The notes beneath the pieces are model-generated. The model was not told where the DNA came from, did not search any database, and saw only the letters and a list, made by a program, of their open reading frames with translations. Both the position numbers and the translations under genes were made by a program. DNA of 64,000 bases from Bacteroidales bacterium (GTDB taxonomy: Bacteria > Bacteroidota > Bacteroidia > Bacteroidales > GCA-2748055): the NCBI GenBank assembly GCA_023138875.1, contig JAGLOO010000037.1, positions 23,471 through 87,470 of the forward strand. Reading direction: 5' to 3'. Shown here piece by piece: positions 1-64,000 of this stretch. How positions within the stretch are numbered: position 1 is the first letter of the stretch; each line of letters begins with the position of its first letter.

Positions 1-395
1 GGATAATCACTGGCCTCGCCATACATGCTGCAACTCGAAGCGTAAACAAATTTTTTAACACCATTCTTTTTGCTCAACTCCGCAAGCTTCACTGCAGCTT
101 TGTAGTTCACTTCCATGGTGATAGCCTCATATTTATTACCCATAGGATCGTTAGAAATTGCCGCCAGATCCAGTACAGCATCAACATCCTTAAGAAGGTG
201 CTCCGGAAAGTTCCTGATGTCGCCAAAAACCTGGCTGTTGAGCATGACCTCAGGAAAGAAAGATGGATTTACCAGACTATGTGCAAAATAACCGATATCA
301 AAACCTATTAGCTCTGCATCCGGAAAAGTAGACCTCAATTGATTTGTTACACTTGGTCCGATATAACCAAGATTACCAGCAATAATAATTTTCAT
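1..395 (-). CDS. NAD-dependent epimerase/dehydratase family protein, N-terminal part only (gene runs off the window start)
   Basis: Not in the ORF track because no stop lies in the window. Reverse complement from the ATG (complement of 393-395) reads MKIIIAGNLGYIGPSVTNQLRSTFPDAELIGFDIGYFAH..., a Rossmann GxxGxxG-type N-terminus. It lies 27 nt downstream of the rfbF-like gene on the same strand. Confidence 0.7.
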   Translation of the reverse strand, partial: MKIIIAGNLGYIGPSVTNQLRSTFPDAELIGFDIGYFAHSLVNPSFFPEVMLNSQVFGDIRNFPEHLLKDVDAVLDLAAISNDPMGNKYEAITMEVNYKAAVKLAELSKKNGVKKFVYASSCSMYGEASDY

Positions 396-422
396 TTTTC
401 TATAGTTTTTGAGTAATTATAA

Positions 423-1211
423 TCAATCTTCCCAAATCTTCCAGGGAGCCTTATTCTCATTCCAAAGTCCTTCAAGCAGATTCTTATCTCTTAGCGTGTC
501 CATTGGCTGCCAGAATGTTGTATGCCTGAATGCACATAGTTGGCCATCGTTGGCTAGTTTTTCCAATGGTTTCCGCTCAAAAACAGTTGAATCACCATCA
601 ATGTAATCAAAAACTTCGGGTTCCAACACAAAAAATCCACCGTTGATCCATGCGGTTCCATCTCCATTTCCTTTTGGCTTTTCCTGGAAATAATTTATTT
701 TGGATTCGTCTGACTTGAGGTTAAAAACACCAAATCGTCCATGCTGTCTGACAGAGGTCAATGTGGCATATAATCCCTGGTTTTTATGATACATAATTAA
801 ATCATCGATGTTTATATCGCAGACGCCATCACCATAAGTTAGACAGAAAGTCTGGTTGTCAACATAATCCCTGATACGTTTAATCCTACCCCCTGTCATT
901 GTCAACTCTCCGGTATCCACCAGGGTAACTTTCCAGGGCTCAGAATGCATGGAATGCACCTGCATTTGATTGTTTTTCATATCAAATGTTACATCTGTAT
1001 TATGCAAGAAATAATTTGAAAAATATTCCTTGATCATGTAACCTTTGTATCCGCAACAAATGATAAAATCGGTCAACCCATAATAAGAGAAAATCTTCAT
1101 TATATGCCATAGAATGGGGCGACTACCTATTTCAACCATGGGTTTCGGTCTCACTCCACTCTCTTCACTTATTCTTGTTCCGAATCCACCTGCTAACAAA
1201 ACTACTTTCAT
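423..1211 (-). CDS. rfbF: glucose-1-phosphate cytidylyltransferase
   Basis: 262 aa. [59 protein letters not shown]...GGFFVLEP...[11 protein letters not shown] is collinear with enterobacterial RfbF as I remember it. Confidence 0.9.
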
Positions 1212-1221
1212 AATAATTATT

Positions 1222-2298
1222 TTAGTTTTTTAATGACTCGAATACCTCAACTGTATTGTCTACTGCAATCGATAGACCTTTGAAATTCCAATGGGTATCA
1301 GTCCCATAGTATAAGATGTCTTCTGCAGCTCTAAAATCCTCATATAGGTGTATAACTGGTATTCCTCTTTCTTCAAGTCCAGCATATAGTCTGGGAATAA
1401 AATTATTATAGGGATCATTATTCATCAATGTATGGCATATCGTATACTTTGAGGGTATGGCCATGAAAACCATCTTTAGTTTGTATTGCTCATACAGTTT
1501 GGATGCCAGATCAGCAATGTTATCACAATACATGTTCATTTCATCCTGACTGTGTTTGTAATAGAAGCTGGATGGTTCACCATTTAGCTGATCATAGTAG
1601 AACAACCATGGTATGTCTCCCTCAAGATAATATGTTGGAGTCATGTCTGTAATATATTTGAAAACATCAAACTTTAATGTTGCATTGAAAGAGAATATTC
1701 CTGTAGTAAGAATGTTGCGGGAAAGCAGTGTTCCGTAAAGTAAATCTGCATTAGGCAGAAATAGAAAATCCCTCACATTTGCCACATGTTGTCGAACTTT
1801 ACTCCTTGAATCGGTAATCTCCATCTTCGGATGAGTTTCGGAGAACCGGGTGGGTATATACCTTTCAGCTGATTCATAGAGAAGAATCTTCTCCACATTA
1901 TTATCGAATTGCTGCTCAGCAAAATATTGTAAAGGCCGATCATATCTTGCATAAAATGCTTTCTGATTTAGAGTATCACCCAGCATTTCAGGAAATGTCT
2001 TCATCCTGGTAAAATCTAAAAAGCTATCTCCGAAAAGAAAAATGTCTGCCTTATCCAGGGAAGGGTGCTTTTCAGAAAACCGGTATTTCTTGTCATGGAG
2101 AGGAAGATCTTTCTCCCTGAAGTGCCGTATATGATTAAAGTAATATAACTCCCCATATTTGGTGTTTTCCCAATATTCAGGAATAATTTTTTCTTTCAAT
2201 ACTGCATTAAAAAGTGGTGGTATGCGAATCGCCACAAATGCGTAGAGACAAACGATACCAGCTATGTATATCAGTATTTTTAATGGTTTTTCATTCAT
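1222..2298 (-). CDS. AlgJ/AlgX-like (DHHW/SGNH-type) polysaccharide O-acetylation accessory protein
   Basis: N-terminal membrane anchor ([17 protein letters not shown]) and a C-terminal GTDTHWN motif typical of AlgJ/AlgX-type partners. It lies 17 nt downstream of the MBOAT gene. Confidence 0.55.
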
Positions 2299-2315
2299 AA
2301 TGCCAGATCTTTTGA

Positions 2316-3758
2316 TTAAAATTGAAAATAGAGAAAATCAGCTTCATCCCATACACCGAGAATGAGCACAACAAAGATCACAACAGCTAAAATTGCCCAT
2401 TTCCAAGGTCTGGGGACTTTCAGCTTCAACTTACCATATAGCTCTGCAAATTCCTCAAAATATTCAATCACTAATAACAAGCCAATACTTATAAAAGCAA
2501 TATAGAAATCAACTCCGAAGTTAAAGAGATTTAGGGTTGCATTTCCTGCAAAACGAAAGGTATTGCCAATGATCAGAAACGCATCATGGGTATTGTTTGC
2601 ACGAAAGAAAATCCATGCAAAATAGACAAGAATGAAAGTGACGAAGACTTGTGTAAACTTATACAAACCAGGGAATTTGTTTATTCCGATCCTTCTGTTC
2701 AAATCTTCTCTAAGCTTACCGGTCCAGATTGCAAAAACCAGGTAAAACCCATGAAGAGCTCCCCAAATTACAAAAGTCCATTCTGCTCCGTGCCACAGAC
2801 CACTCACAAGAAACGTGATAAACAGGTTGTAGTACCATCTCCACTTAACAACTCTGTTGCCTCCCAGAGAAATATAGACGTAATCCCGGAACCAGGTAGA
2901 GAGAGAAATGTGCCATCGCTGCCAGAATTCTCTGATATTCATCGCGAAATAGGGTCTTCGAAAATTTACCATTAAACGATAACCCATAATCAGTGCGGCA
3001 CCAATAGCTATATCAGAATAACCGGAAAAATCACAATATATCTGGAAAGAAAAGAAGAATGTTGCTATGATATTCTGAAATCCTCCGAATTCCGTGGGAT
3101 TATTGTAAACAAGGTTCACATATTCAGCCAACCGGTCTGCAATCACTACTTTTTTAAAGAAACCCCATGCCATTAATAGAATTCCTTCCTTAACTCGCTC
3201 ATATTCAAACTTAAAGTCCTGCCGAAACTGCGGAATTAGATTTACCGAACGTTCAATAGGCCCCGCAACCAATTGCGGAAAGAATGAAACAAACAATGCA
3301 AATCGGCCAAAATGGTATTCGGGCTTCTGCTTTCTTCTGTATATATCAATGGTATAACTCAGTGTTTGGAAAGTATAGAACGAAATTCCAACGGGTAATA
3401 GTAAACTGTAAGTGGGAACCTCGGCAAAAATATTGATCTTATCAAAGAAATAGTTAGCCGTATCACCAAAGAAGTTAAAATATTTGAAAAAGAACAGCAA
3501 TCCCAGATTTGTCGTCAGACTCGCAATCAATAGAAGCTTCCTTAGCCTGGTTTTTTCTGTTCTGTGCATCAGGATCCCGGAAATATAATCTACAACTGTT
3601 GAGAACATGATAAGGATGATGTACTTATAGCTCCAACACATATAAAAGTAGTAGCTGGCCAACAGTAACAGGATCCATCTGTATTTTGGATTCAGGGCAA
3701 AATAGGCTGCAACCACAATGGGGAAAAAGAGAATAAACTGAAGAGAATTAAATAGCAT
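2316..3758 (-). CDS. MBOAT family O-acyltransferase (AlgI/DltB-like)
   Basis: 480 aa polytopic membrane protein with the REFWQRWHISLSTWFRDYVYISLGGNR signature containing the conserved MBOAT His. Confidence 0.85.
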   Translation of the reverse strand: MLFNSLQFILFFPIVVAAYFALNPKYRWILLLLASYYFYMCWSYKYIILIMFSTVVDYISGILMHRTEKTRLRKLLLIASLTTNLGLLFFFKYFNFFGDTANYFFDKINIFAEVPTYSLLLPVGISFYTFQTLSYTIDIYRRKQKPEYHFGRFALFVSFFPQLVAGPIERSVNLIPQFRQDFKFEYERVKEGILLMAWGFFKKVVIADRLAEYVNLVYNNPTEFGGFQNIIATFFFSFQIYCDFSGYSDIAIGAALIMGYRLMVNFRRPYFAMNIREFWQRWHISLSTWFRDYVYISLGGNRVVKWRWYYNLFITFLVSGLWHGAEWTFVIWGALHGFYLVFAIWTGKLREDLNRRIGINKFPGLYKFTQVFVTFILVYFAWIFFRANNTHDAFLIIGNTFRFAGNATLNLFNFGVDFYIAFISIGLLLVIEYFEEFAELYGKLKLKVPRPWKWAILAVVIFVVLILGVWDEADFLYFQF

Positions 3759-3940
3759 ATGGCAAATTCCTTATTAGTATTAAATATTATGCTGTCGATA
3801 TATGTTTGCTGACACTATGCTTACGGCAATTTGGGCTCAAAGTTTTCATAAATTTTATAAAACTTGAAATTGTTTTATGAAGGTCGATGTAATAAAGACC
3901 AATCATGGAATATTTGCTATCAAAAGATCTGTTCAACCGA

Positions 3941-6127
3941 TCATTCTCCGGATAGTCTGAGCAATAATTTCCCTGTATGCAATGGTACCCGCAATGCCCG
4001 ATCAGTCAACCTGTACAAATAGACTCCATCATTTAATCCTATTCCTAACAGTCTGATCTCGGAATGAGGATCCCCAAGTTCTTTGTGGATAACTTTTTTT
4101 CCTGTCAGGTCAAAAAGTTCAAAAATAACCCCATTCTGAATATTTGGCAGTTCGTTTAGATTTATGAAGAGTTGATGAGTAGCCGGGTTCGGATATACCA
4201 AATTGATTTCATGCAATTCCGGTTCCCCTATATAAGATGCAAAAGTCACATTGATGACAAATGCCTGATAGGTTGTATCATTCTGATCCGAAACACAGAG
4301 GACAACCAGATTTTCGCCGACATCTTCGTAATCAGGAACCCCGATTAATACTTGGGTAGACGGGTAAAAAACAAGCCACTCAGGTACTGTTTTTGCAAAG
4401 TAGAAAAGGGTGGCATCTTCAGGATCATTTGCCTGGATCCCGTAAGTATAGGTCTTCGCAACTATAGCTGTATCCTTTGGTTCAGTAACAACTACAGGTG
4501 GCAGGTTATAGGCCAATACCTCAAGGGTATAAGATTGTACATCTTCATATTCACCATCATATACCCGAAGTTTAATGCTGGGAAATCCAGTATCATTGAT
4601 TGAAGGAGTACCTGTAACAAGCCCTGTGTTTTCATTAATCTGTAACCACGTTGGTTTCTCAATGGCAGAATAGCTTAGAACATCACCAGGATCTTCGTCA
4701 TCTGCAACCAAAGTGTATACATATTGATCACCCGCTTTGGCTGAGAGAACGGGTGATGATGTGATCACAGGCGGATGATTTACATCGGTTACTTCAACAT
4801 CCAGATAATAGGTATCAGATTCTTTTGCATCGGCGACAATCTTAACCGGGACGGTAAGTTGACCGAAAAAGTATTGATCAGGAGTAATGGTATGGGATGC
4901 AACAGTATAATTATTTCCCGCTTCAACAATCAGCTCAAGACCAGCTGGTGCTTTATCAGGTTCCACAATGATCAAATCATCCAGGGAGATCTCCAGGGAG
5001 GTCCCTTCAGGGGTGAAGAGTGGCTGCTGCCCGATAATCTCAGGTGTCCAGTTTATGGTGAACTGCGTAAGACAATTATCAGATCTTTGAAGGCTGGTTA
5101 TCACCCTTCCTCTGTCTGTTGCAACAAACTCAATGGTCTCACTTCCACTCCAGTCTGAATGGAGTGGTGAGATAGTTGCTACTCTATTCTCATCAATAGT
5201 TATACTAAAGTGCTGGGGTGATTCCGGAAAAACACTCCAGGTAATGTCCTGAGGATTATCCTCAGCATCTGTGACAAAATTATCCAGTGTTATTTGTGAG
5301 AATTGCCCCCCTCTATCAATGGCCTGATCTGGAATCTGGCTTACTGATGGAGCCGAATTATAATTCTCAATGGCTTCAAACCACTTGTCAGCCATTTTAT
5401 CATATCCAGTCTGGTTTGGATGAACCTGATCAATGATATCCGTATAATAATTAATACCAGCTCCACATTCCATATCAACAATAACGACATGGTCTCCATT
5501 ATTGATTCTTGATTGGGCCATTGAAACCAATCTGTTGTTAAATGTTTTTGTCCCATAGTCGGTGTTGCATGATTTGTTCTGTCGACTGATTATTCTTGCA
5601 AGAAAGACCAGAATGGGTTCTCCATTTGCATCTTCATAATCATCAATTGCTTCCAGAATACGTTCAACATCGTTGACATAATAATCACCTGCTGAAACAT
5701 CATTGGTGCCGATATGCAACAGAATAATATCAGTAGGATAGTAGTTTAAAAATGGGCCTGGAGTCACCTGGCCTGTGTGAGTAGAGGTCCCCGTTTCCAT
5801 AATATCAGCCAGCCAATTGTCCCTGATGGCGCTGAATCCTGCATTATCCGGATCGGACATGGTTCCATAACCATATTTGTAATTGCCGATAAAATCGAAG
5901 TCATAACCGGCATTATTCATTAATGTGATTAACCTATGCCTATATCCAATCGCCTGTGCATCTGGTAAATGAACACAATTATAAATATCTCCATTCGTAC
6001 ACATACTTCCCCTGGTAATTGAATTTCCCAGGGGTAAGATCCTTAACTCTTGGGCTTCGACACTAAACACCAGTGTAAAACCAAATAGTATTGTATATAC
6101 TATATTCAAATACTTACGAAAACTCAT
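3941..6127 (-). CDS. secreted SGNH/GDSL hydrolase fused to cadherin/Ig-like repeats with a T9SS C-terminal sorting domain
   Basis: Signal peptide. GDSL block LPLGNSITRG, block LLHIGTNDV and DQVHPNQTGY (DxxH). At least two ~90-aa Ig-like repeats (..YTLVADDEDPGDVLSYSA..WLQIN..TGLVTGTP). C-terminal VYPNPATHQLFINL... is a T9SS CTD-like tail. Confidence 0.7.
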   Translation of the reverse strand: MSFRKYLNIVYTILFGFTLVFSVEAQELRILPLGNSITRGSMCTNGDIYNCVHLPDAQAIGYRHRLITLMNNAGYDFDFIGNYKYGYGTMSDPDNAGFSAIRDNWLADIMETGTSTHTGQVTPGPFLNYYPTDIILLHIGTNDVSAGDYYVNDVERILEAIDDYEDANGEPILVFLARIISRQNKSCNTDYGTKTFNNRLVSMAQSRINNGDHVVIVDMECGAGINYYTDIIDQVHPNQTGYDKMADKWFEAIENYNSAPSVSQIPDQAIDRGGQFSQITLDNFVTDAEDNPQDITWSVFPESPQHFSITIDENRVATISPLHSDWSGSETIEFVATDRGRVITSLQRSDNCLTQFTINWTPEIIGQQPLFTPEGTSLEISLDDLIIVEPDKAPAGLELIVEAGNNYTVASHTITPDQYFFGQLTVPVKIVADAKESDTYYLDVEVTDVNHPPVITSSPVLSAKAGDQYVYTLVADDEDPGDVLSYSAIEKPTWLQINENTGLVTGTPSINDTGFPSIKLRVYDGEYEDVQSYTLEVLAYNLPPVVVTEPKDTAIVAKTYTYGIQANDPEDATLFYFAKTVPEWLVFYPSTQVLIGVPDYEDVGENLVVLCVSDQNDTTYQAFVINVTFASYIGEPELHEINLVYPNPATHQLFINLNELPNIQNGVIFELFDLTGKKVIHKELGDPHSEIRLLGIGLNDGVYLYRLTDRALRVPLHTGKLLLRLSGE

Positions 6128-6294
6128 ACTGCAATCTATTTACGTTCAAAGATGCTTCGCACTAAAGTTTTAAAAATATACCAATGTCATTAGGTAAGAG
6201 CCGGGGGAAAAAGAATCGATTAGCTAATTGATATGATAAAATAGGGTGCCTGACATGACACCCTATTTCATTTTTCATCTAACCATCCCTGTAT

Positions 6295-8718
6295 TTAATT
6301 AATGATTAGTTTTCCAGTCTGGTACTGGTCTTCATCAAAGATTCTGAACAAATAAATTCCCTCGCTCAATTCAGAAACATCAAGCTGAATCTTGCTGGCT
6401 CCGTGCTCCACAACTTCATGGATCATCACTTTTCCGGAAAGATCAGAAACCTCGATATTTGAAGCACTACTATTCAATTCGAAAATTACATATTCATTTG
6501 CAGGATTCGGATATACCCTGGATACCAAAATATCTTCCGGGTCTATGCCAACTCCCCATCGAGGTACTACGGTGACAGTGAACTGATGATTTACCGTGAA
6601 TGTACCATCTGTAACAGTTATAATCACAGAGTGTTCCCCCAGATTATCGGTAGTAGGTGTACCACTTAAAACCTTGCTGCCCGTATCGAAAGTCAACCAT
6701 GTGGGAATAACAGTTCCGCTAAAAGTAAGTTGGCTTCCTTCATGGTCCACTACCTCCATCAAATATGTATAGGGTAGGCTCACCTTAGCCGTATCATTGG
6801 GCACTGATATAACCTGCGGAGCAGTGTTGACATCCCTGACAGTAATGGTAAACTCTTGTTTGACTTCCTCAAATCCATCTGAAACCACCAAAATTACACT
6901 GTGATCGCCGACATTCTGCTTTTCAGGAATACCACTCAGGAGCTTGGTTTCAGTGTTAAAACTTAACCATGAAGGAATGACCTCTGCTGAAAAAGTGAGT
7001 ACATCACCGGCATCAGCATCATATGCTGTAATCAGGTACTGATACTCACTGTAGTTATCCACAATAGTGGGGGGAGTGGAGGTAATAACAGGAAGGTTAT
7101 TTCCACTTTTAACGTCGATAATAAACTCCTGGAATACCTCGAATTCTCCGTCGGTTACCTTGATCTTAACCGGGTTGTCACCCACATTCTCCCTTGCAGG
7201 AATACCAATCAGTACTTTGGTAGAGGGATTAAAGGTAAGCCAGGCGGGAAGAATTTCAGCCGTAAATGTAAGAGCATCCTCATCCGGATCACTCGCCTCC
7301 ACAAAATAAGTATAAGCCACTTCTTCATTAGCCACAATAATAGGAGTTGAAGTGAACTCGGGAGGATCATTTACATCTTTTACTGTAATTGTGAATTCCT
7401 GGAAAATATCTATTTCACCATCTGTAGCTTTTAACTTAACGGGGGCTTCACCCACATCTTCATTTAGTGGAGTACCACTCAGAACACCGGTGGATGGGTT
7501 AAATGTTAGCCATGAAGGTATAATTTCTGCAGATAGTGTTAACGGGTCACCATCAAAATCACTGGCTCCAAGTGTGTAAGTATAAGGAATATCCTGAGTA
7601 GCAGTATCAACGGGGACAGAGGTAAATAATGGATAGTAATTGCCAGGCTTGCAATGGGGCCTGCCGGTCAAACCATCATTATATATGTCGTTCACCTCAC
7701 CCGAAGAAAGTGATTTGTTATACACCAGTATTTCATCCATGGAACCATTAAATGGGAATCTGTTTGATTCATACCTGTCCCAGAATCCGATATTCAAATC
7801 ATATAGCCCATCTCCGATGAAATCCTTATCACCAAATATATGGGGATACCAAAACATCTGGTTATTGATAAATACCCTTAAAGTAGAAGATTCTCCTGCC
7901 GCGGCACCCTCGTAGACGGCAACAACATGATACCACTGGTTTTGGCTGATGGTAACATTTGGCGTTACAGTTTTTAATTCCTCTGCTAACTTGGGTCTGA
8001 GGCTGAATGAAATTTTGGGAGTGCCACCCGAAACATCAATCATAAGAATGTAACACATCTGGTCGTATTCTGCATCCGGAGATCCCCTTGCAATAAGTAC
8101 CTGGTTATTTGGATCGGGCAGAAACTGACCTTTGTAGTTAAACCACATAGAAACAGAAAATCCTCCTGATCTAGGAAAATCATACTGTCCCTCATCGGTT
8201 ACATAAACAAATTGATCTGTTTTTCCGAGTGGAGCAAATACCTTCCCGCGGTCAACTTTTCCAATTGTATCGCGAAGGGAGGTTAATGATGTTGCAGTGT
8301 AACCACCCTTAAAATCCTCATACGTGCTTCCTTCGGTTTCATCCAATTTCCAGTAGGAGATGAGATCTGCTGCACAGATGATGGCATCGGACAGGTAAAC
8401 AACAAATGATCTCTGTGAATCACCAACAGAGTTGAAAGCCCTGACGATAACCGTACCACCGTCGCCGCTCTGCGCGGGTGTCCATGTAATTAAGCCTGTG
8501 GTTGAATTAATCGACATGCCCGGACGAGCCACCAGTAACTCATAGGTTTCGGCAGGATCAGCATTTACCGCATCCACATCATAAGTAAATAATTCTCCGA
8601 TCATGGCTGTCTGATCACTGATTGGAGCAATGTATGGAGCTTCGGCAGCTATTGCCGTCTGACTGTATGAAAAACACAGCAGAATGGCAAGCACGTTAAC
8701 AATGTATAACTTTCTCAT
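6295..8718 (-). CDS. secreted LamG (concanavalin-like) domain protein with repeated Ig/cadherin-like domains and a T9SS C-terminal sorting domain
   Basis: Signal peptide. LamG-like block (ISYWKLDE...GSMDEILVYNKSLSSGEV). One N-terminal and four tandem Ig-like repeats. C-terminal RVYPNPANEYVIFEL...GIYLFRI is a T9SS CTD-like tail. Confidence 0.7.
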   Translation of the reverse strand: MRKLYIVNVLAILLCFSYSQTAIAAEAPYIAPISDQTAMIGELFTYDVDAVNADPAETYELLVARPGMSINSTTGLITWTPAQSGDGGTVIVRAFNSVGDSQRSFVVYLSDAIICAADLISYWKLDETEGSTYEDFKGGYTATSLTSLRDTIGKVDRGKVFAPLGKTDQFVYVTDEGQYDFPRSGGFSVSMWFNYKGQFLPDPNNQVLIARGSPDAEYDQMCYILMIDVSGGTPKISFSLRPKLAEELKTVTPNVTISQNQWYHVVAVYEGAAAGESSTLRVFINNQMFWYPHIFGDKDFIGDGLYDLNIGFWDRYESNRFPFNGSMDEILVYNKSLSSGEVNDIYNDGLTGRPHCKPGNYYPLFTSVPVDTATQDIPYTYTLGASDFDGDPLTLSAEIIPSWLTFNPSTGVLSGTPLNEDVGEAPVKLKATDGEIDIFQEFTITVKDVNDPPEFTSTPIIVANEEVAYTYFVEASDPDEDALTFTAEILPAWLTFNPSTKVLIGIPARENVGDNPVKIKVTDGEFEVFQEFIIDVKSGNNLPVITSTPPTIVDNYSEYQYLITAYDADAGDVLTFSAEVIPSWLSFNTETKLLSGIPEKQNVGDHSVILVVSDGFEEVKQEFTITVRDVNTAPQVISVPNDTAKVSLPYTYLMEVVDHEGSQLTFSGTVIPTWLTFDTGSKVLSGTPTTDNLGEHSVIITVTDGTFTVNHQFTVTVVPRWGVGIDPEDILVSRVYPNPANEYVIFELNSSASNIEVSDLSGKVMIHEVVEHGASKIQLDVSELSEGIYLFRIFDEDQYQTGKLIIN
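6558..7638 (-). repeat. four tandem ~90-aa Ig/cadherin-like (He_PIG-type) domain repeats inside the CDS
   Basis: Repeating pattern x-YTY-x-A-x-D-x-D-x-LTF(S/T)AE(I/V)(I/L)P(S/A)WL(T/S)FN..T..L.G.P...(N)VG(D/E)..V.(I/L).V.DG...V.QEF.I.V read directly in the translation. Coordinates are approximate. Confidence 0.6.
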
Positions 8719-9148
8719 AACAAATTAGATTTTGGTTTCTATAATTATTACTAAATTTCATCTTTAACGCATATACGTTATAATTAATATAAGGTTTGAA
8801 AAAAAAAGCCAATACTTAAAATCATTGAAACTGAGTAAAACCTTACATAGCTTTAACCTAAAATTAGTAAATAAAGTTGCACTGGTTTAGATAATTTGAC
8901 GAGGCAAAACATTTTTGCGATTTTCGTATATTCTTGCCTACCTAAATGATTTTTGCAGGAAATCAATACACATTCACATACATCATTAAATTTTAGCTTT
9001 TTATCAAATAATTCACGCCTTAAACTAAAGAATCGCTCAATAAAATTATTTTATTTGCTTGATTACTAAATACTTTAATCAGCTCAGCATAATAACCATG
9101 CAATAAATCTGTATCTTTTATCAAAAACAAAGGATTATTTGGGATTAA

Positions 9149-10051
9149 TCAGACTCCCTTGCTTATGCCAAAAAGTGAAAGGAATTTCCATTTAAAAAAA
9201 CCTCCAAAAAGTCGAAAATAATCAACCACAAGGACCCTGTAGGCCAAAATTGAAGTTGAATGCCTTTTATAAAAAAGGAAATTCTTACTTAAATTGGAAT
9301 TTGACCTTATATCCGTCATTGTCAAATACAAGCCCTTTAAGGTCCCTCCGTGTGATAAACCGCTGCTTGATTTATCATTCCATAGTATTAACTGCGGATA
9401 TACAATTATATCATAGCCCGCAGTTCTGGCTCTAAATGTAAAATCACTATCTCCATGGTATTGTGGAAACACTTTTTCATCCCAAAAACCAATCTTTCTG
9501 ATAACATCAATTGGAACCAGTGTTCCCATGCCTGGTAACCAATCTACTTTCCTGGGGTTTTTAAACTCATCTGTATCGGGCAAATTACTTCCCAGCATAT
9601 ATTTCACACCATTTTTCGGATTAAAAATTCCCCCGAAAGACCAGATTACATTATCCTTACCAAAATGAAATATTTTTGAACCCGCAACTATATTATCAGG
9701 TAAATTGTCAACCAGGTTATCTAATTCAATAAAGTAATTTGATGCTGGAATGATATCATTATTCCAAAGAAGTACAAAGTCAGCAGCAATCTCCGACATA
9801 GCATAACTTGCACCGAGATTCACACCTCCGCTCCACCATAAATTACCATCTCCCTTTAATACGGTTACTTCAGGATGATGATCTGTCAGCCATTCTTCAG
9901 TACCATCTGTGGACCCATCATCAACAACAACAATCAAAAAATCACAATTATTGAAGTTGATATCAGAAATTAATTTATCCAGCGTTTTAATGCATTTTTT
10001 TGTAAAACCAAGATTGTTATACACTGGTATTAGAATTGCGATTTTCTTCAT
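9149..10051 (-). CDS. family 2 glycosyltransferase
   Basis: IAILIPVYNN...LIVVVDDGSTDGT... is a typical GT2 (GT-A) N-terminus with a DxD-type region. Confidence 0.8.
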   Translation of the reverse strand: MKKIAILIPVYNNLGFTKKCIKTLDKLISDINFNNCDFLIVVVDDGSTDGTEEWLTDHHPEVTVLKGDGNLWWSGGVNLGASYAMSEIAADFVLLWNNDIIPASNYFIELDNLVDNLPDNIVAGSKIFHFGKDNVIWSFGGIFNPKNGVKYMLGSNLPDTDEFKNPRKVDWLPGMGTLVPIDVIRKIGFWDEKVFPQYHGDSDFTFRARTAGYDIIVYPQLILWNDKSSSGLSHGGTLKGLYLTMTDIRSNSNLSKNFLFYKRHSTSILAYRVLVVDYFRLFGGFFKWKFLSLFGISKGV

Positions 10052-10178
10052 TCGAATTGTTATATTAATTCCTGTTGAATATTATTCCGTTTCAGAGTGC
10101 AAAAAAAGGAATAATTCTATTAACATCACCAATTAAACCTAATTTTGAATAAATATCAAATATTAAGAAAAGCTATTT

Positions 10179-11222
10179 ATGACTAACAGGAACCGGAGAA
10201 TTATAATCGCATTAATTGCAACACCAATAACCATCATCATAGTTGCAATAATTGTTTATTTATCATCTAAAGAAAAAATCACAAATTATTTAACTATCTG
10301 TCAACCAGTAGAGGCTGATTTTTTATTGGTTGAAGGATGGGTGGAAGAATCGGTTCTCGATATAGCTGCAAGCGAATATAAAGAAGGTACTTATCTAAAA
10401 GTTATTACGACAGGTAATCCTATTGATTCTTATTTTATGATGTCCGAAGAGGGATTACTGGAATATCGTTTTAAAGAGCCCAATATTGACTTGAATCCCG
10501 GAGATACATTAAAAATATGCTTAAAAGGAACTCCTGTTACAAATGTTTTCCCGGAATTCACGGTTTTTTTAAATGAAAATGTATTATCACAACACTCCTC
10601 AACGGTGGATTGGAAAGATCATGCATTTACATTTGATTCTGCAATTCAAATTATTAGTATTGGTATTACCTTTGATAACGATGGATATTATTTAAAAGAG
10701 GACCGGAATTTATTTATCAAAAATATTCATATCAACGATATCGATTATCCTGCCCGATCAAAGTATTCATTGTTTTATGATAAAGGAGATTACAATAAGC
10801 AAAACCCATATCCAACCAACTTTCATTCAGTGGCCTCAATCTGCGCTGAAAAGCTTAAAAACAGGGGGATTCCTGAAGAAAAAATAACTATTCTGACTTC
10901 ACCAAATTCAAAACAGAACAGAACATTCGCAAGTGCACTTGTTGTTAATAATTGGATTGAATCAAATGATTTTTTTGGTATATCAGTAAATGTTCTTTCA
11001 GAAGGAATTCATTCGCGTAGAACATATACTCTTTATCAATATGCGTTAAGAGAAAACTGCGAAGAGATAGGCATTATTTCAACCCTTCCGGATAATAATC
11101 GATACCTGGGAAATTATATTGAAGATAAGGATATTATACGTGAACTTGCCGGAAACTTATACTACAACCTCCTGTTTAACAAAAGAAAATTTAAGAAACA
11201 ATTCAAATCTGGAAATAATTGA
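10179..11222 (+). CDS. membrane-anchored DUF218 (ElyC/YdcF/SanA)-like protein with an inserted beta-rich, carbohydrate-binding-like segment
   Basis: N-terminal TM (IIIALIATPITIIIVAIIVYL). ADFLLVEGWVEES...VITTG and the C-terminal ILTSPNSKQNRTFASALV...LSEGIHSRRTY resemble a split DUF218 fold. The middle part (ITFDNDGYYLKEDRNLFIKNIHIND) resembles CBM-type modules. Assignment by eye only. Confidence 0.35.
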   Translation: MTNRNRRIIIALIATPITIIIVAIIVYLSSKEKITNYLTICQPVEADFLLVEGWVEESVLDIAASEYKEGTYLKVITTGNPIDSYFMMSEEGLLEYRFKEPNIDLNPGDTLKICLKGTPVTNVFPEFTVFLNENVLSQHSSTVDWKDHAFTFDSAIQIISIGITFDNDGYYLKEDRNLFIKNIHINDIDYPARSKYSLFYDKGDYNKQNPYPTNFHSVASICAEKLKNRGIPEEKITILTSPNSKQNRTFASALVVNNWIESNDFFGISVNVLSEGIHSRRTYTLYQYALRENCEEIGIISTLPDNNRYLGNYIEDKDIIRELAGNLYYNLLFNKRKFKKQFKSGNN

Positions 11223-11228
11223 TAATTA

Positions 11229-13676
11229 CTATTTTACTTTACTCATTTTAGATCCTTTGGAGAAAACCTTTTTTCTGTTTTTTACAAAAATATTATCCTT
11301 CTTATGATTTGTGTAATATTTTCCATAGGATCCATGTTTGACCGTATCTCCATTTATCAGGATCTGGACATTATCTATGTTCTTTGATTCGATATCCTCG
11401 ATACTCGATAGAAGCATCCGTTTCTTCACATAACCAAGTCTGGATACATAAATCTTGATATCTGCAAACTTCATCAGAACAAAAGAGTCTGTGAGTACAC
11501 CGTAAGGAGGTGTATCAATTACGATGTAATCATACTTCTTCCTCAGCTCCTCGAATAATTGCTCGGTTTTCCTGCTGGAGATCAGCTCAATGGGATTTGG
11601 AGGAATCTGTCCAGCCAGGACAATATCCAGGTTCTCCACTTCTGATGATATGGTTATTTCGTCGAGTTCGGCCTTATTGATCAGGTATGAGCTAACACCT
11701 ACCAGTCCCCTGATACCCAATTTTGAATAGAGCTCACTGGGTCTTCTCAAGTCGAATTCAATCAGCAGAGTTCGATTGTTTGTCACAGCAAGACTGCTGG
11801 CAATATTCAGCGCAGAATAGGATTTACCCTCCCCCTCCATGGTAGAAGTAACCAGGATCACCTGGTTCCGTCTCCCCATCAAATAGTATATGATATTGCT
11901 TCTGAGTGTATGAAATGCTTCAGCGGTTATTGAATTGGGCTCGTCTGTAATTACATTGATTGTATTCCTGTTGTTCTGGGGAATGTTGCCGATCTGTGTC
12001 AGGCTGGTGTATTTTCGTAACTCTTCCTTATTCAGGATCTTAGTGGTGAAGAATTTTTTACCTAGAACAAACAGAGAAGGTATTAAAATTCCGAGGAAAA
12101 GTGCTCCGATCAGAATGATTATCTTTTTCGGTGCGTGGATGGATGCATACTGGGGCGGTTCAACCACTTCGCAGTCAGGCAGGGTTGATGCTTTAATGAT
12201 CTGGGCCTGTATGCGTTGTTCCAGCAGGGACATGTACACATTTTCACTCAGGTTGAATTTCCTTTCAATGCCAAGCAGTCTTCTTTGCGTAAAAGGTAAA
12301 CTTGAAAATTCTCTGTTAAGTCCCCTGATTTTGTTATTGATATCACTCAACTCCGCATTCGTTGTATTGATGCTGTAATGCAAATTCTCAGTGATCACCT
12401 CCTTCAGGTTGCTGATGGTAATATCCAGTATCTTTAATCTGGGGCTTCTGAGCTGATTACTATTAATGATCTGCTGACGCTCAGCGTTTAAGGTAGTAAG
12501 CTCCTGAATAAGGCTGGTTAGCAAAGGATCGTCCAGTCCCATGGCCGAGGGAGCCATGAATCCTGAAGAATCCCTGTTTGAGGAGAAATAATCCTCCATC
12601 TGAACCAGATAATTGCGTCTCCGTTCAATTTCATCTTTTTGTGTCTCGGAAGCCTGTCTCTGATTGTAAATATTTCCTGCTTTCTCGTCAATATTCATCA
12701 CACTGGCACTGCGCCGGATATTTTGCAGCTCCTGCTCGGAACTTCCCAGCGATTCTGATATATCTGAAAGCTGAAAATCCAGGTGTTCAATGGTCTTAAT
12801 TGCCAGGTAATTCTTCTTCTCCAAATTGTTTTCAATATACTTGTTGATCAAACCATTCAGAAAATCAATACCCTTTTGTAAATTGTCAGTATTCAGAGAC
12901 ATCTCTACCATGGTTGCGTCAATGAACGAAGCTTCCACAGTTAGTGATTTTTTATGAATGGCAGTCAGTGTATTATTGGTGTTAAACTTAAAGAACAGGT
13001 CTTTCCCCAGGTAAGTATTCGAATTATAGTTCGAATTTAACAGGACACGAAAGGAAGTAAATGTATTGCTGATCTCTTCTCCGAATTTATATGTCCCCCC
13101 AATTTGAAACGGGGTTGATGGATAAGCCACACTCTCATCCTTGAAATCCACAATCGTTGCATCTCTGCTCAGGGCCGACACCAGACAGCTCTCTTCGTCC
13201 AATATCTTAATATAGATGTAGATCTCAACCGGCTGAAGATGTTCCTTGTCGGGAATCACAATAAAGGGAGCCTCTTCATAAAGATCTTTCATACTGAATT
13301 CTATCTCCTTGGGTATTTTGTCTTCCTGGAGATAGTAGGAAACCTGAAGGTCCATTGCCTCCACAACCGTCTTGATCAACGGGGAGGATTGCAGAAAAAA
13401 GATCTCATTCTGAAGGTTCTTATCCTGTTCAATCAGCTCATAGACCCTCATCATATCATCTGTTTTTGCCCCGAATGCATTGGACCGCTCAATTTTTAAT
13501 AATACAGAAGCGGTTACTTTATAGGTCCTCGCTGCAACCTTGATGTAAAAAAGTGCTATTCCAAGTGTTAAAGCCATCGAGATAGCCACCACATACCAGT
13601 ACTTAACAAGATCCCGAACAAATTCTGTAATATAATTTAATGCTGTATCATTCGAATTATTCATATTGATTTGCAC
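11229..13676 (-). CDS. polysaccharide co-polymerase / tyrosine autokinase (Wzc/GumC-like)
   Basis: 815 aa with two TM segments flanking a long coiled periplasmic region. C-terminal P-loop kinase (VTSTMEGEGKSYSALNIASSLA, VIDTPP) and a Tyr-containing tail (GSYGKYYTNH). Start may be M5 (13664). Confidence 0.85.
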   Translation of the reverse strand: MQINMNNSNDTALNYITEFVRDLVKYWYVVAISMALTLGIALFYIKVAARTYKVTASVLLKIERSNAFGAKTDDMMRVYELIEQDKNLQNEIFFLQSSPLIKTVVEAMDLQVSYYLQEDKIPKEIEFSMKDLYEEAPFIVIPDKEHLQPVEIYIYIKILDEESCLVSALSRDATIVDFKDESVAYPSTPFQIGGTYKFGEEISNTFTSFRVLLNSNYNSNTYLGKDLFFKFNTNNTLTAIHKKSLTVEASFIDATMVEMSLNTDNLQKGIDFLNGLINKYIENNLEKKNYLAIKTIEHLDFQLSDISESLGSSEQELQNIRRSASVMNIDEKAGNIYNQRQASETQKDEIERRRNYLVQMEDYFSSNRDSSGFMAPSAMGLDDPLLTSLIQELTTLNAERQQIINSNQLRSPRLKILDITISNLKEVITENLHYSINTTNAELSDINNKIRGLNREFSSLPFTQRRLLGIERKFNLSENVYMSLLEQRIQAQIIKASTLPDCEVVEPPQYASIHAPKKIIILIGALFLGILIPSLFVLGKKFFTTKILNKEELRKYTSLTQIGNIPQNNRNTINVITDEPNSITAEAFHTLRSNIIYYLMGRRNQVILVTSTMEGEGKSYSALNIASSLAVTNNRTLLIEFDLRRPSELYSKLGIRGLVGVSSYLINKAELDEITISSEVENLDIVLAGQIPPNPIELISSRKTEQLFEELRKKYDYIVIDTPPYGVLTDSFVLMKFADIKIYVSRLGYVKKRMLLSSIEDIESKNIDNVQILINGDTVKHGSYGKYYTNHKKDNIFVKNRKKVFSKGSKMSKVK

Positions 13677-13678
13677 TA

Positions 13679-14452
13679 TTAATTTAAATACGTGACCATA
13701 AAAGTTAATACGACTATAGTGAGAGATGCCATGGATAAAAGCAAATCATAAGGAAAGGTATCCATTCCCCATTTTTTACTTTTTAAGGGTTCAACATAAA
13801 TAATATCATTGGATTTAACCATATAATACTCAGAGGTCAGGAGTGCATCGCTTGTAAGGTCTATCTCATATTTGGACCTGTATTCGCCCTCCTCCCGGAT
13901 GATGAGTACATTCTTCCTGTTACCGAAAGTGGCAACATCATTTGCATACCCGATGGCCTGAAGAATATTGACGCTCTTGTAGTTAAATACGTATACACCC
14001 GGTCTGTTCACTTCCCCAAGAATGGTCACCTTATTGTTTACAAACCGGATAAATACAGATGGATAAAGCAGGTATTGCGCCAGTTCCTCCTCAATGTGGT
14101 CAGATGCCTGAACCAGTGTCAGTCCGGATAGTTTAACCCTGTTAATATAGGGTAGTTTTATATATCCCTCATCATCAACGGTATAGCTTATGACCGAGGG
14201 GTCTTGCACTGTCTCCTGCCTGCTCTGGTTAAAGTTGGTCTGGGTTTCGTCGGCACTGGAAACCTTAATATACAGTTCATCGCCCTGCCTGATGGAATTA
14301 TCCAGCGGTTCATCGATAAAGTACATGTTTTTATTTTGCTGAGAGAGCATCTCCCTGCTATCCTGAACATACAAAATCTTTTTGTTCGGAACACATGAGG
14401 CCAGTGTGGCAGTGATCAGAACTGCGATTCCTATTTCCCTAAATCCTGACAT
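13679..14452 (-). CDS. polysaccharide export protein (Wza/BexD family)
   Basis: Lipoprotein-type signal (LITATLASC), Poly_export-like block (IRQGDELYIKVSS) and SLBB-like block (GEVNRPGVYVF). Stop lies 2 nt upstream of the Wzc-like start. Confidence 0.8.
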   Translation of the reverse strand: MSGFREIGIAVLITATLASCVPNKKILYVQDSREMLSQQNKNMYFIDEPLDNSIRQGDELYIKVSSADETQTNFNQSRQETVQDPSVISYTVDDEGYIKLPYINRVKLSGLTLVQASDHIEEELAQYLLYPSVFIRFVNNKVTILGEVNRPGVYVFNYKSVNILQAIGYANDVATFGNRKNVLIIREEGEYRSKYEIDLTSDALLTSEYYMVKSNDIIYVEPLKSKKWGMDTFPYDLLLSMASLTIVVLTFMVTYLN

Positions 14453-14568
14453 TTAATACCCTTTAGTTGAATCGTAAAGATAGGAACTATAAGCAATATT
14501 ATAACATTGAAAACTAGCAAATGAGAAGATGCTTTGAGATTATTAAGTTCAGTAATGGTGTATTCCCG

Positions 14569-16008
14569 TTAATGCCCCCCTGCCATGAAGAAGGTTTTTA
14601 CTGTCTTGAAAAACAGTTCGAAATCTTTGCGAAGGTTCCAGTTATCAATGTATGAAAGATCCAGTTCCATCCATTGCTCAAAAGAAACATCATGCCTGTC
14701 AGGAACAATTTGCCAGGTGCAGGTAATACCAGGTTTCACCGAAAGCCTCCTCAGTTGCCAGCGCTCATATTGTTTCACTTCGTCTTCCAGCGGAGGCCGG
14801 GGCCCTATAAGTGACATTTCTCCCCTTACCACGTTTAAAAACTGCGGCAATTCATCAAGACCGGTCTTTCTGAGAAATATCCCGACCCGTGTAATCCTGG
14901 GATCATCCTTTATTTTAAATACCGGGCCATCTGCTTCATTTCTTTCTTTCAGCTTCTTCAACTGCTCTTCTGCATCGACCACCATGGTCCTGAATTTGAA
15001 TAATTTAAATTTCCTTCCCCGCAATCCGATCCGCTCCTGTTTGAAAAATACGGGGCCTTTGGAACCAACTTTAATGACTATGCCGATAAAAAGAAAGACC
15101 GGGAATAGCAAAATAACAGCCAGGATGGAAAAATAGATGTCTCCCATCGTTTTTAAAATGAGTGACAGGCTGTTGGAGGGAACGTCAACGATGGAGAGAT
15201 CTTTTGTTTTATTCAAAGTTTTCAACTGGAACTCTGTCGGATCAAGCGGAGAGACCGAGGATTGCAACCTGAAAATAACTCCAACCTCGTTGCAAACAGC
15301 AACTACGTTCTTAATCAGCTCAATATCTACATCCCTCTTGCAGTACATCACTTCATCAATAATAGAGTTATCGATCGCTTTCTTCAGCTTCTCCTGACTG
15401 GAGATGATCTTTATTTGCGATCCATACTTGGCCTTGATTAATTTAGAGTCTGTAAGGATGGAAACAATTTTAAAACCCCATTCTTTCTGATTCAACAGGT
15501 TCTCGATGACACCATCGGAAAAGGCATCTGCCATTATTAACACGTGATGCGAACTCCGGCCGTACGAGCGATAAGCCTTCAAAGCTTTAAAAGCAAGCAG
15601 TCTGAAGACCAGGGTCAGTATGAATAATGTGGTCACATAGACCACGATCAAAAGAACAGGAAGTGATGTGAGCCTGAAAAGTACTTTTACAATCAACAAA
15701 CCCACAAATATGATAAACGCACTTCGCGTAAACTGAAATGCCAGTGTCAGATTTCGCTGGGTTCTCGGTATCTTTGCCATGGCGGTAATCCTCGAAAGAA
15801 CAAACCAGGACATAAGAATGAACGCAAAGAAAAATATGGCTTCAAAGGTCTTCACTTCCATCTCAGGAATGAAAAACCGCTTTGTCAGCCAGATTGCTAT
15901 GGGAAAGTTTATGCTGGCAAGAATCAACTCAACAAGGTCAATAAAACCTTTGGCTCTGCCCTTGTTGTTCAGCTTGTAATCTTTAATCTTGCTGTAAATG
16001 TGTGTCAT
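14569..16008 (-). CDS. polyprenyl-phosphate hexose-1-phosphate transferase (WbaP-like priming glycosyltransferase)
   Basis: N-terminal TM bundle and a C-terminal bacterial sugar transferase domain (PVFFKQERIGLRGRKFKLFKFRTM...GLDELPQ...GEMSLIGPRPP). Confidence 0.85.
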   Translation of the reverse strand: MTHIYSKIKDYKLNNKGRAKGFIDLVELILASINFPIAIWLTKRFFIPEMEVKTFEAIFFFAFILMSWFVLSRITAMAKIPRTQRNLTLAFQFTRSAFIIFVGLLIVKVLFRLTSLPVLLIVVYVTTLFILTLVFRLLAFKALKAYRSYGRSSHHVLIMADAFSDGVIENLLNQKEWGFKIVSILTDSKLIKAKYGSQIKIISSQEKLKKAIDNSIIDEVMYCKRDVDIELIKNVVAVCNEVGVIFRLQSSVSPLDPTEFQLKTLNKTKDLSIVDVPSNSLSLILKTMGDIYFSILAVILLFPVFLFIGIVIKVGSKGPVFFKQERIGLRGRKFKLFKFRTMVVDAEEQLKKLKERNEADGPVFKIKDDPRITRVGIFLRKTGLDELPQFLNVVRGEMSLIGPRPPLEDEVKQYERWQLRRLSVKPGITCTWQIVPDRHDVSFEQWMELDLSYIDNWNLRKDFELFFKTVKTFFMAGGH

Positions 16009-16329
16009 TCGAAAATAGATGTTTTAACGCTTTGACAAATCTAATTTGAGAAAATTCTACCATTTAGTACGTGAAAAAGACGTTAACGTTTTCCACAATT
16101 TGACCAAGCATGAGAAAGAAAATCTAAACGAATATTTTCTTAGGATAAGATCGCCGAATGCCCGAAAAACAAGGATTTTCAGGACTTGTTCATATCTCAC
16201 AGCCTCCAGTCAATTGGTCATTAGAATGGCTCCATTCGTCAATATTTGATAACTTTTTAGCCGTGTCGATAAACAATCTTTGTTACCTTAGCTTACATAG
16301 TAGTTCGATCGAAATGAAACCTGCTTTTT

Positions 16330-16698
16330 ATGGATGACCTGATTATAAAGCCAACAGATAAATCCCTTGCAGTTGATATCTCATATGGGATTTTAAACTT
16401 CATGGGTCGTTCCATCTTAACTGATCCCAAGATCTTCTTTGACCCGATTAATATCTGGGTGAATAGATACATTAAGAACCCTGCTGAGGAGACCGTTATT
16501 AACATCAAGCTTGAATATATAGATACAGCTTCTACCCAATCCCTCTATCAGATCCTTCGCCAGATCAACAGCGTCAGGAAAAAGGGACTGGTGGTGATGA
16601 TCAACTGGTACATTGAAGACGAAGATCCGGAAATGAAGGAACTGGGAGAAATGATTGAACAGCGCCTTGGTATTGAGTTTCAGTACATCCCGTATTAA
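16330..16698 (+). CDS. DUF1987 (SiaC-like) protein, copy 1
   Basis: 122 aa. IKPTDKSLAVD...F.GRSILTDP..FF.PI..WV..YI.NP...T..I.LEY.DTAS.QS matches my memory of the DUF1987/SiaC family. Clear paralog of 17680-18051. Confidence 0.65.
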   Translation: MDDLIIKPTDKSLAVDISYGILNFMGRSILTDPKIFFDPINIWVNRYIKNPAEETVINIKLEYIDTASTQSLYQILRQINSVRKKGLVVMINWYIEDEDPEMKELGEMIEQRLGIEFQYIPY

Positions 16699-16817
16699 AC
16701 CCTTGATCCTGAAGTCGTCCCCCGAATGTGTTTTTTTTTTCGAAATCAACTTGAAAATCTACTGCCATTTAAATAAAAAATCCTAAATTCGGTAGCTACA
16801 TGCAATAATGTGTTACT

Positions 16818-17636
16818 GTGTCTTTCATGGGAGAAAAAGCGAATAGATTAACCAGGACTGAATTAGAGGAATTGTGTCTGAAGCAGAATATCATCATCGA
16901 ACGGGATGATCCTCTCACAAACTCAAAAATATTCCTGCCGAATATCGAGAAGATCAATAAAATGATCAGGGAGTTTGACTTCCTTGTGGATGGAGAATCA
17001 AGGGGTAAGGCTGTGAATGAGATCAGTAAGATAGAGCGGTTTCTCTATGACAACGAGGAGAACGTTGATATCAAGAGCAAATTCCTCGCCACCTATTATT
17101 CAACCGCTTCCATGTATATTGAAAACCATCGCAGTTTACTGGAAGACAAACGATCGGAAAACTGGAAATACCTTTTCGTCAATTACTTCAAACTGGAAGA
17201 TATCTATAGATACTTTAACAAGGATACCGGTGCCTCCACCTTCTTTAAGGACTACACCATCTATAATGACATTGTGGACCTCACATACAATGTGAAGTTG
17301 ATGGAATACCTCAGAAGTCAGGTTGAGCTGCAGATCCCCGTTGACAATGACAGGGATATGCCATCGAAGATCGAGGAATCCAATTTGAAGCTCGTTCTGC
17401 TCCATGAACTGGGAGTGATTGACATGTTAAAGGAACAGATCACCGAAAATACATTTCCGAATATGGCTAAATTCCTGACAGTCATGTGCAATGAGGACCC
17501 ATCCAGCTGGCGGGATGTCCTTGATAAATTGAAGAACATGAATCTTCAGAATGACAAGGACCTGCTCACCGAGTTGAATCTGAACAAAGCACATGAAATA
17601 ATGTCGGTGTTTAGTATTGAATTGGAAAAAGAGTAA
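16818..17636 (+). CDS. hypothetical protein (helical, no recognisable motif)
   Basis: 272-aa ORF between the two DUF1987 genes on the same strand. The first ATG is at 16827 (the track uses GTG at 16818). Confidence 0.5.
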   Translation: MSFMGEKANRLTRTELEELCLKQNIIIERDDPLTNSKIFLPNIEKINKMIREFDFLVDGESRGKAVNEISKIERFLYDNEENVDIKSKFLATYYSTASMYIENHRSLLEDKRSENWKYLFVNYFKLEDIYRYFNKDTGASTFFKDYTIYNDIVDLTYNVKLMEYLRSQVELQIPVDNDRDMPSKIEESNLKLVLLHELGVIDMLKEQITENTFPNMAKFLTVMCNEDPSSWRDVLDKLKNMNLQNDKDLLTELNLNKAHEIMSVFSIELEKE

Positions 17637-17679
17637 TGGTATATTTGTAATTATTTCAAAACGCTGAAACTATATAAGT

Positions 17680-18051
17680 ATGGAAAACATCAGTATCGAA
17701 CCCACCAAAAAGTCTCTTGAAGTAGAATGCTCCCCAGGCTATTTTAAATTATCGGGGAATTCCATACTATCCGATCCACGGAAATTCTTCAAACCAATTG
17801 TCGAGTGGGTTGAACAGTACATTCAAAATCCTGAAGATTTAACCACCATTGATCTGAAACTAGAATACGTGGACACAGCTTCGGTGCAGAGTGTATTCGA
17901 TATCATGAGGATGTACAAACCGCTACAGGAAATGAACAAGGACGTTGCTGTGAATTTTTATTTTGAATTTGATGATCCGGAACTCCTGGAGCTGGGTGAG
18001 ATCATGGAGGGCCGTCTGGGTATTAAATTCAATTTTATCGAATACCAGTAG
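17680..18051 (+). CDS. DUF1987 (SiaC-like) protein, copy 2
   Basis: 123 aa. IEPTKKSLEVE...LSGNSILSDPRKFFKPIVEWVEQYIQNP...LKLEYVDTASVQS. Roughly 40 percent identical to copy 1 by eye. Confidence 0.65.
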   Translation: MENISIEPTKKSLEVECSPGYFKLSGNSILSDPRKFFKPIVEWVEQYIQNPEDLTTIDLKLEYVDTASVQSVFDIMRMYKPLQEMNKDVAVNFYFEFDDPELLELGEIMEGRLGIKFNFIEYQ

Positions 18052-18114
18052 ATTATATTTATTCTTTCCTGAGGTTGCAATAACCATATGATAATGATAT
18101 TTTGACTACCAGCT

Positions 18115-19083
18115 ATGATTGACAGACGAAAATTCTTACAGGCAGGCGCTGCTACAGCAGTTGGGACCGCTCTGATGGGATGCAATCCAAAGGAACAGTC
18201 ATCCCCTGCAACCGGTTCTCCGAAAAATGTCAGGCACAATCCCATTGGTGTCTCCACCTACTCTTTCTGGCAATTCAACGGTCCCCCGGAAAACACACCC
18301 ATTGAATCCTGTATTGACCATGCTGCAGCCATGGGATTTGACGGAATAGAACTGCTTCTTGTCCAAATGACCTCTGAAGAAAACAGCTATCTCCAGAGTT
18401 TGAAGAAAAGAGCTTTTCACAGCGGGCTTGATCTGATGGGATTTTCCACCCATCAGGGATACGTCAACCCGGACAAAGCCTACAGGGATGAAAACATTGA
18501 AAAGACCATCCATCAGATTGAACTGGCTTACAAACTGGGGATTCCCACCATGCGTTTGAATACAGGCCGCTGGGGCACCAGTGAGTCATTCGACCATTTG
18601 ATGGAGAACAGGGGCATTGAACCAGCCCTTGAAGGTTATACGGATGAAGATGGTTTTAAATGGGTCATCGACTCCATCGCCCAGTGCCTGCCAAAGGCCG
18701 AAGAATGCGGTGTTGTACTGGGATTGGAGAACCACTGGGGACTGGGACGGACTGCTGAGGGTGTGAGGCGTATTGTGGACGAGATCAATTCACCCTGGCT
18801 CAGTATCACCCTGGATACCGGGAACTTCCTTGAAGATCCTTATGACCAGCTCGAGAAACTTGCTCCGGACACCTTCCTGGTACAGGCAAAAACTTACTAC
18901 GGAGGGGGCAAGTGGTACACCCTGGACCTGGATTACCCGCGCATCGGCGAGATCATGCGAAAGCACAATTACAAAGGCTACATCTCCCTCGAATTTGAAG
19001 GGAATGCCGACCCAATGGAAGCCATTCCAAAGAGCCTCCAGGTATTGCAGGATTCTTTCTACTATGAGTTAGAGCCGGCTTGA
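18115..19083 (+). CDS. sugar phosphate isomerase/epimerase (xylose isomerase-like TIM barrel) with a twin-arginine signal
   Basis: MIDRRKFLQAGAATAVGTALMGC is a TAT/lipoprotein-like leader. GFDGIELL, LGLENHWG and DTGNF are motifs typical of the AP-endonuclease-2/xylose-isomerase-like TIM fold. Confidence 0.75.
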   Translation: MIDRRKFLQAGAATAVGTALMGCNPKEQSSPATGSPKNVRHNPIGVSTYSFWQFNGPPENTPIESCIDHAAAMGFDGIELLLVQMTSEENSYLQSLKKRAFHSGLDLMGFSTHQGYVNPDKAYRDENIEKTIHQIELAYKLGIPTMRLNTGRWGTSESFDHLMENRGIEPALEGYTDEDGFKWVIDSIAQCLPKAEECGVVLGLENHWGLGRTAEGVRRIVDEINSPWLSITLDTGNFLEDPYDQLEKLAPDTFLVQAKTYYGGGKWYTLDLDYPRIGEIMRKHNYKGYISLEFEGNADPMEAIPKSLQVLQDSFYYELEPA

Positions 19084-19808
19084 CATTTTATCAAACCATA
19101 TCCGATTATTACAGGAAAATCTTTCCCCTGAATCCAGCACAGGTCAAATTTGTAAAAAATACTCTTGCGGAAACATGCCAACTTTCCCTTCTGGATATCG
19201 GGTGTGGAACGGGTGATCTGTCCCTTGAGCTTTCAAAATCGTTTAAGAAGGTAGTGGGCATTGACCTGGATGAGGCCATGCTTGATCAGGCCAGAAGTAA
19301 GTCGGCTGAGGATGGGAATGTAGAATTCATCAACCTGAATATGATGGATATCGGGCAACATTTTGGCAATGATGCTTTTAACTCCATCGTTTGTTTCGGG
19401 AATACCCTCGTCCACCTCAACACCCCCGATAGCATTTCCGGTTTTATCAATCAGTGTAAAAGGGTACTAACACAGGATGGAAAACTGTTGTTACAGATCA
19501 TAAATTACGACAGGATCCTGGATCTGAAAATAAGCTCCCTTCCTACCCTTGAGAACAACGATATCAGATTCGTCAGAAACTATCAATATCTTGAAGGTAT
19601 GCACCTGATTGATTTTGAAACGATTCTGACTGTAAAATCAACTAACCAGGTTATTAAAAGCAACATCAGGCTCTATCCATTGCGAAAAGCGGAGATTGAA
19701 TCTCTTATTAAGGAGGCAGGATTCAGGTCCTTTCAGGTTTACAGCAACTTCAACTGGGCGCCCCTGGCAGCTGAAAGCATTCCACTTGTCATAGAAGCTG
19801 ATAATTAA
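19080..19808 (+). CDS. class I SAM-dependent methyltransferase
   Basis: LLDIGCGTGDLSLEL (motif I) and VVGIDLDEAML (motif II). TTG start overlaps the upstream stop by 4 nt. Confidence 0.75.
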   Translation: MTFYQTISDYYRKIFPLNPAQVKFVKNTLAETCQLSLLDIGCGTGDLSLELSKSFKKVVGIDLDEAMLDQARSKSAEDGNVEFINLNMMDIGQHFGNDAFNSIVCFGNTLVHLNTPDSISGFINQCKRVLTQDGKLLLQIINYDRILDLKISSLPTLENNDIRFVRNYQYLEGMHLIDFETILTVKSTNQVIKSNIRLYPLRKAEIESLIKEAGFRSFQVYSNFNWAPLAAESIPLVIEADN

Positions 19809-19918
19809 CTTTTTAGATTCGCTATAAATTATCGGGATCAGTTTAATAGCAGTCTCAATTCTTGGGACAAGCAGTCCAATGTTTTTAACTTTATATCAAC
19901 CAACTATAATCCCCGGCA

Positions 19919-20596
19919 ATGATCAACTTTGAAACACTGTTTAAGATCTCTTACGGACTCTATATCGTAAGTTCCGGATCCAAGGAATACGGGAACGGAT
20001 ATATTTCCAATACCGTATTTCAGGTCACTTCAGAACCTCCTCAATTTGCAACATGCTGCAATAAGAATAACCATACAGCGGATATTATCCAATCTTCAGG
20101 GCTTTTCTCCGTATCGGTACTGCAAAGTGATGCAGCTTCAGGCACCATCGGGACTTTCGGTTATAAAAGCGGAAAAGAGATCAACAAGCTGGAGGGTATG
20201 GAAATTAAATACGGGGAAACAGGGGTACCCATTGTATTGAATGATGCCATTGCATTTCTTGAGTGTAAGGTGGTTGAGACCTATGACGTAGGTACCCATC
20301 TGATGTTCATTGGGAAACTTGTAAATGCTGATGTTCTTGATGACGAGAAGGATCCACTTACTTATCTCCATTACAGAAAAGTTAAGAAAGGTGTCGCACC
20401 TAAAAACGCCCCCACCTATATCGATATAACAAAACTGGAAAAAAAGTCTGATGTTAAGGAGAAAAATAAGCATCAGTGCCCCGCCTGCGGATACGTTTAT
20501 GATGAAGAAAAAGAGGATGTCGGTTTCGAGGAGTTGCCGGATGATTGGGTGTGTCCGGTTTGCGGATTGGAAAAAGAAGACTTCATTAAAATATAA
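19919..20596 (+). CDS. flavin reductase-like domain fused to C-terminal rubredoxin
   Basis: N-terminal flavin-reductase-like region (GLYIVSS...FLECKV...GTHLMFIG). C-terminal [11 protein letters not shown]...[10 protein letters not shown] is a rubredoxin 2xCxxC motif. Confidence 0.8.
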
Positions 20597-20607
20597 ATCA
20601 AAAACTT

Positions 20608-21186
20608 ATGGAAAACTCAATTAAAGGAACAAGAACAGAGCAAAACCTGTTAAAAGCATTTGCCGGAGAATCACAGGCCAGGAACAGGTATGAATTCTTT
20701 GCCAAGCAGGCTAAAAAAGAGGGCTTTGAGCAAATCGCAGCCATCTTCCAGGAAACTGCAAACCAGGAGAAAGCACACGCTAAGAGGTTCTTTGAATTTC
20801 TTGAAGGGGGAGTGACAGAGATTACTGCCACCTACCCTGCCGGGATCATTGGATCAACTGCCGAAAACCTTAAAGCAGCAGCTGAAGGTGAAAACGAAGA
20901 GTGGACCGACCTCTACCCCGCTTTTGCGGAGATCGCCAAAGAAGAAGGATTTCCCCAGGTCGCAGTGGCATTTAAGATGATTGCCAGGGTTGAAGCAGAA
21001 CACGAACGTCGCTACCTGAAACTGCTTCAGAATATCTCAGAAGACAAGGTCTTTATGAAGGATGGCAAAGTGTGGTGGAAGTGCATCAACTGCGGATATG
21101 TGTATGAATCAGAAAAAGCGCTGGAAAACTGCCCGGCCTGCCTGCACCCGCAATCTTACATGCAAATGAAGGAAGAAAACTATTAG
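20608..21186 (+). CDS. rbr: rubrerythrin
   Basis: [22 protein letters not shown]...[11 protein letters not shown]...EAEHERRY is the di-iron four-helix bundle. C-terminal [10 protein letters not shown]...CPAC is a rubredoxin-like domain. Confidence 0.9.
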
Positions 21187-21194
21187 AAAATAAT

Positions 21195-21452
21195 ATGATA
21201 GATGTAAAGGAAGCTTCAGATAAGGCAAAGGAATACCTGATTTCCTTCTTCCCCGATGCAGAGAATGTGCAACTGGAAGAAGCCGAATTAACCGACGATA
21301 AAACGCACTGGTTCATTACATTGAGCTACGAGGGAGTCTCCAACTCTGTTGCCAGCTCCCTCCTGGTAGGTAAATCAGTCAGATACAAAATCTTCAAGCT
21401 GCATGCCAAAAGCGGTGAGATTTTGTCCATGAAGATCAGGGATATCAAGTAG
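21195..21452 (+). CDS. small hypothetical protein
   Basis: 85-aa ORF 8 nt downstream of rubrerythrin on the same strand. No motif recognised. Confidence 0.45.
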   Translation: MIDVKEASDKAKEYLISFFPDAENVQLEEAELTDDKTHWFITLSYEGVSNSVASSLLVGKSVRYKIFKLHAKSGEILSMKIRDIK

Positions 21453-21694
21453 ATATCACTGTGTACTCGACGGGATTATCCTGCTATCAGCCGGTCGACC
21501 CTGCCCCTGCCGGGCGAGCTGAAAAAGCGGCTTGCTCTTTGCTTCATACCATCTAAAGCGAAAGATTTACAGAAGTTAGTCCACCAAATATGTCATTTCA
21601 TCATTCAAAACCACTTCATTAATCAATCACCAGTTCGTTTTTGTAACAAAAAAAATATCTATAACGTACTATATTACAGTGTATAACGAAATAG

Positions 21695-21991
21695 ATGCGG
21701 AAGAACCATATAACTATGAAAACACAAGAGCTGAATGAAGCAAGGGTAAATGTGATTATTGAAGAATTCACTGACTACGTTGAAAATTACTACGATGAAG
21801 ACAATGAACCAAATGATGTGTCAAGCATCGTAAATGATCACTTTGAGGAATTTACTGATTGGGCATTTGATGATTTTGTTATTAATGAAGGGGAACGAGA
21901 TACCTTACTAAATAACAATGAAAGGGAATTACACGAAATTATTAAGCGGGAAGTTGCGAGTGAATTCAGGATAGCATTGAACAATCGGTAG
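21695..21991 (+). CDS. small, strongly acidic hypothetical protein
   Basis: 98-aa ORF (alternative ATG at 21716) very rich in D/E (EEFTDYVENYYDEDNEPNDV...EEFTDWAFDDF). Lies just outside the first tRNA-Asp scar. Confidence 0.4.
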   Translation: MRKNHITMKTQELNEARVNVIIEEFTDYVENYYDEDNEPNDVSSIVNDHFEEFTDWAFDDFVINEGERDTLLNNNERELHEIIKREVASEFRIALNNR

Positions 21992-22149
21992 ATCAAAAAC
22001 GATTTCAATCTCTTTTTCGATGAATCCTGTAAGTGGAAGCTTGCAGGATTTTTCTTGTCAGGAGAAGTCTGAGAATTGGTTTTTTTGTCCCAATATTTGC
22101 ACTAAATAAAATTAATCCCTTGAAATTCAAGGGATTATTTAACCTGTGA

Positions 22150-22172
22150 GCGGTCTGGACGGGGCTTGATAC
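22150..22172. repeat. degenerate copy of the tRNA-Asp 3' end (old att scar)
   Basis: GCGGTCTGGACGGG matches 14/14 nt of the repeat at 24331 and 51449, then degenerates (GCTTGATAC vs ACTCGAACC). Preceded by a hairpin (ATCCCTTGAAATTCAAGGGAT), as are the other two copies. Confidence 0.5.
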
Positions 22173-22243
22173 GAAACCATGTCAACCATTATACAAGGGT
22201 TACATCCTGTTTTAGTGTCTAAATTGATGTCTAATTCTGGTGT

Positions 22244-23014
22244 CTAATTTTCATAGTTGAAGGCTTTGATTATCTGACTCAACACTCTTTCCGAAGATAT
22301 TCTGCCAATTCCCATATTTCTGAATAATTCCTTTCCTGGCAATTCTTCAGTTATATCTTTAATGAAATTAGTCATGTCATTCTTTATTGATCCAGGTAGT
22401 TCAAACTGATCTCCTTCAGGCAACATGGCTCCCAATCTAAATATATCACCTTTATGTTTACGAAGAAGCTTGCTATCCTCCTTGCTCCCCTTTTTGATGC
22501 GCTCAGTTATTTCAAGATAAGCTTTGGCCTTGAGACAAATTAGTGATTCGATATTTGCACGATGTAAGCCATTAACCTCACTACTATGTTCGAGAATAAA
22601 ACCATAGTATTCATCATCAAGCAGAATGGCCGAAAGGCTGCTCAAATCATCTGGCGTTGGGATTGGGGTTAAATGTATTCCTTCATCGATATGAATCAGG
22701 TCTGGATTTCGGGAAAACAATTCAATCTGAAATGGGAATTCTCCCTGCTCAGGTTTTACAAATCGGTAATATTTCCTTTCTGTATCGCTAGATTCATTTC
22801 GTTCATATCTGCCATCTTTCACAAATTGCCAGAACTGCTTCACAAAGTCTGAAGATAAAGCCTCAACCACCAGGATCAAATCAATATCCTTGGTGGCACG
22901 GGGATAAAACCCAGCTTCATCAATGATCAAATCACACGCTGTCCCTCCAATGATCACATAGTTTTGAGAAAAATCCTTGAAATATTTAATGAATACGTCT
23001 AAGCCTTTTACCAT
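22244..23014 (-). CDS. nucleotidyltransferase-fold protein (AbiEii/AbiGii toxin-like)
   Basis: YVIIGGTACDLIIDE...ATKDIDLILVV is the G[GS]-x(n)-DxD minimal nucleotidyltransferase signature at the N-terminus of a 256-aa protein. Overlaps the upstream partner gene by 7 nt. Confidence 0.6.
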   Translation of the reverse strand: MVKGLDVFIKYFKDFSQNYVIIGGTACDLIIDEAGFYPRATKDIDLILVVEALSSDFVKQFWQFVKDGRYERNESSDTERKYYRFVKPEQGEFPFQIELFSRNPDLIHIDEGIHLTPIPTPDDLSSLSAILLDDEYYGFILEHSSEVNGLHRANIESLICLKAKAYLEITERIKKGSKEDSKLLRKHKGDIFRLGAMLPEGDQFELPGSIKNDMTNFIKDITEELPGKELFRNMGIGRISSERVLSQIIKAFNYEN

Positions 23015-24006
23015 TGGTATCTATCAATTATTTGCTCACATGCCATTTCTATTCGTTCATCTCCCGTATCCTTTAAGCTTAGATAGAGAGAGAGAGGATC
23101 AACATATTTAGCCGATGTTGTCAATCTTACCGGATTGTAACTCCATACCTCGATGCAATACCTTCCTTCATCACTATTCGGATTTACAAATGATTGCCTC
23201 TTTTCCAATTCATGATATATCTTCTTATCAACCGCTATGTAATCCTGGTTTCCCGGATTTAAATCAGAGTACTCCCCTATAGCGGAAAAATACGAGTAAT
23301 ATAGGTTCAAGCCATCAGGGATTTCATCAATAAACACCCTTTTCAAAACAGGGCTACGTAAGAGATTCATCTTCTCAGTCTGATCCCAAAGCTCCTTTTT
23401 CTCCAACTTGAAACTGATGGATTTCTCCTTCGTTCCGATAATATCAATGAGATCAAATCGTTCTAAATCTTTTGCAGCTTTTGTAATAGCCATGGGAGTA
23501 TAACCGGTCATGTCAGCGACTAGTTTAAGTGAATACTCCGCAAGACTATACCTGGCTGTAGAGAAGACCAAGTGATAAATTAATAAAAACTGTGCAGAAG
23601 GAAGTAATACATCCCGCTGACGATGAAACGCAGATCTGGAATGCTCCTCCTTCAAATCAAGTAACAAAGAAGGAAGGAATAGCTGTTTTCCTGGAACGAT
23701 AAAATCTACCTTTCTTTCAATCAACCTTCCTCTTTGTATTGCCGAGATCGAAGGCAGCAACAAAACAACTAGTTTTTCATAGCTGTTTTGTACTATAGCT
23801 AAATGTTTTAACAAATTCCCTATGATTAACTTATCTAAATCCTTCGGCTCCATGATAATCAAAGACCTACTCAGTAATACCGCTGATTTCAGATTGTATG
23901 TCTCGCGAATAAACAACGGTAGGTTTGCATAAAGCAATTCGGGAACAGCATCCTCTTGAACAGTCTCACCTAACACTTTACTAATAAAATCGCTTAGACG
24001 ACTCAT
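23008..24006 (-). CDS. putative cognate partner (antitoxin/regulator-like, winged-helix segment)
   Basis: 332 aa. LKLVADMTGYTPMAITKAAKDLERFDLIDIIG resembles a wHTH. Translationally coupled to the nucleotidyltransferase gene. Function inferred from the pairing only. Confidence 0.4.
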   Translation of the reverse strand: MSRLSDFISKVLGETVQEDAVPELLYANLPLFIRETYNLKSAVLLSRSLIIMEPKDLDKLIIGNLLKHLAIVQNSYEKLVVLLLPSISAIQRGRLIERKVDFIVPGKQLFLPSLLLDLKEEHSRSAFHRQRDVLLPSAQFLLIYHLVFSTARYSLAEYSLKLVADMTGYTPMAITKAAKDLERFDLIDIIGTKEKSISFKLEKKELWDQTEKMNLLRSPVLKRVFIDEIPDGLNLYYSYFSAIGEYSDLNPGNQDYIAVDKKIYHELEKRQSFVNPNSDEGRYCIEVWSYNPVRLTTSAKYVDPLSLYLSLKDTGDERIEMACEQIIDRYQW

Positions 24007-24058
24007 TTAATGATTAATAAACTTACTATTATATAATATATCACATTTGTTTATCATA

Positions 24059-24066
24059 CAAATATA
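24059..24066 (-). promoter_or_regulatory. candidate Bacteroidota -7 box (TATATTTG) for the 24006-22244 operon
   Basis: Reverse complement of 24059-24066 is TATATTTG (TAnnTTTG consensus), 53 nt upstream of the ATG at 24006. Confidence 0.3.
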
Positions 24067-24330
24067 CGTTTATTATACTGATTTACAAATCACAAAATAT
24101 TGCATTCCATACTATGGAAGAAGACAGGAGAAAATGATACTGATCTTTCAGTACAGAAGGGCAGATATGCACTTAATAACTATCTTTCTCCGAAATTCAA
24201 GAGAATAAGAGCAATGTGATAGTGGATAATTCAGTGTCTAAAAGAGGGCGAAAAGACAACGGTTGCGGTCTGACTTTTGTATCTAAACGACAAAACCCCT
24301 TGATTTACAAGAGGTTTCGTCTAATTTAAG

Positions 24331-24352
24331 GCGGTCTGGACGGGACTCGAAC
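24331..24352. repeat. distal att direct repeat: 22-bp copy of the tRNA-Asp 3' end
   Basis: GCGGTCTGGACGGGACTCGAAC is identical to 51449-51470, which is the T-loop-to-3'-end part of the intact tRNA-Asp. Confidence 0.85.
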
Positions 24353-24463
24353 TTACAAATACTCATGATTATTGATGATCTTCTACACCCCTTGTATAAA
24401 GGGCTGTTCAGCAACTCTCCTGTCAGACAAAGTTATCAAATCTAATCAAATGTTGGTAATTTT

Positions 24464-24484
24464 ATGACCCCTATAGTAACCCCG
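24464..24484 (+). repeat. 21-nt motif ATGACCCCTATAGTAACCCCG, repeated near the other element end (candidate arm-type recombinase/Xis site)
   Basis: 19/21 identical to 51373-51393 (ATGACCCCCATAGTGACCCCG) in the same orientation. Both lie inside the element, 112 and 56 nt from the core repeats. Confidence 0.45.
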
Positions 24485-24499
24485 CTTATGATTTTTTCA

Positions 24500-24507
24500 T
24501 AGATTTG
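24500..24507 (+). promoter_or_regulatory. candidate -7 box (TAGATTTG) upstream of the integrase
   Basis: Matches TAnnTTTG. Being only 10 nt from the ATG at 24518, it favours the downstream ATG at 24536 (MASFRF...) as the real start. Confidence 0.3.
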
Positions 24508-24517
24508 TCAAGGTCAA

Positions 24518-25789
24518 ATGTTAAAATGTATCGCTATGGCAAGTTTTCGATTCGCTCTCCGGGATCCCAAAGCCGAAAGGGAAACCCGAATCCGCCTACA
24601 GGTAAGGTATGGATCAAATAAGGTAACCGTTTATTTTGGTGAAAGTGTACACCCAAATCATTGGAACCAGGGATCACAAAAGGTTAAAGGAATCAAAACC
24701 GCCCCTGAGATTAACGGGCGTCTTGAAAACATCAGAACGGCCGCAAAGAATACCCATGGCCAATATCTCAACACGCATGATCAAAAGGAGCCGCCACCTG
24801 GCGAGCTGAAGAAGCTCATTGAAATTGCGCTAAATCTGCGATCAAAAGAGCCAGAGCTTGATTTCTTCGGTTACTTCGAGAAGTTCATTAAAATCCAAAC
24901 TTTAAGATGTGAGACAGACGGCAAGGATCCTCGCAAGACTGTCGTAAAGGATTATGATCGCTCCTTGGAACTTTTGCAGGAATACTCTCGGAAATACATG
25001 AAACTTGAGTTCGGCAATATTGATGAAGAGTTCTATCACAAATATGTCAAATTCCTGAAAGAAGCCAAGGCGTTCAAAGTGAACACCGTTGGCAAGCACA
25101 TCAAATGTCTGAAGTCATTCTTAAACTGGTCAACGGGAAAGGGGTATAATGATAATCTAACCTTCCGGACCAGGGAATTCAAGGTTCTTACTGAAGAAAG
25201 CGTTAACTTTTATCTGACTGAACAGGAGCTTCAAATAATGAAAGACCTGGATCTGAGGCCCGAGCTTGAGCGTTACCGGGATTCATTTTTAATTGCAGCT
25301 TGGACCGGCCTGAGGCATTCTGATTTCTCCAGGTTGACAGAGGAAAACATTGACTATGAGGATAAGGTTATCCGGATTCAGACCAAGAAAACCGGCGAAT
25401 CGGTGGTGATCCCATTCTTGCCAGAGTTGAAAAATGTCATAGAGAAGTACCAGGAAAAGGATCTTCCATCCTACGCGAACCAGCCGATGAACCGGTACCT
25501 TAAAGAAATCGGCAGAACCATGTCCCAAAAGGTTCAGGAACTAAATATGAATGGTGAGCTAAAGTTGAAGGATTATTCCCGGTTGACTACTCATGTCGGT
25601 CGGAGGTCTTTCGCATCAAATATGTATTTTCGGGGCATCGACATTGAGATGATCATGGCAATCACCGGCCACAGGACCGAAAAGCTATTCCGTCAATATA
25701 TAAAGGTGTCAGGAGAGGATAAAGCCGCCAAGTTCCTGAAGCAAGCCCAAGAACACAAACCAGTTATCAACCTCAAAATCGCTCAATAA
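24518..25789 (+). CDS. tyrosine recombinase / site-specific integrase (Bacteroidota IntDOT-like with N-terminal arm-binding domain)
   Basis: AAWTGLRHSD (Arg), THVGRRSFASNMY (HxxR) and ITGHRTEKLFRQYIKV (His...Tyr). N-terminal FRFALRDPKAERETRIRLQVRYG resembles the arm-DNA-binding domain. Confidence 0.9.
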   Translation: MLKCIAMASFRFALRDPKAERETRIRLQVRYGSNKVTVYFGESVHPNHWNQGSQKVKGIKTAPEINGRLENIRTAAKNTHGQYLNTHDQKEPPPGELKKLIEIALNLRSKEPELDFFGYFEKFIKIQTLRCETDGKDPRKTVVKDYDRSLELLQEYSRKYMKLEFGNIDEEFYHKYVKFLKEAKAFKVNTVGKHIKCLKSFLNWSTGKGYNDNLTFRTREFKVLTEESVNFYLTEQELQIMKDLDLRPELERYRDSFLIAAWTGLRHSDFSRLTEENIDYEDKVIRIQTKKTGESVVIPFLPELKNVIEKYQEKDLPSYANQPMNRYLKEIGRTMSQKVQELNMNGELKLKDYSRLTTHVGRRSFASNMYFRGIDIEMIMAITGHRTEKLFRQYIKVSGEDKAAKFLKQAQEHKPVINLKIAQ

Positions 25790-25843
25790 TAATATGAAAG
25801 TGGGGACAATATCCCAGACCAGTGAAGTATTAATTACGCTGAA

Positions 25844-26515
25844 ATGAACAAATCAAGAGGGTTTTATCTCGCCCAGGAACTGTGGCACTTTGTAGTCATG
25901 AATCTTCCCCCCTATGAAGCATTTAAACAGAAATATGCTTCTTATCTTCAAGAACTTAAAACAAAAGGGGAGAAAGAAACATACCATAATGCTTATATTG
26001 CACTCTGTGATAATCGCACTCGATATGTTGGATTTGATTTAGATTATCTCCAGACTATCTCTGAGATTCGTAGCTATATCTTGAGAGAAGTTACCAACAT
26101 GAGAGAAAGAACTCCACCTCCTGAGGTGACGAATTTCAACTTCGATCTTGATAACGAAATGTATGCTGAATTATATGATATTCTTGCGAAGAAACTTGAG
26201 ATTGTAGACCTAGAAAAAACTGATATTTCGACTTTTAGGAATGTACTGTCTCATGATTGGAATTCACATGAAGAGAAGATTTATTTGTGTAGCAAGACTA
26301 ATGAATTTGCATTAGCAGCTTCTATCATTGAAAAACAATTCGAGAGATTCACACCTAAAAATATAGAAACTTCTAAAAAGTTCATTTCGAAAAGGGGAAT
26401 CCCAATTACCTCGAATAATATTAGCAGTAGTAATTCGCAGACAAGGAAAGTCGGAGGACTCCCAAACAAGGAAAAAATAACATCCTTGATAACAAACCTA
26501 TTCGCAAAACATTAA
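25844..26515 (+). CDS. hypothetical protein
   Basis: 223-aa ORF co-directional with the integrase. No motif recognised. Confidence 0.5.
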   Translation: MNKSRGFYLAQELWHFVVMNLPPYEAFKQKYASYLQELKTKGEKETYHNAYIALCDNRTRYVGFDLDYLQTISEIRSYILREVTNMRERTPPPEVTNFNFDLDNEMYAELYDILAKKLEIVDLEKTDISTFRNVLSHDWNSHEEKIYLCSKTNEFALAASIIEKQFERFTPKNIETSKKFISKRGIPITSNNISSSNSQTRKVGGLPNKEKITSLITNLFAKH

Positions 26516-26594
26516 GTTTATTAAGCCATCTTAATGACTTAATCCCTTCTTATCCATTTTTTTTAGATTTTTGATTTATGCTTAACAATCAAGC

Positions 26595-26921
26595 ATGATG
26601 TTGAGCATCTATTGTCAATATAAACCAGAGGATATGAAAAAGGATGTAACTCAAGAGGGGTGCAATCATGGGAATGATTTCAGCTTAACAAAACCGATTT
26701 TAACCTTTACTGAAGGATGTCAACTTACTGGAATCAGTAACAGTTACATGTACAAACTAACATCTCAAAGGAAAATTCCTCATTTCAAACCAAACGGAAA
26801 ACTGATCTATTTTGACAGAGGTGAGTTAATTTCTTGGTTAAAGTCAAATCGTATTACCACTGTCAAGGAAGAGCTGGCTCAGTCCAAATCCAAAAACGGT
26901 GATAATAATAAAGGAGGATGA
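26595..26921 (+). CDS. excisionase-type helix-turn-helix DNA-binding protein
   Basis: LTFTEGCQLTGISNSYMYKLTSQRKIPHFKPNGKLIYFDRGELISWL matches the Xis/MerR-like HTH_17 pattern. True start may be the internal M (MKKDV, ~26634). Confidence 0.65.
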   Translation: MMLSIYCQYKPEDMKKDVTQEGCNHGNDFSLTKPILTFTEGCQLTGISNSYMYKLTSQRKIPHFKPNGKLIYFDRGELISWLKSNRITTVKEELAQSKSKNGDNNKGG

Positions 26922-26924
26922 GAG

Positions 26925-27236
26925 ATGGAAATATTAACTGCTGAATATAAAGCACACCTGGAAGAGGTAGCGCGCAAAGCTGGTGCCGAAGAGGCGATGA
27001 AGGTGCTAGAGGAGCAGATGGATGGGCAAACCCAGAAAAGAAAAAAACACCTGGTCCCTGTAAAGCAACTCTCCAAGGAAATCGGCGTATCCGTCCCCAC
27101 CCTCATCCGACACCGTAACAATGGCTTAATTGAGGGATTTCGATTCGGAGGTCGCATTTTATATGATGTAGACCAGGTACTGGGGGAAATGCAAAGCACG
27201 CTGAGGATAAAAAAGAAAGGGCCGCACAATGACTAA
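26925..27236 (+). CDS. second excisionase-type HTH protein
   Basis: VPVKQLSKEIGVSVPTLIRHRNNGLIEGFRFGGRILYDVDQV follows the same HTH-plus-wing pattern. Confidence 0.55.
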   Translation: MEILTAEYKAHLEEVARKAGAEEAMKVLEEQMDGQTQKRKKHLVPVKQLSKEIGVSVPTLIRHRNNGLIEGFRFGGRILYDVDQVLGEMQSTLRIKKKGPHND

Positions 27237-27636
27237 ATCATCGAACGGCCCGAATTATCTTTATAACGCACAGGATAAAGATAAGCAATTATTTCTACAG
27301 ATATTCAGGAATCAAGTAGAAAATGAAACAGGAAAATCAATTTCCCAACTGAAAAGAGACAAAATTCTTGCCAGGGATAACTATCAGTGCTGTGCGTGTG
27401 GAAAAAAACATCTGCTCGGCATCTATCTTCTTAAGGATACACCCTCCTTCCTATCCAAAAAAGAAATACCTGCAGTGTATCATGTCACTCTTTGTCTTGT
27501 ATGCAGAATCAGACTGTTTCTGATAGATTGTGGTCTGGTGATCAATGTGGATAAGGCTTGTGATTTCTGGTGTCGTATCTACCATTCAGGAATTTACAGA
27601 GCAGAGCAATACCTCAATAATCTGGCATTACCATGA
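27229..27636 (+). CDS. Cys-rich hypothetical protein (degenerate HNH-like zinc ribbon?)
   Basis: ARDNYQCCACGKK...HVTLCLVCR has two CxxC pairs. Overlaps both neighbours (8 nt and 4 nt). Confidence 0.4.
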   Translation: MTKSSNGPNYLYNAQDKDKQLFLQIFRNQVENETGKSISQLKRDKILARDNYQCCACGKKHLLGIYLLKDTPSFLSKKEIPAVYHVTLCLVCRIRLFLIDCGLVINVDKACDFWCRIYHSGIYRAEQYLNNLALP

Positions 27637-28460
27637 ATAAAAGCCCAGCATTCTTACTATATCCCAGGGACTTCCTTGAAGGAACAGAAGATATGACCTA
27701 TGAAGAAACAGGAATGTATATCCGCCTTCTTTGCCATGAATGGGAGCGGGGATATTTACCTGCTGATAAAGGTAGGTTAAGCCGACTCTTAAGGGTACCC
27801 TTAAGCACCCTTGAGGTACCCTGGCAAATATTGAGCGAAAAATTTGAGGAAAAAGACGGAAAATTGTTCAATTCTCGCCTGGAGAATGAAAGAAAATCCA
27901 GAATTGAATACATAGAGGGGCAAAAACTTAAAGGAACTATTGGAGCCTTTCTCAAAATCCAGAAGCGGCAACTCCTTAAAAAAGAGTATGATAAGTTGAA
28001 GTCCTCCGTTTTAGAAATTGATACCAAGGGAATGGATAAGGGTACCCTAGAGGCAACCCTTAAGAGTACCCTTAAGGCTAGCTTAAGCACGCGCGTTGAA
28101 AATGAAGATGGTAATATTTGTATTGATAATAGTAGTATTAAGTATAGTAGTTACTATGATAAACAAATAGAGTTAGCTCAGGTAGAGAATAACCTTCAAT
28201 ATGAGGAAGTAGTAAAAATCCTATTCGGAAACAATTCTCTGAAACAAAAGCTATCTGCCGTCCTCTCCCTTCGTACACAGCTATCATTTGAGCAATCCAA
28301 AGAGCTAATGTTCTACAAAGCGAAACACAAAATCTCTTTCGGAGAGATCCTGGTTGAAATGGAAGGATGGAAGCCCCTCACCCAAAAACACACCACAGTA
28401 TTTGGTTCCTTCAAAACCTTCATGAAAAACAAGTACCCCGAACTAAAGAAAACCTCATGA
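27633..28460 (+). CDS. DUF1376 (YdaU-like) phage replication-associated protein
   Basis: PAFLLYPRDFLEGTEDMTYEETGMYIRLLCHEWERGYLP is the characteristic DUF1376 N-terminus. Confidence 0.7.
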   Translation: MNKSPAFLLYPRDFLEGTEDMTYEETGMYIRLLCHEWERGYLPADKGRLSRLLRVPLSTLEVPWQILSEKFEEKDGKLFNSRLENERKSRIEYIEGQKLKGTIGAFLKIQKRQLLKKEYDKLKSSVLEIDTKGMDKGTLEATLKSTLKASLSTRVENEDGNICIDNSSIKYSSYYDKQIELAQVENNLQYEEVVKILFGNNSLKQKLSAVLSLRTQLSFEQSKELMFYKAKHKISFGEILVEMEGWKPLTQKHTTVFGSFKTFMKNKYPELKKTS

Positions 28461-30229
28461 TCGAAGCATTCAAGAAATATCAAGCTGCCGGATTCGCCAC
28501 CCTTCCAACCAAACAGGACAAATCACCTGATGTGAAAGGAACCTGGAAAGGTGGTATACAGGATCCAGAGGCATACCGAACCGCTCATGGCATTGGAATC
28601 ATTTGCGGGAAACTATCCGGAGGGTTTGAATGCGTGGATTTTGATAATCACTTCGGAGATGCAAAGGAAATCATTTCGGAATTTTCCCGGATCGAGGAGG
28701 TGAAGGAAATCTTCACAAAATATTCCTTTCCTATTGAATCAACCGTATCCGGTGGGTTTCACCTCATTTACCGGTGCAGCACTATTGCAGGGAACCAAAA
28801 GCTGGCACAAAGACCAAAAAAAGAGGGTGACCGGTGGCGCCCGGATACGATCATCGAGACCAGAGGCGAAGGCGGGTACTTTTGCGTGGATCCGACACCT
28901 GGTTACAAAGTGATCAGGAATGATATCACACAGGTACCGGAAATTACTCCGGAGGAAAGAGAGATCCTACTATCTGCTGCAAAGAGTTTCAATACCTGGA
29001 ATGATACCCGGAAGAACGAGTTTGAAGAAACAGATCGGCCAGGAGATATTTTTAACACCAAGCCTGAAGCAGTTGAAGAGACGAGATCCGCCCTGATCGG
29101 TGCCGGGTGGAAGGAACTCACCCCCGAACTCTGGCAGCGGCCAGGGAAGAAGAAAGGAATAAGTGGCACATTGGGGAAAGTGGCTCCGGGCGTATTCTAC
29201 AACTTCAGCAGCAATGGGCACCCATTCGATTCCGGAAAGGCATACACGCCCTTCCAGGTAATCGGACTTCTGAAATACAACGGTGATTTTAAAACCTTCG
29301 CGAAAGAGCTTGCCGAAAGATATGAACTGAGTAAACCTCCAAAAACCCGCTCCGGGAATTCCCCGACTGGATCTACTGGTAATAGCAAACCAAAGGAGAC
29401 TGGTCCGGAACTCGAACAGATCCTCAACAAGGCATATATCGATCTTGAAATCCCGGTATCAAAACCACCAGTGATTATGCGAATACGCGATTATGAAGCC
29501 ACCAGGTCAATTGATAGGCGACTGTTCACCCTGGGTAACTTCTCCGCCGTAATTGGTAAAAGTAAGAGTAAAAAAACCTTCCTTGGCACTCTCTTCCTGG
29601 CATCTGCAGCAGACAATGGATCTATCCAAAATAAAATCATTGCAGATTTTCCGGAAAACAAACAGGCGGTCCTGCTATTCGATACCGAGCAGAGCCGTTA
29701 CGATTCATACCTGAGCAGCTCACGAATTCCAAAAATATTGGGATATATCCCGAAGAATTTTGGCGCTTTTGACCTGCGGGAGTACTCACCCCATGAAAGG
29801 TGCAATATCATCGAATTTGGCCTTGAAAAGTGGAAAAACAGCCTCGGATTCGTGGTGATTGACGGAATAGCCGACCTGGCCACCGCGATCAATGACGAGG
29901 TAGAAGCCAGCAGGGTAGTTTCACTTCTCATGCGGTGGACCAAGATTTATAACTGTCACATTCACGTTGTGATCCATGAGAACAAAGGTGACAACAATGC
30001 AACCGGTCACCTGGGTTCTGCAATTCAAAAAAAGGCCGAGGCCATCATTTCTGTAAAGAAGGACACCAAGAAATTCCGGAGAAGCTATGTTTCCTGCACC
30101 CTGATCAGGGGAACGGCCGATTTCAATGACTTCAGTTTCATTATTAACGAAGATGGACTGCCGGAGGTTGAGGAACTTAAAATGAGTGAAGTAATGAATT
30201 TCACTGAACCCGTTAGAGATGAATTCTGA
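28457..30229 (+). CDS. bifunctional primase-polymerase (PrimPol) fused to a RecA/DnaB-like P-loop ATPase
   Basis: GIGIICGKLSGGFECVDFDNH (DxD), GGFHLIYRC and ETRGEGGYFCVDPTPGY are PrimPol motifs. The C-terminal half has AVIGKSKSKKTFL (Walker A) and GFVVIDGIADL (Walker B). Start moved to the ATG at 28457 (ATGA overlap with the upstream stop) from the track's 28367. Confidence 0.85.
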   Translation: MIEAFKKYQAAGFATLPTKQDKSPDVKGTWKGGIQDPEAYRTAHGIGIICGKLSGGFECVDFDNHFGDAKEIISEFSRIEEVKEIFTKYSFPIESTVSGGFHLIYRCSTIAGNQKLAQRPKKEGDRWRPDTIIETRGEGGYFCVDPTPGYKVIRNDITQVPEITPEEREILLSAAKSFNTWNDTRKNEFEETDRPGDIFNTKPEAVEETRSALIGAGWKELTPELWQRPGKKKGISGTLGKVAPGVFYNFSSNGHPFDSGKAYTPFQVIGLLKYNGDFKTFAKELAERYELSKPPKTRSGNSPTGSTGNSKPKETGPELEQILNKAYIDLEIPVSKPPVIMRIRDYEATRSIDRRLFTLGNFSAVIGKSKSKKTFLGTLFLASAADNGSIQNKIIADFPENKQAVLLFDTEQSRYDSYLSSSRIPKILGYIPKNFGAFDLREYSPHERCNIIEFGLEKWKNSLGFVVIDGIADLATAINDEVEASRVVSLLMRWTKIYNCHIHVVIHENKGDNNATGHLGSAIQKKAEAIISVKKDTKKFRRSYVSCTLIRGTADFNDFSFIINEDGLPEVEELKMSEVMNFTEPVRDEF

Positions 30230-30303
30230 AAAGACCACATACGAATTGAAGCCAAGCCATTATTGCATTAAATGATTGAGTATAAACTATAAATCAAATA
30301 GAG

Positions 30304-30600
30304 ATGAAAGAAACAATTGCTTATGAATGTGAGTTTTGCGGAAAAATCTACAAGAATCTTGCTAGCTGCAAAAGCCACGAGTACAAATGCTATTTCAATC
30401 CTCGAACACGGAGCTGCGCAAGTTGCGCTTTAAACAGATATGAGGAGCAATCGGTCTCGGAGGGGGTAACCCGAATGACACGGATTTGCCTAATGAGTGT
30501 CCCCGTAGAAGTTGAAGGATTGAAAACAAAATGTCGGCTGTATCAAGAGAAAATGCATGTTGCCAATTCAGAAATATTGGAACCCATGATTGATCAATGA
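30304..30600 (+). CDS. small zinc-finger protein
   Basis: YECEFCGKIYKNLASCKSHEYKC is C2H2-like, followed by CASCAL. Confidence 0.5.
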   Translation: MKETIAYECEFCGKIYKNLASCKSHEYKCYFNPRTRSCASCALNRYEEQSVSEGVTRMTRICLMSVPVEVEGLKTKCRLYQEKMHVANSEILEPMIDQ

Positions 30601-31073
30601 GTGAAGGACAATTCTATAGATCACGATTTGCTCAAATCATATCCTGGGAGTCGTTTCAACTACTTCAAGATAAGGTTTACAATGCTCAATCACTACCTGT
30701 GACCCCCATGGGTGTAAGTCAATACTTCGCAGGATCCAAGGGTGCAAATTTGATTACAAAACTGGTGCTGTTTTGGTTGAAGCGTGATGGTGTGTTTTGC
30801 TATCGTAATTCATCCCAAGGCACTGCCAGGAAACTGAAAGATGGCCGTGTGAAATTCACACCAGGGAGCAAGTATGCAAAAGGTCAGGGTGACATTTTCG
30901 CGGCGATCAACGGCAGAGCCACCTTCATAGAAATTAAGGCTGGCCGGGACTGGATGAGCGAAGCACAGAGGCGATTCAAAGCCAATATCGAGATGTCCGG
31001 AGGAGCCTATCTAGTGGTGCGGTCCTTTGATGACTTCCTTGAACAGTATAACAGATTAATAACAACACCATGA
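30597..31073 (+). CDS. VRR-NUC domain nuclease
   Basis: GQGDIFAAINGRATFIEIKAGRDWMSEAQRRF carries the D...ExK PD-(D/E)xK core as in VRR-NUC proteins. ATGA overlaps on both sides. Confidence 0.65.
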   Translation: MSEGQFYRSRFAQIISWESFQLLQDKVYNAQSLPVTPMGVSQYFAGSKGANLITKLVLFWLKRDGVFCYRNSSQGTARKLKDGRVKFTPGSKYAKGQGDIFAAINGRATFIEIKAGRDWMSEAQRRFKANIEMSGGAYLVVRSFDDFLEQYNRLITTP

Positions 31074-31300
31074 GATTTCTAAACGAAGATGACCAATACC
31101 AGTATTTCTCAGCCAATTTTCAAGACCAACCGGTACGATTTATGCAGGACAAAGTGACCGGAGAAATATTCATCGATTCTGAAGATGTTGCCAACGTTTT
31201 AGGCTTCGTGAATGTGGGTGATATGCTAAACTCAGATGAGAAACTAATGAATACTTACTTGGATGAATTCAAGAAGGGTAAGATTATCACTACTGAATGA
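31070..31300 (+). CDS. Bro-N/ANT-N-like small protein
   Basis: FSANFQDQPVRFMQDKVTGEIFIDSEDVANVLGF matches the Bro-N pattern (F.F....VR.......FF.A.DVA..LG). Confidence 0.5.
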   Translation: MRFLNEDDQYQYFSANFQDQPVRFMQDKVTGEIFIDSEDVANVLGFVNVGDMLNSDEKLMNTYLDEFKKGKIITTE

Positions 31301-31429
31301 ATCAGAAAAGGGTATGATTAATATTCACACCCCTGGCGGACCCCAACAATTAGTGGCTCTTACTGAGCACAGACTGTATTGACATGGCATCTATTCTTGC
31401 AGGTGAATCGCAAGATTTTACAAAGAAGG

Positions 31430-31939
31430 TCAGTCTGAATTGAGGGTGGATTTATGGGGATTCTCTGGTTCATAACCTTGTTGTATTAATTGATTGTTGA
31501 TTTGCTCGTAAATATTTATCACCGTTCCTTTTGGCTCCTCTTCTCCGTTCTTTTTGCTGGATCCATCTATCTCACACAATGTCTTGAGGGTTTTTTGAAG
31601 GTTGTCCAGGTTCCTCTCGTCCTTAACAAGCTCTAACATACGATTTATGGTCAGTACCTTTACCTTAAACACCGCATCAAAGAAATCTTTATTCCGCTTG
31701 GCCATATCATCAGTCACCTCCTCAGCCATCTCTTTGGCAATAGAGGCTTTATTCATCTCATCACCATACTGAGTATGCCACCTACGTATTGTGGTGTGGG
31801 ATATCTTTATCTGCTTCCCGGTCTTGTAGTAGCTCAGATCATTCTCCTGCAATATTTCTAACACCTGCATTTTCTGCTTCAAGGTGTATTCGATATATCC
31901 CAATGAAGGCTTTTTCTTTGTGGTCTGCTTCTTTACCAT
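31430..31939 (-). CDS. HTH protein, the only minus-strand gene of the module (regulator or small-terminase-like)
   Basis: Start set at MVKKQTTKKK (31939) because the track's N-terminal extension runs through the tRNA-like fragment. ISHTTIRRWHTQYG is HTH-like, followed by a helical region. Confidence 0.5.
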   Translation of the reverse strand: MVKKQTTKKKPSLGYIEYTLKQKMQVLEILQENDLSYYKTGKQIKISHTTIRRWHTQYGDEMNKASIAKEMAEEVTDDMAKRNKDFFDAVFKVKVLTINRMLELVKDERNLDNLQKTLKTLCEIDGSSKKNGEEEPKGTVINIYEQINNQLIQQGYEPENPHKSTLNSD

Positions 31940-31953
31940 TGGTAAAATGTTTG

Positions 31954-32000
31954 TGTCGCGAGCGGGACTCGAACCCGCGTTATTTGGGATATGAGCCCAA
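31954..32000 (-). pseudogene. orphan tRNA-like 3' fragment (anticodon arm with CAU, variable loop, T arm, 3' acceptor strand)
   Basis: Reverse complement reads TTGGG-CTCATAT-CCCAA-ATAAC-GCGGG-TTCGAGT-CCCGC-TCGCGAC-A. No complementary 5' acceptor strand or proper D arm lies upstream. Confidence 0.6.
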
Positions 32001-32160
32001 GCAGGTACCATCTCCAGTCCACTGCGCAATGTCTTTATTTACAAAAGTCGGGCATGTGTTTCTAAAAGAAGGTTATAACAGGGACGTTTCCAGCATTATA
32101 ATAACCCACCAACACAAAGCAATCATTTAAATTTATTCGCGAATATAAATCGCAGCGAAT

Positions 32161-32955
32161 GTGGAAAGAACAGGATGCGAACCAGGTCCATTTAACTATT
32201 ATGAGATGGTGAAACGTATGAGGGAGTCAATCGCCAAACGTGATGCTTTGAACCAAAAGAGAGAACGAGACAAAAATATTACCGATGTGATCAACTTGCT
32301 TGTCTACGGTCCGGCGGGTCCAAATCAATCGGTTATTGGCGCGCCAAATGGTTACAGGGCATTGGACCGGTTCCGGATGTTGAGCATTGACGGCGAATCA
32401 AAAAATCTACAATTCAAACTTGCCCGTGAGGCCGAAGGTAGGCAGAGAGCGTTTACGAGGGAGCAAGCAGATATCCAGAGAGCCTTCACCGCAGGAAAAA
32501 GGTATCAAGACAAGGTGTATTCCGATAAAATAGGATATATCCTCAAAGGAGTGAGCATCACGCCTGATCTGCATATGAAAATGCTCATGCTGTTGCAGAT
32601 GATGTACGATGGTTTTGTGAACAAACCAAGAGCGCTGAAGGATATTGACATGAATGAAAATGTCCAGGATGAGTCAATACGTGATTTAATTCTACAGCAC
32701 TGGGATGATTTGAAGAAGGTTGTTCCAGAGCTATCCGCAGCGCAGAGCAGGGAGACGATGGTTGAAATATCACAAGCAACCAACCAATCACAAGATAATT
32801 CACAGGCATATGCAAATAGTATTGCAAATGTCATGGCTAATACAGAATACAGTTACCGAAAGAAGTTGAGACTCATTCGTGATGCAGCAATGAATCACAA
32901 CGGGTGGGATAAGGATAAGGCCGAACAGTATGCCAAAGAATTGTTGAAGGATTAA
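32161..32955 (+). CDS. hypothetical protein, paralog A of a tandem pair
   Basis: Shares LDRFRML, EAEGRQR.FT.EQA and KGVSITPDL..KM...LQMMY.G...KPRALKDID.NENVQDESIRDL....WD.LKK.VPELS with the next gene. The first ATG is at 32206 (the track uses GTG at 32161). Confidence 0.55.
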   Translation: MERTGCEPGPFNYYEMVKRMRESIAKRDALNQKRERDKNITDVINLLVYGPAGPNQSVIGAPNGYRALDRFRMLSIDGESKNLQFKLAREAEGRQRAFTREQADIQRAFTAGKRYQDKVYSDKIGYILKGVSITPDLHMKMLMLLQMMYDGFVNKPRALKDIDMNENVQDESIRDLILQHWDDLKKVVPELSAAQSRETMVEISQATNQSQDNSQAYANSIANVMANTEYSYRKKLRLIRDAAMNHNGWDKDKAEQYAKELLKD

Positions 32956-32975
32956 TAACCATTGATATAACAGCT

Positions 32976-34232
32976 ATGTTTCCAGCATACGACGATCAGG
33001 ATAAGCAGAGGATGCAAACGCTATTTAACACAATGAAGGACGTTGAGGTTGCTCCACAGGTAAGAGATGTAGGCCCATTCTCCTCACTGTTCAACTATGA
33101 GCAGGAGAAAGCGCGTCAGGATGAGTCATATGCCAAGCGGGAAGAGGTGAATCAGAAAATTGCACGGGGCAATTCTATCGTTGATGCATTCAGACTGATC
33201 ACCCAAGGGCTTACCGGATCTGCAGGGGCCACTATTCCAAAGGAAGCACCCAACCAATCGGTGATCCGTGCGCTGAATGATTTCATGGTACTGGACAGCG
33301 AGAAAAAGGAAGCGTTAGACCGGTTTCGGATGCTAGGGTTGAATGCCTCGGCTCGTGACCTACAATACAAGCATGGGCTTGAAGCAGAGGGCAGGCAGAG
33401 GGAGTTCACAGGAGAACAGGCAGAGCTTGGCAGGACCTTTCAGGCAGGGGAAGCAGAGAAGGGAAGAGAATTCAAGGCAGGGGAAATGGATATTAGTCGT
33501 GAATTCTCAGCTACAGAGGCAGCGAAAAGGGATAAGGCCAGGGCAGATCAGATTCATCTTACACAGAAAGGCCAGAGAAACCTTGAAAAATACAGGGCTG
33601 ACCAGGGCCATTACAGTTATCAGGACAGGGCATATTCCAATAGAAAATCCTACGACCTCAAAGGAGTAAGCATCACGCCTGATCTTCAAACAAAGATGAT
33701 ACGGGCATTGCAGATGATGTACGAAGGTGATCCTATGAAACCAAGAGCGCTGAAGGATATTGACAGGAATGAAAATGTCCAGGATGAATCTATCCGTGAT
33801 TTGTTCCTGGGAAATTGGGATGAGCTGAAGAAGTTAGTTCCTGAGCTATCTACTGCCACAGGGGTAACACCAGGTCAATCAACCGCACAACCACAACAGC
33901 AACAGAAGCGTAATCCAGCCGAAGGTGATAGTGTGTTACTGGAAAAGAAGCTCAAGGATGCTGCTAGCAGATTCAGCAAGGAGGGCAAACCCCGTAAGCA
34001 GATCAAGGATAACAAACGACCAGGGGTTTCACTTGAAAAGCAAGCAAAGCAGAATGATCGCATTGGCATAATGATGAGGGCGTTTAAAGAATTCGATCCC
34101 GACATTACCTGGGAAGAAGCATATAATGATGCGATGGAATTCCTGTACGGGCATTATCAAAAACGGCAGAGCTTTAATGCGAGTGGTCAGGGGACCATCA
34201 ATCAGTCAATGGCATATTATCCTCCTCAATAA
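32976..34232 (+). CDS. hypothetical protein, paralog B (longer, with internal REF/RTF short repeats and a Q-rich tract)
   Basis: 418 aa. Same conserved blocks as paralog A, plus GRQREFTGEQAELGRTFQAGEAEKGREFKAGEMDISREF and PQQQQK. Confidence 0.55.
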   Translation: MFPAYDDQDKQRMQTLFNTMKDVEVAPQVRDVGPFSSLFNYEQEKARQDESYAKREEVNQKIARGNSIVDAFRLITQGLTGSAGATIPKEAPNQSVIRALNDFMVLDSEKKEALDRFRMLGLNASARDLQYKHGLEAEGRQREFTGEQAELGRTFQAGEAEKGREFKAGEMDISREFSATEAAKRDKARADQIHLTQKGQRNLEKYRADQGHYSYQDRAYSNRKSYDLKGVSITPDLQTKMIRALQMMYEGDPMKPRALKDIDRNENVQDESIRDLFLGNWDELKKLVPELSTATGVTPGQSTAQPQQQQKRNPAEGDSVLLEKKLKDAASRFSKEGKPRKQIKDNKRPGVSLEKQAKQNDRIGIMMRAFKEFDPDITWEEAYNDAMEFLYGHYQKRQSFNASGQGTINQSMAYYPPQ

Positions 34233-34244
34233 AAGGCAGATACA

Positions 34245-37200
34245 ATGATAAATGATCCTCCAAAAAAATCCGGTTTTCAAGAGAAGTATGGATTTGATGC
34301 TTTCAATTCATTACCCACCATTAACACGAATCCCGATCCTGTCCAAACAGGTGTGTTGGGAAGTGAATTTGTTGGTGAGTCGGAGGAGGATAAGCAGTTT
34401 TGGAGGGATTGGAATATAAAAAACCCCGGCGAACAAGCAAAACTGGCGTGGGAGGCTGGAACAAAAGAACTCAAGGGTGGTGTGAAGAACATGATTGCAG
34501 ATGTTGCACCTTTGGTAATGTCAGCGGCCTCACCGGGCACTATTCCCGAAATCTATCAATATGAGGATTGGATACTTGGACTTCAGGAATCTGCGGCAAA
34601 AGACTTTGAAACAGCACCCGAAGGAGCTGGGCTGCTTTATGAAACAGTGAGGATGATGCCACAGATGGTTGGAACAATGGCTGCATTGACAACCACCCCG
34701 TTCACCGGAGGCACATCGATGGCAGCCCTCCCAGGTATACTTGGTATGGCGAATATCGGTATGCTCTCCTCATCGGTATATGGCCGGTCCCTGTATGACT
34801 ATGACCAGTATGTTGCTGAGAAAGGTCTTGAAACCAACCAATTTACACGAAGGGGAGTTGCTGCGGCATCCGCAGCGATGGAGTTTATTGCTGAGAAGCT
34901 GCGATTGGACTTCATGTTGCCAAAAGGCATGGCCGGACGAATGGCATCGCAACTATTTAAATCCGATCCAAGCCTTGCAGACGATGTTATGCGCAAATGG
35001 GCGAAGAATGACCCAAAAGTATATCAGAAGTTTATGGGTTTGGGTAAAACAACCCTTGCAAACATGGGGCAGGAAGGTGCGGAGGAATTTCTTACCGAAG
35101 TGGGACAGTCCATTGCCCAAAATGTTTATTTGCTTGGCGAGGACCGACTTGGAGCGATGGATATTGTTATCAATGCTGGCGAGGCTGCAAAAGGCGGTGC
35201 GATGATGGGTGGGATGCTGGGTCCCGCTTCATACTCATCGAACCAGTTGTATCACAAGATGCGCAAAAACCGGAACGGAGCAACTATTATTGAAACAGAG
35301 GACGGCTCGGTTTACGAATACCTGGGAGTAGACAGTAAAGATCCGAACATGGCAACGGTGATGGATAACAGACTGAATATGACCTCAATCCACAAAGATC
35401 ATATTAAGGATCATCGCACCATGACCGACCAGGAGTTGAGTGAATACCTGAATGTGTACAAAGATTCGCAGGAAAACTTACCACAGCTTGAAGATCAGAT
35501 GCGCCGTAATACCACAAAGCAACACCTTAACAGTGTGGGCCAAAGTATTGTGAACACTGAGGATGGAACACCGCAGGTCAAGGTTGGAAAGAAGCGGAAC
35601 GGTGGCTATGTGTTTATCAAAAGTCAATGGGAGGAGATGCCTGGTCAGACCAAGATGATTGTTGTGGATCCGGAAACCATGGAGCTGGACATGATGGATG
35701 CAAGTCAGATCGGTGAAATACGCACCCAAAGCTATGATTCATGGCTAGAAGTTCAGACCGATCAGATGGTTGGTGTGCAGGACCAGCAGCGAAGTGCGCA
35801 GATGGAACAAGCTGTTGTGGAGGAGCAGATCAAGGATGAGGCCGGGATCCCAGAGTTCAAGGAGGGCGAGAAGATCACATACCAGGACCGTGAGTGGATT
35901 GTTGATGAAGTTGATACGGATGGTACATTGAATGTATACGCCAATGAGGAAGACGGGACCCCTGGGGAAACGATTCCTATTAGTCCTGAAATGCTTTCAG
36001 AAGTAAATAGATACACACCCGAAGCACCTATTACAGAAACAGGGGAGCAGCAGGGCCAACAGAAGGAAAAGATCCTCAATGACGGTAAAAATGATTATCC
36101 GGTAGTTGATGGCAAGATCCAGCAACCATTCACAACTGAGAAAGCAGCGAATTCCCTGGTAAGCAAACTCAAGAATGAATACCCCGGATTGAACTTTACA
36201 GTTGATATTATGGATGATGGGGATCCATTCACTAAGAATGAGTACACAATCACTGTAGAGCCTATAAATATTACCAATGGTGAAGAAACGACCCCAGAGA
36301 CATCCCAGGGAGTCGCCCCGTCGCAAACAGGCGAGGATGAGCTTAAAACCACTGAACCGAGATACTTTAAAGACGAAGAGGATGTTACAAAAGGATATAT
36401 CCAGGGCCGTATCCTTGCAGCGAAATCAGATGGTGATCTCCACGGGTTATCATGGGAGAATGACCCGGAACTGGACGCGATGCGCAAAGAGAAGTTCCCG
36501 GAGGCAGTACCAACATACACATATAATGGCCAGGAGATTGAGCAGGACGTTGCCCGTGGAATTATCGACGGTGCAACAGAGGCCACGGATCTGGAACAAT
36601 TGGTGGTTAAGAACGATGACGCAACCGGTCAGACATATTTGGATAAGATAAGCGAGTTGCAACCTGAGACCGAGGAAGCTCCAGGGGTAGAGCAGGAAGA
36701 AGTAAGTGCACCCATTGACCAATCACAGGAGGATGCTATCAGTGAAGCAGAGGGATTGACACAGGAGCCAGCTGCTGAAGAAACTACTCAGATTGAATCT
36801 ACTCCCGTTCAGGAAACAGAAGTAGAGGCCACACCCGCAAAACCCGTAACCGAAACAGAGCAGAAATTAGCAGCAGCAGAGGCCGAAGTAGATCAGAACC
36901 CTTCAGAAGCAAAAATCGAGGCCGGCAACTACAAAAAAGGCCATGTTTCCATCCAGGGACTTGATATCACTATTGAGAACCCCAAGGGATCCACCAGGTC
37001 CGGGACTGATCAGGATGGTAAGAAGTGGAGCCAGATTATCAATAATACCTATGGATACTTCAAACGGTCCATGGGTAAAGACGGTGATCAGATAGATGTG
37101 TTCCTGGGCGAAAACATTGAGTCAGATAAGGTATTTGTGGTTGACCAAGTAGATACGAAAACCGGAGCCTTTGATGAGCATAAGACCATGGTCGGATTTG

Positions 37201-40200
37201 ATAGTGTTGAGGAGGCCCGTGAAGCCTATCTATCTAACTATGAGGAAGGGTGGCAGGGACTTGGTGCTATCACCGAGATGTCAATGGTGGAGTTTAAAAA
37301 GTGGGTGGATAGTGGTACCCGAAAGCGCAAGCCGGTCAGCGAGATGAAGACTCTCAAGACCGAAACACCTGTCATTGACAAAGAAAAGGCTCACAACCGA
37401 TTGATTGAATTGGTTCGCGCATACAACAAGATCCCGAAAAGCCATACTGTAAAACGATCCGGAGCAATACAGACCATCAATAACCTTACCGGACAGCTTG
37501 GATACTCCATAACAAGAAATGACAAAGGCAAGCTCGTACCGCTAAACGAGAACAGCAAGCAGATACGCACAATCTCAGATCAGGTTGATTATATCTCCCT
37601 GGTAGAGATCGAGGATGAAGCGTTTACATCCTTTGCACATGATTTCTTGGTGAATGAAACGATATTGCACAACTTGGATGTTCCTATTTATGGTAAAGCA
37701 CTTTTCAAAGCAGCCAAAGATGCTATCAGTGGCAGAAAGAACGCTGAGAGTGACTTATTGATCCGAAACATTCAGGAGATGTACGATTCTGATAGTTTTA
37801 ATTATAGAGCCGGGGAGGAAACAGGTGCGTTCAACGTAACAGTAACAGAGGTAAACGACCTGATCGCAGAGCCAAAATTGATTAAATTTGTAGAAGAGAA
37901 TGGTGCTCTTGATATTACCAATATCGACAAAGCACTCGATGCTGGGCTTGTAACGCAGGATGAGTATGAAACAGTCAAAAAACAATTCGAAGATGAACTC
38001 AACCAACGAGAGCAAATCGAACGAGAATCCGATACCGAGCTTGGAGTCACAGAAGATGGTGACCGCGTTCAGGATACTCAGGGCCAGGAAAGCCAAGAAA
38101 TAGATAACGAATCGACCCAGGCGCTCGAATCCGAGATTGCCACCTTAAAAGAATCCCTTTCCGAAACCCGGAAAGCCAGGGAGTCCAAGAAAAAAGAACT
38201 TTCCAAGAGATTGCACCAGCAGCAGAGCATGTTCGCCGGTGAGAAACTTGCACGGATGGATCAAAACCTGTTCGAAGTTAAGCAGGATGGATCCAGGGAG
38301 AATATCGATAAGATCCTGGGTGAGTTTGATAACACTATTGCCGGGATTGAGAACCAGATCGAGCAAAAGGAGAAGCAGCTGGCCACCGCGAAAAAAGAGT
38401 CTGCAGGGCAATTGGAGCTGGAACCCACCAAGAAAACTGAAAAAATTGAAGATTTCGGAGAGAAGATCGGTGGGGCGCGGAAGGATCAGTGGGCCCAAAG
38501 CCTTGCATCACTCAACAAGCTGACCGATGATGACCTCATTTCCCTTCCGCTTGTTAAAGCAATTCCCGTACCCGATTACAAAGAACTGGTTGCATCCGGT
38601 AAGATGAACAAAAAAGAGGTTGCCCTACTTCACTATTACCGGACCAACATGAGCCGCAAGCCGGCAGAAACAGCACAGAACTACAAAAAAGCACGATGGC
38701 TCAAAGAGGCTAACCTGTACAAGCAAGTCTATGCCTGGATGCTGGATAAGAAAGGGTTTGAAGAGACTCACGGCAAAGCGTTCGTTGATTTGATGGATGA
38801 GCGTATATCATTCCATGCAGCAAAGGAGATTAAGGAATTCACAAAAATGTTGGAAGCACTTGGTTTCCCGGAAACCTTTGATGGTAACTTGAAGAAATTC
38901 AAGATAATGAAGTTCGATAGCCGCGAGGACTTCACTATTATAAATGGTCGGAAGATTATCGCAGATTTCAAAACCTATGATGAGGCTATCGCTGCATTGA
39001 AACACATTCTGGAGGAAACCGGGAACCAGCGCAGCAGGGTGACATTCGATGCCTGGAGCTTGAGTGGTAAGAAAGGTGTGATGGTGGGTAAAAAGGTTGG
39101 TCCGAGGAAATTCATTACCCTGGCCGGGCCTTTTGAAACAGGTAAGGAAGCGTTCAATTATATTAAGGATAATCAGGAAACCCTTGAGCAACAGCTTGCT
39201 GAAGAAAAAGTAATTCCCGCAGAACGACCGGATGTTGCAGAGGAGCGATCAGGCAAGGATCACCGTAACGGGAAGGATGTTACGCCCGATATGTTCCAGG
39301 AAGCGTTTGGGTTCCGGGGTGTGGAGTTTGGCAACTGGGTGGAGAATGCAAAACGACAGGGTGATCTTAACCTTGCTTATGATGCGCTGATGGACCTGGC
39401 AGAGATAACAAACATCCCATCCCGTGCAATATCTCTTGGTGGTGAGCTGGGCCTTGCGTTCGGAGCAAGAGGTAAGGGAGGAAAAGACAGATCCAGCGCA
39501 CATTATGAGCCTGATAAGATTGTGATAAACCTGACAAAAGTGTGGGGCGCAGGATCACTCGCACATGAATGGTGGCATGCCATTGATAATTATTTCTCCC
39601 GCCAAAGAGATAAGAAGCACGACTATCTGACCGAAAAACCTCGTTCGTTGCTTGTGAAGAAAGATGGTGAGTGGGTAGATGATGTTTCTGTTCGCCCGGA
39701 AGTTGTTGGCGTATTTTATGATGTGGCAAAAGCAATCAAGGATAGCGGGATGGTTGAAAGGGGCACCGAGTTAGACAGGCGCAAGACGAAAGATTACTGG
39801 TCACAGATGCGCGAGATGTCCGCACGGTCCTTTGAATCATATGTGAAGGATAAGCTGGATGAGCAGGGGATTAAAAACGATTACCTGGTCAGCTTCAAGG
39901 ATATGGTGGATTATATCGTTCAGACAGGCGCCGCAGAGGATGTGTACCCCTACCCCACCAAAGGAGAGCAACCGACTATCAACAAGTCTTTTGAGAATCT
40001 GTTTGATGTGATTGAGACGGTTAACGATGAGGCTGGTAATACTGTTCTGTTCAAAGTCGAAGAGCAAGCTGGTTCCTCCCAAGAGGGGGCATTCCCAGGC
40101 ACAGATGTACGCGATGTAGCTGAGCAGTTATCCAAACAGTTTAATACACCCATTGAGGTTGTCATAACCCGTCAAGAGCTGCCACCACATATTCAGAGAG

Positions 40201-43200
40201 CGATTAAGGATGACACACGCATCCCTGGCGTTTATGATGTGCAGAACGATAAGGTGTACCTGATCGCTCGTGAGGTCAAAAGCAAAGAGGAGGCACAGCA
40301 AACAGTATTCCATGAGATTGTTGGCCACAAAGGATTGAGGGAATTACTTGGGCATGAGTATGATCAGATGTTGACAGATGTGTACAACAGCATGTCGGAA
40401 GGTGACATATCCACCATGTCACGGGTGTACGGCACCACAGATCAGCTTGAGATAGCTGACGAGTATATTGCCCGGATAGCAGAGGATAATTCCAATCCGT
40501 CCATCATTGATAAGTTCGTTGCGAAGGTGCGCAGACTGATCCGCAAGGTATTTAAGATCAACTACACCAAAAAGGATATCATTGATCTGTTAAGTAAATC
40601 CAGGGAAGGATTGAAGAAAAAAGCAAGACCACAATTTGCTGGTGAATACCTGGATGTGCAGTTTAAGGCTGAAGAGGAAGGAGAAAAGAAGGACGGGCCG
40701 CCGATAAACATATTACAGAGCAAAGCCCAAAAGTTCAGGGAGAACTGGCAAGACAGGATGCTTTCTGTGCGAAATCTCCAGAAGCAAGTAGAAGAAAGAG
40801 GCGGGAAGATTACCGATTTTTCCAATGCCTACGAACGGGAGAACGCATCACACCAAATTGTCAGGGAGGCTATTGAAAGGTTCGATGATAAATATGAACT
40901 CCCATTATTGAAGGCTATCAGCGAAATTGAAAAAAGTGCAGATATGAACTTCAAAGAGGTCAATGAGTACATGAAGGCCAAACATGCTCTTGAGAGGAAT
41001 CTGGTAATGGCAAAACGAAACCCGAAATCAAATAAAACAAACTGGTCCGGGATCGAAACCGTGGATGCAGCAAAAACAGTAAGGAAGTATGAATCGAGAC
41101 TAACAAAGGATCAGATTAATGATTTTTGGAAAGCCGTCAATAACGCCACTCTATTTTCACTTGACAGGGCTATGGCAGATGGATTCATCTCGAAAGATTT
41201 GCATGATAAACTCACCAAAGGGGAAGATGCTTACAAGTTTTACGTTCCGTTAAGGGGCTGGGAGCCGTCAGAAACAGACGCGCTGATCGATTATATGGAA
41301 ACAGACGTAGGTAGGATTATGAACCCGTATCGTTCAGCCAAAGGTCGCACAACAATGGCAGACGACCCATTGAAGTATATCACAAATATGGCCCACACAG
41401 CTATTATTATGGGCGAGAAAAACCGTGTCAAGCAATATGCATCAGCCCTTGTGAGAAACAACAAAGGAATGAACGATCTATTTTCATTCAAGAAAGTGTA
41501 TTACGTGTGGGATGGCACATATGATGAGAATGGTAAAAAGAATCATAACGAAACGGTAATAAAACCTCCGCAGGAATTGTTTGATGAGGGTAAAGTAGAA
41601 ATCAAATTCAACTCCGACTACATGATCCGCAGGCCGGTCTCACACGCAAAAGAGCATGAGGTGGATATGTGGCAGGGTGGTGAAAAATATGTTCTGATCC
41701 TGCCGGCAGATGTGGCCAATGCGCTGAATAAAACACCATCACCAATAGAGGAAATGACTCGAAATGCAATGCGGTCAAAATGGACAGCTTGGGCACCGAT
41801 GTTTACAAGGTGGATAGCATCTGAATTCACCAGCAGGAATCCTGCTTTTATTCCGATCAACCAAATGCGTGATGTTGGATATGCGATGATGGCACACGCT
41901 ATCAAGGGAGAAAGGGGTGATGCTGGAAAATTCATTATGAACATGGGGAAGGCCCGATCAGCTATTATAAGAGATTTAAAAGGGAAGCTCGATCATAATA
42001 GTGAAGTCGGTAAGATGTATCAGGATTTTGTCCGGTTAGGTGGTCCTACAGGATGGATTCACCTCAGAGATGTTGAACAGTTGGAGAAAGATATCCAGAA
42101 GAAACTAAAAAGGTTAGAAGGCGGGAAGCCTGGTGCAAAGCAAGTGAGAGATTTATACCTAAAAGCAGGTGAGCTCCTGGAGCATTGGGCTATTCGATCT
42201 GAGAACCTTTCACGTTTCGCAACATATATCACAGCCATTCAAAACGGGAAAGGATCCAAACAGGCAGTTCAGGCAGCGAAGGATATAACCGTTAACTTTA
42301 ACCGGAAAGGACGAAACACATCGCTTGCCGGGGCATTGTTCGTATTCTTTAATGCAGGTGTCCAAGGTGGTCATAATTTCCTGAAACTAGGTAAAGATAA
42401 TCCTGGTAAGTTTATTGGTGTGGGAGCTGGATTCATGGCATTAGGCTTCCTGACCGCACTATTCAATCACCTGTGGGCCGGTGATGATGACGATGATACG
42501 ATGAACGATTACCAGGAGTTGAACGATTATCATAAGTTCAATAGTCTGGTCATACCTGTACCTGGGAAGGATCGATTCGTTAATATCCCCCTTCCCTTTG
42601 GTTTCAGGGCATTCAACGCATTAGGGGTACTTGCATATCAAAGCCTCGTATCGAAGGAGAAAGATATTGGAGAAGCGGTGAAGGATGGTCTGTCAAATAT
42701 AGGTACGGCTCTTTCCCCGGTAAATCCTATTGAATTTATTAACGAGGATGGAACCTTGACGGCCAGGCCGATTATACCAACAATCGGGGTACCGATTTTT
42801 GATATAGCAACAAATGAGGATTTTGCCGGTAACACTATAACCAGAACACCATTTACAACAGCGCAAGAAGGGTACCTGGCTGACTCCGGACTAGGGAAGA
42901 AGCATGTGAATAAGCAACTGAAATGGCTCACAGACGAGTTATTCAAACTTGGTGGAGGTCATGTAGCCGAAGATGACGATAAGCGGAATAAATATTATAT
43001 CGATGATGATGGCAAAAGTAAGCATGTTAGTGAAATATTTGATTGGAACCCGTCAAAAATCGAACATATGTTTGAGTATTTATTCGCAGGTCGAGGTAGG
43101 TTCTGGAATAATACACTCAAAACCAGTACCGGGATTCTAGAAGGTGCGCGTGATGTTATTGAGGGTGATAAGGGGATTGAGAAGATACTTTCCAATGTGA

Positions 43201-43550
43201 ACCCCAACACGGTTCCTGTGTTCCGGAGGCTGTATGTACAATCCTGGCAGAACTCTGTTTACACAAGGTATTACGATTTACTGAATTATATGGATGAGTA
43301 CGAGGCTGCCCTTAACACTGAATCCAGAAAAACCGGTATTGATAATGAGGATCTGATTGACCCATACCATCGGTTCGTTAAGGATGAAATCAAATATCTG
43401 AATAAAGACCTGAAATATATCGATGATCAACTTGACCTGTTGGATCCGGATAAAAACGAAAAGCTGAAAAAGCAGAGAGAATTATATATCAGGAACTTCA
43501 ATGATATGATAATGCGCTTCCAAGAGAAATATGACATAGATATGAAATAG
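34245..43550 (+). CDS. 3101-aa multi-domain 'polyvalent-like' protein (pyrophosphatase-like module, two HExxH zincin-like modules, terminal hydrophobic segments)
   Basis: Single uninterrupted 9306-nt ORF. YGYFKRSMGKDGDQIDVFLG (family-I PPase-like DGDxxDV). AHEWWHAID at nt 39564-39578. FHEIVGHKGLRELLG at nt 40311-40328. EDFGEKIGGARKDQW at nt 38448-38492. TM-like FIGVGAGFMALGFLTALF followed by DDDDD. Confidence 0.8.
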   Translation: MINDPPKKSGFQEKYGFDAFNSLPTINTNPDPVQTGVLGSEFVGESEEDKQFWRDWNIKNPGEQAKLAWEAGTKELKGGVKNMIADVAPLVMSAASPGTIPEIYQYEDWILGLQESAAKDFETAPEGAGLLYETVRMMPQMVGTMAALTTTPFTGGTSMAALPGILGMANIGMLSSSVYGRSLYDYDQYVAEKGLETNQFTRRGVAAASAAMEFIAEKLRLDFMLPKGMAGRMASQLFKSDPSLADDVMRKWAKNDPKVYQKFMGLGKTTLANMGQEGAEEFLTEVGQSIAQNVYLLGEDRLGAMDIVINAGEAAKGGAMMGGMLGPASYSSNQLYHKMRKNRNGATIIETEDGSVYEYLGVDSKDPNMATVMDNRLNMTSIHKDHIKDHRTMTDQELSEYLNVYKDSQENLPQLEDQMRRNTTKQHLNSVGQSIVNTEDGTPQVKVGKKRNGGYVFIKSQWEEMPGQTKMIVVDPETMELDMMDASQIGEIRTQSYDSWLEVQTDQMVGVQDQQRSAQMEQAVVEEQIKDEAGIPEFKEGEKITYQDREWIVDEVDTDGTLNVYANEEDGTPGETIPISPEMLSEVNRYTPEAPITETGEQQGQQKEKILNDGKNDYPVVDGKIQQPFTTEKAANSLVSKLKNEYPGLNFTVDIMDDGDPFTKNEYTITVEPINITNGEETTPETSQGVAPSQTGEDELKTTEPRYFKDEEDVTKGYIQGRILAAKSDGDLHGLSWENDPELDAMRKEKFPEAVPTYTYNGQEIEQDVARGIIDGATEATDLEQLVVKNDDATGQTYLDKISELQPETEEAPGVEQEEVSAPIDQSQEDAISEAEGLTQEPAAEETTQIESTPVQETEVEATPAKPVTETEQKLAAAEAEVDQNPSEAKIEAGNYKKGHVSIQGLDITIENPKGSTRSGTDQDGKKWSQIINNTYGYFKRSMGKDGDQIDVFLGENIESDKVFVVDQVDTKTGAFDEHKTMVGFDSVEEAREAYLSNYEEGWQGLGAITEMSMVEFKKWVDSGTRKRKPVSEMKTLKTETPVIDKEKAHNRLIELVRAYNKIPKSHTVKRSGAIQTINNLTGQLGYSITRNDKGKLVPLNENSKQIRTISDQVDYISLVEIEDEAFTSFAHDFLVNETILHNLDVPIYGKALFKAAKDAISGRKNAESDLLIRNIQEMYDSDSFNYRAGEETGAFNVTVTEVNDLIAEPKLIKFVEENGALDITNIDKALDAGLVTQDEYETVKKQFEDELNQREQIERESDTELGVTEDGDRVQDTQGQESQEIDNESTQALESEIATLKESLSETRKARESKKKELSKRLHQQQSMFAGEKLARMDQNLFEVKQDGSRENIDKILGEFDNTIAGIENQIEQKEKQLATAKKESAGQLELEPTKKTEKIEDFGEKIGGARKDQWAQSLASLNKLTDDDLISLPLVKAIPVPDYKELVASGKMNKKEVALLHYYRTNMSRKPAETAQNYKKARWLKEANLYKQVYAWMLDKKGFEETHGKAFVDLMDERISFHAAKEIKEFTKMLEALGFPETFDGNLKKFKIMKFDSREDFTIINGRKIIADFKTYDEAIAALKHILEETGNQRSRVTFDAWSLSGKKGVMVGKKVGPRKFITLAGPFETGKEAFNYIKDNQETLEQQLAEEKVIPAERPDVAEERSGKDHRNGKDVTPDMFQEAFGFRGVEFGNWVENAKRQGDLNLAYDALMDLAEITNIPSRAISLGGELGLAFGARGKGGKDRSSAHYEPDKIVINLTKVWGAGSLAHEWWHAIDNYFSRQRDKKHDYLTEKPRSLLVKKDGEWVDDVSVRPEVVGVFYDVAKAIKDSGMVERGTELDRRKTKDYWSQMREMSARSFESYVKDKLDEQGIKNDYLVSFKDMVDYIVQTGAAEDVYPYPTKGEQPTINKSFENLFDVIETVNDEAGNTVLFKVEEQAGSSQEGAFPGTDVRDVAEQLSKQFNTPIEVVITRQELPPHIQRAIKDDTRIPGVYDVQNDKVYLIAREVKSKEEAQQTVFHEIVGHKGLRELLGHEYDQMLTDVYNSMSEGDISTMSRVYGTTDQLEIADEYIARIAEDNSNPSIIDKFVAKVRRLIRKVFKINYTKKDIIDLLSKSREGLKKKARPQFAGEYLDVQFKAEEEGEKKDGPPINILQSKAQKFRENWQDRMLSVRNLQKQVEERGGKITDFSNAYERENASHQIVREAIERFDDKYELPLLKAISEIEKSADMNFKEVNEYMKAKHALERNLVMAKRNPKSNKTNWSGIETVDAAKTVRKYESRLTKDQINDFWKAVNNATLFSLDRAMADGFISKDLHDKLTKGEDAYKFYVPLRGWEPSETDALIDYMETDVGRIMNPYRSAKGRTTMADDPLKYITNMAHTAIIMGEKNRVKQYASALVRNNKGMNDLFSFKKVYYVWDGTYDENGKKNHNETVIKPPQELFDEGKVEIKFNSDYMIRRPVSHAKEHEVDMWQGGEKYVLILPADVANALNKTPSPIEEMTRNAMRSKWTAWAPMFTRWIASEFTSRNPAFIPINQMRDVGYAMMAHAIKGERGDAGKFIMNMGKARSAIIRDLKGKLDHNSEVGKMYQDFVRLGGPTGWIHLRDVEQLEKDIQKKLKRLEGGKPGAKQVRDLYLKAGELLEHWAIRSENLSRFATYITAIQNGKGSKQAVQAAKDITVNFNRKGRNTSLAGALFVFFNAGVQGGHNFLKLGKDNPGKFIGVGAGFMALGFLTALFNHLWAGDDDDDTMNDYQELNDYHKFNSLVIPVPGKDRFVNIPLPFGFRAFNALGVLAYQSLVSKEKDIGEAVKDGLSNIGTALSPVNPIEFINEDGTLTARPIIPTIGVPIFDIATNEDFAGNTITRTPFTTAQEGYLADSGLGKKHVNKQLKWLTDELFKLGGGHVAEDDDKRNKYYIDDDGKSKHVSEIFDWNPSKIEHMFEYLFAGRGRFWNNTLKTSTGILEGARDVIEGDKGIEKILSNVNPNTVPVFRRLYVQSWQNSVYTRYYDLLNYMDEYEAALNTESRKTGIDNEDLIDPYHRFVKDEIKYLNKDLKYIDDQLDLLDPDKNEKLKKQRELYIRNFNDMIMRFQEKYDIDMK

Positions 43551-43596
43551 CCTGCAGGAATAAATTCTCACTCGGTCCTGAGATGAAACAGAAAAA

Positions 43597-43620
43597 CCGC
43601 CTCCCGGTGAAGAGAGGCGG
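43597..43620. terminator. hairpin between the convergent giant ORF and 43723-43986 gene
   Basis: CCGCCTC-ccggtgaaga-GAGGCGG is a 7-bp GC-rich stem, with an A-run before it and TATTT after. Confidence 0.5.
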
Positions 43621-43722
43621 CCTATTTGATTGCTTTACGATTTTTAATTACTCCGGCATTCACCGGATAGGAAGATGGTGGACAATCTAAGAAGATAGTG
43701 AAATATGGCCACTATGTCCAGA

Positions 43723-43986
43723 TCAATGGTCCTGCAAGGATTCACTCAACTTCATTTCAGCCTCTAATTTTGCTCTTTCTACCTCTGCCTCGATAGCCGT
43801 TAGGAGGTCCATCATCGCATTGAAGTGCGTGATCATAGTGCCCCTGACCTCCCGATCACTGGCAGATTCAGAGCATAACCATTGCTCATAAAACTCGGCA
43901 AGGGATTTCTTGATGTTTGAAACTTCATCGGTATTGGTAAGGTTGCTGATAGCATCCTCCAGTTGTTCATTGTTTTGTGTTTTCAT
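43723..43986 (-). CDS. small helical hypothetical protein divergent from the XRE gene
   Basis: Start set at MKTQNNEQLEDAIS (43986), 49 nt downstream of a TACATTTG -7 box. No motif recognised. Confidence 0.45.
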   Translation of the reverse strand: MKTQNNEQLEDAISNLTNTDEVSNIKKSLAEFYEQWLCSESASDREVRGTMITHFNAMMDLLTAIEAEVERAKLEAEMKLSESLQDH

Positions 43987-44034
43987 AATGTTTAGTGTTT
44001 TAGAAATACAACAGTTTGTTAGATTATTACAGGA

Positions 44035-44042
44035 CAAATGTA
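44035..44042 (-). promoter_or_regulatory. candidate -7 box (TACATTTG) for the 43986-43723 gene
   Basis: Reverse complement of 44035-44042 matches TAnnTTTG. Confidence 0.35.
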
Positions 44043-44104
44043 ACTATATCAAATAACTAATACAACATTTACTATAATTATTTTACTAATATCACACAAA
44101 ATGT

Positions 44105-44112
44105 TATATTTG
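44105..44112 (+). promoter_or_regulatory. candidate -7 box (TATATTTG) for the XRE gene
   Basis: Matches TAnnTTTG 16 nt upstream of the ATG at 44128. Forms an inverted repeat with the divergent -7 box. Confidence 0.35.
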
Positions 44113-44127
44113 TAGAAAGACTTACTC

Positions 44128-44415
44128 ATGAATTACCTGCGTATAAAGGATCTACTGAAAGAGAAGGGATTAACCGCCAAGGACCTAGCCCTGGATCTCA
44201 ATATCACTGAGAATGGGATCAGCATGATTGTGAACGGTAAAAGACAGCCCCGCTTCGAATTGCTTCAGCAAATCGCAGACCGGTTAGATCTTGAGATTTG
44301 GCAGCTGTTCAAAGGGTCAGACAAGGCCGTGAAGGGGTGTATCGAGTACCAAGGGATTCTTTACCACATACAGACGAAGCAGGGGCTGGAGAGGCTTCTG
44401 AAGTTAATTGAGTGA
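44128..44415 (+). CDS. XRE-family helix-turn-helix transcriptional regulator
   Basis: LRIKDLLKEKGLTAKDLALDLNITENGISMIVNGKRQPRFELLQQIADRL is a canonical HTH_3 pattern. Confidence 0.8.
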   Translation: MNYLRIKDLLKEKGLTAKDLALDLNITENGISMIVNGKRQPRFELLQQIADRLDLEIWQLFKGSDKAVKGCIEYQGILYHIQTKQGLERLLKLIE

Positions 44416-44687
44416 TGGCCAGAAAGGATACCCTCTCGAAAGAATAAGTCCAGGCCCTTCTCCAAAACATATACGTCCCTCGCCTATCCCGCATTGCTGA
44501 GAATTGCTTAACTTGTGTTTGGCCGTGGAAGTGACATAAACTCCAACGTGGTAATTAAAACCTCTTAATCCGTTGCTATACAAGTATTACGTGACTGTAG
44601 AAGATAAAACCTGCTTTAAAGCGGGGTAACAAATCCGCACCCTTTCTGATTAAACCCTCAGAACAATAACCTGAAATCTCAATAATT

Positions 44688-45257
44688 GTGAAAGGAGTAA
44701 TCATTGTTGCCGCAGTAATAATTGTTCTGGTGATCATTCTGTCGATTAATCCCAAATCAAAGACAAGTAATTCAAATTCTACAGGAACTCGACCTGATAG
44801 ACAGGAGAGGATGAGGCGAGAAGCTCTTATACCGGTATTTCAGAGGCATAAGCAAATCTTAAACGAAAGCATAGGAATCATTGAATCATCTAAAAAGATC
44901 GATACTATAATAGGAAGGAAGCAGGTTGTCCTTGAGAAGCTAGATTGGTTTGACAAGAACTCTATTCCGGGTACTGAATTTGTTTTAATCCCCACCCCAA
45001 AAGATAGTCGACCAAAATTTATGAGCATCTATAATGCTAGGCTTGTTGATGTTGCTGAACATCTGGTGGTGGAAGCAGAGAGTAAAACGAAATCCTTAAA
45101 GACTAAATCTGGAAAGCAGAATCATATCAATAAAACTATCGATGCCATTCAGAAAATCACATCAGAGTTATATGCCGAAACGGAGAATTTCGAGGAGGCG
45201 GTTACTGAAATTCAAAAAGCATATAATAAATTGGAAAACCTAGATCTATCAGTATAA
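44688..45257 (+). CDS. N-terminally membrane-anchored helical protein
   Basis: GTG start. VIIVAAVIIVLVIILSI is a TM helix followed by ~150 aa of helical sequence. No motif recognised. Confidence 0.45.
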   Translation: MKGVIIVAAVIIVLVIILSINPKSKTSNSNSTGTRPDRQERMRREALIPVFQRHKQILNESIGIIESSKKIDTIIGRKQVVLEKLDWFDKNSIPGTEFVLIPTPKDSRPKFMSIYNARLVDVAEHLVVEAESKTKSLKTKSGKQNHINKTIDAIQKITSELYAETENFEEAVTEIQKAYNKLENLDLSV

Positions 45258-45394
45258 CATCAAACTGAATCATGAAACACCTCCGATCAATCACAATCGC
45301 TCTCCTGGCTATTGAATCAGGGGCCTGTTCACATCATTATGGGGTGAGCTATTGGCTGTGTGTGGATTGATTGGCAAATCATCTATAATCGAAT

Positions 45395-45901
45395 ATGGTA
45401 GAACTAACTGATGACTATCCAAATGGCTTAAGTGATGAAAATTTGTTGGCCAAAATTCAGGAATTTTCAAGTCTGGGATCGGGCTTTGGCAAAAGATCCC
45501 CAACATTTCAAGAAAGAGGGTATTATCTTCAGATGGCTCAGGTTGGTCAAAGTGAATATACGAGTCGGATCCAGGTAAGATTCGCAGATGAGACAAAATC
45601 CTTGAAAGCTGAGATATCTGAATTAAGAAAAAGCAATCAGAAATTCAGCAGGAAGGCAACTAGATTAAGCAGAGTTACTATTGGCTTCGCGATTGGCATG
45701 ATACTCTTAGCTGGGACAACTGTTTGGTATTCACAAAGGGATATGGAATCAGATCAGATCTGGAGAGATGATCAAATGACAGAATTGAAGAAAAATAATG
45801 AGTTTCTCCAGGAGCAGATCCGGATCAATGAGGAGTTGAATGGGAATATTCTCAGGTTGCTTGAACTGCAAGACCGAAGTGGTGAAATTGAATCAGAATA
45901 A
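45395..45901 (+). CDS. single-pass membrane protein with a coiled-coil tail
   Basis: 168 aa. Central TM (VTIGFAIGMILLAGTTVWY) followed by a heptad-like ELKKNNEFLQEQIRINEELNGNILRLLEL. Stop lies 6 nt before the TIR gene start. Confidence 0.5.
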   Translation: MVELTDDYPNGLSDENLLAKIQEFSSLGSGFGKRSPTFQERGYYLQMAQVGQSEYTSRIQVRFADETKSLKAEISELRKSNQKFSRKATRLSRVTIGFAIGMILLAGTTVWYSQRDMESDQIWRDDQMTELKKNNEFLQEQIRINEELNGNILRLLELQDRSGEIESE

Positions 45902-45907
45902 TGTTTT

Positions 45908-46861
45908 ATGGATAAGCAGAAGAACATATTCATCAGCTACTCAAGCAATGATCAGGACAAAGTTGGTATTTTAAAAGAATTGATAAAGATAAAAAATGGG
46001 CTAAATCCCATTGTCATTGCTGATAAACGAGAAGCCCAAAAGCCTCTAACTGACAAAGTAATTGATGGGATAGAAAAATCTGAAATAGTCGTTCCCATTA
46101 TAACGAGTAGATCAATTCATACACAATGGATGAACCAGGAGATCGGTTATTCCCTAGCGTTAAGTAGAAAGGTTACAGCTATTGTGGAAAGAGAACTACT
46201 CGATGATTTAAAAGGATTCATCCATAAACAGGTTGATCTTCCATATAATTTTTCAAGGAGTAATAATAGTGATGAAGAAAACAAAGGATTTGAATCTGCA
46301 TGCATACTTCTGGTCAACGATATCCTATTTAGCAAAGAAAAATCAATGACGTTGCCAAATCTTGCTGACAAGCATATGAATAAAATTAAGGAGAAGGTTG
46401 AAAGAGAAAAACTGGAAAGTGAAAAGGAGAGAATGCTCAATAGCCAAGAAATAGTGACTATTGCAAATCAAGCCGTGGATAATGAGCTTCTTCCTTATGT
46501 GCATGAGCAAAAGGATAAATGGAATCAGATAATTGGGAAGAATGTGCCCTATGAAACTAGTCCTAATGATCCAAATGGCATAATACTTAATCTAAGAGGA
46601 TTTGCTCTAAGTTTTGTTTGGAGGCAACCACATAGAAATTCAATTGAATCGGCCAAATTAACAGTAAGCCTTTGGGACGGTAGAATGTCTTTCATTCAGT
46701 TTAGATACCCGATTGAAGATCGTCCTGATATTATAAACGAAATGAAGTGTCAACCTTATTTAGACGATGAACTTCGTTTTAAGTGGAACAACTCAACGGA
46801 ATTGATGGATTCAAAACAAGTCGTTGATGTTGTATTCGAGTGGTTAGCTGAAGTATTCTAA
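45908..46861 (+). CDS. TIR-domain protein with an unknown ~170-aa C-terminal domain
   Basis: NIFISYSSNDQDKVGILKELI...KSEIVVPIITSRSIHTQWMNQEIGYSLAL matches the bacterial TIR (TIR_2/DUF1863-like) pattern, including the S..W...E putative catalytic Glu. Confidence 0.75.
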   Translation: MDKQKNIFISYSSNDQDKVGILKELIKIKNGLNPIVIADKREAQKPLTDKVIDGIEKSEIVVPIITSRSIHTQWMNQEIGYSLALSRKVTAIVERELLDDLKGFIHKQVDLPYNFSRSNNSDEENKGFESACILLVNDILFSKEKSMTLPNLADKHMNKIKEKVEREKLESEKERMLNSQEIVTIANQAVDNELLPYVHEQKDKWNQIIGKNVPYETSPNDPNGIILNLRGFALSFVWRQPHRNSIESAKLTVSLWDGRMSFIQFRYPIEDRPDIINEMKCQPYLDDELRFKWNNSTELMDSKQVVDVVFEWLAEVF

Positions 46862-46878
46862 TTTATATCTTTCGTGCA

Positions 46879-47124
46879 ATGTACGCCCTCACCTTCAAAC
46901 GATCCCGGTCAAAGCACATCTTGAAAGAACTCAACCATGTTGTGTCAATGGGCGAATCCTGGGATGCGACAACGGAAAAACTCATGATTACAGAGAAGGC
47001 CCTGTCCGTCTGTCGGTGGACCGTGGAGAAGCTGCAGAAAAAGATTTCTGTGCTCAGGCAGGAAATTATTGTGATTATTCCTGAGTGGAGGGAGTGGAAA
47101 AAGAATAGACAATACCAAATATAA
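46879..47124 (+). CDS. doubtful small ORF in a GC-richer spacer
   Basis: 81-aa ORF. Similar-length ORFs also exist on the opposite strand here, so coding status is uncertain. Confidence 0.25.
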   Translation: MYALTFKRSRSKHILKELNHVVSMGESWDATTEKLMITEKALSVCRWTVEKLQKKISVLRQEIIVIIPEWREWKKNRQYQI

Positions 47125-47164
47125 GAGCACAATTGTATTGCATGTAAGTTAAAATGACCAACTT

Positions 47165-47827
47165 ATGGAAGGAATGAAAATAAATTTAATAATTGCTATT
47201 ATAGGAGCGATTGTTACCTCTACCATCTCTGGTGTAAGCACTTACGTATCTCAAGATAACAAGTTTGGGGAACAAATTGAAAATTTATCCAAAGAAAGCA
47301 ACTCTAAAGGCCATCAAATTGAGATACTTACGGATGAAAATTCGACTTTGAAAAACGAAATCAATTCAAAAACGGAAAGTCATAATGCATTAATGGCAGA
47401 ACACAATGATTTAAAAGTAAAATACGCTAGATGCATCTCATCAGAAGGATCAATTACTGCAGTTGGGACAATTGATACGCGGGTTTATCAGGGACAATTA
47501 AAGACTGGAGATGAACTTGAATTTAAATTAACATCTAGTTCATTATTTATAAAAATAATCCGAGTTTCTGATAGTGGACCGATAATTTCTATTGCTGGTT
47601 GTGAAAACTATGTTACCGTTAACGAAGTAAGAATGCCAATGAATAATGAAAATCACTATCTCATTAAACCTCAATCTCCTTTAAGAGTTAGATTTACTGT
47701 AGGTTCCTGTGAAGACAATGAGAATATTGAGCCATCTCAAGTTGAAGAAATAATACTATTACTCAGGCAATTTAATGTAGATGAGCAAACCATTCAATTA
47801 GAGTATAATAGAAAATTTTTATTCTGA
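47165..47827 (+). CDS. membrane-anchored coiled-coil protein with a C-terminal beta-rich domain
   Basis: N-terminal TM (INLIIAIIGAIVTSTISGV), then the coiled segment ILTDENSTLKNEINSKTESHNALMAEHNDLKVK. Confidence 0.5.
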   Translation: MEGMKINLIIAIIGAIVTSTISGVSTYVSQDNKFGEQIENLSKESNSKGHQIEILTDENSTLKNEINSKTESHNALMAEHNDLKVKYARCISSEGSITAVGTIDTRVYQGQLKTGDELEFKLTSSSLFIKIIRVSDSGPIISIAGCENYVTVNEVRMPMNNENHYLIKPQSPLRVRFTVGSCEDNENIEPSQVEEIILLLRQFNVDEQTIQLEYNRKFLF

Positions 47828-47831
47828 ATTC

Positions 47832-48209
47832 ATGAAAAAAGCTACGTTAATATTTATCATTTTAGGTATTGTGGCGGCTAGTTGTGTCGCTCCAAAAAAA
47901 TTTCAAGCAACAACTGTAAACCTAAATAATGAGATTGATGTTTTAAGAAGTGAGACCAGAGTTCTTCGAAATGATAATTCCTCATTAAAAACGGAAATAA
48001 ATAGTATAAAGAATCAGATCTACAGACTTAACGCAGAAATTAAAAGCCTAGAGAATCAACTTCAATCCGATAAAAAAAAGCACAATGAGGATATTCAACA
48101 ACTAAATCAGCAGATTGAAAATTTTGAAACAAGAGATAGGAATTTAAGAAATTTGATTACAACCCTCCGGATTGAAGTTGCCTCATTAATGGCAGAAGTG
48201 AATAACTAA
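47832..48209 (+). CDS. coiled-coil lipoprotein
   Basis: MKKATLIFIILGIVAASC is a lipoprotein signal with lipobox. The rest is heptad-like (LRNDNSSLKTEINSIKNQIYRLNAEIKSLENQL). Start is 4 nt after the previous stop. Confidence 0.55.
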   Translation: MKKATLIFIILGIVAASCVAPKKFQATTVNLNNEIDVLRSETRVLRNDNSSLKTEINSIKNQIYRLNAEIKSLENQLQSDKKKHNEDIQQLNQQIENFETRDRNLRNLITTLRIEVASLMAEVNN

Positions 48210-48287
48210 TTATCGGCAACCAGGATCGCGCCAGGGTGGAGTCGGGGGAGAGTGTTTGGAAGGCGCAATAAAAAACACCATACTGAT

Positions 48288-48389
48288 ATGAAAGACATCG
48301 ATTACAAAGAGGAGGTACGGAAACTCATTGAGAGATTCCGGGAGATTGACCGGGAGCGGGACCAAGCTATAGGATCCAATCAGGAATAA
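48288..48389 (+). CDS. 33-aa small ORF (MKDIDYKEEVRKLIERFREIDRERDQAIGSNQE), copy 1 of a repeated mini-gene
   Basis: Below the ORF-track cutoff. Homologous to 50166-50273 at protein level and in the 10 nt upstream of the ATG (ACCATACTGA). Confidence 0.3.
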   Translation: MKDIDYKEEVRKLIERFREIDRERDQAIGSNQE

Positions 48390-48403
48390 ATTCAGAAAAC
48401 GAA

Positions 48404-48934
48404 ATGAACACTGAAAGAGCCTCATTGCACTATTATACATGGATTGAACATGCTGAAACTATTTTCATTGCAGCGTCAGAGAATTTAAAGCTATACCGTT
48501 CAGTAGTACAAGGTAGAGAGGTTGATGCTCGTGAGAGACAACTAGCGTTTTTTAGAGCAGCAGGATTACTGTTTGGAATATCAATTGAGCTCATCATAAA
48601 GGCTCGGATATTATATGAGAAACGGGAAGCTATCGAATCCGAAGAGATAAAATCACATGAAAATATTTCAAGGGAATGGCATCATAACGGACATAATGTT
48701 CTATGGCTTATCAAACACTACAGCATTGAACTTAATACGGATGAAAAACACCTGGTGGAAATACTTCAACCCTTTATGATTTGGGCTGGAAGATTTCCAT
48801 TTCCAAGAAAAGAGCATGACATACTCGATTACGAACAGGGAGAGAAGCAGCTTTCATACCCAAACAGCATTGACAAATATGTATTAAAGTTTATTGAAAG
48901 ACAAAAGTTAATTATGAGCAATAAGCACACATAA
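48404..48934 (+). CDS. helical protein, possibly HEPN-like
   Basis: 176 aa. LLFGISIELIIKARIL ... REWHHNGHNVLWLIKH resembles the HEPN helix pair (E.aLKA ... H.L..L) and contains an Rx6H spacing. By-eye call only. Confidence 0.35.
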   Translation: MNTERASLHYYTWIEHAETIFIAASENLKLYRSVVQGREVDARERQLAFFRAAGLLFGISIELIIKARILYEKREAIESEEIKSHENISREWHHNGHNVLWLIKHYSIELNTDEKHLVEILQPFMIWAGRFPFPRKEHDILDYEQGEKQLSYPNSIDKYVLKFIERQKLIMSNKHT

Positions 48935-48950
48935 ATCCCATAAATTTGGG

Positions 48951-49403
48951 TTGAAGGAATTCTCAGATCCTTACGTTTTCTTAACTTGTGGTAATTCAAC
49001 CCTGACCCGAGAAATCATGATAACATTTATTCTGAAAGTCAACCACAAGCAGGATGACAAAATTACCGCCTCCAGTTCTGAACAAAATGTGGAATTTCCT
49101 ATTTATGACAGCATTACATCTACCCACAATAAAGGCCATATGCCCGAAATTAGTCTTCATTGGTATCACGGTTTGACATTCAATACGATGAAATATCAGA
49201 AGTATAGAAACTTATTGAATGACCAGCTTGAAAGGGAAGAATTAGTCAGATTCCTTCGTAAAGATGCAATTGAAATGTTGGTTTCTGATGGAGATCTCTA
49301 CTTGAAGGCAAAAGAGTACCTCACCATAAGAGAGGATGTGGTTAAATTAGATCTGAAAATGTGGGGGATGGATGTCAACCGGATAGCACAAATTATTTTC
49401 TGA
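48951..49403 (+). CDS. hypothetical protein (middle gene of a three-gene operon)
   Basis: TTG start in the track, with a possible ATG start (MITFILKV) about 49017. 16 nt after the previous stop and 4 nt before the next start. Confidence 0.4.
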   Translation: MKEFSDPYVFLTCGNSTLTREIMITFILKVNHKQDDKITASSSEQNVEFPIYDSITSTHNKGHMPEISLHWYHGLTFNTMKYQKYRNLLNDQLEREELVRFLRKDAIEMLVSDGDLYLKAKEYLTIREDVVKLDLKMWGMDVNRIAQIIF

Positions 49404-49407
49404 TCCA

Positions 49408-49989
49408 ATGAGTATCCATGACTTTAATGACCGGTTTGGCGTTTCCGAACCCACCCCTACAGAATTCGAGAAGGCTGTAATGAAGCTGTTCATGTCACTA
49501 CCAGATGAACTAGTTAGTAAAAGCATCGAACATAATGTAAAAATACCCGGAATCGATGGTATTTATCAAATCGATATCAAGTTGACGTTTGAAGTTTTTG
49601 GCGCCAATTTTCTGGTATTGATTGAATGTAAACGATACTCCTCACCGGTGAAGCGAGAAGCAGTTCAAATTCTACATTCAAAGCTTTCAAGTCTAGGTGC
49701 ACAAAAAGGAGTCCTTGTGTCTACATCAGGATTTCAAAGAGGTGCAATTCAATATGCAAAAGAACACGGAATAGCACTGCTCCGGATTGCTGCGGGTAGA
49801 ATGACCTATGAAACTAAAAATATTTTCAGTGATGGAGAGTACCAGTATTTTAACGGAACGGAGGCCTTCCCAATATATCGAATTGAAGAATCCAGTCCTG
49901 GTTCAATTTCAATTACGATGCTAATTGATGATCATATTAACGAATTTGGAGTTTCCCTATTCAAATCAAGTGAAAATGAAAATAATTAA
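49408..49989 (+). CDS. Mrr-like (PD-(D/E)xK) restriction endonuclease-domain protein
   Basis: FEKAVMKLF...GIDGIYQIDIKL...FLVLIECKRYSSPVKREAVQILHSKL...GVLVSTSGFQRGAIQYAKEHGIAL is collinear with the Mrr catalytic domain (D...ExK). Confidence 0.75.
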   Translation: MSIHDFNDRFGVSEPTPTEFEKAVMKLFMSLPDELVSKSIEHNVKIPGIDGIYQIDIKLTFEVFGANFLVLIECKRYSSPVKREAVQILHSKLSSLGAQKGVLVSTSGFQRGAIQYAKEHGIALLRIAAGRMTYETKNIFSDGEYQYFNGTEAFPIYRIEESSPGSISITMLIDDHINEFGVSLFKSSENENN

Positions 49990-50036
49990 AACCGGCAGCT
50001 AGGGTCCAAATCACCCTAAGAGGTCAAAATAAATCC

Positions 50037-50105
50037 ATGACCACCAAAGAAAAAATCCTCCAGCTAGAGAAGGACCTGGAGGAGCTTATGAAGAAAATGG
50101 AATGA
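50037..50105 (+). CDS. 22-aa small ORF (MTTKEKILQLEKDLEELMKKME), doubtful
   Basis: Below the track cutoff. Weak resemblance to ATTEKLMITEKAL...EKLQKKISVL within 46879-47124. Confidence 0.2.
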   Translation: MTTKEKILQLEKDLEELMKKME

Positions 50106-50165
50106 TTCTCTGGCTGATATTTCCATCTTCATCACATCAACTTATATGACCAATACCATACTGAA

Positions 50166-50273
50166 ATGAATGACCAGGAAATTAAGGAAGAGGTTCAGGG
50201 GTTAATTGTACGGTTCCAGAAGGTTGACCAGGTGAATTTGATAATAATTAACTGCTATTTAACCGGTTTTTAA
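50166..50273 (+). CDS. 35-aa small ORF (MNDQEIKEEVQGLIVRFQKVDQV...), copy 2 of the repeated mini-gene
   Basis: Shares M.D...KEEV..LI.RF...D and the upstream ACCATACTGA with 48288-48389. Confidence 0.3.
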   Translation: MNDQEIKEEVQGLIVRFQKVDQVNLIIINCYLTGF

Positions 50274-50383
50274 CATTTTTATATTCAATACTTGCTTTTT
50301 TGTGCTCGATATCAGTATATTTAAGGTAACAAAAGTATTGGAGTTGCGTTAAAATATATAACCGATTTCAATATTTGTAGCCC

Positions 50384-50662
50384 ATGAACGTAGCTAAAAT
50401 TCAAAAACCTCAGCAAATCATGGCCCCGAATCCATCTGGATTGAGAGGAAAACACTATTTTAGCGCTTCTAACATTACACCACAATACATGCTAGAACTT
50501 ATTCGTTATTTCGCTCGTGCCAAATCAAGTGGTACGATATCTGACGACCAATTTACTGCCTTGATTACACTAACTCTATCCAATTTTGTTGAAGCTCAAG
50601 TTGAAAGCAAGGTGAACAGGGTAGTAATCGATCGGGTTGAACATGTGTTTAAGGTTCTGTAG
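50384..50662 (+). CDS. hypothetical protein
   Basis: 92-aa ORF. Its stop lies 1 nt before the likely start of the next gene. Confidence 0.45.
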   Translation: MNVAKIQKPQQIMAPNPSGLRGKHYFSASNITPQYMLELIRYFARAKSSGTISDDQFTALITLTLSNFVEAQVESKVNRVVIDRVEHVFKVL

Positions 50663-50663
50663 T

Positions 50664-51128
50664 ATGTGTCCAAAAAAAACCACACAGCCTGCCGTCCAGG
50701 ATAATTCGAAATCAGACGTGAAAAGCACCCAAGCTAAGATTCCTAAGGACGGAAATCCTGAGACTATTGATCCTGAAGTAATAGAAGGGCTCCCCCCGGA
50801 AATTAAAAAGGTGTTTGAATTCGGTATGCTTCAAATGCGAAGTGGCCCACATAATCCAATTATGGATAAATTGGAACCACAGCACATAGATAAGATCCTT
50901 AACATCGCAGAGAAGGACGAGGAACATTCTGACAAACAGACAACAAAACGTAGAAGATATAACCTGGTATATGTACTTCTGGGGATTTCCGTCTTTATAT
51001 TTTTGATTGTTTATCTAATCGAAATCGATAAAGAACTACTTCTAAAGATATTAGCTGCAATTACCCTTTTCGGAGCTGGTTTCGGTGGTGGATATGGGTA
51101 TAGGTATTTTCGTTCCGAATCTGAATAA
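50664..51128 (+). CDS. membrane protein, DUF2335-like
   Basis: Start set at MCPKKTT (50664). PPEIKKVFEFGMLQM...ILNIAEKDEEHSDKQ, followed by two TM helices (LVYVLLGISVFIFLIVYLI, LAAITLFGAGFGGGYGY), resembles DUF2335 architecture as I recall it. Confidence 0.4.
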   Translation: MCPKKTTQPAVQDNSKSDVKSTQAKIPKDGNPETIDPEVIEGLPPEIKKVFEFGMLQMRSGPHNPIMDKLEPQHIDKILNIAEKDEEHSDKQTTKRRRYNLVYVLLGISVFIFLIVYLIEIDKELLLKILAAITLFGAGFGGGYGYRYFRSESE

Positions 51129-51228
51129 TCTCCTTCTTCACTATCTTCCTGCAATTGGTTAAGTCAATCTCCTGGTCAATCCTCTCCAGGTCCAGATCGA
51201 TATAAATATCTGTCACTCCCTCCTTGCC

Positions 51229-51252
51229 GTGACCCGGTGACCCTCTTAACCC
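51229..51252 (+). repeat. three closely spaced TRACCC direct repeats (GTGACCC-G-GTGACCC-TC-TTAACCC)
   Basis: Read directly. Same half-site as in the 21-nt motifs at 24464 and 51373. Confidence 0.45.
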
Positions 51253-51372
51253 TCGATGCTATAAAAAAGGGCGGCCAGTTCCCCGGCCACCCTAATAGGT
51301 CAAATATCTCCGCTATGGCAGCGTAGATAAGACAAAGGTAAGGAATAAAGCTGACATAGGAATCCCGAAATA

Positions 51373-51393
51373 ATGACCCCCATAGTGACCCCG
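51373..51393 (+). repeat. 21-nt motif ATGACCCCCATAGTGACCCCG (right-end copy)
   Basis: 19/21 identical to 24464-24484 in the same orientation. Confidence 0.45.
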
Positions 51394-51405
51394 GTAAAAA
51401 AGAAA

Positions 51406-51432
51406 CCCCTGTAATCTTTTGAACTACAGGGG
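51406..51432. terminator. bidirectional hairpin terminator just downstream of the tRNA-Asp 3' end
   Basis: CCCCTGTA-atcttttgaac-TACAGGGG, flanked by an A-run and CTTTTTCT. Confidence 0.6.
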
Positions 51433-51448
51433 CTTTTTCTGTCTAATT

Positions 51449-51470
51449 GCGGTCTGGACGGGACTCGAAC
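51449..51470. repeat. proximal att direct repeat (within the tRNA-Asp 3' end)
   Basis: GCGGTCTGGACGGGACTCGAAC is identical to 24331-24352. Confidence 0.85.
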
Positions 51471-51524
51471 CCGCGACCTCCGGCGTGACAGGCCGGCATT
51501 CTAACCAAACTGAACTACCAGACC
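51450..51524 (-). tRNA. tRNA-Asp (anticodon GUC)
   Basis: Reverse complement folds as GGTCTGG-TA-GTTC-AGTTTGGTTA-GAAT-G-CCGGC-CTGTCAC-GCCGG-AGGTC-GCGGG-TTCGAGT-CCCGT-CCAGACC-G. 75 nt, CCA not encoded. Confidence 0.9.
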
Positions 51525-51742
51525 TTATATACTATTGGTGGTTATGGGTAATCTTCTTTAGAACGTGCATCATTCAAATGCGTGGCAAAAATAGATGATT
51601 TTTTCATTTCAACAAAACAAAATCCGCAATATTTTCTTCCGTGGAATAATGAGGACCGATTAATCCACAAGTTCCAGCATCTCACACCCGGTCAGAAGGA
51701 ATGCACCGGTATCATTTACCTGCCACTTATACTTTAACCGTG

Positions 51743-52661
51743 CTATTCCGAGAGGTACTTAATCCATTGATATACCCGGTCGGGCCAGGTGGATAAATGA
51801 CCCTGACCAATGCCCAGTGAGTATCCGTGTCCTCCAAAGGGATAAATATGCAGCTCCGCCGGAATCTGGTGTTCCAGCAGTGCCTCGTAATAGACGATGC
51901 TGTTTTCTACCGGAACGGTCTTATCATCTCCTGAATGGATCAAAATGGCAGGCGGGGTCTCTTCAGTTACCTGCAATTCATTGGAAAAATGCTTTACCAG
52001 CTCTTCATCCGCATCCTCACCGAGCAGGGCCTTCCGTGATCCGGCATGGGAAAAGTCAGCAGTGAAGGATATGACCGGGTATATGAGTATCGAAAAATCG
52101 GGTCTGCAACTCATTTGCTCCACAGGATCATCGCTGGAAGGGTTTCCCGGATCGAAATGGGTAGAAAGGGTGGATGCCAGGTGACCTCCTGCTGAGAAAC
52201 CTATAATTCCAATTTTACTGACATCCACATTCCACCTTTCAGCATTGTAAACGGACCATACGCAAGGCCCTCTGGGCATCCATAAGTGGTGACTTATGAG
52301 GTACGATGTTGCTTTTTGATCCGGGCAGGCGGTATTTCAGAACAAAAGCAGCAATTCCACGTGAATTTAACCACCGGGCAATATCAATTCCCTCCCAGTC
52401 ATAGGCCAGGATGTGGTAGCCTCCGCCCGGACAGATCACTACTGCTTCCCCGGTAGCATTCTTCTTGGAAGGAAGAAATACAGCAATATCAGGTTGCTGA
52501 ACAAGCCTTACCCTTACAATATCGGAGGTATCCCAGATGGTGACTTCCCCGGTTTCCCTGTAGTTGGGAGGATCACCTTCCCACAGGGGGATGATCTTAT
52601 TCTGTGCAAATCCTGATGTTGCAAGCATAACCAAAAACAGTGTAAGAAATAGATTTTTCAT
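51743..52661 (-). pseudogene. alpha/beta-hydrolase esterase split by a 1-nt frameshift
   Basis: Two overlapping ORFs (52661-52239 and 52279-51743). The N part ends ...DAQRALRMVR-LQC*. The C part continues YNAERWNVDVSKIGIIGFSAGGHLA (GxSxG). Removing one base of the AAA run at 52249-52251 restores ...RMVRYNAERW... Confidence 0.7.
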
Positions 52662-52675
52662 AGTTGGTTCAGGGA

Positions 52676-55393
52676 TTAATATATTGTTGTATGGATCTTA
52701 TAGTTTCCCGATCCGGCCTCTCCAATTACTTTGCCATCAGCAATCCTGTACTCCAGACCTGACTCATCCAGGCCAGCACCATTAATCAGGATATCCTCCG
52801 AACTCCCAGGAATATGAATGGTGGCCGAAGTGTTGGCAGGGATTTCAATCTCCATAAACAGTCGATCCCCATCCAGCTTCCAACCGGACACGATGGTGCC
52901 ATACATGCTGTTGTGTGTGGCTTCTGCTGAAGTAAGGCCACCACCTGGTCGGGGATGGATAATGGTATGCTTATAACCCGGCCTGTCAGGATCAATCCCG
53001 ATCCCGGCAACCACCTGGTACAACCATTTCCCGATGGCCCCGTAGGCATAATGATTAAAGGAGTTCATACCTGGAGTCTGGAATGTGGAATCGGGTTTTT
53101 GACCGTCCCACCTTTCCCATATGGTGGTAGCCCCCATGGTCACCGGGTAGAGCCATGAAGGATATTCTGTCCTGTTCAGCAATAAATAGGCCAGGTCGTT
53201 CATTCCGTGATCGGTCAATGTGAGCGATATGAGCGGGGTTCCGAGGAAACCGGTGGTGATGTGGCCAAAATCCTGCACATCCTTACCCAGATGAGAAGCA
53301 CTTTTTACTGCTGTTTCCTCATCCAATAGATCAAATGCCAGTGCAAGGGTATAAGCAGTCTGGGTATGGGCCACCAGCCGGCCATTAGGGGTTACAAATT
53401 CATCCTGGAAGGCTTCCTTTACCTGATTCGAAAGATCTCCATAATACTTCTCATCATCTGCCTGTCCGAGAATGGAAGCCACTTTCGAAACCAGGCCGGA
53501 TGAATAGGAATAGTATGCAGTGGCGATCAGGTCTTTGGTGGTATATGCACCCATATAGTCGGATCTGCTGGCATCAAACGACAGCCAGTCACCGAAATGC
53601 CCGTCCTCATCCCAGATCAGGTCATCACCAGCACGATCCTTCATATAACCGATCCATTTCTTCATACTCTCATATTGGGTCTCCAGGATAGAGATGTCCC
53701 CATAATCCAGGTAGAGTACCAAGGGGATTACCACACCTGCATCTGCCCAGCCGGTGGCTCCTCCCCCGCCAAGAATGTTGGGGATCACATGGGGAATGCT
53801 TCCATTTTCCGCCTGGTCGGCCATCAGGTCTTTCAACCATTTTGTATAGAAAGTGGCTGCGTTCATATTGAAGCAGGCTGTGGGCGCAAAAACCTGTGCA
53901 TCTCCGGTCCATCCAAGCCTTTCATCCCGCTGTGGACAGTCGGTGGGTACATCCAGAAAATTCCCTTTCAACCCCCAGACGATGTTGTGCTGAAGCTGGT
54001 TGATCAGTGGATCAGAACAGGTAAAGCTGCCTGATGGTTCCATATCAGAATGGATCACCATCCCCCTGATATCTTCCTCATGTAATATTCCCGGGTAACC
54101 CGAGACCATCACATACCTGAATCCCTGGAAAGAAAAGTGGGGTTCAAAGACTTCCCGTTCGTCGCCTTTGAGAATATACGTATTGGTTTGTTGAGCCTTA
54201 CGTAAATTATCATAGTACATATTCCCCTCTTTATCCAGGACCTCTGTATGCTTCAGCGTGATAATGTCTCCTTTTTTCCCGGTTGCCTTGATCCTGATCC
54301 AACCCACCATGTTCTGACCCATATCAACCTGCCACTGGTCATTCCCTGTCTTCTGAATGGAAACAGGTGCCAGTTCATCAATGATCCTGACGGGCGGACC
54401 TTCAGGAGCAATCAGCTTTTCTTTGGAAATATCCACGGTGACAGTTTTTTGCCACTCTGTATCATTGTAACCCGAACTGCTCCACCCATCCAGTTCCTTT
54501 GTGGCATCATAGGTTTCCCCGTTGTATATGTCAGATTTCAGGATGGGACCGGTGCCGGCTTTCCAGGAGTCATCCGAATAAATGATCTCCTCAGAACCAT
54601 CAGTATATTGAATAATCAGCTGTGCAATGACGGACAACTGTGTCCCCCATTCATTCCTGTTATTACCCCATCCCAGGTTGCCCCGGTACCATCCATCACC
54701 AAGTATGATCCCAATGGCATTGGCCTCTTGCTGAAGGTTTTCCGTTACATCATAGGTCTGGTACTGGAGCCGTGTATCGTAGCTGGTCCACCCCGGTGTA
54801 AATTCCTGGTCACCTATCCTCTCACTGTTGATCTCCACCTGGTACAGACCATGACTGCTGATATACAACCTGGCCTTCCGGACCCCTTTATTGAGGTTAA
54901 ACTCTTTCCTGAGGTAAGGGGAGGGCATGGAGATGGTAGAGTCCTCCTCCAGGAGGGGTGATATCCAGTCCGCCTTCCAATCAGCACTGCTCAGGATCCC
55001 CATTTCCCAGTATGCCACTTCACTCCATCCACTGGATTTACCATGATTATCCTTGATCTTCACCTGCCAGTAAACCCGTTGAAAGGACTCAAGTGGAGGA
55101 CCTGCATATTTTACATGCAGACTCTGGGATGAGGGAACCTGTCCGGTTTTCCACAGCAGGTTCTTTCCTTTCTTCAGATCGGCCATACTCAGTGCAGCCC
55201 TGATCTCATAGGAGTCCTGCATGGTGTTCATCTGGTTGGAATGAATGATCCAGCTGAGCTTTGGAGCGGTATTATCAATGCCTGCCGGATTGGTTATGTA
55301 ATCGGTTTTAAGTGATGTGATACTAAGCTCGGCCCTGAGGGTGGCAGTAACTGCAAGCAAAAGGCAGAGCGCAATGGTGCGGGTAATTTTCAT
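52676..55393 (-). CDS. alpha-L-rhamnosidase (GH78)
   Basis: 905 aa with a signal peptide. VPTDCPQRDERLGWTGDAQVF and the overall collinearity are typical of bacterial GH78 enzymes. Confidence 0.85.
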   Translation of the reverse strand: MKITRTIALCLLLAVTATLRAELSITSLKTDYITNPAGIDNTAPKLSWIIHSNQMNTMQDSYEIRAALSMADLKKGKNLLWKTGQVPSSQSLHVKYAGPPLESFQRVYWQVKIKDNHGKSSGWSEVAYWEMGILSSADWKADWISPLLEEDSTISMPSPYLRKEFNLNKGVRKARLYISSHGLYQVEINSERIGDQEFTPGWTSYDTRLQYQTYDVTENLQQEANAIGIILGDGWYRGNLGWGNNRNEWGTQLSVIAQLIIQYTDGSEEIIYSDDSWKAGTGPILKSDIYNGETYDATKELDGWSSSGYNDTEWQKTVTVDISKEKLIAPEGPPVRIIDELAPVSIQKTGNDQWQVDMGQNMVGWIRIKATGKKGDIITLKHTEVLDKEGNMYYDNLRKAQQTNTYILKGDEREVFEPHFSFQGFRYVMVSGYPGILHEEDIRGMVIHSDMEPSGSFTCSDPLINQLQHNIVWGLKGNFLDVPTDCPQRDERLGWTGDAQVFAPTACFNMNAATFYTKWLKDLMADQAENGSIPHVIPNILGGGGATGWADAGVVIPLVLYLDYGDISILETQYESMKKWIGYMKDRAGDDLIWDEDGHFGDWLSFDASRSDYMGAYTTKDLIATAYYSYSSGLVSKVASILGQADDEKYYGDLSNQVKEAFQDEFVTPNGRLVAHTQTAYTLALAFDLLDEETAVKSASHLGKDVQDFGHITTGFLGTPLISLTLTDHGMNDLAYLLLNRTEYPSWLYPVTMGATTIWERWDGQKPDSTFQTPGMNSFNHYAYGAIGKWLYQVVAGIGIDPDRPGYKHTIIHPRPGGGLTSAEATHNSMYGTIVSGWKLDGDRLFMEIEIPANTSATIHIPGSSEDILINGAGLDESGLEYRIADGKVIGEAGSGNYKIHTTIY

Positions 55394-55501
55394 CTTTTGA
55401 AGAAGCTTTTAGATACAGTTCTAAAGTTAAACTATTTTTGAATAGCCGTTTGCGAATGGATCCAAAAGCAATGTGAGAACTTGAAACAGCAACCGGCAAA
55501 A

Positions 55502-57094
55502 CTAAAGTCCGGAGGGTGGTGTCCCATAGATGATGACCTCATGCATATGGATACCGTAACCCTTTTCAGGATCTTTCAGGACAACCCTGACTGTATGATC
55601 CCCGTCATCCAGGTTGTACTTCCAGGCAACTTCATGCTTCCGGGTCCTTTCGGATGTGGGCATAGCTGAAGTTTCGTACAGTGCTCCGTCGATGAAGACA
55701 TCCAGTAGCAAATCTTTGTCTTCCAGGGCACCATCGTGCTTCACGCTCCTGCCTTTAATAACAAAACCTTTGCCTTTGAAATCAAAGCTTAAGTCAGTTT
55801 CACCATCCGCTTCAAGTAGCTTACCACCCCAGCCGAAATTGATCTTCCTCACCGGGTAATGCCCTTCGAATGCCCGCTCAAATTTTACGGGAGATGGCTC
55901 CTCAACTATAATCTTCACCTCTTCATCCTGCTCCTCACCTCCATTTCTGCGAATCATCTCAAGGGCATGCCTGTAACTCATCTCATAGGCGTCATTAAGC
56001 GAGATGGTGGTGTATTTGAAGTCCATATCCTCCACCCTGTCGAGCCCCTGTTTCCAGTAGTCCGGGATTCCGTCGTACCCAATAACAGTGCCAAGAATAC
56101 CTCCGGCACTGGCCGGATTACAATCTGAATCCTGACCACACCTGGTACTGATATCCACCGTTTTCCCAAAATCACCTTCACCATACAGCAGTCCGATCAC
56201 AATGTATGCTGCATTGATCTTGGCATCAATATTAAAGGCAGAGAATACTCCACTTGGGCAACCGATGTCGGAAGACCACTTTTTCTCAGCTTCGAACCAG
56301 GTACTCCTCCAGTCATCCGGATTCTGGCCATGCCACTGGATCACATCTTTTATACACTGGTGAAACTCGCTCTCTTCGGGGATGGCTTTCAGTGCTTCTG
56401 ATACAATGAATCCAATATCATCTGAATAAAATGCCAGGGAATACATGGCTGCCACATACACCCCTCCATACCATCCATCACCATAATTCATAATATGCCC
56501 TACACGGTCACAGATCTCAGATGAAGAGTTCACCATCCCCGGGTTCATTAATCCGGCAAAATCCGCCTCGATCTGGAAATCGATGTCATCGGCATGGGGA
56601 TTGTTTTCCCAATATCCTGAAGCAGGAGGCTCCATGCCTCTGAGAATGTTGTACCTGGCGGCCTGGTTGGCATGCCACAGTTTGTATTCAGCATTGGCAA
56701 AAGCGTGTGCATGGCAGGAGGCCGGAGCATCCACACCCTCCATTTCAATCACCTCAACGAAAGTCAGATCCATATATATATCATCGTAGAGTCCGGGTGC
56801 ATTGCTGTACCACCATTCCATCATGTTCTCATCCCACTCGATGGGAGTATATTCCTGGATCATAGTACCGTTGAACTTGAACTCGGTGGGACCACCATAG
56901 GTACAACCGATTACCTGTCCGGCCCATCCTCCTTTGATCTTGTTCAGCAAATCACTCTTTGAAACAGTCAACTCAACAGGATAGTCCACTCCGGACGAAG
57001 CTGGAGCATTGTTGTCGTTTCCACAGGAAAAAGTGAACAACAGACCAAGGATGAATAGAAGATTTAAAACGGGATTTGTTAGCTGGATCTTCAT
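55502..57094 (-). CDS. ADP-ribosylglycohydrolase-fold lipoprotein with a C-terminal beta-sandwich-like extension
   Basis: Lipoprotein signal (LFILGLLFTFSCG). IKGGWAGQVIGCTYGGPTEF and RCGQDSDCNPASAGGILG match the N- and C-terminal metal-binding motifs of the ARH/DraG family. Confidence 0.7.
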   Translation of the reverse strand: MKIQLTNPVLNLLFILGLLFTFSCGNDNNAPASSGVDYPVELTVSKSDLLNKIKGGWAGQVIGCTYGGPTEFKFNGTMIQEYTPIEWDENMMEWWYSNAPGLYDDIYMDLTFVEVIEMEGVDAPASCHAHAFANAEYKLWHANQAARYNILRGMEPPASGYWENNPHADDIDFQIEADFAGLMNPGMVNSSSEICDRVGHIMNYGDGWYGGVYVAAMYSLAFYSDDIGFIVSEALKAIPEESEFHQCIKDVIQWHGQNPDDWRSTWFEAEKKWSSDIGCPSGVFSAFNIDAKINAAYIVIGLLYGEGDFGKTVDISTRCGQDSDCNPASAGGILGTVIGYDGIPDYWKQGLDRVEDMDFKYTTISLNDAYEMSYRHALEMIRRNGGEEQDEEVKIIVEEPSPVKFERAFEGHYPVRKINFGWGGKLLEADGETDLSFDFKGKGFVIKGRSVKHDGALEDKDLLLDVFIDGALYETSAMPTSERTRKHEVAWKYNLDDGDHTVRVVLKDPEKGYGIHMHEVIIYGTPPSGL

Positions 57095-57111
57095 GTTGTA
57101 AAGTTTATGGG

Positions 57112-58041
57112 TTATTTATTTTCTTCAAGGAAATAATCAGTTTCTTCCCTCCTGGGAATGGAGCTTTGAGCTCCTATCTTCTGAACAGACAGGGCAGCAG
57201 CAGCATGGGCAACACGTACTGATTCTTCGAGCGATTTTTCTTCAGAGAGTGCAACGGCCAATTGGCCGTTAAAAACATCACCCGCAGCTGTGGTATCTGC
57301 TGCCTCCACAGAAAATCCCGGTACCAGCAAGCGGGATCCTGATGCAGGATCCGATAGAAATGCCCCACCGGCACCCATGGTAATGATCACTGTGCTTACT
57401 CCTTTCTCATGCAACCTGTCAGCTGCATTCCCTGCATCATTTTCGTCCTTGATGAGGATACCTGTCAGGCGTTCCGCTTCCGTTTCATTGGGAGTGATGA
57501 TGTCCGTCCCGGAAAGGATCTCCCCGGGTAAATCCATTGCAGGAGCTGGATTAAGAATGACCATGGTATTGAACTCCTTGCATAGCTCTATAGCTTTAGC
57601 AACAGTTTCCACAGGGGTTTCCAGTTGTACAAGCATAAAATTCGCCTCATGAAAAGCCTCTTCAGCCTCATCCAGGTCAGCAGGAGATAACCTGGCATTT
57701 GCTCCCGGAGCCACTGTGATGGCATTCTCACCTTTATCCGACACATTGATCATAGCGATCCCCGATGGAACATTTTTACAAATTTTTATGTTTTCGGTAT
57801 TAATATTATCCAGTTTATAGCCCTTTACAGCCTCCTCTCCATAGGCATCATCCCCTACGGAAGCAATGAAAACCACATCTCCTCCCGCACGTGCAGCAGC
57901 CACTGCCTGGTTGGCACCTTTTCCTCCGGGGAAGGTTTGGAACTGACCACCCAGCAGCGTTTCACCCGGCCTGGGAATCTCAGGGACTTTAATAATCAGA
58001 TCTGTATTCGAACTTCCAACGATAAGCATCTTCTTCATCAT
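57112..58041 (-). CDS. rbsK: ribokinase
   Basis: VGSSNTDLI...PGETL...FPGGKGANQAVAAARAG...DTTAAGDVFNG are canonical PfkB/ribokinase motifs. Confidence 0.85.
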   Translation of the reverse strand: MMKKMLIVGSSNTDLIIKVPEIPRPGETLLGGQFQTFPGGKGANQAVAAARAGGDVVFIASVGDDAYGEEAVKGYKLDNINTENIKICKNVPSGIAMINVSDKGENAITVAPGANARLSPADLDEAEEAFHEANFMLVQLETPVETVAKAIELCKEFNTMVILNPAPAMDLPGEILSGTDIITPNETEAERLTGILIKDENDAGNAADRLHEKGVSTVIITMGAGGAFLSDPASGSRLLVPGFSVEAADTTAAGDVFNGQLAVALSEEKSLEESVRVAHAAAALSVQKIGAQSSIPRREETDYFLEENK

Positions 58042-58067
58042 AGATTCGTTTTAATGAACAGGATGGA

Positions 58068-59069
58068 TTATATAAGGCGGGAAAGAATGATCATGGAGAG
58101 CCCGGCCAGGTAGAACAGGAACATGGTAGTAAGTATACCTTTCAATCCTTCAGCTTTACCAAATTCTTTCCAGATAAAGACTCCCCACAGTGCTGCAATG
58201 AGGGTTGCTCCCTGACCCAGGCCATATGATATGGCAAATCCGGCCTGACCGGAAGCAATGATGTTGAAGGTCATTCCCAGGCTCCAGATGATCCCGCCAA
58301 ATATCCCGATCATGTGAAGCCGTACATTGCCCTTTTTGAAATAATCTGAATAGGTCGCTCTTTCCCCCGAAATCGGTCTGTACATGAAGAAGGTATTCCA
58401 GACAAAATTTGACAACAGTAATCCCACCGCAAATACCACTGAAGCAGTATAGGGAGTCAACTTGCCTGGCTGAGGATCCACAAAATCCGTTGCCATGGAT
58501 GCAGCCACAAACCTGTAAAAGAATCCCATTAATATACCCCCAAGGATAGAAATAATGATCCCTTTAGTGGTAGTGGATATCTTGCCAGCACTTGATTTCC
58601 GATATGCAACAGCATCCAGTATGATAGCAAGTGCCACCAGGATTACCCCGGCAAACAGAAAAACAGGATGACCGATGGGTGTTGCTACGTAATTGAGTAT
58701 CACGCCGATAACCAATGCAAGCCCGATCCCGATGGGAAATGCCACCGCCATTCCTGCTATATTGATGGCCACCACAATCAAAATATTCGCCAGGTTGAAA
58801 ACCACCCCTCCAAGGAATGCCGAACCCAGGGCTTTTCCGTCTGCCTGTGCGAGGTCAGAAAGAAAGCTTCTACCCTCCTCCCCCGCACTGCCCATCGTAA
58901 AAGCCAGGATAAGTGAAAGGATCAGAACACCCAGTGAATAGTCCCAGTAAAACAGCTGGAAGGCCCATTTTTTAGAAACCAGTTTCTGTGTATTGGCCCA
59001 TGAGCCCCAGCAGAACATCGTGATGACGCACAACAGAACCGCTACGAAATAAGATTGAATAACTACCAT
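58068..59069 (-). CDS. GRP-family sugar (ribose/glucose-type) uptake transporter
   Basis: 333 aa with ~10 TM helices. CWGSWANTQK near the N-terminus resembles RbsU/GlcU-type transporters. Adjacent to the ribokinase. Confidence 0.6.
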   Translation of the reverse strand: MVVIQSYFVAVLLCVITMFCWGSWANTQKLVSKKWAFQLFYWDYSLGVLILSLILAFTMGSAGEEGRSFLSDLAQADGKALGSAFLGGVVFNLANILIVVAINIAGMAVAFPIGIGLALVIGVILNYVATPIGHPVFLFAGVILVALAIILDAVAYRKSSAGKISTTTKGIIISILGGILMGFFYRFVAASMATDFVDPQPGKLTPYTASVVFAVGLLLSNFVWNTFFMYRPISGERATYSDYFKKGNVRLHMIGIFGGIIWSLGMTFNIIASGQAGFAISYGLGQGATLIAALWGVFIWKEFGKAEGLKGILTTMFLFYLAGLSMIILSRLI

Positions 59070-59106
59070 GTTTATGGGTTTTTAGATATCACCCTGATTA
59101 GACTAC

Positions 59107-60849
59107 TCATTCCATATTGAACTTTTTTCGGATCCACTCGTACTTCATCCGGTGATAATCACCGGGCAATCCATGACCCGCTTCCGGATAAACATAATAC
59201 TCCCGGGGCACAGTCAGCTGGTTATAAGCTGCAAAATTGATGTGGGGCGGACATGTAACATCTTTTAGTCCGATTGACATCAACACCGGGGCTTTGACCC
59301 ACGGTGCAAGGTTTTTAATATCAATATAACTCAGCGTTTTATAAATCTCATCCTGATGGATCTCCGGATGTTCTTCAAAATACGTGACAAACTCACCTGC
59401 AGGCCAGCCAGCCACCTTGAAATAGTCCCTGAAATCGGAAAGGAACGGGACATACGGAACACACAGATCGATCCGCTTATTGTCCAATGCAGCAGTGGCA
59501 AAGCTCAATGCACCTCCCTGGCTTCCTCCTTCCACTGCCACCCTTGTGGTATCCACCTCATCCCTGGAATAGAGGAAATCCACCGCACGGATACAATCCA
59601 TGTATGCACCCCTGTATATATAGCGTTCCTTATCGTCCACATTATGCAGGATATAACCTGGGAAACCCGGGCTTACATGATCCTGGCTGAATCCGTGACC
59701 CCTGATATTTAATCCCAATGCGACCATATCATCCCCGGGATACATCCCCTCAGGCACCATAAAGCTGCTGTATCCCTGTACATGAAGGATGGCCGGATAG
59801 ACTCCTTCTTTAACAGGTCTTATGTACCATCCCCGAACCAGGATATTGCCCAGCGACCTCATTTCCAGGATAAAAAGCTCCCGGGTTTCGGTGCACAATG
59901 AATCCTTCCGGATCAGCCTGAACTGGGGATCTACGGCATCCAGTTCCCTCCGGGCCCGCATCCAGTAATTGTCAAAATCTTCAGGGCGGTCCTGGGGGGA
60001 GATGATCGCTTCGGGCCTGACCCCAATAACAAAGTTTGCCCGCTTGTTGTCAGACTCACTCTGCAATACTGCAGATATTTTATAGAATCCGGGATCCAGA
60101 TTACCCAGTTCTATGGCCAAATTTTTTGAACTTCCCGATTTGACCTTCACCTCCTGGCTCTCTTCCAGGATTTCTTCTCCGAAATCCGAAATTGCATTTA
60201 TCTCTATGGCACCTTTGAGCGACCTGTCCATGTTGTTCTCAACCAGTAGATTAATTTTCACCGGGCCTTCTTCCAAAACGATATGATCCTCCCTTTCCAT
60301 CACAGGCTTTATCACCACAAGCTCCTTCAGACCTATCACCGAGAGACCTACCGGATCAGCGTATATACCTCCACCACCCCCGCCATCATATACCCTGACA
60401 GCTACTGTGTTTTCTTCTCCCCATTTGATCTTATCCACAGAGATCTCATAGGCACGCTGATCTCCATAGCCCGTTTCATAATTGGGAGGTAATTTTCCGG
60501 TCTGCCCCAGGAATTCCCCGTTCCAGTATGTAACATCCACATCATCGATCTTACCTACGCAAAGAATAAAGCCGCCATTCTTTACCGCATCTTTTTTCAG
60601 GGTTGCAGGTACAACAACAGTCTGGCGGTACCAGGCATATCCGTCATACTCTCCAAATCCCTGGTCTTCCCACGGCGTACCTGCCTGGATCTTCATCCAG
60701 TCCGAATCATCGTAGCCTGTGGATGCCCAGGCCGGATCATCACCGGTGCTGAACTTCCATTCAAATTTCAAAAGGTTCTGGGCCTGTATGAGAGGGACCA
60801 GTCCAGCTAAGACCAATAAGGTGATCAGGTTCTTTTTCATGATTCTCAA
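59107..60849 (-). CDS. acetyl esterase (CE7/AXE1-like) with an N-terminal galactose-binding-like domain
   Basis: Signal peptide. WASTGYDDSDWMKIQAGTPWEDQG..YDGYAWYR is a GH2-N-like sugar-binding module. C-terminal AVEGGSQGGALS (GxSxG) and EAGHGLP resemble AXE1. Start is probably M4 (60840). Confidence 0.7.
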   Translation of the reverse strand: MRIMKKNLITLLVLAGLVPLIQAQNLLKFEWKFSTGDDPAWASTGYDDSDWMKIQAGTPWEDQGFGEYDGYAWYRQTVVVPATLKKDAVKNGGFILCVGKIDDVDVTYWNGEFLGQTGKLPPNYETGYGDQRAYEISVDKIKWGEENTVAVRVYDGGGGGGIYADPVGLSVIGLKELVVIKPVMEREDHIVLEEGPVKINLLVENNMDRSLKGAIEINAISDFGEEILEESQEVKVKSGSSKNLAIELGNLDPGFYKISAVLQSESDNKRANFVIGVRPEAIISPQDRPEDFDNYWMRARRELDAVDPQFRLIRKDSLCTETRELFILEMRSLGNILVRGWYIRPVKEGVYPAILHVQGYSSFMVPEGMYPGDDMVALGLNIRGHGFSQDHVSPGFPGYILHNVDDKERYIYRGAYMDCIRAVDFLYSRDEVDTTRVAVEGGSQGGALSFATAALDNKRIDLCVPYVPFLSDFRDYFKVAGWPAGEFVTYFEEHPEIHQDEIYKTLSYIDIKNLAPWVKAPVLMSIGLKDVTCPPHINFAAYNQLTVPREYYVYPEAGHGLPGDYHRMKYEWIRKKFNME

Positions 60850-60891
60850 GGTTTGATATACCTTTGTAAGGGTTATAACGAATGATTATTG

Positions 60892-62403
60892 CTATTCATG
60901 CTCCCATTTAAGGATCCAGGGATCGTTGGTCCTTTCCTGGAATGCATAGAGTTTTTTCTTCAACCCTTCCAGTTCCTCCTCATATGCAGGATTCTGAGCC
61001 AGGTTCCTTGTTTCATAGGGATCGATTTCAAGGTTGTACAGTTCAAACTCCGGCCGGTTTGTGAACTCGTTGATGCTCTTTCCGGCGTACATTCCACTTC
61101 CACTCTTCAGGGCCACCTGCCAGGTGGAAGAGCTCCACAGGTCCGATGCATGAGGATAGGGCAATTGCCAGGCTATGTTCCAGATCAGCTTGAATTTACG
61201 TGAAATAACTGACTTCATCGGATAATACATGGTAATCTCATGAAATGTATGTGAAGCATAGGTCTCATCCCATCCTTCTGCCTCCACATTTTCCAAGACA
61301 GATTTAAAGGAATGGCCCTGAAAGGACTCGTTGGCTGTGTTGTTCCAGTTCATGGCGGGATCCTCCAGCCGCTCCTGCATCATCTCATCTGCCCCTGACA
61401 GTACTCCAGCCAGGTCAAGGATGGTAGGTGTCAGATCGGCCCAGTTGATCATGGCATCAGTAACCAATCCTTTGTTCCCACCCTTTGCGTTTTTTATCAG
61501 GCAGGGCAGGTTGATACCCGGCTGGTAGATGGTGGTCTTGGCTCCGGCAAAGGCTATTCCATTGTCCGAGATATAGATGACCACCGTTTTATCCCACACT
61601 CCAGCCTGCTTCAGGTGATCGAATAACCTTCCCACACCCTGGTCAACACGGGCCACTGACTGGTAATACTGGGCCAGTTCCTCCTGGCATGCCCTGGAAT
61701 CAGGAAGATAGGGAGGAACATTTACATCTTCTGTGGTAAAGTAAGTCTCCTCCACACCTTCATGCCCACCTTCAATATTCCCGAAACTGTCAGGAGCCAG
61801 CGGTTCATCACTAACCGGGCGTGCCCTGTGTGGATCTGAGGTACAGAAATAAAGGAAAAAGGGATGTTCCCGGTTGCTTTCTATGAATCCAATGCAGCTG
61901 TCGGCCATAGCCGCCGGGTTGCGAGCATTGGCTTGCATCACCTCCTGGAAATAAAACACCTCTTCCGGGGCCACATGGTATTTACCGATCCTTCCTGTAT
62001 GGTAGCCAGCCAGTTCTTCCAGATAAACAGGAAGTGAATAAACATGGTCAAAGGCAGAAAAATGATGGTAATGGTGCATGTGGCCAAAGTGACCATTGGC
62101 ATGGTTGTACAACCCTGTAAGGATCACCGAGCGGCTGGCACTGCATGAGGCTGATGTACAATAGGCCTGGGTAAACCTGATCCCCTCAGTGGCCAGGTAA
62201 TCCAGGTTGGGTGTTTTAACGGCTATGTTGCCATAGCATCCCAGGTCATTGGTCCCGTGATCATCCGCAACGATCAACACAATGTTGGGGAGATCGGAAT
62301 CCACACCCGTATCTGTGATTTTCTCCTTGTTTGTACAACCGGCAGAACCCAGCATCAGGGTCAGTATAACCAGATAAACAGCTTTATTGATTGATTCGTT
62401 CAT
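60892..62403 (-). CDS. sulfatase (N-sulfoglucosamine sulfohydrolase-like)
   Basis: Lipoprotein signal (LTLMLGSAGC). NIVLIVADDHGTNDLGCYGN...CTSASCSASRSVILTG is a C-x-A-x-R formylglycine motif. Start moved to the ATG at 62403 to remove the overlap with the upstream sulfatase. Confidence 0.8.
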   Translation of the reverse strand: MNESINKAVYLVILTLMLGSAGCTNKEKITDTGVDSDLPNIVLIVADDHGTNDLGCYGNIAVKTPNLDYLATEGIRFTQAYCTSASCSASRSVILTGLYNHANGHFGHMHHYHHFSAFDHVYSLPVYLEELAGYHTGRIGKYHVAPEEVFYFQEVMQANARNPAAMADSCIGFIESNREHPFFLYFCTSDPHRARPVSDEPLAPDSFGNIEGGHEGVEETYFTTEDVNVPPYLPDSRACQEELAQYYQSVARVDQGVGRLFDHLKQAGVWDKTVVIYISDNGIAFAGAKTTIYQPGINLPCLIKNAKGGNKGLVTDAMINWADLTPTILDLAGVLSGADEMMQERLEDPAMNWNNTANESFQGHSFKSVLENVEAEGWDETYASHTFHEITMYYPMKSVISRKFKLIWNIAWQLPYPHASDLWSSSTWQVALKSGSGMYAGKSINEFTNRPEFELYNLEIDPYETRNLAQNPAYEEELEGLKKKLYAFQERTNDPWILKWEHE

Positions 62404-62416
62404 AACCATAGATTGA

Positions 62417-64000
62417 TTATTGACCGTACATATCAATAAACTGCTGATCAAGCTCTTCAGAGTCCAGGTATTTCACCCTCAATTCGGCCAGTTTCTCATG
62501 GAGCTCCGCAACAACTTCAGCATACCCGGGATTATCATACTCGTTTTTCAGTTCCATGGGATCCTTCATCCGGTCGTACAGCTCCCACTCATCCACATCA
62601 TAATAGAAATGGGCCAGCTTATATTCCCTGGTCACAATCCCGTAGTGCCGCTTGACCATGTGTTCACTGGGATACTCATAGTAGTGGTAATAGACTGCAT
62701 CCCGGTCCCATTGTGCATCATCTCCCTTTAAGAGGGGCACAATACTTTCCCCCTGCATATCTTCCGGAGCCTTTATTCCGGCTGCATCCAGAAAGGTCTG
62801 GGCAAAGTCCAGGTTCTGGACCATCTGGTCACTGGTGCTTCCAGCCTCTGTAACCCCTGGCCAGCGCACAAGCAATGGGGTTTTGAAAGATTCATCATAA
62901 ATGAACCGCTTATCAAACCAGCCGTGTTCACCCAGGTAGAATCCCTGGTCGGAGGTATAGACAATAATGGTGTTTTCGTTGAGTCCCTCTTCATCCAGGT
63001 AATCAAGAAGGGTTCCTACGCCCTCATCCACTGAAGCGATACAACCCAGGTAATCCTGCATATACCGCTGGTATCGCCATCTCATTTTTTCTTTCTCTGT
63101 CATTGTAGGATAGATCTTTTTAAACTCCTCGTTCATTGGGCCATACACCTCGTTCCATGCTTCCCTCTGTTCATCGGTAAATCGTTTCAATGCATTTATC
63201 ATGGCACCTTTATCCCAGCTGGATACAGGCTCTATCCCCAGCTCATCCATCACTTCCGGGTAGAGCTTTGAATCACCGGCCCAGTTCTGGTGCACCAGTA
63301 TGTTCATCTCAGCCTCTTTTGCAGCTGAACCACGCCCTGAGTAATCATCAAACAGGGTGGCCGGCTCAGGGAATGTTTTGTTGATATACTCCCGGTAATG
63401 CCGCTCAGCGGGCAACCAATTGCGGTGAGGTGCCTTATGCAGGTAAAACAATAGGAATGGCTTCTCCGTATCCCTCCGGTTCTTCATCCAGTCCATGGTC
63501 AGTTCAGTGATCACATCGGTGGTATACCCTTCGATCCTGACTTTGCCGTCATTGGTGATAAAGTCGGGATTGTAGTATTGCCCCTGACCCGGAAGGATCT
63601 TGAACTCATCGATCCCTTTGGGATTATTTCCGAAATGCAGCTTCCCGAACATGGCCGTCTGGTATCCCGCCTCCTGGAACAACTGGGGGAAGGTAACCTG
63701 TGTAGTATCGAAGGGGAAATGATTATCGATCTTCCCGTGCAGATGGCAGTGCTTTCCTGTGAGGATGGTGGCCCTTGAAGGTGCACAGATCGAATTGGTA
63801 ACACAGGCGTTGGAGAAGAGCATACCCTCACTGGCAATGCGGTCAATGTTGGGTGTCTGTATCAAATGATCACTGTAGGCACTGATGGCTTGGTAAGCGT
63901 GATCGTCCGACATGATAAAGATGATGTTTGGCGGTGACTTCTGGTTCTTTTTTCCGGAACTGCATCCCGAGAGAAGAAATGCTAAAACTACAAATGATAA
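62417..64000 (-). CDS. sulfatase (arylsulfatase family), N-terminal end runs off the window
   Basis: NIIFIMSDDHAYQAISAY...SICAPSRATILTGK is a C-x-P-x-R motif. The frame stays open upstream of the track's M (63913) and reads ..LSFVVLAFLLSGCSSGKKNQKSPP, a lipoprotein leader, so the true start is at or beyond 64000. Confidence 0.85.
   Translation of the reverse strand, partial: LSFVVLAFLLSGCSSGKKNQKSPPNIIFIMSDDHAYQAISAYSDHLIQTPNIDRIASEGMLFSNACVTNSICAPSRATILTGKHCHLHGKIDNHFPFDTTQVTFPQLFQEAGYQTAMFGKLHFGNNPKGIDEFKILPGQGQYYNPDFITNDGKVRIEGYTTDVITELTMDWMKNRRDTEKPFLLFYLHKAPHRNWLPAERHYREYINKTFPEPATLFDDYSGRGSAAKEAEMNILVHQNWAGDSKLYPEVMDELGIEPVSSWDKGAMINALKRFTDEQREAWNEVYGPMNEEFKKIYPTMTEKEKMRWRYQRYMQDYLGCIASVDEGVGTLLDYLDEEGLNENTIIVYTSDQGFYLGEHGWFDKRFIYDESFKTPLLVRWPGVTEAGSTSDQMVQNLDFAQTFLDAAGIKAPEDMQGESIVPLLKGDDAQWDRDAVYYHYYEYPSEHMVKRHYGIVTREYKLAHFYYDVDEWELYDRMKDPMELKNEYDNPGYAEVVAELHEKLAELRVKYLDSEELDQQFIDMYGQ

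Follow-up and report, generated by a model that had tools for sequence, protein, structure and literature searches.

A 27-kb element integrated at tRNA-Asp in a Bacteroidales genome joins a phage-type replication module to a predicted giant ejection-type protein and lacks recognisable morphogenesis genes

Introduction

Many bacterial genomes carry defective prophages. Cryptic prophages, which the element described here resembles, sit at a tRNA 3′ end between direct repeats, carry an integrase, partial phage modules and accessory or defence genes, and make no particles. An integrase, Xis/AlpA-type HTH genes, a primase-helicase and defence cargo are also the typical core of a phage satellite. 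PICI, P4-like, cfPICI and PLE satellites share with the element the integrase, the Xis/AlpA-type HTH, the primase-helicase replicon, an incomplete virion set, a defence-type cargo slot and a helper dependence that for the element is presumed. Unlike these satellites, it has no recognised TerS, Sid, Cpm, Ppi or capsid genes and is 27 kb long rather than about 10-18 kb; to our knowledge, a giant ejection-type virion protein occurs in no described satellite family. Its host belongs to the Bacteroidales, where satellites are essentially undescribed. The tycheposons of marine cyanobacteria are similar by layout, with a tRNA site, a tyrosine recombinase, a PrimPol-type replicase, variable cargo and no capsid or conjugation genes, although they come from a different phylum, and we know of no polyvalent virion protein described for them.

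The giant protein of the element is best compared with those of podophages. It shares the order LPD5, HExxH peptidase, LPD1 and LPD38 with phi24B gp47, Stx2 phage 86 gp35 and BS-TP4 gp3, and all have a partner gene of ~350-420 aa upstream, with partner homology shown within Bacteroidota-type loci only. In Stx phages the giant gene closes the late region, unlike the Bacteroidota-type order, in which it lies within a full morphogenesis module with the portal next; unlike in these Bacteroidota-type relatives, the giant gene and its partner stand alone in the element. Proteomics of phi24B found its homolog, gp47, in virions, and a role in ejection was proposed for it (bioRxiv 10.64898/2026.04.10.717836). 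An InPase domain, as in our protein, is also found in other phage polyvalent proteins (phage-type class: Iyer et al. 2017), and both InPase and LPD38 have been reported in phage-type polyvalent proteins only, not in conjugative-type ones.

Results

We analysed a stretch of 64,000 nucleotides (the window) from contig JAGLOO010000037.1 of assembly GCA_023138875.1. The 22-mer GCGGTCTGGACGGGACTCGAAC occurs exactly twice in it, at 24331-24352 and 51449-51470, with 0 copies expected from shuffles even when up to two mismatches are allowed; beyond the repeat, a weaker likeness runs for ~20 nt more on one side only (43 nt, 77%). These direct repeats delimit a 27.1-kb insertion in the 3′ end of tRNA-Asp(GTC), flanked by host-type genes on the left (polysaccharide export, rubrerythrin, flavin reductase) and on the right (alpha/beta hydrolase, rhamnosidase, PfkB kinase). 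The boundaries proposed in the initial annotation are thus borne out by the exact twofold repeat, the ARAGORN and Rfam tRNA calls and the host genes on either side, and the short gene overlaps that it listed were confirmed from the ORF coordinates. The gene order is reproducible, since a 42-kb contig of an independent assembly (GCA_030635075.1) is 100% identical to window positions 22976-44232. The features are as follows.

24331-24352, no strand: attL core, a displaced copy of the final 22 nt of tRNA-Asp (exact repeat)
24518-25789, +: tyrosine integrase of Bacteroidota type with arm-binding, SAM_5 and catalytic domains (Pfam, PHROGs)
25844-26515, +: DUF6617-family protein (Pfam DUF6617 3.9e-8, C-terminal half only)
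26595-27236, +: two HTH_17 (Xis/AlpA-type) DNA-binding genes, 26595-26921 and 26925-27236 (Pfam, PHROG)
27229-27636, +: 135-aa Cys-rich protein, weak HNH-like match (phrog_589 2e-3 only)
27633-28460, +: DUF1376 primosome-like protein (Pfam DUF1376 1.9e-9; phrog_9327 primosomal protein)
28457-30229, +: PrimPol primase-polymerase fused to an AAA_25 helicase-type ATPase, the replicase (Pfam, PHROG)
30304-31300, +: 98-aa Cys-rich protein, VRR-NUC-like nuclease (30597-31073) and 76-aa ORF (31070-31300) (PHROG, Pfam)
31430-31939, -: 169-aa HTH protein, divergent from the ejection cassette (weak HTH_23/HTH_Tnp_1, Pfam)
31962-32018, -: tRNA-like fragment, truncated, with a CAT anticodon (Rfam tRNA, 28.5 bits against a gathering threshold of 29, E 7.7e-4)
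32161-32955, +: paralog 1, 264 aa, a shortened duplicate with a decayed ancestral start region (alignment to paralog 2)
32976-34232, +: paralog 2, 418 aa, of the partner family that precedes giant polyvalent genes (homolog context)
34245-43550, +: 3101-aa protein, predicted phage-type polyvalent (ejection-type virion) protein (Pfam, PHROGs, tblastn)
43594-43623, -: hairpin terminator with a 12-bp stem between the convergent polyvalent and 87-aa genes (terminator scan)
43723-44415: divergent pair of an 87-aa gene (43723-43986, -) and an XRE HTH gene (44128-44415, +; HTH_3 2.9e-12)
44688-51128, +: cargo arm of 11 small genes (Pfam, PADLOC, PHROGs)
51449-51524, -: intact tRNA-Asp(GTC), whose last 22 nt (51449-51470) are the attR core (ARAGORN; Rfam 69.7 bits)

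The integrase matches Phage_integrase (7e-19), SAM_5 (4e-9) and, weakly, Arm-DNA-bind_5 (5e-4) in Pfam and phrog_1 (2e-34), and its translation shows the HxxR motif (HVGRR) and the C-terminal Tyr region. The HTH_17 calls (3.7e-10 and 1.2e-4; DUF3853 6e-5) come with a match to phrog_66 (excisionase/regulator), and the integrase and the two HTH_17 genes are confirmed. DUF1376 and the PrimPol-helicase (Prim-Pol 9.5e-8, AAA_25 5e-6; phrog_19930 4e-36) are likewise confirmed and make up, with the nuclease, a phage-type replication module whose closest relatives lie in viral contigs with packaging and other virion genes. Homologs of the PrimPol-helicase align from residue 31, which puts its true start at 28457. 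Relatives of the replicase at 56-61% identity sit in 36-40 kb viral contigs, one of which (L043) encodes TerS, TerL, portal and MuF and another (L044) TerL and a tape-measure-like gene. A homolog of the 135-aa Cys-rich protein holds the equivalent position in L073. The VRR-NUC call is weaker than claimed at first (Pfam VRR_NUC E 0.011 only), while an endonuclease assignment stands (phrog_93, 5e-10); for the 76-aa ORF, annotated as Bro-N-like, family support is absent from Pfam and PHROGs.

The 3101-aa ORF had been left without an assignment in the initial annotation; Pfam, PHROGs and tblastn place it with phage polyvalent virion-type proteins. From the N-terminus to the middle it carries InPase (residues 889-1021), LPD5 (1570-1687) and an HExxH motif at 1774, followed in the C-terminal part by LPD1 (1843-1924), a TM helix (2721-2742) and LPD38 (2754-2963), with the domains assigned by Pfam. 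It matches phrog_14770 (5e-132) and phrog_616, and tblastn aligns residues ~1400-2100 at 31% and 2157-3096 at 25% identity to the gp35 region of Stx2 phage 86, so that homology to the Stx podophage giant protein spans ~1700 aa. On these matches, it is predicted to be a phage-type polyvalent, ejection-type virion protein.

The two paralogous genes upstream are real duplicates (42% identity, E 9e-49). Paralog 1 retains a relic of its start region at 32074-32096, where ATG has become ACG with a stop after it; this relic does not share the reading frame of the current ORF. Neither paralog need be left as a mere unknown, as the initial annotation had it: all homologs of paralog 2 with gene context adjoin a giant ORF on its upstream side, which makes the family a partner that precedes giant polyvalent genes. 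An expanded HMM of the family also matches L031 (13-888), upstream of polyvalent, portal and TerL genes. The family is rare (90 representatives among 1.84 billion proteins), was seen on short contigs only, and its AF2 model for paralog 2 is all-alpha with low confidence (pLDDT 58).

We then compared what follows the giant gene in relatives. A P22-type portal gene comes after it in 19 distinct related loci (including L013, L009, L010 and L028), at ~0.1-1 kb in 18 of the 19, and TerL is also reached by the fetched DNA in 12. The sister and closest relative, L013, is 72% identical over the C-terminal LPD38 region and has the portal after its polyvalent gene. In the isolated Bacteroides phage BS-TP4, gp2 and the giant gp3 come first, then portal, TerL, a capsid-like gene and endolysin. 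Temperate Bacteroidales phages of the BS-TP4 type, like many uncultured relatives, carry the partner-giant cassette with a P22-type portal right behind it and a large terminase farther along. In the window, the giant gene is followed by the regulator pair and variable defence-like cargo where relatives have the portal. One non-sister relative, found in two samples (L011/L012), also has no portal after its polyvalent gene; in L011 a gene 72-74% identical to the 87-aa gene lies ~2 kb downstream, which hints that portal-less arrangements recur. The C-terminal 980 aa of the polyvalent protein show no rate acceleration against the portal-linked sister (67 versus 76 unique changes with outgroup L009, 77 versus 79 with L011); therefore, any loss would be recent, or the gene is still selected.

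The divergent 169-aa HTH protein has a homolog (30% identity, E 5e-14) in an equivalent divergent position in L003/L004, where an 886-aa gene (phrog_32516) comes next. This gene is missing from the window, and 357 bp of non-coding DNA follow the HTH gene in its place; a relative of it intervenes between polyvalent gene and portal in L025, the remaining portal-linked locus. The tRNA-like fragment at 31962-32018 comprises D, anticodon and T arms (model positions 9-63) and lacks the 5′ acceptor strand; ARAGORN gave no call for it.

On the right arm, the 87-aa/XRE pair is kept in L045-L053 while the genes after XRE differ between loci, so the pair is a conserved two-gene module heading variable cargo; some copies, such as that in L045, have no polyvalent gene nearby. 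The cargo (GC 35-39%) encodes a TIR-domain protein (45908-46861, TIR_2 3e-9; PADLOC ThsB-like 5e-8) and an Mrr-type nuclease domain protein (49408-49989, Mrr_cat 2e-15; PADLOC mREase_IV 5e-9), along with membrane, lipoprotein and coiled-coil proteins. PADLOC found no complete known defence system there, and 0 of 7 cargo ORFs tested had PHROG matches.

No gene-like ORF matched capsid, portal, terminase or tail families, or relaxase, coupling-protein or T4SS families (Pfam, PHROGs), in agreement with the initial annotation, and a tblastn search of the window with portal and TerL queries from the giant gene's phage lineage returned nothing, fragments included. No lysis gene was found in the element, no hijacking gene (TerS, capsid-size redirection, helper-sensing or interference) was recognised among its ORFs by Pfam and PHROGs, and searches of related sequences found no second full-length copy of its architecture. 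Outside the giant ORF, the longest unassigned ORF is 418 aa, and the right-arm ORFs are 81-317 aa.

Discussion

Judged from its gene content, the element is a phage-derived mosaic integrative element that would be unable to build virions alone. We favour, at about an even chance, a defective prophage that kept a lysogeny and replication arm and the ejection cassette, and lost its portal, terminase, capsid, tail and lysis block. Lysogeny, replication and one late cassette are the modules kept, as in defective prophages. This reading draws on the giant gene being a virion-type gene homologous to that of Stx phages, on the absence of the portal and TerL neighbours conserved in relatives and BS-TP4, on the truncated HTH-gene operon with 357 bp in place of the 886-aa gene, on the replicase relatives in viral contigs with packaging genes, on the local decay that left paralog 1 without its ancestral start codon, and on the failure to detect hijacking and transfer genes. 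Against it, and unlike in defective prophages, all backbone genes are intact (the 9.3-kb ORF included), both att cores are perfect, and the presumed deletion left no scar and no portal or TerL fragments detectable by tblastn of the window.

Those intact genes and att cores, the unaccelerated polyvalent C-terminus and the second portal-less junction with an 87-aa gene in L011/L012 all speak instead for a helper-dependent satellite, a possible but less probable reading. Such an element would excise and replicate by itself upon infection or induction of a BS-TP4-type phage, be packaged in helper capsids and load its own partner and giant polyvalent protein into them; its ejection/anti-defence protein would then enter the next host alongside its DNA, and the defence cargo would repay the lysogen. 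The general satellite layout (integrase, two Xis/AlpA-type HTH genes, primase-helicase, no morphogenesis genes) fits, the regulator-headed cargo slot resembles the defence hotspots of known satellites, and since the LPD38 regions of the element and of a portal-linked relative share 72% identity, a related helper's capsid could plausibly accept the protein. However, none of the expected hijacking functions was recognised, the relative of the minus-strand HTH gene does not adjoin a terminase, and a 27-kb element with one virion gene filling a third of its genome is unlike known satellite families. No helper is known, one paralog is decayed, no full-length second copy was found, and the partner family is rare and confined to short contigs. 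Since the sister of the window copy is L013, not L011, the shared 87-aa junction may reflect recombination of a mobile regulator module, which occurs away from polyvalent genes too. Relatives have the portal, and TerL where the DNA reaches it, which makes a prophage minus its morphogenesis block no less likely than a satellite. The initial suggestion of a satellite or mobilisable island borrowing a helper keeps some probability, but neither a hijacking gene nor a relaxase was found. An integrative mobilisable element or genomic island, moved by a helper's conjugative machinery and carrying the phage-like genes incidentally, is improbable: the SAM_5/arm-binding integrase, two HTH_17 genes and DUF6617 at the left do resemble Bacteroidota integrative-element ends and virion-building genes are missing, but no relaxase, mobilisation-protein, coupling-protein or T4SS family was found in any ORF, InPase and LPD38 are domains reported for phage-type polyvalent proteins only, and the relatives of the polyvalent and replicase genes adjoin portals or lie in viral contigs with packaging genes. 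Least probable is the autonomous virus-like element with capsid and packaging genes too divergent to detect, which the initial annotation had also offered. Several ORFs do have no family assignment, and the quality of two structure models was too low for structure searches. Yet the unassigned ORFs are only 81-264 aa long, except for the 418-aa all-alpha protein, which belongs to the polyvalent-partner family and has a relative sharing a locus with portal and TerL (L031); no space is left to encode a portal and a terminase (~640-700 aa each in the lineage), several cargo ORFs are of defence type, and the giant-protein relatives examined downstream, like BS-TP4, use ordinary portals and terminases. 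Hidden divergent structural genes are effectively excluded.

In the favoured case of a defective prophage, deletion or recombination would have taken out the morphogenesis block. Excision may still work through the integrase and Xis-type genes, and particles, if formed at all, would depend on a related helper phage. For the host, the TIR and Mrr-type cargo under the XRE regulator is probably of use as phage defence. Copying of the element by its PrimPol replicase may likewise persist; within the DUF1376 gene just upstream, the 18-bp palindrome CTTAAGGGTACCCTTAAG occurs in 2 copies (27788-27805 and 28059-28076; 0 expected), which are a candidate origin or operator.

A bounded insertion at tRNA-Asp

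The initial annotation took a 22-bp direct repeat, shared with the 3' end of a tRNA-Asp gene, as the boundary of the element, and this reading was borne out. The window contains two copies, and no more, of the 22-mer GCGGTCTGGACGGGACTCGAAC (0 copies expected, even at two mismatches), at 24331-24352 (attL core) and 51449-51470 (attR core). An intact tRNA-Asp(GTC) on the minus strand (51449-51524; ARAGORN; Rfam, 69.7 bits) has the second copy as its 22 nt at the 3' end. Partial similarity continues for ~20 nt past the repeat on the outer side of either copy (43 nt at 77%). A tyrosine recombinase gene starts 166 bp from attL (Phage_integrase, 7e-19; phrog_1, 2e-34), so that the element has both the repeat at a tRNA end and the adjacent recombinase of tRNA-integrating tyrosine-recombinase elements. 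The left flank carries polysaccharide-export, flavin-reductase and rubrerythrin genes together with two unknown genes, while hydrolase, rhamnosidase, ADP-ribosylglycohydrolase and PfkB kinase genes lie beyond the tRNA on the right. A T9SS sorting domain in the window, together with the source names of the proteins, puts the host, a MAG, in Bacteroidales. Given the repeats and the host genes on either flank, the insertion is bounded at 27.1 kb (24331-51470), with no phage genes outside the repeats. The sole other copy found, in the independent assembly GCA_030635075.1, is 100% identical across 21.3 kb of the element, and the gene order is thus no one-off assembly artefact.

Extension of the element past the repeats was ruled out, the flanks being host genes, and so was a tandem array at tRNA-Asp, the core being present in two copies only. 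The att 22-mer was also present in 15 viral contigs, which held no element homologs except weak integrase matches. Next to the tRNA-Asp, an alpha/beta-hydrolase gene is apparently split into overlapping ORFs on the minus strand (51743-52279 and 52239-52661), one of which (178 aa) aligns with just the C-terminal portion of the BD-FAE and Peptidase_S9 profiles, while the other (140 aa) gives no match; a frameshift or sequencing error may be the cause. Directly outside attL, 22244-24006 (minus strand, ~38% GC) holds genes of 256 and 332 aa with no family match, which may be host genes or leftovers of an older island at the site.

The left arm carries an ordinary phage replication module

The element comprises the following genes, ahead of a cargo region of small genes.

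Left arm: integrase (Phage_integrase, SAM_5, weak Arm-DNA-bind_5; Pfam, PHROGs)
Left arm: DUF6617 protein (Pfam/PHROGs)
Left arm: two HTH_17 proteins (Pfam/PHROGs)
Left arm: 135-aa Cys-rich protein
Left arm: DUF1376 protein (Pfam/PHROGs)
Left arm, start 28457: PrimPol fused to an AAA_25 ATPase (Pfam/PHROGs)
Left arm: 98-aa Cys-rich protein
Left arm: nuclease (PHROG endonuclease and resolvase families)
31430-31939, minus strand: 169-aa HTH protein
32161-32955: paralog 1 of the partner-protein family
32976-34232: paralog 2, the 418-aa partner protein
34245-43550: 3101-aa polyvalent protein
43723-44415: 87-aa gene (minus strand) and XRE gene (plus strand)

The ATGA-type short overlaps agree with those read initially, and the PrimPol gene starts at 28457. 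Of the gene annotated as VRR-NUC, the nuclease assignment stands through the PHROG families, whereas the Pfam VRR_NUC match itself is weak (E 0.011); the proposed Bro-N-like gene is a 76-aa ORF (31070-31300) with no family support. The nearest relatives of the PrimPol, at 56-61% identity, come from IMG/VR contigs of 36-40 kb, one of which (L043) encodes small and large terminases, a portal and a MuF-like head protein, and another (L044) a large terminase and a tape-measure-like gene. The contigs that hold PrimPol relatives in JGI metagenomes are too short to include a right arm, and local synteny was confirmed by L073 only, a 78%-identical metagenomic fragment with the order HTH_17, 135-aa gene, DUF1376 and PrimPol in common with the window. 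With replicase relatives in viral contigs that carry packaging genes, and with the synteny of L073, the left arm represents an ordinary phage replication module.

Within the DUF1376 gene, shortly before the PrimPol start, lie a perfect 18-bp palindrome, CTTAAGGGTACCCTTAAG, and, 271 bp away, a second copy with one mismatch (27788-27805 and 28059-28076; 0 expected by chance); together they are a candidate replication origin or operator.

The 3101-aa ORF encodes a phage-type polyvalent protein

Listed only by its length in the initial annotation, the 3101-aa ORF proved recognisable as a phage-type polyvalent protein through Pfam, PHROGs and a HEWWH metallopeptidase motif at residue 1774. Its Pfam domains are InPase (889-1021, 2.6e-57), LPD5 (1570-1687, 6.5e-26), LPD1 (1843-1924, 4e-20) and LPD38 (2754-2963, 3.4e-23), a single strongly hydrophobic helix spans 2721-2742, and PHROG profiles 2800-3400 positions long match at E 1e-129 to 1e-132. 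Several unrelated domains, including LPD domains and the metallopeptidase motif, are thus combined in one giant polypeptide, as in phage-type polyvalent proteins. InPase and LPD38, both present here, are listed as restricted to phage-type and not conjugative-type polyvalent proteins (Iyer et al. 2017, PMC5512222). A search with the last 1000 residues found homologs in 340 phage records, most of them Stx-converting podophages or phages of Vibrio, Ralstonia and Burkholderia (~25% identity, 94% of the query covered), versus 7 plasmid records with a polyvalent homolog, several of them phage-like; for residues ~1400-2100, identity to this Stx phage gene is 31%. The expected morphogenesis neighbourhood, an adjacent portal or MuF gene, is absent in the window, where the 87-aa gene and the XRE regulator come next.

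In phage phi24B, gp47 (LPD5, LPD1, LPD38, metallopeptidase) was detected in purified virions by proteomics and is invisible in the reconstruction, and the authors propose an encapsidated ejection protein (bioRxiv 10.64898/2026.04.10.717836). Since its homolog gp47 is found in phi24B virions, the element does carry a virion gene.

Related loci continue into a portal and a terminase

We used an alignment of the closest C-terminal polyvalent homologs to collect loci from GTDB genomes and IMG/VR, followed by tblastn with lineage-specific portals and terminase. A P22-type portal follows the polyvalent gene in 19 distinct loci, duplicate records of the same contig being left out (named portal-linked loci: L009, L010, L013, L014-L019, L022, L025, L028, L029, L031-L033 and L036). 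The gap between the two genes is ~0.1-1 kb in 18 of the 19, the remaining locus, L025, having an intervening gene resembling an 886-aa gene of other related loci. Further on, a large terminase appears in 12 of the 19, usually on the opposite strand; the other contigs end before one could appear. In L013, whose polyvalent gene is the sister sequence of the window copy (72% identity), the portal starts 15 bp past the stop codon.

Cultured relatives of the portal occur in the Bacteroides temperate phages BS-TP4, BKO1-TP3 and BF1-TP2, of 64-68 kb (PMC12694917). In BS-TP4, gp2 (393 aa) and gp3 (5391 aa) are followed in turn by the portal, an opposite-strand terminase, a capsid-like gene, a giant DGR-target protein and an endolysin, and the phage also carries large putative structural genes. 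In a Parabacteroides prophage, an integrase, regulators, two small genes and an LPD38 protein of 4970 aa precede terminase and structural genes. The L013 sequence (CAZWME010000331.1) is a 6-kb contig binned into a Planctomycetota MAG and labelled 'Pirellulales'; it is probably a mis-binned phage contig.

A different arrangement was found in L011 and L012, contigs from two samples (Logan SRR32546281 and SRR22936138), where pRha-like, ImmA-like and XRE genes, then the same 87-aa gene, come after the polyvalent gene, with no portal. In the polyvalent protein there, as far as the contig shows, a stretch that aligns with residues 418-698 of the window protein leads straight into the C-terminal LPD38 region, the central ~1440 aa (InPase, LPD5, peptidase, LPD1) being absent; the gene may run off the contig start. 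The fused segments are a case of domain shuffling, and the junction is a second one without a portal. At 58% identity, versus 72% for L013, L011 is no sister sequence of the window copy.

Partner-protein paralogs and the divergent HTH gene

Paralogs 1 and 2 had been described as two paralogous unknown genes; the paralogy is real, at 42% identity, but the family does have a context, directly upstream of giant ORFs. The partner-protein family is rare, with 8 clusters among 5.8 billion proteins and 90 representatives in a profile search of 1.84 billion, and in every recovered context (L003-L008) a member lies directly upstream of a giant ORF. An expanded partner HMM also matched the ORF upstream of the polyvalent gene of L031, a locus with portal and terminase, and reached no further locus. 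No sequence similarity could be detected between the window paralogs and the partner protein of either Stx phage 86 (gp34) or the Parabacteroides prophage. Scans of IMG/VR for close relatives gave no match to the 418-aa paralog, the polyvalent C-terminus or the integrase, and a scan of GTDB genomes with a 6-sequence paralog alignment was equally negative. The AlphaFold model of the 418-aa paralog consists of long helices (pLDDT 58, pTM 0.24), is too poor for a fold search and, at this low confidence, has no beta-rich capsid-like fold. At 32074-32096 lies a second copy of the RBS and start region of paralog 2, in which the ATG has become ACG; a stop comes after it, and the copy is not in frame with the GTG start at 32161. 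Paralog 1 is, on this pattern, a decayed duplicate whose ancestral start was lost, indicative of local gene decay or remodelling within the cassette formed by the paralogs and the polyvalent gene.

On the left side of the cassette, the divergent HTH gene is homologous to the gene that in L003/L004 precedes the 886-aa gene (phrog_32516), a relative of which sits between polyvalent gene and portal in L025. In the window it is followed by non-coding DNA only, 357 bp. The HTH protein gives weak HTH_23/HTH_Tnp_1 matches only, its homolog has no adjoining terminase, its single-sequence model (pLDDT 46) is too poor for a fold search, and PDB sequence searches with it and with the 886-aa neighbour gave nothing useful.

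Exactly at the joint between replication arm and cassette, between the divergent HTH gene and paralog 1, lies a truncated tRNA-like sequence (31962-32018, minus strand; Rfam 28.5 bits against a gathering threshold of 29, E 7.7e-4, model positions 9-63). Oriented as the tRNA-Asp, it has a CAT anticodon and a 3' acceptor-like tail to about 31948, with the 5' acceptor strand missing, and none of the related loci contains it. It may be a relic att site marking a recombination joint, or a decayed phage tRNA. Because of this sequence, a 199-aa TTG ORF is really the 169-aa gene 31430-31939.

Virion, packaging and transfer genes

No Pfam or PHROG match to a major capsid, portal or large terminase was obtained in any gene-like ORF of the window, and tblastn of the window with the lineage's own portals and TerL left no trace. 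Tail, endolysin and holin families had no match in the element, nor did any of its ORFs match relaxase, Mob, T4CP or T4SS Pfam families. Pfam, PHROGs and the lineage tblastn thereby confirm the original observation of no recognisable capsid, packaging, tail, relaxase, coupling or T4SS gene. The right arm has no room for a morphogenesis module because its largest ORF, the TIR protein, is 317 aa. Among recognisable families, TerS, Ppi, Cpm and Sid/Psu gave no match in the element ORFs.

These results set the element apart from an intact tailed prophage (Caudoviricetes), since capsid, portal and terminase as well as tail and lysis genes are missing, whereas BS-TP4 has its endolysin and large putative structural genes. 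A cfPICI has its own capsid, portal, protease and connector and no tail genes; in contrast, no head genes were found here. Like PICI and P4-like phage satellites, the element has an integrase, an AlpA/Xis-type regulator and a primase-helicase replicon, but it differs from them in having no recognisable hijacking gene. From ICEs and IMEs it is distinguished by the lack of a relaxase (Pfam families, all ORFs).

A portable regulator pair

Past the polyvalent gene, a strong hairpin (43594-43623) precedes the 87-aa gene and the XRE gene. Several unrelated metagenomes (L045-L053) have the same two genes as a conserved divergent pair (70-80% identity), not always adjoining a polyvalent gene, and the genes after XRE vary by metagenome: an AAA_15/21 ATPase, an HNH-containing set or another HTH (HTH_19). 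In this distribution, the pair resembles a portable regulatory head in front of defence-like cargo that changes from case to case.

Defective prophage or satellite

As a phage-derived tRNA island, the element belongs to an already known kind. We consider the chances about even that it is a deletion-derived defective prophage. Such an origin would fit the conserved neighbours missing on either side of the cassette, the closest relatives of both replication module and cassette lying in viral contigs with packaging and other virion genes, the decay of one paralog, and the finding of no hijacking gene; defective prophages are, moreover, common. A phage satellite is possible, though rather unlikely. 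The core of integrase, Xis-type HTH and primase-helicase is present, the genes are intact and the att cores perfect, and the cargo slot resembles those of known satellites. In a relative-rate test the polyvalent C-terminus shows no acceleration, with window versus L013 unique changes of 67 vs 76 (outgroup L009) and 77 vs 79 (outgroup L011). The second portal-less junction in L011/L012, from two samples and with the same 87-aa gene, points the same way; yet these contigs are short and the shared junction may reflect recombination and not a conserved lineage, because L011 is no sister sequence and the regulator pair is itself mobile. The failed search for hijacking genes also speaks against a satellite. 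A conjugatively mobilised island is improbable given the negative relaxase test, and a cryptic autonomous virus, akin to the virus-like element with unreadable structural genes that was first considered, is the most improbable of all; a small remainder of the probability goes to none of these readings.

Somewhat more doubtful than a satellite as such is one particular form of it, a Bacteroidales satellite without capsid or packaging genes that keeps its own giant ejection/polyvalent protein and partner protein, and would be the first example to bring its own ejectosome. Giant and partner proteins would be loaded into the capsids of a related helper, and the satellite would arrive in the new cell with its own entry and anti-defence toolkit. 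If a satellite, the element would extend phage satellites to Bacteroidota, for which a literature search returned nothing relevant, and would represent a new way to exploit a helper, by supplying only an ejected internal protein, as well as a natural system for the recruitment of 3000-aa ejection proteins into capsids. If the element is a defective prophage, its value lies mainly in annotation: the partner and giant polyvalent genes would make up a portable cassette belonging to a lineage of temperate Bacteroidales phages that is widespread and was recently brought into culture, and whose remnants carry regulator-headed slots holding variable defence-type genes.

Cargo of the right arm

In the window, the regulator pair stands at the head of eleven small genes, including those for a ThsB-like TIR-domain protein, an Mrr-type nuclease domain, and membrane, lipoprotein and coiled-coil proteins. 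PADLOC found no complete known defence system in the cargo arm, and no ThsA, the matches being at domain level only (ThsB-like TIR, 4.6e-8; Mrr/mREase_IV, 5e-9). GC falls to 35-39% in the right arm, whose cargo is variable and probably defence-related. At 47165-48209, two adjacent genes encode a 220-aa protein, whose N-terminus carries a TM helix, and a lipoprotein-like coiled-coil protein of 125 aa. The two have almost the same coiled-coil motif (NSTLKNEINSK / NSSLKTEINSIK), suggesting that they act as a pair at the membrane or envelope.

Follow-up and report, generated by a model that had tools for sequence, protein, structure and literature searches.

A probable phage ejection polyprotein module in a putatively prophage-derived tRNA-Asp island without recognizable particle genes in a Bacteroidales bacterium

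Polyvalent proteins have been proposed to be delivered together with DNA and then processed by an embedded metallopeptidase (Iyer, Burroughs, Anand, de Souza, and Aravind, PMC5512222). They occur in conjugative elements as well as in phages, and the InPase and LPD38 domains are specific to the phage-type proteins (Iyer et al. 2017, PMC5512222). In the Stx podophage phi24B, proteomics has detected the giant protein gp47 in purified virions, and an ejection role was proposed for it (bioRxiv 10.64898/2026.04.10.717836). In the coliphage PTXU04, a giant protein that carries LPD38 only is critical for infection. Here, we compare with these systems a 3101-aa protein encoded in a 64-kb stretch of Bacteroidales DNA (the window). 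Judged by its domain content, it is a phage-type polyvalent protein, a class that is already known and very common. The point of this locus is that an apparently intact ejection module lies in an island able to integrate and replicate and unable to build particles. We consider it more likely than not that a prophage-derived island has retained a phage ejection polyprotein module, perhaps for helper-dependent use.

The island measures 27,118 bp and is bounded by a perfect 22-bp direct repeat of the tRNA-Asp 3' end (Table 1). Its integrase, excisionase-like genes, replicase, and att repeats are intact, and relatives of the replication module, 56-61% identical, are found in IMG/VR phage contigs together with a terminase and an SPP1-type portal. 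The island also encodes the Bacteroidales mobile-element gene DUF6617 and a 76-aa anti-repressor fragment. A tRNA-like stretch at positions 31950-32025 consists of a T-arm-like hairpin alone, with no ARAGORN call and no match to the Rfam tRNA model, and a further degenerate att copy lies at 22150-22171.

Table 1. Positions of the island features and of the domains of the giant protein within the window
Feature	Position	Strand	Basis
attL, 22-bp repeat GCGGTCTGGACGGGACTCGAAC, displaced tRNA-Asp 3' end	24331..24352		Repeat search, three-way alignment
Tyrosine integrase	24518..25789	+	Pfam Phage_integrase E 7e-19, Phage_int_SAM_5; phrog_1
Two small HTH_17 / DUF3853 excisionase-like genes	26595..27236	+	HTH_17 E 3.7e-10
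Replication module: DUF1376 protein and Prim-Pol/AAA_25 primase-helicase (gene 28457-30229)	27633..30229	+	Pfam, phrog_19930
HTH170, small HTH protein	31430..31945	-	Occurs with the partner and giant genes in related contigs
Partner paralog with internal deletion, 264 aa	32161..32955	+	BLASTP vs 418-aa copy
Partner protein, 418 aa, Cys-free, coiled-coil-rich	32976..34232	+	8 homologues
Giant polyvalent protein gene	34245..43550	+	ATG to stop, 3101 aa, Cys-free
Divergent LPD14-like domain, aa 199-332, Gly/Ala/Met-rich	34839..35240	+	hhalign
InPase, family-I pyrophosphatase-like, aa 889-1021	36909..37307	+	Pfam PF18823 E 2.6e-57
Region starting EDFGEKIGGARKD, aa 1402-1569	38448..38951	+	Stx-phage giant-protein homology begins here (tblastn)
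Zincin-like domain: LPD5 C-terminal part, HEWWH, LPD1	39246..40016	+	Pfam, NCBIfam
HExxxH domain	40110..40724	+	Invariant residues in 34 homologues; no profile library covers the domain
C-terminal core, all-alpha, aa 2160-3097, with LPD38 at aa 2754-2963	40722..43535	+	Homology
GC-rich hairpin, 12-bp stem, between giant gene and convergent ORF 43723-44037	43594..43623	-	Terminator scan
Cro/CI-type HTH regulator	44128..44415	+	Pfam HTH_3 E 2.9e-12; PHROG repressor families
TIR-domain (ThsB-like), defence-type cargo	45908..46861	+	TIR_2 E 3.3e-9; PADLOC ThsB E 4.6e-8
Mrr-type restriction endonuclease, defence-type cargo	49408..49989	+	Mrr_cat E 2.1e-15; PADLOC mREase_IV
tRNA-Asp(GTC); 3' 22 nt 51449-51470 = attR	51449..51524	-	ARAGORN; Rfam 69.7 bits

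Between attL and attR, searches with Pfam, PHROGs, NCBIfam, and PADLOC found no portal, terminase, capsid, tail, MuF, relaxase, coupling-protein, or type IV secretion (T4SS) gene, and tblastn with three probe sets from related phages found no remnant of a portal, TerL, or MCP gene. An earlier reading of the same DNA from its letters alone (the sequence-only reading) had seen no delivery machinery, in agreement with these empty scans. The lack of relaxase, coupling-protein, and T4SS genes also speaks against the giant protein belonging to a conjugative or mobilizable element and being moved by type IV secretion with single-stranded DNA. Polyvalent proteins are known from conjugative elements (PMC5512222), plasmids carry LPD1- and LPD5-containing proteins, and DUF6617, HTH_17, and DUF3853 in the island are Bacteroidales mobile-element genes. 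However, the relatives of the giant gene adjoin portal, terminase, and capsid genes, and the closest relatives of the Prim-Pol protein are in tailed-phage contigs, so that we regard conjugative transfer as very improbable.

The giant gene is 9,306 nt long and takes up 34% of the island, much as the sequence-only reading had described it (one unbroken 9.3-kb ORF in a third of the element). That reading had also foreseen a polyvalent-type architecture with InPase and LPD-type families, which was borne out by Pfam matches to InPase (E 2.6e-57), LPD5 (E 6.5e-26), LPD38 (E 3.4e-23), and LPD1 (E 4e-20), all above the gathering cut-offs. The bit scores were 192.9 for PF18823 (InPase), 91.8 for PF18799, 83.2 for PF18857, and 72.1 for PF18796, with cut-offs of about 27 bits for these four families. 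PHROG giant-protein families match the protein with E 5e-132 and 1.5e-129, and its 245 homologues (E<=1e-10) bear polyvalent domain sets. In Pfam, the MuF_C, MPTase-PolyVal (none at E<=1), SNF2, and methylase families do not match it; the sequence-only reading likewise recognised no methylase or SNF2 module. The findings named beforehand as speaking against such a protein (a missing pyrophosphatase profile, lost metal-binding residues, or a match to a tape-measure protein or virion RNA polymerase) did not turn up: the InPase profile is strong, the metal residues are invariant, and no tape-measure or N4-type virion RNA polymerase family of Pfam, PHROGs, or NCBIfam matches the giant protein. One chain thus combines an LPD14-like domain, InPase, a zincin-like LPD5/CLCA_X/LPD1 domain, a HExxxH domain, and an LPD38 core, and the motifs picked out earlier (the InPase-like block, EDFGEKIGGARKD, HEWWH, and HEIVGH) were all found in the translation where they had been placed. 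A conserved LPD14-like N-terminus and a ~940-aa all-alpha C-terminal core flank a variable payload. Since the nearest relatives are only 47-70% identical in protein, synonymous sites are saturated.

The Gly/Ala/Met-rich stretch that had been noticed near the N-terminus is present, and it proved to be part of the divergent LPD14-like domain, which aligns with the LPD14 region of a group of Bacteroidales prophage proteins (P0003) with an hhalign probability of 97.4% (E 1.5e-11). The InPase domain, previously described as a family-I pyrophosphatase-like signature, was confirmed as such by its profile and by the conservation of its acidic residues and of Arg, Lys, and Tyr; it also matches by sequence the portal C-terminal domain of a solved structure (PDB 9b41_L, E 1.5e-28). 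Across 56 distinct InPase homologues, E911, R918, Y936, D946, D948, D951, D977, E978, and K980 are invariant or near-invariant, with D948 kept in 55. The DxDxxD motif with the downstream D/E residues that form the metal-binding set and the Arg/Lys/Tyr substrate-binding set are all present, and the domain is putatively catalytic.

The EDFGEKIGGARKD motif is in the consensus of 17 homologues and takes the form KIEDFGEEIKGAAKH in the Stx proteins. Further downstream, two HExxH zincin-like sites had been proposed, of which only the first has this spacing. The first, HEWWH (aa 1774-1778, nt 39564-39578), has H1774, E1775, H1778, and D1781 invariant in 24 homologues, with a further invariant E downstream, and the NCBIfam family CLCA_X (NF041907) matches aa 1668-1922 with E 2.1e-45 and 155 bits, below its cut-off of 260. 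This domain was modelled by AF2 with a pLDDT of 70-94, and the top Foldseek hits were to anthrax lethal factor at E about 0.1, with probabilities of 0.6-0.85, so that profile and predicted fold give modest support to a zincin-like domain. The second site, HEIVGH (aa 2023-2028, nt 40311-40328), has HExxxH rather than HExxH spacing and no profile. In 34 distinct homologues, H2023, E2024, H2028, G2030, L2031, and G2036 are invariant and position 2027 is never His, and in the AF2 model (pLDDT 70-82, aa ~1954-2044) the motif sits on a helix that follows a small beta-sheet. The domain is distinct from the MuF_C domain of Stx2-86 gp35. We therefore count only the first of the two His-Glu-His sites as a profile- and fold-supported zincin-like domain.

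The C-terminal core is collinear with aa 1883-2777 of Stx2-86 gp35 (BLASTP of the final 900 aa, E 1e-51). It was found in 8,684 clusters (50% identity, E<=1e-3), is C-terminal in all of them, and contains the invariant motifs TSxNPxFxxxNxxRD, ExxSR, and TVNFNRKG. TM-like segments followed by a DDDDD run had been reported near the C-terminus; the DDDDD run is there (aa 2747-2751), and just one segment, immediately before it, is strongly hydrophobic (aa 2720-2746, Kyte-Doolittle 1.73), with weaker segments at 156-178 and 2778-2796. An AF2 model of aa 1956-3101 from a 22-sequence alignment had a pLDDT of 58 and a pTM of 0.49, from which nothing was read beyond an all-alpha character, and a Foldseek search of the PDB with the core model found no fold match (best E 0.56, TM<0.1). 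We conjecture that the core might serve as a conduit or anchor.

The giant protein has no cysteine in its 3101 residues, as is also the case for the 2783 residues of Stx gp35. Across 568,571 aa of giant-protein homologues, cysteine makes up 0.09%, compared with 0.88-0.99% in the other proteins of the 64-kb window. This family-wide, tenfold depletion is a testable feature of the giant-protein class.

The link to virions comes from the homologues of the giant protein. Residues 1400-2967, within the roughly 1700 C-terminal aa that are homologous to the Stx protein, match Stx2-86 gp35 at about 28% identity (tblastn E 7e-83), and Stx2-86 gp35 is 91% identical to phi24B gp47. The likeness of InPase to a portal C-terminal domain and the importance of the PTXU04 protein for infection point the same way. 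An ejection or pilot-type role had been suggested from the terminal hydrophobic segments, and it gained support from this homology, from that of the core, and from the presence of the phi24B orthologue in virions; for the protein studied here, a virion location is inferred from this ~28%-identical homologue and is thus likely rather than observed. Among 59 genome loci, the giant gene is followed directly by a P22-type portal gene in 50, and in the closest relative (L012) the giant and portal ORFs overlap. The relatives of the giant gene adjoin portal, terminase, and capsid genes in podophage-type modules, upstream of the portal. Four loci had no virion-probe matches. At two of these (L046 and L062), host MurF and ThrRS genes lie a few kb downstream; the giant gene is the last prophage gene there, and these loci are therefore uninformative on virion-less contexts. 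A third, L066, gave no PDB match. The association of polyvalent genes with head and packaging genes, a defining trait of the phage-type class, is thus present in the relatives and absent at the island locus. None of the loci compared, 80 from genomes and 10 from metagenomes, shares the island backbone. The giant gene had been called the dominant backbone gene of its element, a description that does not hold, since its relatives place it in the late module of P22-portal podophages; it is a late-module gene inside a foreign, virion-less backbone.

Immediately upstream, the two genes that had been taken for paralogs are indeed paralogous (BLASTP E 9e-49 between the 264-aa and 418-aa copies), with gaps of 20 nt between the copies and 12 nt between partner and giant gene. 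The partner is always immediately 5' of the giant gene in the sub-lineage (contexts L005, L008-L011, and L092-L101), a co-occurrence that had been put forward for checking. The 418-aa partner has no BLASTP similarity to its positional equivalents Stx2-86 gp34 (421 aa) and the P0003 prophage gene, and among positionally equivalent genes only that of L005 is detectably related to it; IMG/VR searched with the partner gave no matches. On the other side of the pair, HTH170 has weak matches to Pfam HTH_23/HTH_Tnp_1 (E about 2e-3) and is 30-31% identical (tblastn) to a minus-strand 167-aa gene in L008, L009, L093, and L097. The idea that the island has retained HTH170 as a small terminase was dropped as unsupported, the large neighbour of this gene in relatives not being identifiable as a terminase. 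This neighbour (about 830-1320 aa) matches phrog_32516 only, does not resemble the L002 TerL, and has no PDB sequence match, also with a 6-sequence profile; it is likewise found in cultured Bacteroides phages as an unannotated gene.

Compared with the sub-lineage layout, three neighbours are gone from the island: the ~830-1320-aa minus-strand gene, a 203-aa gene, and the portal. HTH170, partner, and giant gene are whole, the borders of their block (31430-43550) coincide with gene ends, and the giant ORF is full length to <=7 residues of the L012 C-terminus. The island may depend on a helper in the manner of a satellite, or it may be a recent remnant. Prophage decay is commonplace, and a recent remnant of a mosaic or decayed temperate phage would have lost its whole particle module (portal to lysis) through deletion or recombination and kept the giant and partner genes as inert leftovers, undamaged so far. 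The island turned up just once, and the 90% cluster of the giant protein has a single member. The internally deleted partner paralog, the anti-repressor fragment, and the tRNA-like remnant look like decay, and the degenerate att copy shows that the site gathers remnants. Moreover, the replication module (SPP1-portal type) and the giant module (P22-portal type) come from different phage lineages, which requires at least one illegitimate recombination. On the other hand, the 9.3-kb ORF, the largest mutational target of the island, is intact, full length, and retains all conserved catalytic residues; integrase, replicase, and att repeats are likewise undamaged; and the limits of the gene loss coincide precisely with those of the HTH170-partner-giant block. 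We consider a remnant a real but lesser possibility, and retention of the module for helper-dependent use somewhat likelier than its being dead weight.

If the module was indeed kept as an ejection polyprotein, its action may be pictured as follows. In the usual podophages of this family, the protein would be made late, packed in the capsid, and expelled via the portal and tail channel; the near absence of cysteine, the hydrophobic segment with its acidic run, and the Gly-rich N-terminus would fit an unfolded passage and envelope contact. The payload would act early in the new cell, where (i) InPase may remove pyrophosphate or a nucleotide-derived signal and (ii) the metallopeptidase-like domain(s) may cleave the polyprotein itself to release its working parts, or else cleave targets in the host or the cell wall. 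The partner, small and Cys-free, could be a co-factor of the ejection module. Since the island has no particle or transfer genes, the giant protein would reach other cells only in the capsids of related helper phages. A bolder form of this idea, to which we give only tentative and rather low credence, is that the island is an undescribed kind of Bacteroidales satellite that lends its own ejection module to helper-podophage capsids, so that its DNA would enter the next cell with its own injected enzymes instead of those of the helper. A function that would redirect helper packaging (small terminase, cos or pac site, capsid remodelling) was not identified in the island, HTH170 being the only candidate. 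Further points against helper-dependent use are the truncated partner copy, anti-repressor fragment, and tRNA-like remnant as signs of decay or mosaicism, the single occurrence of the island, the absence of its backbone from the loci compared, and a size above that of known satellites.

Satellites and prophages such as SaPI and P4 interfere with the assembly of their helpers, and, when a related podophage infects or is induced, the giant and partner proteins might in the same way enter its capsids instead of its own proteins and spoil its progeny as a host defence. The TIR and Mrr genes on the same island and the integrity of a module without its cognate particle genes are in line with such a decoy. 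However, all catalytic residues are kept, although a protein that only poisoned assembly could do without them, the support is purely circumstantial, and the giant protein matches no defence system in PADLOC; we thus hold the decoy to be quite improbable and return to helper-dependent retention of an ejection module as the preferred reading.

In comparison with known systems, the giant protein resembles the polyvalent proteins of Iyer and co-workers in its fusion of unrelated enzymatic domains and in its families (InPase, LPD1, LPD5, LPD14-like, and LPD38), and a weak PHROG match to DarB-like antirestriction links it to P1 DarB, the classic polyvalent example. It differs from them in having no methylase, helicase, MuF, portal fusion, or Pfam MPTase-PolyVal. 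Polyvalent proteins of 4,000-5,400 aa from Bacteroidales prophages (P0003, P0019, P0081, and P0100) come from the same host order; examples are annotated as 'LPD38 domain-containing protein' in Phocaeicola plebeius and Bacteroides cellulosilyticus. These prophage proteins share InPase (about 50% identical), LPD1, the LPD14-type N-terminus, and, at 26-28% identity across some 1,100 aa, the C-terminal core, whereas their SNF2 helicase, N6-adenine methylase/Eco57I, kinase, ART, PBECR, and LPD23 payloads are missing here. Their genes are followed by a P22-type portal, TerL, and SU10-like capsid gene and lack the partner family.

The giant proteins of Stx podophages (phi24B gp47 = vb_24B_48; Stx2-86 gp35; 933W-type, Sepvirinae) are homologous over aa 1400-2967 and have the same order of an EDFGE-type motif, LPD5, a HExxH zincin-like site, LPD1, a His-Glu-His domain, and the LPD38 core, the last likewise with a hydrophobic segment and acidic run; they too are Cys-free. 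However, they have MuF_C and no InPase, the reverse of the protein here, and their N-terminal 900 aa have no BLAST-detectable similarity to it. The Stx gene ends a complete podophage late operon, in contrast to the island without particle genes. To a class that is large (8,684 clusters), virion-borne in Stx phages, and critical for infection in one coliphage, our analysis adds a modular map (conserved N- and C-terminal ends with a swappable payload), the invariant polar motifs of the core, a second His-Glu-His domain that databases do not list, and a linked partner-gene family.

T7 and P22 provide a looser parallel. Their internal proteins travel in the capsid and, once ejected, bridge the envelope; T7 gp16 also has a transglycosylase domain. 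Both T7 (gp14-gp15-gp16) and P22 (gp7-gp20-gp16) encode small partner(s) and a very large internal protein in consecutive genes next to the head genes. No sequence or fold similarity between these ejection proteins and the giant protein was detected, and we treat the resemblance as an analogy of function and layout, not as membership. Known satellites (PICI, P4-like, and PLE) are about 10-18 kb, compared with 27 kb for the island, in which the known satellite markers (small terminase, capsid-size redirection genes, and P4 psu/sid/delta) were not found, and to our knowledge no satellite carries an ejection polyprotein. If the island is a mere remnant, the locus is ordinary; if helper-dependent use is true, it would broaden the known contribution of satellites to the virions they hijack, and the island would be the first Bacteroidales satellite candidate. 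Like these satellites, the island occupies a tRNA-type site between intact att repeats, encodes an integrase, a primase-helicase of its own, and small HTH regulators, carries defence cargo, and is free of particle genes.

The giant open reading frame extends from ATG to stop, is genuine, and forms an operon-like row with the two genes directly upstream (gaps of 20 and 12 nt). An identical protein is already on record as a hypothetical protein from a Bacteroidales MAG. Four Pfam families are matched above their gathering scores (InPase, LPD5, LPD1, and LPD38), all polyvalent-protein families in the sense of Iyer et al. (2017; PMC5512222), and PHROGs returned giant phage protein families (phrog_14770, E 5e-132; phrog_616, E 1.5e-129) together with a weaker match to 'DarB-like antirestriction'. 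The giant gene truly belongs among the phage-type polyvalent proteins, and its catalytic signatures are preserved. A sequence-only reading had singled out this ORF as a polyvalent-like protein with a suggested ejection/pilot-type role, an interpretation that is essentially right.

Positions of the features discussed (nucleotide positions in the window unless another contig is named; aa, residues of the giant protein)
Feature	Position	Strand	Remarks
Degenerate third tRNA-Asp 3'-end copy with terminator-like hairpin	22113-22171		core about 22150-22171
Two ORFs before attL	22244-23014; 23008-24006	-	
attL	24331-24352		
HTH170, small HTH gene	31430-31945	-	
tRNA-like remnant	31950-32025	-	T-arm 31962-31979
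Short partner gene	32161-32955		264 aa
Long partner gene	32976-34232		418 aa
Giant gene	34245-43550	+	3101 codons
LPD14-like domain	aa 199-332		profile-profile probability 97.4%, E 1.5e-11
InPase (PF18823)	aa 889-1021		Pfam E 2.6e-57
LPD5 (PF18799)	aa 1570-1687		Pfam E 6.5e-26
CLCA_X-like region	aa 1668-1922		
Site 1, HEWWH	aa 1774-1778		
LPD1 (PF18796)	aa 1843-1924		Pfam E 4e-20
Site 2, HEIVGH	aa 2023-2028		
Hydrophobic segment	aa 2720-2746		
LPD38 (PF18857)	aa 2754-2963		Pfam E 3.4e-23
Polar motif clusters	core fragment positions 574-588, 698-702, 723-748		fragment = 40110-43547
Hairpin	43594-43623		
Neighbours in right arm	44688-49403		
ThsB-like TIR protein	45908-46861		
Mrr-type nuclease	49408-49989		type IV-like
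attR (tRNA-Asp 3' end)	51449-51470		
830-1320-aa family (phrog_32516) in relatives	L095:1133-3787	-	also contigs L097, L098, L099, L101
Same family, BKO1-TP3 gp34	L102:16999-19647		

In BLAST coverage of 119 homologues, the InPase module (aa ~836-1045) occurs in up to 116 and the all-alpha C-terminal core that includes LPD38 (aa ~1956-3060) in about 105-115, with the segments between them found sporadically. The Gly/Ala/Met-rich region near the N-terminus is the LPD14-like domain, which profile-profile comparison equates with the Pfam LPD14 domain of Bacteroidales 4.2-kaa proteins. The pyrophosphatase-like module read from the sequence is the Pfam InPase domain, and its signature residues are kept in homologues: E911, R918, Y936, D946, D951, D977, E978, and K980 are invariant across 56 distinct segments, and D948 is kept in 55 of them. 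InPase also matches a phage portal structure, 9b41, in that portal's C-terminal domain (chain L, E 1.5e-28).

Two HExxH sites had also been proposed. The first stands, with H1774, E1775, H1778, and D1781 invariant in 24 distinct segments; it lies inside a region that gives a near full-length match to the NCBIfam 'CLCA_X family protein' (E 2.1e-45; 155 bits, below the cut-off of 260). The second has a different spacing: all 34 distinct segments keep H2023, E2024, H2028, G2030, L2031, and G2036, and at position 2027 they have Ala, Gly, or Ser, never His, so that site 2 is HExxxH, a motif that is non-canonical for a zincin. Loss of metal-binding residues in homologues, which would have counted against the proposal, was thus not found. 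The giant protein of Stx podophage Stx2-86, gp35, has HEIIHH aligned at site 2 and a separate MuF_C domain further on; therefore, the site-2 domain is not MuF_C, and it is without a match in any profile library. An AlphaFold2 run on aa 1560-2160, using an alignment of 18 sequences, gave two usable regions: the LPD5/CLCA_X/LPD1 domain (pLDDT 70-94) and the first ~90 residues of the HExxxH domain (pLDDT 70-82), where the motif helix follows a small sheet. Foldseek against the PDB placed the anthrax lethal factor metalloprotease among the top five (probability 0.6-0.85, ~265 columns), but at E ~0.1, and the minigluzincin selecase ranked below it. In a viral structure library, the significant matches were other polyvalent proteins and head-morphogenesis (MuF-type) proteins, and the IrrE-, SprT-, and PolyVal-MPTase-like matches were all weak. 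Site 1 probably marks a zincin-like domain, and site 2 is a conserved metal-site candidate of unproven class.

An exhaustive search with the core alone returned 8,684 50%-identity clusters at E<=1e-3, of which 2,889 reach E<=1e-30; among the matches listed, the core is always at the extreme C-terminus, in proteins of about 1,000-6,500 aa. Relatives are already called 'LPD38 domain-containing protein' by NCBI's pipeline, and the giant protein is one more member of this known, very large family. The core model is all-alpha and poor (pLDDT 58), without a fold match in the PDB. Invariant polar motifs run through the core alignment (TSxNPxFxxxNxxRD; ExxSR; AKxxTVNFNRKG...FxN), and such clusters in a helical core resemble a catalytic or ligand-binding site more than pure structure.

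Relatives are encoded beside portal genes, and one is physically present in virions. Among phages, the closest matches come from short-tailed Stx-converting phages (aa 1400-2967, ~28% identity, E 7e-83) and a Bacillus podophage, in each case their giant proteins, and the last 900 residues are collinear end to end with Stx2-86 gp35 (E 1e-51), itself 91% identical to the phi24B giant protein. That phi24B protein was detected by proteomics in purified virions, is invisible in the reconstruction, and has been proposed as an encapsidated ejection protein (2026 preprint, bioRxiv 10.64898/2026.04.10.717836). In coliphage PTXU04, a 2198-aa LPD38-only protein was critical for infection in a CRISPRi-ART study. 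A one-genome-per-species scan found core relatives in 208 genomes, mostly Bacteroidales, with some Bacillota, Staphylococcus, and Balneolaceae. Where 4 kb or more of downstream sequence is available (59 loci), a portal follows in 50, at a median of 503 nt beyond the core match, and 55 have a match to portal, TerL, or capsid. At two of the four match-less loci, host ThrRS or MurF lies a few kb downstream, and the prophage there ends with the giant gene, which is also its place in Stx phages. A P22-type portal directly follows the giant gene on the contigs of homologues P0002 and P0003, and at the closest related locus, L012 (70% identity over 1181 aa), the portal ORF overlaps the giant stop codon. 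The L012 contig (CAZWME010000331.1; 6 kb, core relative and P22-type portal) is binned as 'uncultured Pirellulales' and is probably a mis-binned phage contig.

Cysteine is absent from the giant protein and from all 2783 aa of gp35, and averages 0.09% in 120 homologues versus 0.88% in the host flanks and 0.99% in other island genes. The 418-aa partner is likewise Cys-free. TM-like segments had been read before a DDDDD run near the C-terminus; the run is there, directly after a hydrophobic segment, but only that one segment is strong. The Stx protein shares this element, as ...AGEDDDG. We propose that the giant protein would be packed in capsids and then ejected, that its Cys-free composition, Gly-rich N-terminal domain, and hydrophobic/acidic element would help it pass the tail channel and the envelope, and that the InPase and metallopeptidase-like domains may act early in the infected cell. 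The identity of the protein and this general mechanism are, in our judgment, very probable.

The two upstream proteins are paralogous (E 9e-49). The shorter copy is without ~76 internal residues and differs at its C-terminus, and may be a duplicate in decay or an isoform of reduced length. This partner family is small (8 proteins among 5.8 billion searched), and it co-occurs with the giant gene, a giant ORF being the next gene, 4-18 nt downstream, in every partner-carrying contig. The giant proteins of loci L011 and L092 are 46-47% identical to ours over the first ~700 aa, and the P0002 giant gene, too, is preceded by a partner relative (E 4e-12). The order in this sub-lineage is a ~830-1320-aa gene (-), a ~170-aa HTH gene (-), a 203-aa gene, the partner, and the giant gene; the window keeps the HTH gene, two partner copies, and the giant gene, and is without the large minus-strand gene, the 203-aa gene, and the portal. 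The 830-1320-aa family has many invariant residues, always adjoins the HTH170 homologue in the module's relatives, occurs in three cultured Bacteroides phages (e.g., Bacteroides phage BKO1-TP3), and has no sequence relative with a solved structure.

The 3' 22 nt of tRNA-Asp are repeated exactly at attL, bounding a 27,118-bp element. From the left, this island encodes an integrase, a DUF6617 protein, two HTH_17/DUF3853 genes, a 135-aa ORF, a DUF1376 protein, a Prim-Pol/AAA_25 replicase, a 98-aa ORF, an endonuclease-like 158-aa ORF, and a 76-aa anti-repressor-like fragment, followed by the HTH170-partner-giant block, a hairpin, a convergent 104-aa ORF, a Cro/CI-type HTH, and small ORFs including a ThsB-like TIR protein, with no recognisable ThsA partner, and an Mrr-type nuclease. 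The right arm, neighbours included, may be a defence hotspot. Just upstream of HTH170, a tRNA-like remnant has a perfect T-arm (17 nt as in the tRNA-Asp T-arm), an anticodon-like stem-loop CUCAUAU (CAU), and a poor D-arm and acceptor stem, and is not called as a tRNA by ARAGORN or the Rfam tRNA model. Outside the island, 2.1 kb with two ORFs separates attL from a degenerate third tRNA-Asp 3'-end copy, and 22113-24330 appears to be what is left of an earlier element that integrated in tandem at this tRNA.

No island ORF matches head, tail, packaging, lysis, relaxase, or T4SS families, and in tblastn with the related loci's ORFs and terminase/portal/capsid probes, island matches were confined to the giant, partner, HTH170, and Prim-Pol genes, in agreement with the earlier remark that no delivery machinery is visible. 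The giant gene copy is intact, yet the island cannot make particles. Two IMG/VR phage contigs, each with an SPP1-type portal and a Terminase_3 large subunit, encode proteins 56-61% identical to the Prim-Pol protein; the island's replication arm thus derives from another phage lineage than its giant module. The island could be a recent remnant, which is possible but doubtful: it is a mosaic found in a single instance, it carries gene fragments and a degenerate tRNA-like stretch, and no packaging-redirection function was identified in it, whereas the giant ORF, its largest mutational target, is intact and full length, as are the integrase, the replicase, and the perfect att repeats, and the loss of all three absent neighbours respects gene borders and leaves the three module genes in place. 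Helper-dependent use of the module by the island, satellite-like and with an interference variant included, is favoured by the same signs of retention and is still rather unlikely. Our best overall explanation, an ejection-type polyvalent protein carried by this island, blends the judgments on identity and mechanism with those on island use and is moderately probable.

The literature searched describes no virion-less integrative island with a polyvalent protein of the ejection type, and no satellite for Bacteroidales. The protein class is known, and the context alone, based on one locus, is unusual. Compared with known systems, Bacteroides 5-kaa proteins carry a bigger payload, whereas the giant protein is without their SNF2, methylase, kinase, and ART domains, the first two as already noticed from the sequence; it joins InPase to the Stx-type LPD5/zincin/LPD1 block.

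Follow-up and report, generated by a model that had tools for sequence, protein, structure and literature searches.

SpbK (YddK), encoded by ICEBs1 of Bacillus subtilis, is a single TIR protein that is both necessary and sufficient for defence (PMC12847820). Binding of the phage portal by its non-TIR domain clusters the TIR domains, and the protein produces N1-cADPR, the receptor for which, if there is one, is unlinked (PMC12847820). Among the TIR proteins of Thoeris, some ThsB proteins are reported to sense phage capsid proteins directly (PMC11312562). Here we describe a TIR protein of a Bacteroidales bacterium which is probably, with considerable room for doubt, an autonomous one-protein sensor-effector that is carried as defence cargo by an integrative element in tRNA-Asp.

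The window, by which we mean the whole stretch of DNA that was analysed, comprises 64,000 nt and corresponds to positions 23,471-87,470 on the forward strand of contig JAGLOO010000037.1 (assembly GCA_023138875.1). The core of the feature is a 317-aa open reading frame on the plus strand (45908..46861), which encodes an N-terminal TIR domain and a C-terminal domain that we refer to as the CTD. The gene directly upstream, also on the plus strand, encodes a 168-aa single-pass membrane protein (45395..45901), and a third ORF of 189 aa with a GTG start lies further upstream (44688-45257). ORF calling reproduced the three frames exactly as they had been delimited in the sequence-only reading, together with the 6-nt gap between the last two, the membrane protein gene closing with its stop codon at 45901 and the TIR-CTD gene opening with an ATG at 45908. 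The TIR-CTD gene and the membrane protein gene both reside in the AT-rich distal part of an integrase-bearing element of about 27 kb that is inserted in tRNA-Asp. The 22-nt repeat GCGGTCTGGACGGGACTCGAAC is present in exact copies at 24331..24352 (left attachment-site copy, no strand assigned) and at 51449-51470, and the second copy forms the 3′ end, and thus the right attachment site, of the tRNA-Asp(GTC) that served as integration target (51449..51524, minus strand, ARAGORN). The element's tyrosine integrase is encoded at 24518..25789 on the plus strand (Pfam Phage_integrase, 7.2e-19, and Phage_int_SAM_5). At 44-51 kb the GC content is 0.33-0.40, lower than that of the element core (0.43-0.49) or the right flank (0.45-0.51). 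The earlier suggestion that these genes are AT-rich cargo of a mobile element is therefore borne out by the attachment repeats, the tRNA, the integrase and the low GC content. An Mrr-type nuclease is encoded close to the TIR-CTD gene in the same distal cargo (Pfam, PADLOC).

The element also encodes a 95-aa HTH protein, the gene for which is at 44128, and a protein of 3101 aa. TAnnTTTG, the Bacteroidota -7 motif, shows no enrichment in the window, with 48 occurrences against 52 expected; one plus-strand copy precedes the HTH gene at 44105 and the next is at 48941, a spacing that is compatible with one long transcript without amounting to proof. A scan for sigma-70 promoters and terminators gave background levels, the sigma-70 model being ill-suited to Bacteroidota.

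The N-terminal part of the 317-aa protein is a genuine TIR domain, as had been proposed from the sequence. Residues 7-91 (45926..46180, plus strand) match Pfam TIR_2 (PF13676) at 37.7 bits (cut-off 28), the same family to which the precomputed annotation assigns the homologues, and in the AlphaFold2 model of the whole protein (pLDDT 85) the complete TIR fold spans approximately residues 1-145 and is followed by a linker (residues 145-152) with pLDDT below 50. A Foldseek search of the PDB with this model gave 21 matches at E ≤1e-3 (6e-5 to 1e-3, probability 1.0, target-normalised TM of at most 0.67), in which the flavodoxin-like alpha/beta fold superposes on solved TIR domains. Nearly all of the matched structures are TIR proteins, including RPS4, BtpA, AbTir, ThsB, SpbK and TIR-STING; the one exception, the CMP N-glycosidase MilB, has a related structure. 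The putative catalytic glutamate picked out in the sequence-only reading is E78 of a WxxxE motif, W74-M-N-Q-E78, within QWMNQEIG (codons at 46127..46141, plus strand). Both W74 and E78 are invariant in 26/26 family members in the alignment of full-length proteins (A1) and line up with the W-x-x-x-E motif in the TIR domain of TLR2, which alone was matched, and marginally, when the A1 profile was compared with the sequences of the PDB. We take the position of E78 to be the catalytic one from what is established for SARM1 and AbTir.

The sequence-only reading had seen neither a ThsA or cyclase gene nor an Argonaute or STAND gene nearby, and none was found by Pfam or PADLOC among the scanned ORFs of the element: neither a ThsA effector (SIR2/SLOG or Macro-TM) nor a CD-NTase or pyrimidine cyclase of the CBASS/Pycsar type gave a match. 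Both searches covered the ORFs of at least 120 aa at 44.1-51.1 kb plus the 95-aa HTH gene; PADLOC additionally covered eight ORFs at 25.8-34.2 kb and two ORFs of a 22.2-24.0 kb remnant, and Pfam the integrase, the 3101-aa protein and most ORFs of the 25.8-34.2 kb and 22.2-24.0 kb sets. The protein could nevertheless be an orphan ThsB-like signal generator, that is, the TIR domain would make a cADPR-type messenger for an effector encoded elsewhere, as a Thoeris system acting in trans. This possibility is suggested by the ThsB structures among the Foldseek matches and by weak profile matches (ThsB_TIR, PF08937, 21.3 bits, cut-off 21.2; PADLOC ThsB models, E 4.6e-8 or weaker), and the N1-cADPR made by SpbK, with its receptor, if any, unlinked, offers a parallel. 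The ThsB matches, however, are limited to the generic TIR core, the genes for the Thoeris TIR protein and effector are located in one operon (discussion of PMC12847820), no ThsA is present among the scanned ORFs, and no neighbour family was found more than three times among the 112 neighbours scanned at approximately 35 homologous loci, so we consider an orphan ThsB quite unlikely. A signalling role of some kind may still apply to the TIR-CTD protein and counts against reading it as an abortive NADase, SpbK itself being a producer of cADPR.

The CTD (residues 152-317, about 165 aa; 46361..46858, plus strand), a presumed sensor or regulatory domain, had been described in the sequence-only reading as impossible to place, and our searches agree. 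Modelled alone by AlphaFold2, it adopts with confidence (pLDDT 89, pTM 0.81) a long helical hairpin, a six-stranded sheet and a C-terminal helix, yet it has no match in Pfam, PADLOC, PHROG or NCBIfam, and Foldseek returned nothing significant for it in the PDB (best E 0.21) or in BFVD (best E 0.056). The top PDB matches, Pur-alpha and p32, were dropped at a Foldseek probability of ≤0.2, as were the top BFVD matches, all of them uncharacterised phage proteins, at E ≥0.056 and a query-normalised TM below 0.4. The CTD is thus, as judged from the model, a previously undescribed domain with a new fold. It is also very rare. An exhaustive phmmer search found it in TIR-CTD proteins of 317-335 aa only, with 8 representatives among 1.84 billion proteins in the library. 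A profile of the CTD alignment (A4) retrieved the query protein only from a collection of 5.8 billion proteins, but this search is uninformative, as coiled-coil words had probably filled its list of candidates. The identity of the CTD to family members is 17-27%, versus 32-37% for the whole protein in A1. The domain is evolving far faster than the TIR, as is expected of a domain engaged in an arms race.

Full-length TIR-CTD homologues are 320-348 aa long and 31-39% identical to the protein described here, and the family has at least 46 members in a collection clustered at 90% identity, mostly from Bacteroidota. In all, 123 loci were fetched, 119 of which contain a relative of the TIR; about 35 non-redundant loci contain a full-length TIR-CTD protein. 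No neighbour recurs across these approximately 35 loci other than through duplicate or syntenic contigs, and neither ThsA nor a cyclase is recurrent. Most of the relatives are flanked on either side by gaps of more than 60 nt or by genes on the opposite strand, and the few upstream genes that are tightly linked differ from case to case (a TIR/SEFIR protein, a Cds6_C-like protein and a protein of unknown type). Many relatives are found in defence islands, adjoining Avs2, Kiwa KwaA/KwaB, bSEFIR, IetA or PD-Lambda-3, restriction genes of types I, II and IV, or members of several candidate families of PADLOC. Others are flanked by housekeeping genes, for example after dnaK at two loci (L008 and L012), and are not in clear defence islands. 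TIRs of the same subtype (40-55% identity) are joined to a variety of unrelated C-terminal extensions, which comprise at least eight multi-member families as well as singletons, a pattern that fits a constant effector with swappable inputs. A tblastn search of 50,697 phage records with the TIR protein gave no match, and a scan of IMG/VR gave three distant TIR-only matches and nothing else.

TIR NADases are intrinsically toxic. It is conceivable on that ground that the protein has no anti-phage function and instead acts as toxin in a module for addiction to, or stabilisation of, the element, for which the upstream membrane protein or another neighbour would supply the antidote, or that it has some other NAD-related role. 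The location in an integrative element and the tight linkage to a small upstream gene would suit such a module. We nevertheless think this explanation highly improbable, given that most relatives are off mobile elements, adjoin housekeeping genes and are without a tightly linked small gene that could act as antitoxin, and that a membrane protein with an extracytoplasmic conserved part would be an odd antitoxin for a cytoplasmic enzyme.

The 168-aa protein encoded upstream had been described as a single-pass membrane protein with a coiled-coil tail. The single transmembrane helix (residues 94-113; 45674..45733, plus strand; VTIGFAIGMILLAGTTVWYS) stands, although it is central and not N-terminal, and coiled-coil-like sequence is present on both sides of it. 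The flank on the N-terminal side of the helix contains seven K/R residues and that on the C-terminal side is net acidic, which by the positive-inside rule suggests an N-in/C-out topology. Only four homologues were found among 5.8 billion proteins, and the alignment of the resulting family of five gave no match in JGI metagenome contigs or IMG/VR. In this alignment (A3) the N-terminal part is variable, whereas the transmembrane helix and the acidic tail that follows it, to about residue 147, are near-invariant. The synonymous sites in this conserved 3′ part of the gene have diverged (31-77% same codon), which rules out a recently exchanged DNA block and, together with the near-invariant protein sequence, indicates that the constraint acts at the protein level.

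The sequence-only reading had presented the TIR protein as coupled to the membrane protein, and had itself named a failure of the pair to be conserved as neighbours as grounds for abandoning the idea. That failure is largely what we observe. A homologue of the membrane protein was found at 1/119 TIR loci (L046), which had itself been retrieved with the membrane protein, and at none of the approximately 35 loci with a full-length TIR-CTD protein. Likewise, none of the 119 TIR relatives is fused to a transmembrane domain or to the 168-aa protein, and the 123 fetched loci contain no homologue of the protein encoded at 44688-45257. Seen from the side of the membrane protein the association is closer. 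In three of the five members the next gene downstream carries the TIR of this family (the window and L046) or the CTD alone (L045): at L046, where the membrane protein is 41% and the TIR 59% identical to those in the window, the gap is 9 nt, and at L045 the membrane protein (48% identical) is followed by a protein with the CTD and no TIR (hhalign probability 97%, E 2.9e-11). The other two members precede unrelated membrane proteins, one of them DUF4760-like; hhalign against A1 left a 305-aa protein at L043 unmatched, which ruled it out as a hidden TIR. Three of five is beyond chance alone, and the 6-nt spacing in the window suggests co-expression; both count against a stand-alone TIR-CTD protein.

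These observations could reflect a two-gene, membrane-coupled system, in which the transmembrane helix and extracytoplasmic acidic tail of the 168-aa protein would sense an event at the envelope or tether the TIR-CTD protein, controlling it through the CTD. The tight gaps in the window and at L046, the CTD protein at L045 and the protein-level constraint on the helix and tail are all in keeping with such a system. Against it, apart from the lack of the membrane protein at all TIR loci but L046, the lack of any fusion of the two proteins and the two members with unrelated downstream genes, the conserved part is predicted to be extracytoplasmic while the cytoplasmic N-terminal part varies, and in a way that does not follow the identity of the gene downstream. 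In addition, the window and L045 have a small upstream ORF in common, so the co-occurrence may be synteny by descent. We therefore regard this system as unlikely. A broader version, in which the 168-aa protein and the CTD would form a new membrane-linked input module, the helix and tail reporting an event at the envelope (phage adsorption or DNA injection, for instance) and CTD proteins with or without a TIR serving as cytoplasmic clients, seems to us distinctly improbable; if true, it would make this sub-lineage an envelope-triggered TIR defence, a mode that is undescribed for TIR systems.

The adjacency could also be a by-product of recombination, the membrane protein gene marking the edge of a variable region that receives different cargo. 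The genes downstream of the five members differ, as do those upstream apart from the small ORF common to the window and L045, and the N-terminal types are mosaic, the window resembling L043 and L046 resembling L047. As a full explanation this is very unlikely: the diverged synonymous sites argue against recent exchange of a DNA block, and a cargo slot alone would not place so rare a domain as the CTD in three of five occupants. What can be said is that the 168-aa protein is not a general component of the system and is either a bystander in a cargo slot or an accessory in a small sub-lineage only, a lineage-specific partnership being possible, though unproven, from the sequence comparisons. Judged from the TIR genes the pair is not conserved, and judged from the membrane protein genes it is conserved only weakly; tight gene spacing is for that reason insufficient for calling a two-gene system.

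We thus return to the autonomous sensor-effector as the preferred reading of the TIR-CTD protein. It is supported by the TIR match above the Pfam threshold, the structural likeness to NADase TIRs (AbTir, BtpA, ThsB and SpbK), the invariance of W74 and E78, the lack of a recurrent neighbour at approximately 35 loci, the defence-island context, the swapped C-terminal domains, the fast-evolving CTD, the precedent of SpbK, and the AT-rich distal cargo position close to the Mrr-type nuclease. In such a protein the CTD would be the input, connected to the TIR by the flexible linker, and would hold the protein in an inactive state in the absence of a phage-derived trigger. This trigger would probably be a multimeric structural protein of the phage, and its binding by the CTD would cluster the TIR domains. 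The clustered TIRs, as effector, would assemble composite active sites in which E78 serves to hydrolyse or cyclise NAD+, starving the infected cell and aborting the infection. If this is right, at least 46 proteins would be added to the few TIR proteins that apparently both sense and kill unaided, with an input domain of confidently predicted fold and no known structural relative, and the eight or more C-terminal domains on one TIR core would provide a natural panel for asking how inputs switch a TIR NADase and what each of them recognises.

Compared with known systems, the TIR domain is structurally similar by Foldseek to the TIR NADase domains of BtpA/TcpB and AbTir, which have the same WxxxE-type motif. 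Those proteins, however, have a C-terminal TIR, coiled-coil regions and no sheet-containing domain, and have been studied as virulence factors or NADases. TIR-STING and TIR-SAVED of CBASS share with our protein an N-terminal TIR followed by a C-terminal domain, which in their case senses a ligand and drives TIR oligomerisation, and the TIR-STING structures 9lmq and 7un8 were matched over the TIR part; the CTD, in contrast, has neither a STING nor a SAVED fold, and no cyclase is nearby or recurrent at homologous loci. With ThsB of Thoeris the protein shares a bacterial TIR_2/ThsB_TIR-type core, the conserved glutamate and weak profile and structure matches, but it differs in the marginal nature of the profile matches, in its additional 165-aa domain and in the lack of ThsA in the scanned ORFs and at approximately 35 homologous loci. 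The likeness to SpbK is one of functional class and not of sequence family: in both proteins a flexible linker connects a TIR NADase domain, in our case a putative one, to an input domain of another type, both are encoded in an integrative element, and SpbK needs no partner gene, just as the TIR-CTD protein has no recurrent neighbour at approximately 35 loci; the Foldseek matches of the TIR include the SpbK filament (9phb). The order of the domains is reversed, SpbK having an N-terminal four-helix bundle and a C-terminal TIR, and neither the AlphaFold2 model nor the PDB fold search indicated homology between that bundle and the CTD, the hairpin-plus-sheet input of about 165 aa being unrelated to it. 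The hosts differ as well, Bacteroidota here and Bacillus for SpbK, and the present protein is known from its sequence and from models. It is best read as a candidate TIR NADase that would follow the logic of SpbK with a new sensor domain.

The ORF at 45908-46861 (plus strand) encodes a 317-aa protein whose N-terminus had been read from the sequence alone as a TIR domain, and database searches and structural modelling bear this out. Residues 7-91 match Pfam TIR_2 with 37.7 bits against a curated threshold of 28, and in an AlphaFold2 model built from 26 family members (mean pLDDT 85) the N-terminal half was matched by Foldseek to the solved TIR domains of RPS4/RRS1, B. cereus ThsB, BtpA, AbTir, SARM1, TIR-STING and SpbK (E 6e-5 to 2e-3, probability 1.0). 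The positions F8-I-S-Y11, W74, N76-Q-E78-I-G80 and L101-K-G-F-I-H106 are invariant in the family alignment, and W74 together with E78 forms a WxxxE motif, as in NAD-cleaving TIR domains. The role of this glutamate in NAD cleavage is established from SARM1 and AbTir. The protein also lies at the threshold of Pfam ThsB_TIR (21.3 bits, threshold 21.2), gives weak ThsB-type matches in PADLOC that cover the TIR core (best E 4.6e-8) and has a weak partial match in NCBIfam to the TIR part of a retron-TIR model. A ThsB-like signal generator whose effector is unlinked would be compatible with these matches, and no ThsA, cyclase, Argonaute or STAND NTPase was matched by Pfam or PADLOC among the scanned ORFs of the surrounding element, in line with the sequence-only reading; we regard such a generator as unlikely.

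The C-terminal domain (CTD, residues 152-317), which the first inspection could not place, has no match in Pfam, PADLOC, PHROG or NCBIfam, and structure comparison brought up nothing significant in either the PDB (best E 0.21) or a set of predicted viral structures (best E 0.056). It follows a linker (residues 145-152) with pLDDT below 50 and, modelled alone (pLDDT 89, pTM 0.81), is made up of a long hairpin of helices, a sheet of six strands and a helix at the C-terminus; for the whole protein pTM is 0.49, which indicates that the TIR domain and the CTD are not rigidly packed together. When 1.84 billion representative proteins were searched exhaustively by phmmer with the CTD alone, eight representatives came back, and since each is 317-335 aa long with the CTD at the same C-terminal position, all eight are TIR-CTD proteins. 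The TIR relatives in a collection of 5.8 billion proteins numbered 119, about 35 of them full-length (320-348 aa, 31-39% identity, 86-99% coverage) and found mostly in Bacteroidota MAGs, and also in Marinoscillum sp. 108. The non-TIR regions of the 119 comprise the CTD family, with 46 members, another seven families of 19, 12, 10, 9, 7, 5 and 2, and singletons. CTDs in the TIR-CTD family share 17-27% identity with the one in the window protein, and whole proteins 32-37%; nearly all invariant positions fall in the TIR core. An enzymatic TIR head that stays constant while its tails are exchanged and evolve fast is what one would expect of an effector domain coupled to alternative sensors.

The loci around the relatives were fetched by single look-ups, from GTDB genomes (35), from IMG/VR (3) and from JGI metagenomes (76), and all window cargo proteins were compared by tblastn with 123 loci. 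No homologue of the products starting at 44688, 47165, 47832, 48404, 48951 or 50637 was present in any of the 123, and homologues of the 168-aa membrane protein encoded directly upstream (45395-45901) were confined to L043-L047, the loci found by way of that protein itself. When ORFs within 2.5 kb were clustered across 41 loci whose TIR-CTD gene is complete or almost so (about 35 once duplicate contigs are removed), a cluster reached across loci only where the contigs are the same or syntenic (L002/L003/L007/L060 and L008/L012/L065). Most relatives lie more than 60 nt from their neighbours or beside opposite-strand genes; a same-strand upstream gene at most 10 nt away was seen in three, with three different partners, namely a TIR/SEFIR protein (L004), a Cds6_C-like protein (L068) and a 415-aa protein with no family assigned (L070). 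Among 112 neighbours scanned with PADLOC and Pfam no family occurred in more than three, and the defence proteins included Avs2, KwaA/KwaB, bSEFIR, IetA, PD-Lambda-3 and E1-E2, together with type I, II and IV restriction components and several PADLOC candidate families. With no recurrent neighbour and many defence neighbours, the TIR-CTD family thus behaves as a single-gene system, often in defence islands. As a separate observation, the TIR/SEFIR gene of the metagenomic locus L004 (5262-5996, TIR_2 2.2e-18) ends 4 nt before the TIR-CTD relative at 6001-6987, which may be an occasional two-TIR arrangement; PADLOC bSEFIR models match two of the 112 neighbours.

The sequence-only reading had proposed that the TIR protein is coupled to the 168-aa membrane protein, and the two ORFs (45395-45901, plus strand, and 45908-46861) do lie 6 nt apart as it described. 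Only four homologues of the membrane protein were found, 41-54% identical to it and each on a short metagenomic contig, and scanning JGI metagenomes and IMG/VR with its profile gave no further ones. In L046 a 9-nt gap is followed by a TIR protein of the same family (59% identity over 158 residues up to the contig end), and in L045 an overlapping ORF without a TIR domain aligns through the CTD with the family profile (hhalign probability 97%, E 2.9e-11) and is 18-23% identical to the CTD of the window protein. In L043 and L044 a 6-nt gap precedes a 220-aa membrane protein with weak resemblance to DUF4760, and in L047 the downstream protein is unrelated, with a TM helix at its N-terminus. A TIR or CTD gene thus follows in three of five contexts, which is above chance given the rarity of the CTD, in a sample that is tiny and non-independent (one sample yielded both L045 and L046). 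A 32-aa ORF (45272-45370, plus strand, MKHLRSITIALLAIESGACSHHYGVSYWLCVD) that lies immediately before the membrane-protein gene has a counterpart in L045 (about 74-312), where its last 16 residues, GACSHHxGVxYWLCxD, are kept with synonymous changes as the C-terminus of a 78-aa lipoprotein that is weakly DUF3761-like (E 0.003, below cut-off); the window copy may be a truncated leftover or may encode a tiny lipopeptide, and its presence in both suggests that a longer block was inherited. In L043 (753-1415 and 1463-2380) three further proteins without a Pfam match come after the DUF4760-like one, and these genes may be another, uncharacterised, cargo module.

In the alignment of the membrane-protein family the N-terminal part is variable and the TM helix and acidic tail (TTIWYSQRDMESDQTWRDDQMTELKKNNELLQEQIR) are almost invariant. 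Identical residues in this part share a codon in only 31-77% of cases, so that synonymous codons differ and the conservation reflects selection on the protein; a recently exchanged DNA block as its source is thereby ruled out. The TM helix is preceded by seven K/R residues and followed by a stretch that is net acidic, from which the positive-inside rule predicts an N-in/C-out topology. In that case the conserved part would lie outside the cytoplasm, leaving the variable N-terminal part as the sole one able to touch a cytoplasmic TIR-CTD protein. Nor does the N-terminal type track the gene downstream: that of the window protein also occurs in L043, before the DUF4760-like gene, and that of L046 also in L047, before the unrelated gene. 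None of the 119 TIR relatives has a fused TM segment or a region like the 168-aa protein. Seen from the TIR side, coupling does not pass the conservation test that the sequence-only reading had itself set, and what stands is a weak, lineage-restricted association. The earlier observation is confirmed and its interpretation partly supported. A true membrane-coupled two-gene system in this sub-lineage would account for the three contexts, and we consider it unlikely. That the adjacency is a by-product of a shared cargo slot would suit the exchange of downstream genes and is compatible with a stand-alone TIR-CTD protein; set against an association above chance, it seems to us improbable.

The placement of the gene in the AT-rich cargo of a mobile element held up. 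Exact 22-nt copies of GCGGTCTGGACGGGACTCGAAC at 24331-24352 and 51449-51470, the latter being the 3' end of a tRNA-Asp(GTC) gene (51449-51524, minus strand), enclose an integrated element of about 27 kb; a tyrosine integrase (24518-25789) adjoins the left copy, and GC drops to 0.33-0.40 over 44-51 kb, which together put the TIR-CTD gene in the distal cargo. To the left (16-21 kb) are housekeeping genes (rubrerythrin, flavin reductase, methyltransferase). The tRNA-Asp 3' end occurs in three copies (22129-22171, degenerate; 24310-24352; 51428-51470), and the degenerate one suggests a remnant of about 2.2 kb from an earlier tandem insertion, holding two minus-strand ORFs (22244-23014 and 23008-24006) without a Pfam or PADLOC match. 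Inside the element are genes for a primase-polymerase/AAA protein and for a polyvalent protein of 3101 aa (34245-43550, plus strand; InPase, inorganic pyrophosphatase, 2.6e-57, with LPD5, LPD1 and LPD38 domains) that occupies a third of the element. The adjacent ORFs 32161-32955 and 32976-34232, without a Pfam, PHROG or PADLOC match, are linked by a 236-nt direct repeat of 78% identity (32500-32735 and 33615-33850) and probably share a paralogous domain. Pfam and PADLOC scans covered cargo ORFs of at least 120 aa plus an XRE-type HTH gene (44128-44415); elsewhere, eight ORFs at 25.8-34.2 kb and both ORFs of the remnant were scanned with PADLOC, and most of these with Pfam too, as were the integrase and the 3101-aa protein. 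No capsid, terminase or conjugation gene was recognised among the scanned ORFs.

Besides the HTH gene, the cargo holds several small membrane or coiled-coil proteins, and the 189-aa ORF with a hydrophobic N-terminus reported at 44688-45257 is present, with a GTG start. A 193-aa Mrr-type nuclease (49408-49989, plus strand), a stand-alone Mrr_cat restriction-endonuclease fold (Pfam 2.1e-15; PADLOC mREase_IV 5e-9), is a probable second defence gene. The TIR gene is followed by a 303-nt gap (46862-47164), by eye seemingly richer in G+C than its surroundings, which contains an 81-aa ORF (46879-47124) without a Pfam match and could be an insertion remnant or a regulatory region. Beyond it lie two plus-strand genes 4 nt apart, 47165-47827 (220 aa; N-terminal TM helix, coiled coil, beta-rich C-terminus) and 47832-48209 (125-aa lipoprotein-like coiled-coil protein, MKKATLIFIILGIVAASC...), whose products have a similar coiled-coil motif; the latter weakly matches an Rz-like spanin PHROG (7.9e-6), one among many coiled-coil matches. 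For the TIR-CTD protein, a toxin or addiction role is the alternative that we consider least probable.

The results show what the domains are, that the motif is conserved, how the protein is built and how its gene behaves across genomes; the functional steps are inferred, and we favour, with modest confidence, a reading in which the 317-aa protein acts alone as a CTD-gated TIR that would cause phage-triggered NAD+ loss and aborted infection. The CTD would hold the protein inactive until it binds a phage-derived ligand, probably multimeric; the ligand-bound CTD would gather TIR domains into composite active sites using E78, and degradation of NAD+ would abort the infection. The proposed logic is the same as that shown for SpbK of ICEBs1, in which the domain other than the TIR engages the phage portal and draws TIR domains together, and for which a single gene was shown experimentally to be sufficient (PMC12847820). 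Unlike in SpbK, the domain order is reversed, the input domain is unrelated and has a fold without a known class, and the host belongs to a different phylum. We would place the window protein with the single-protein TIR sensor-effectors.
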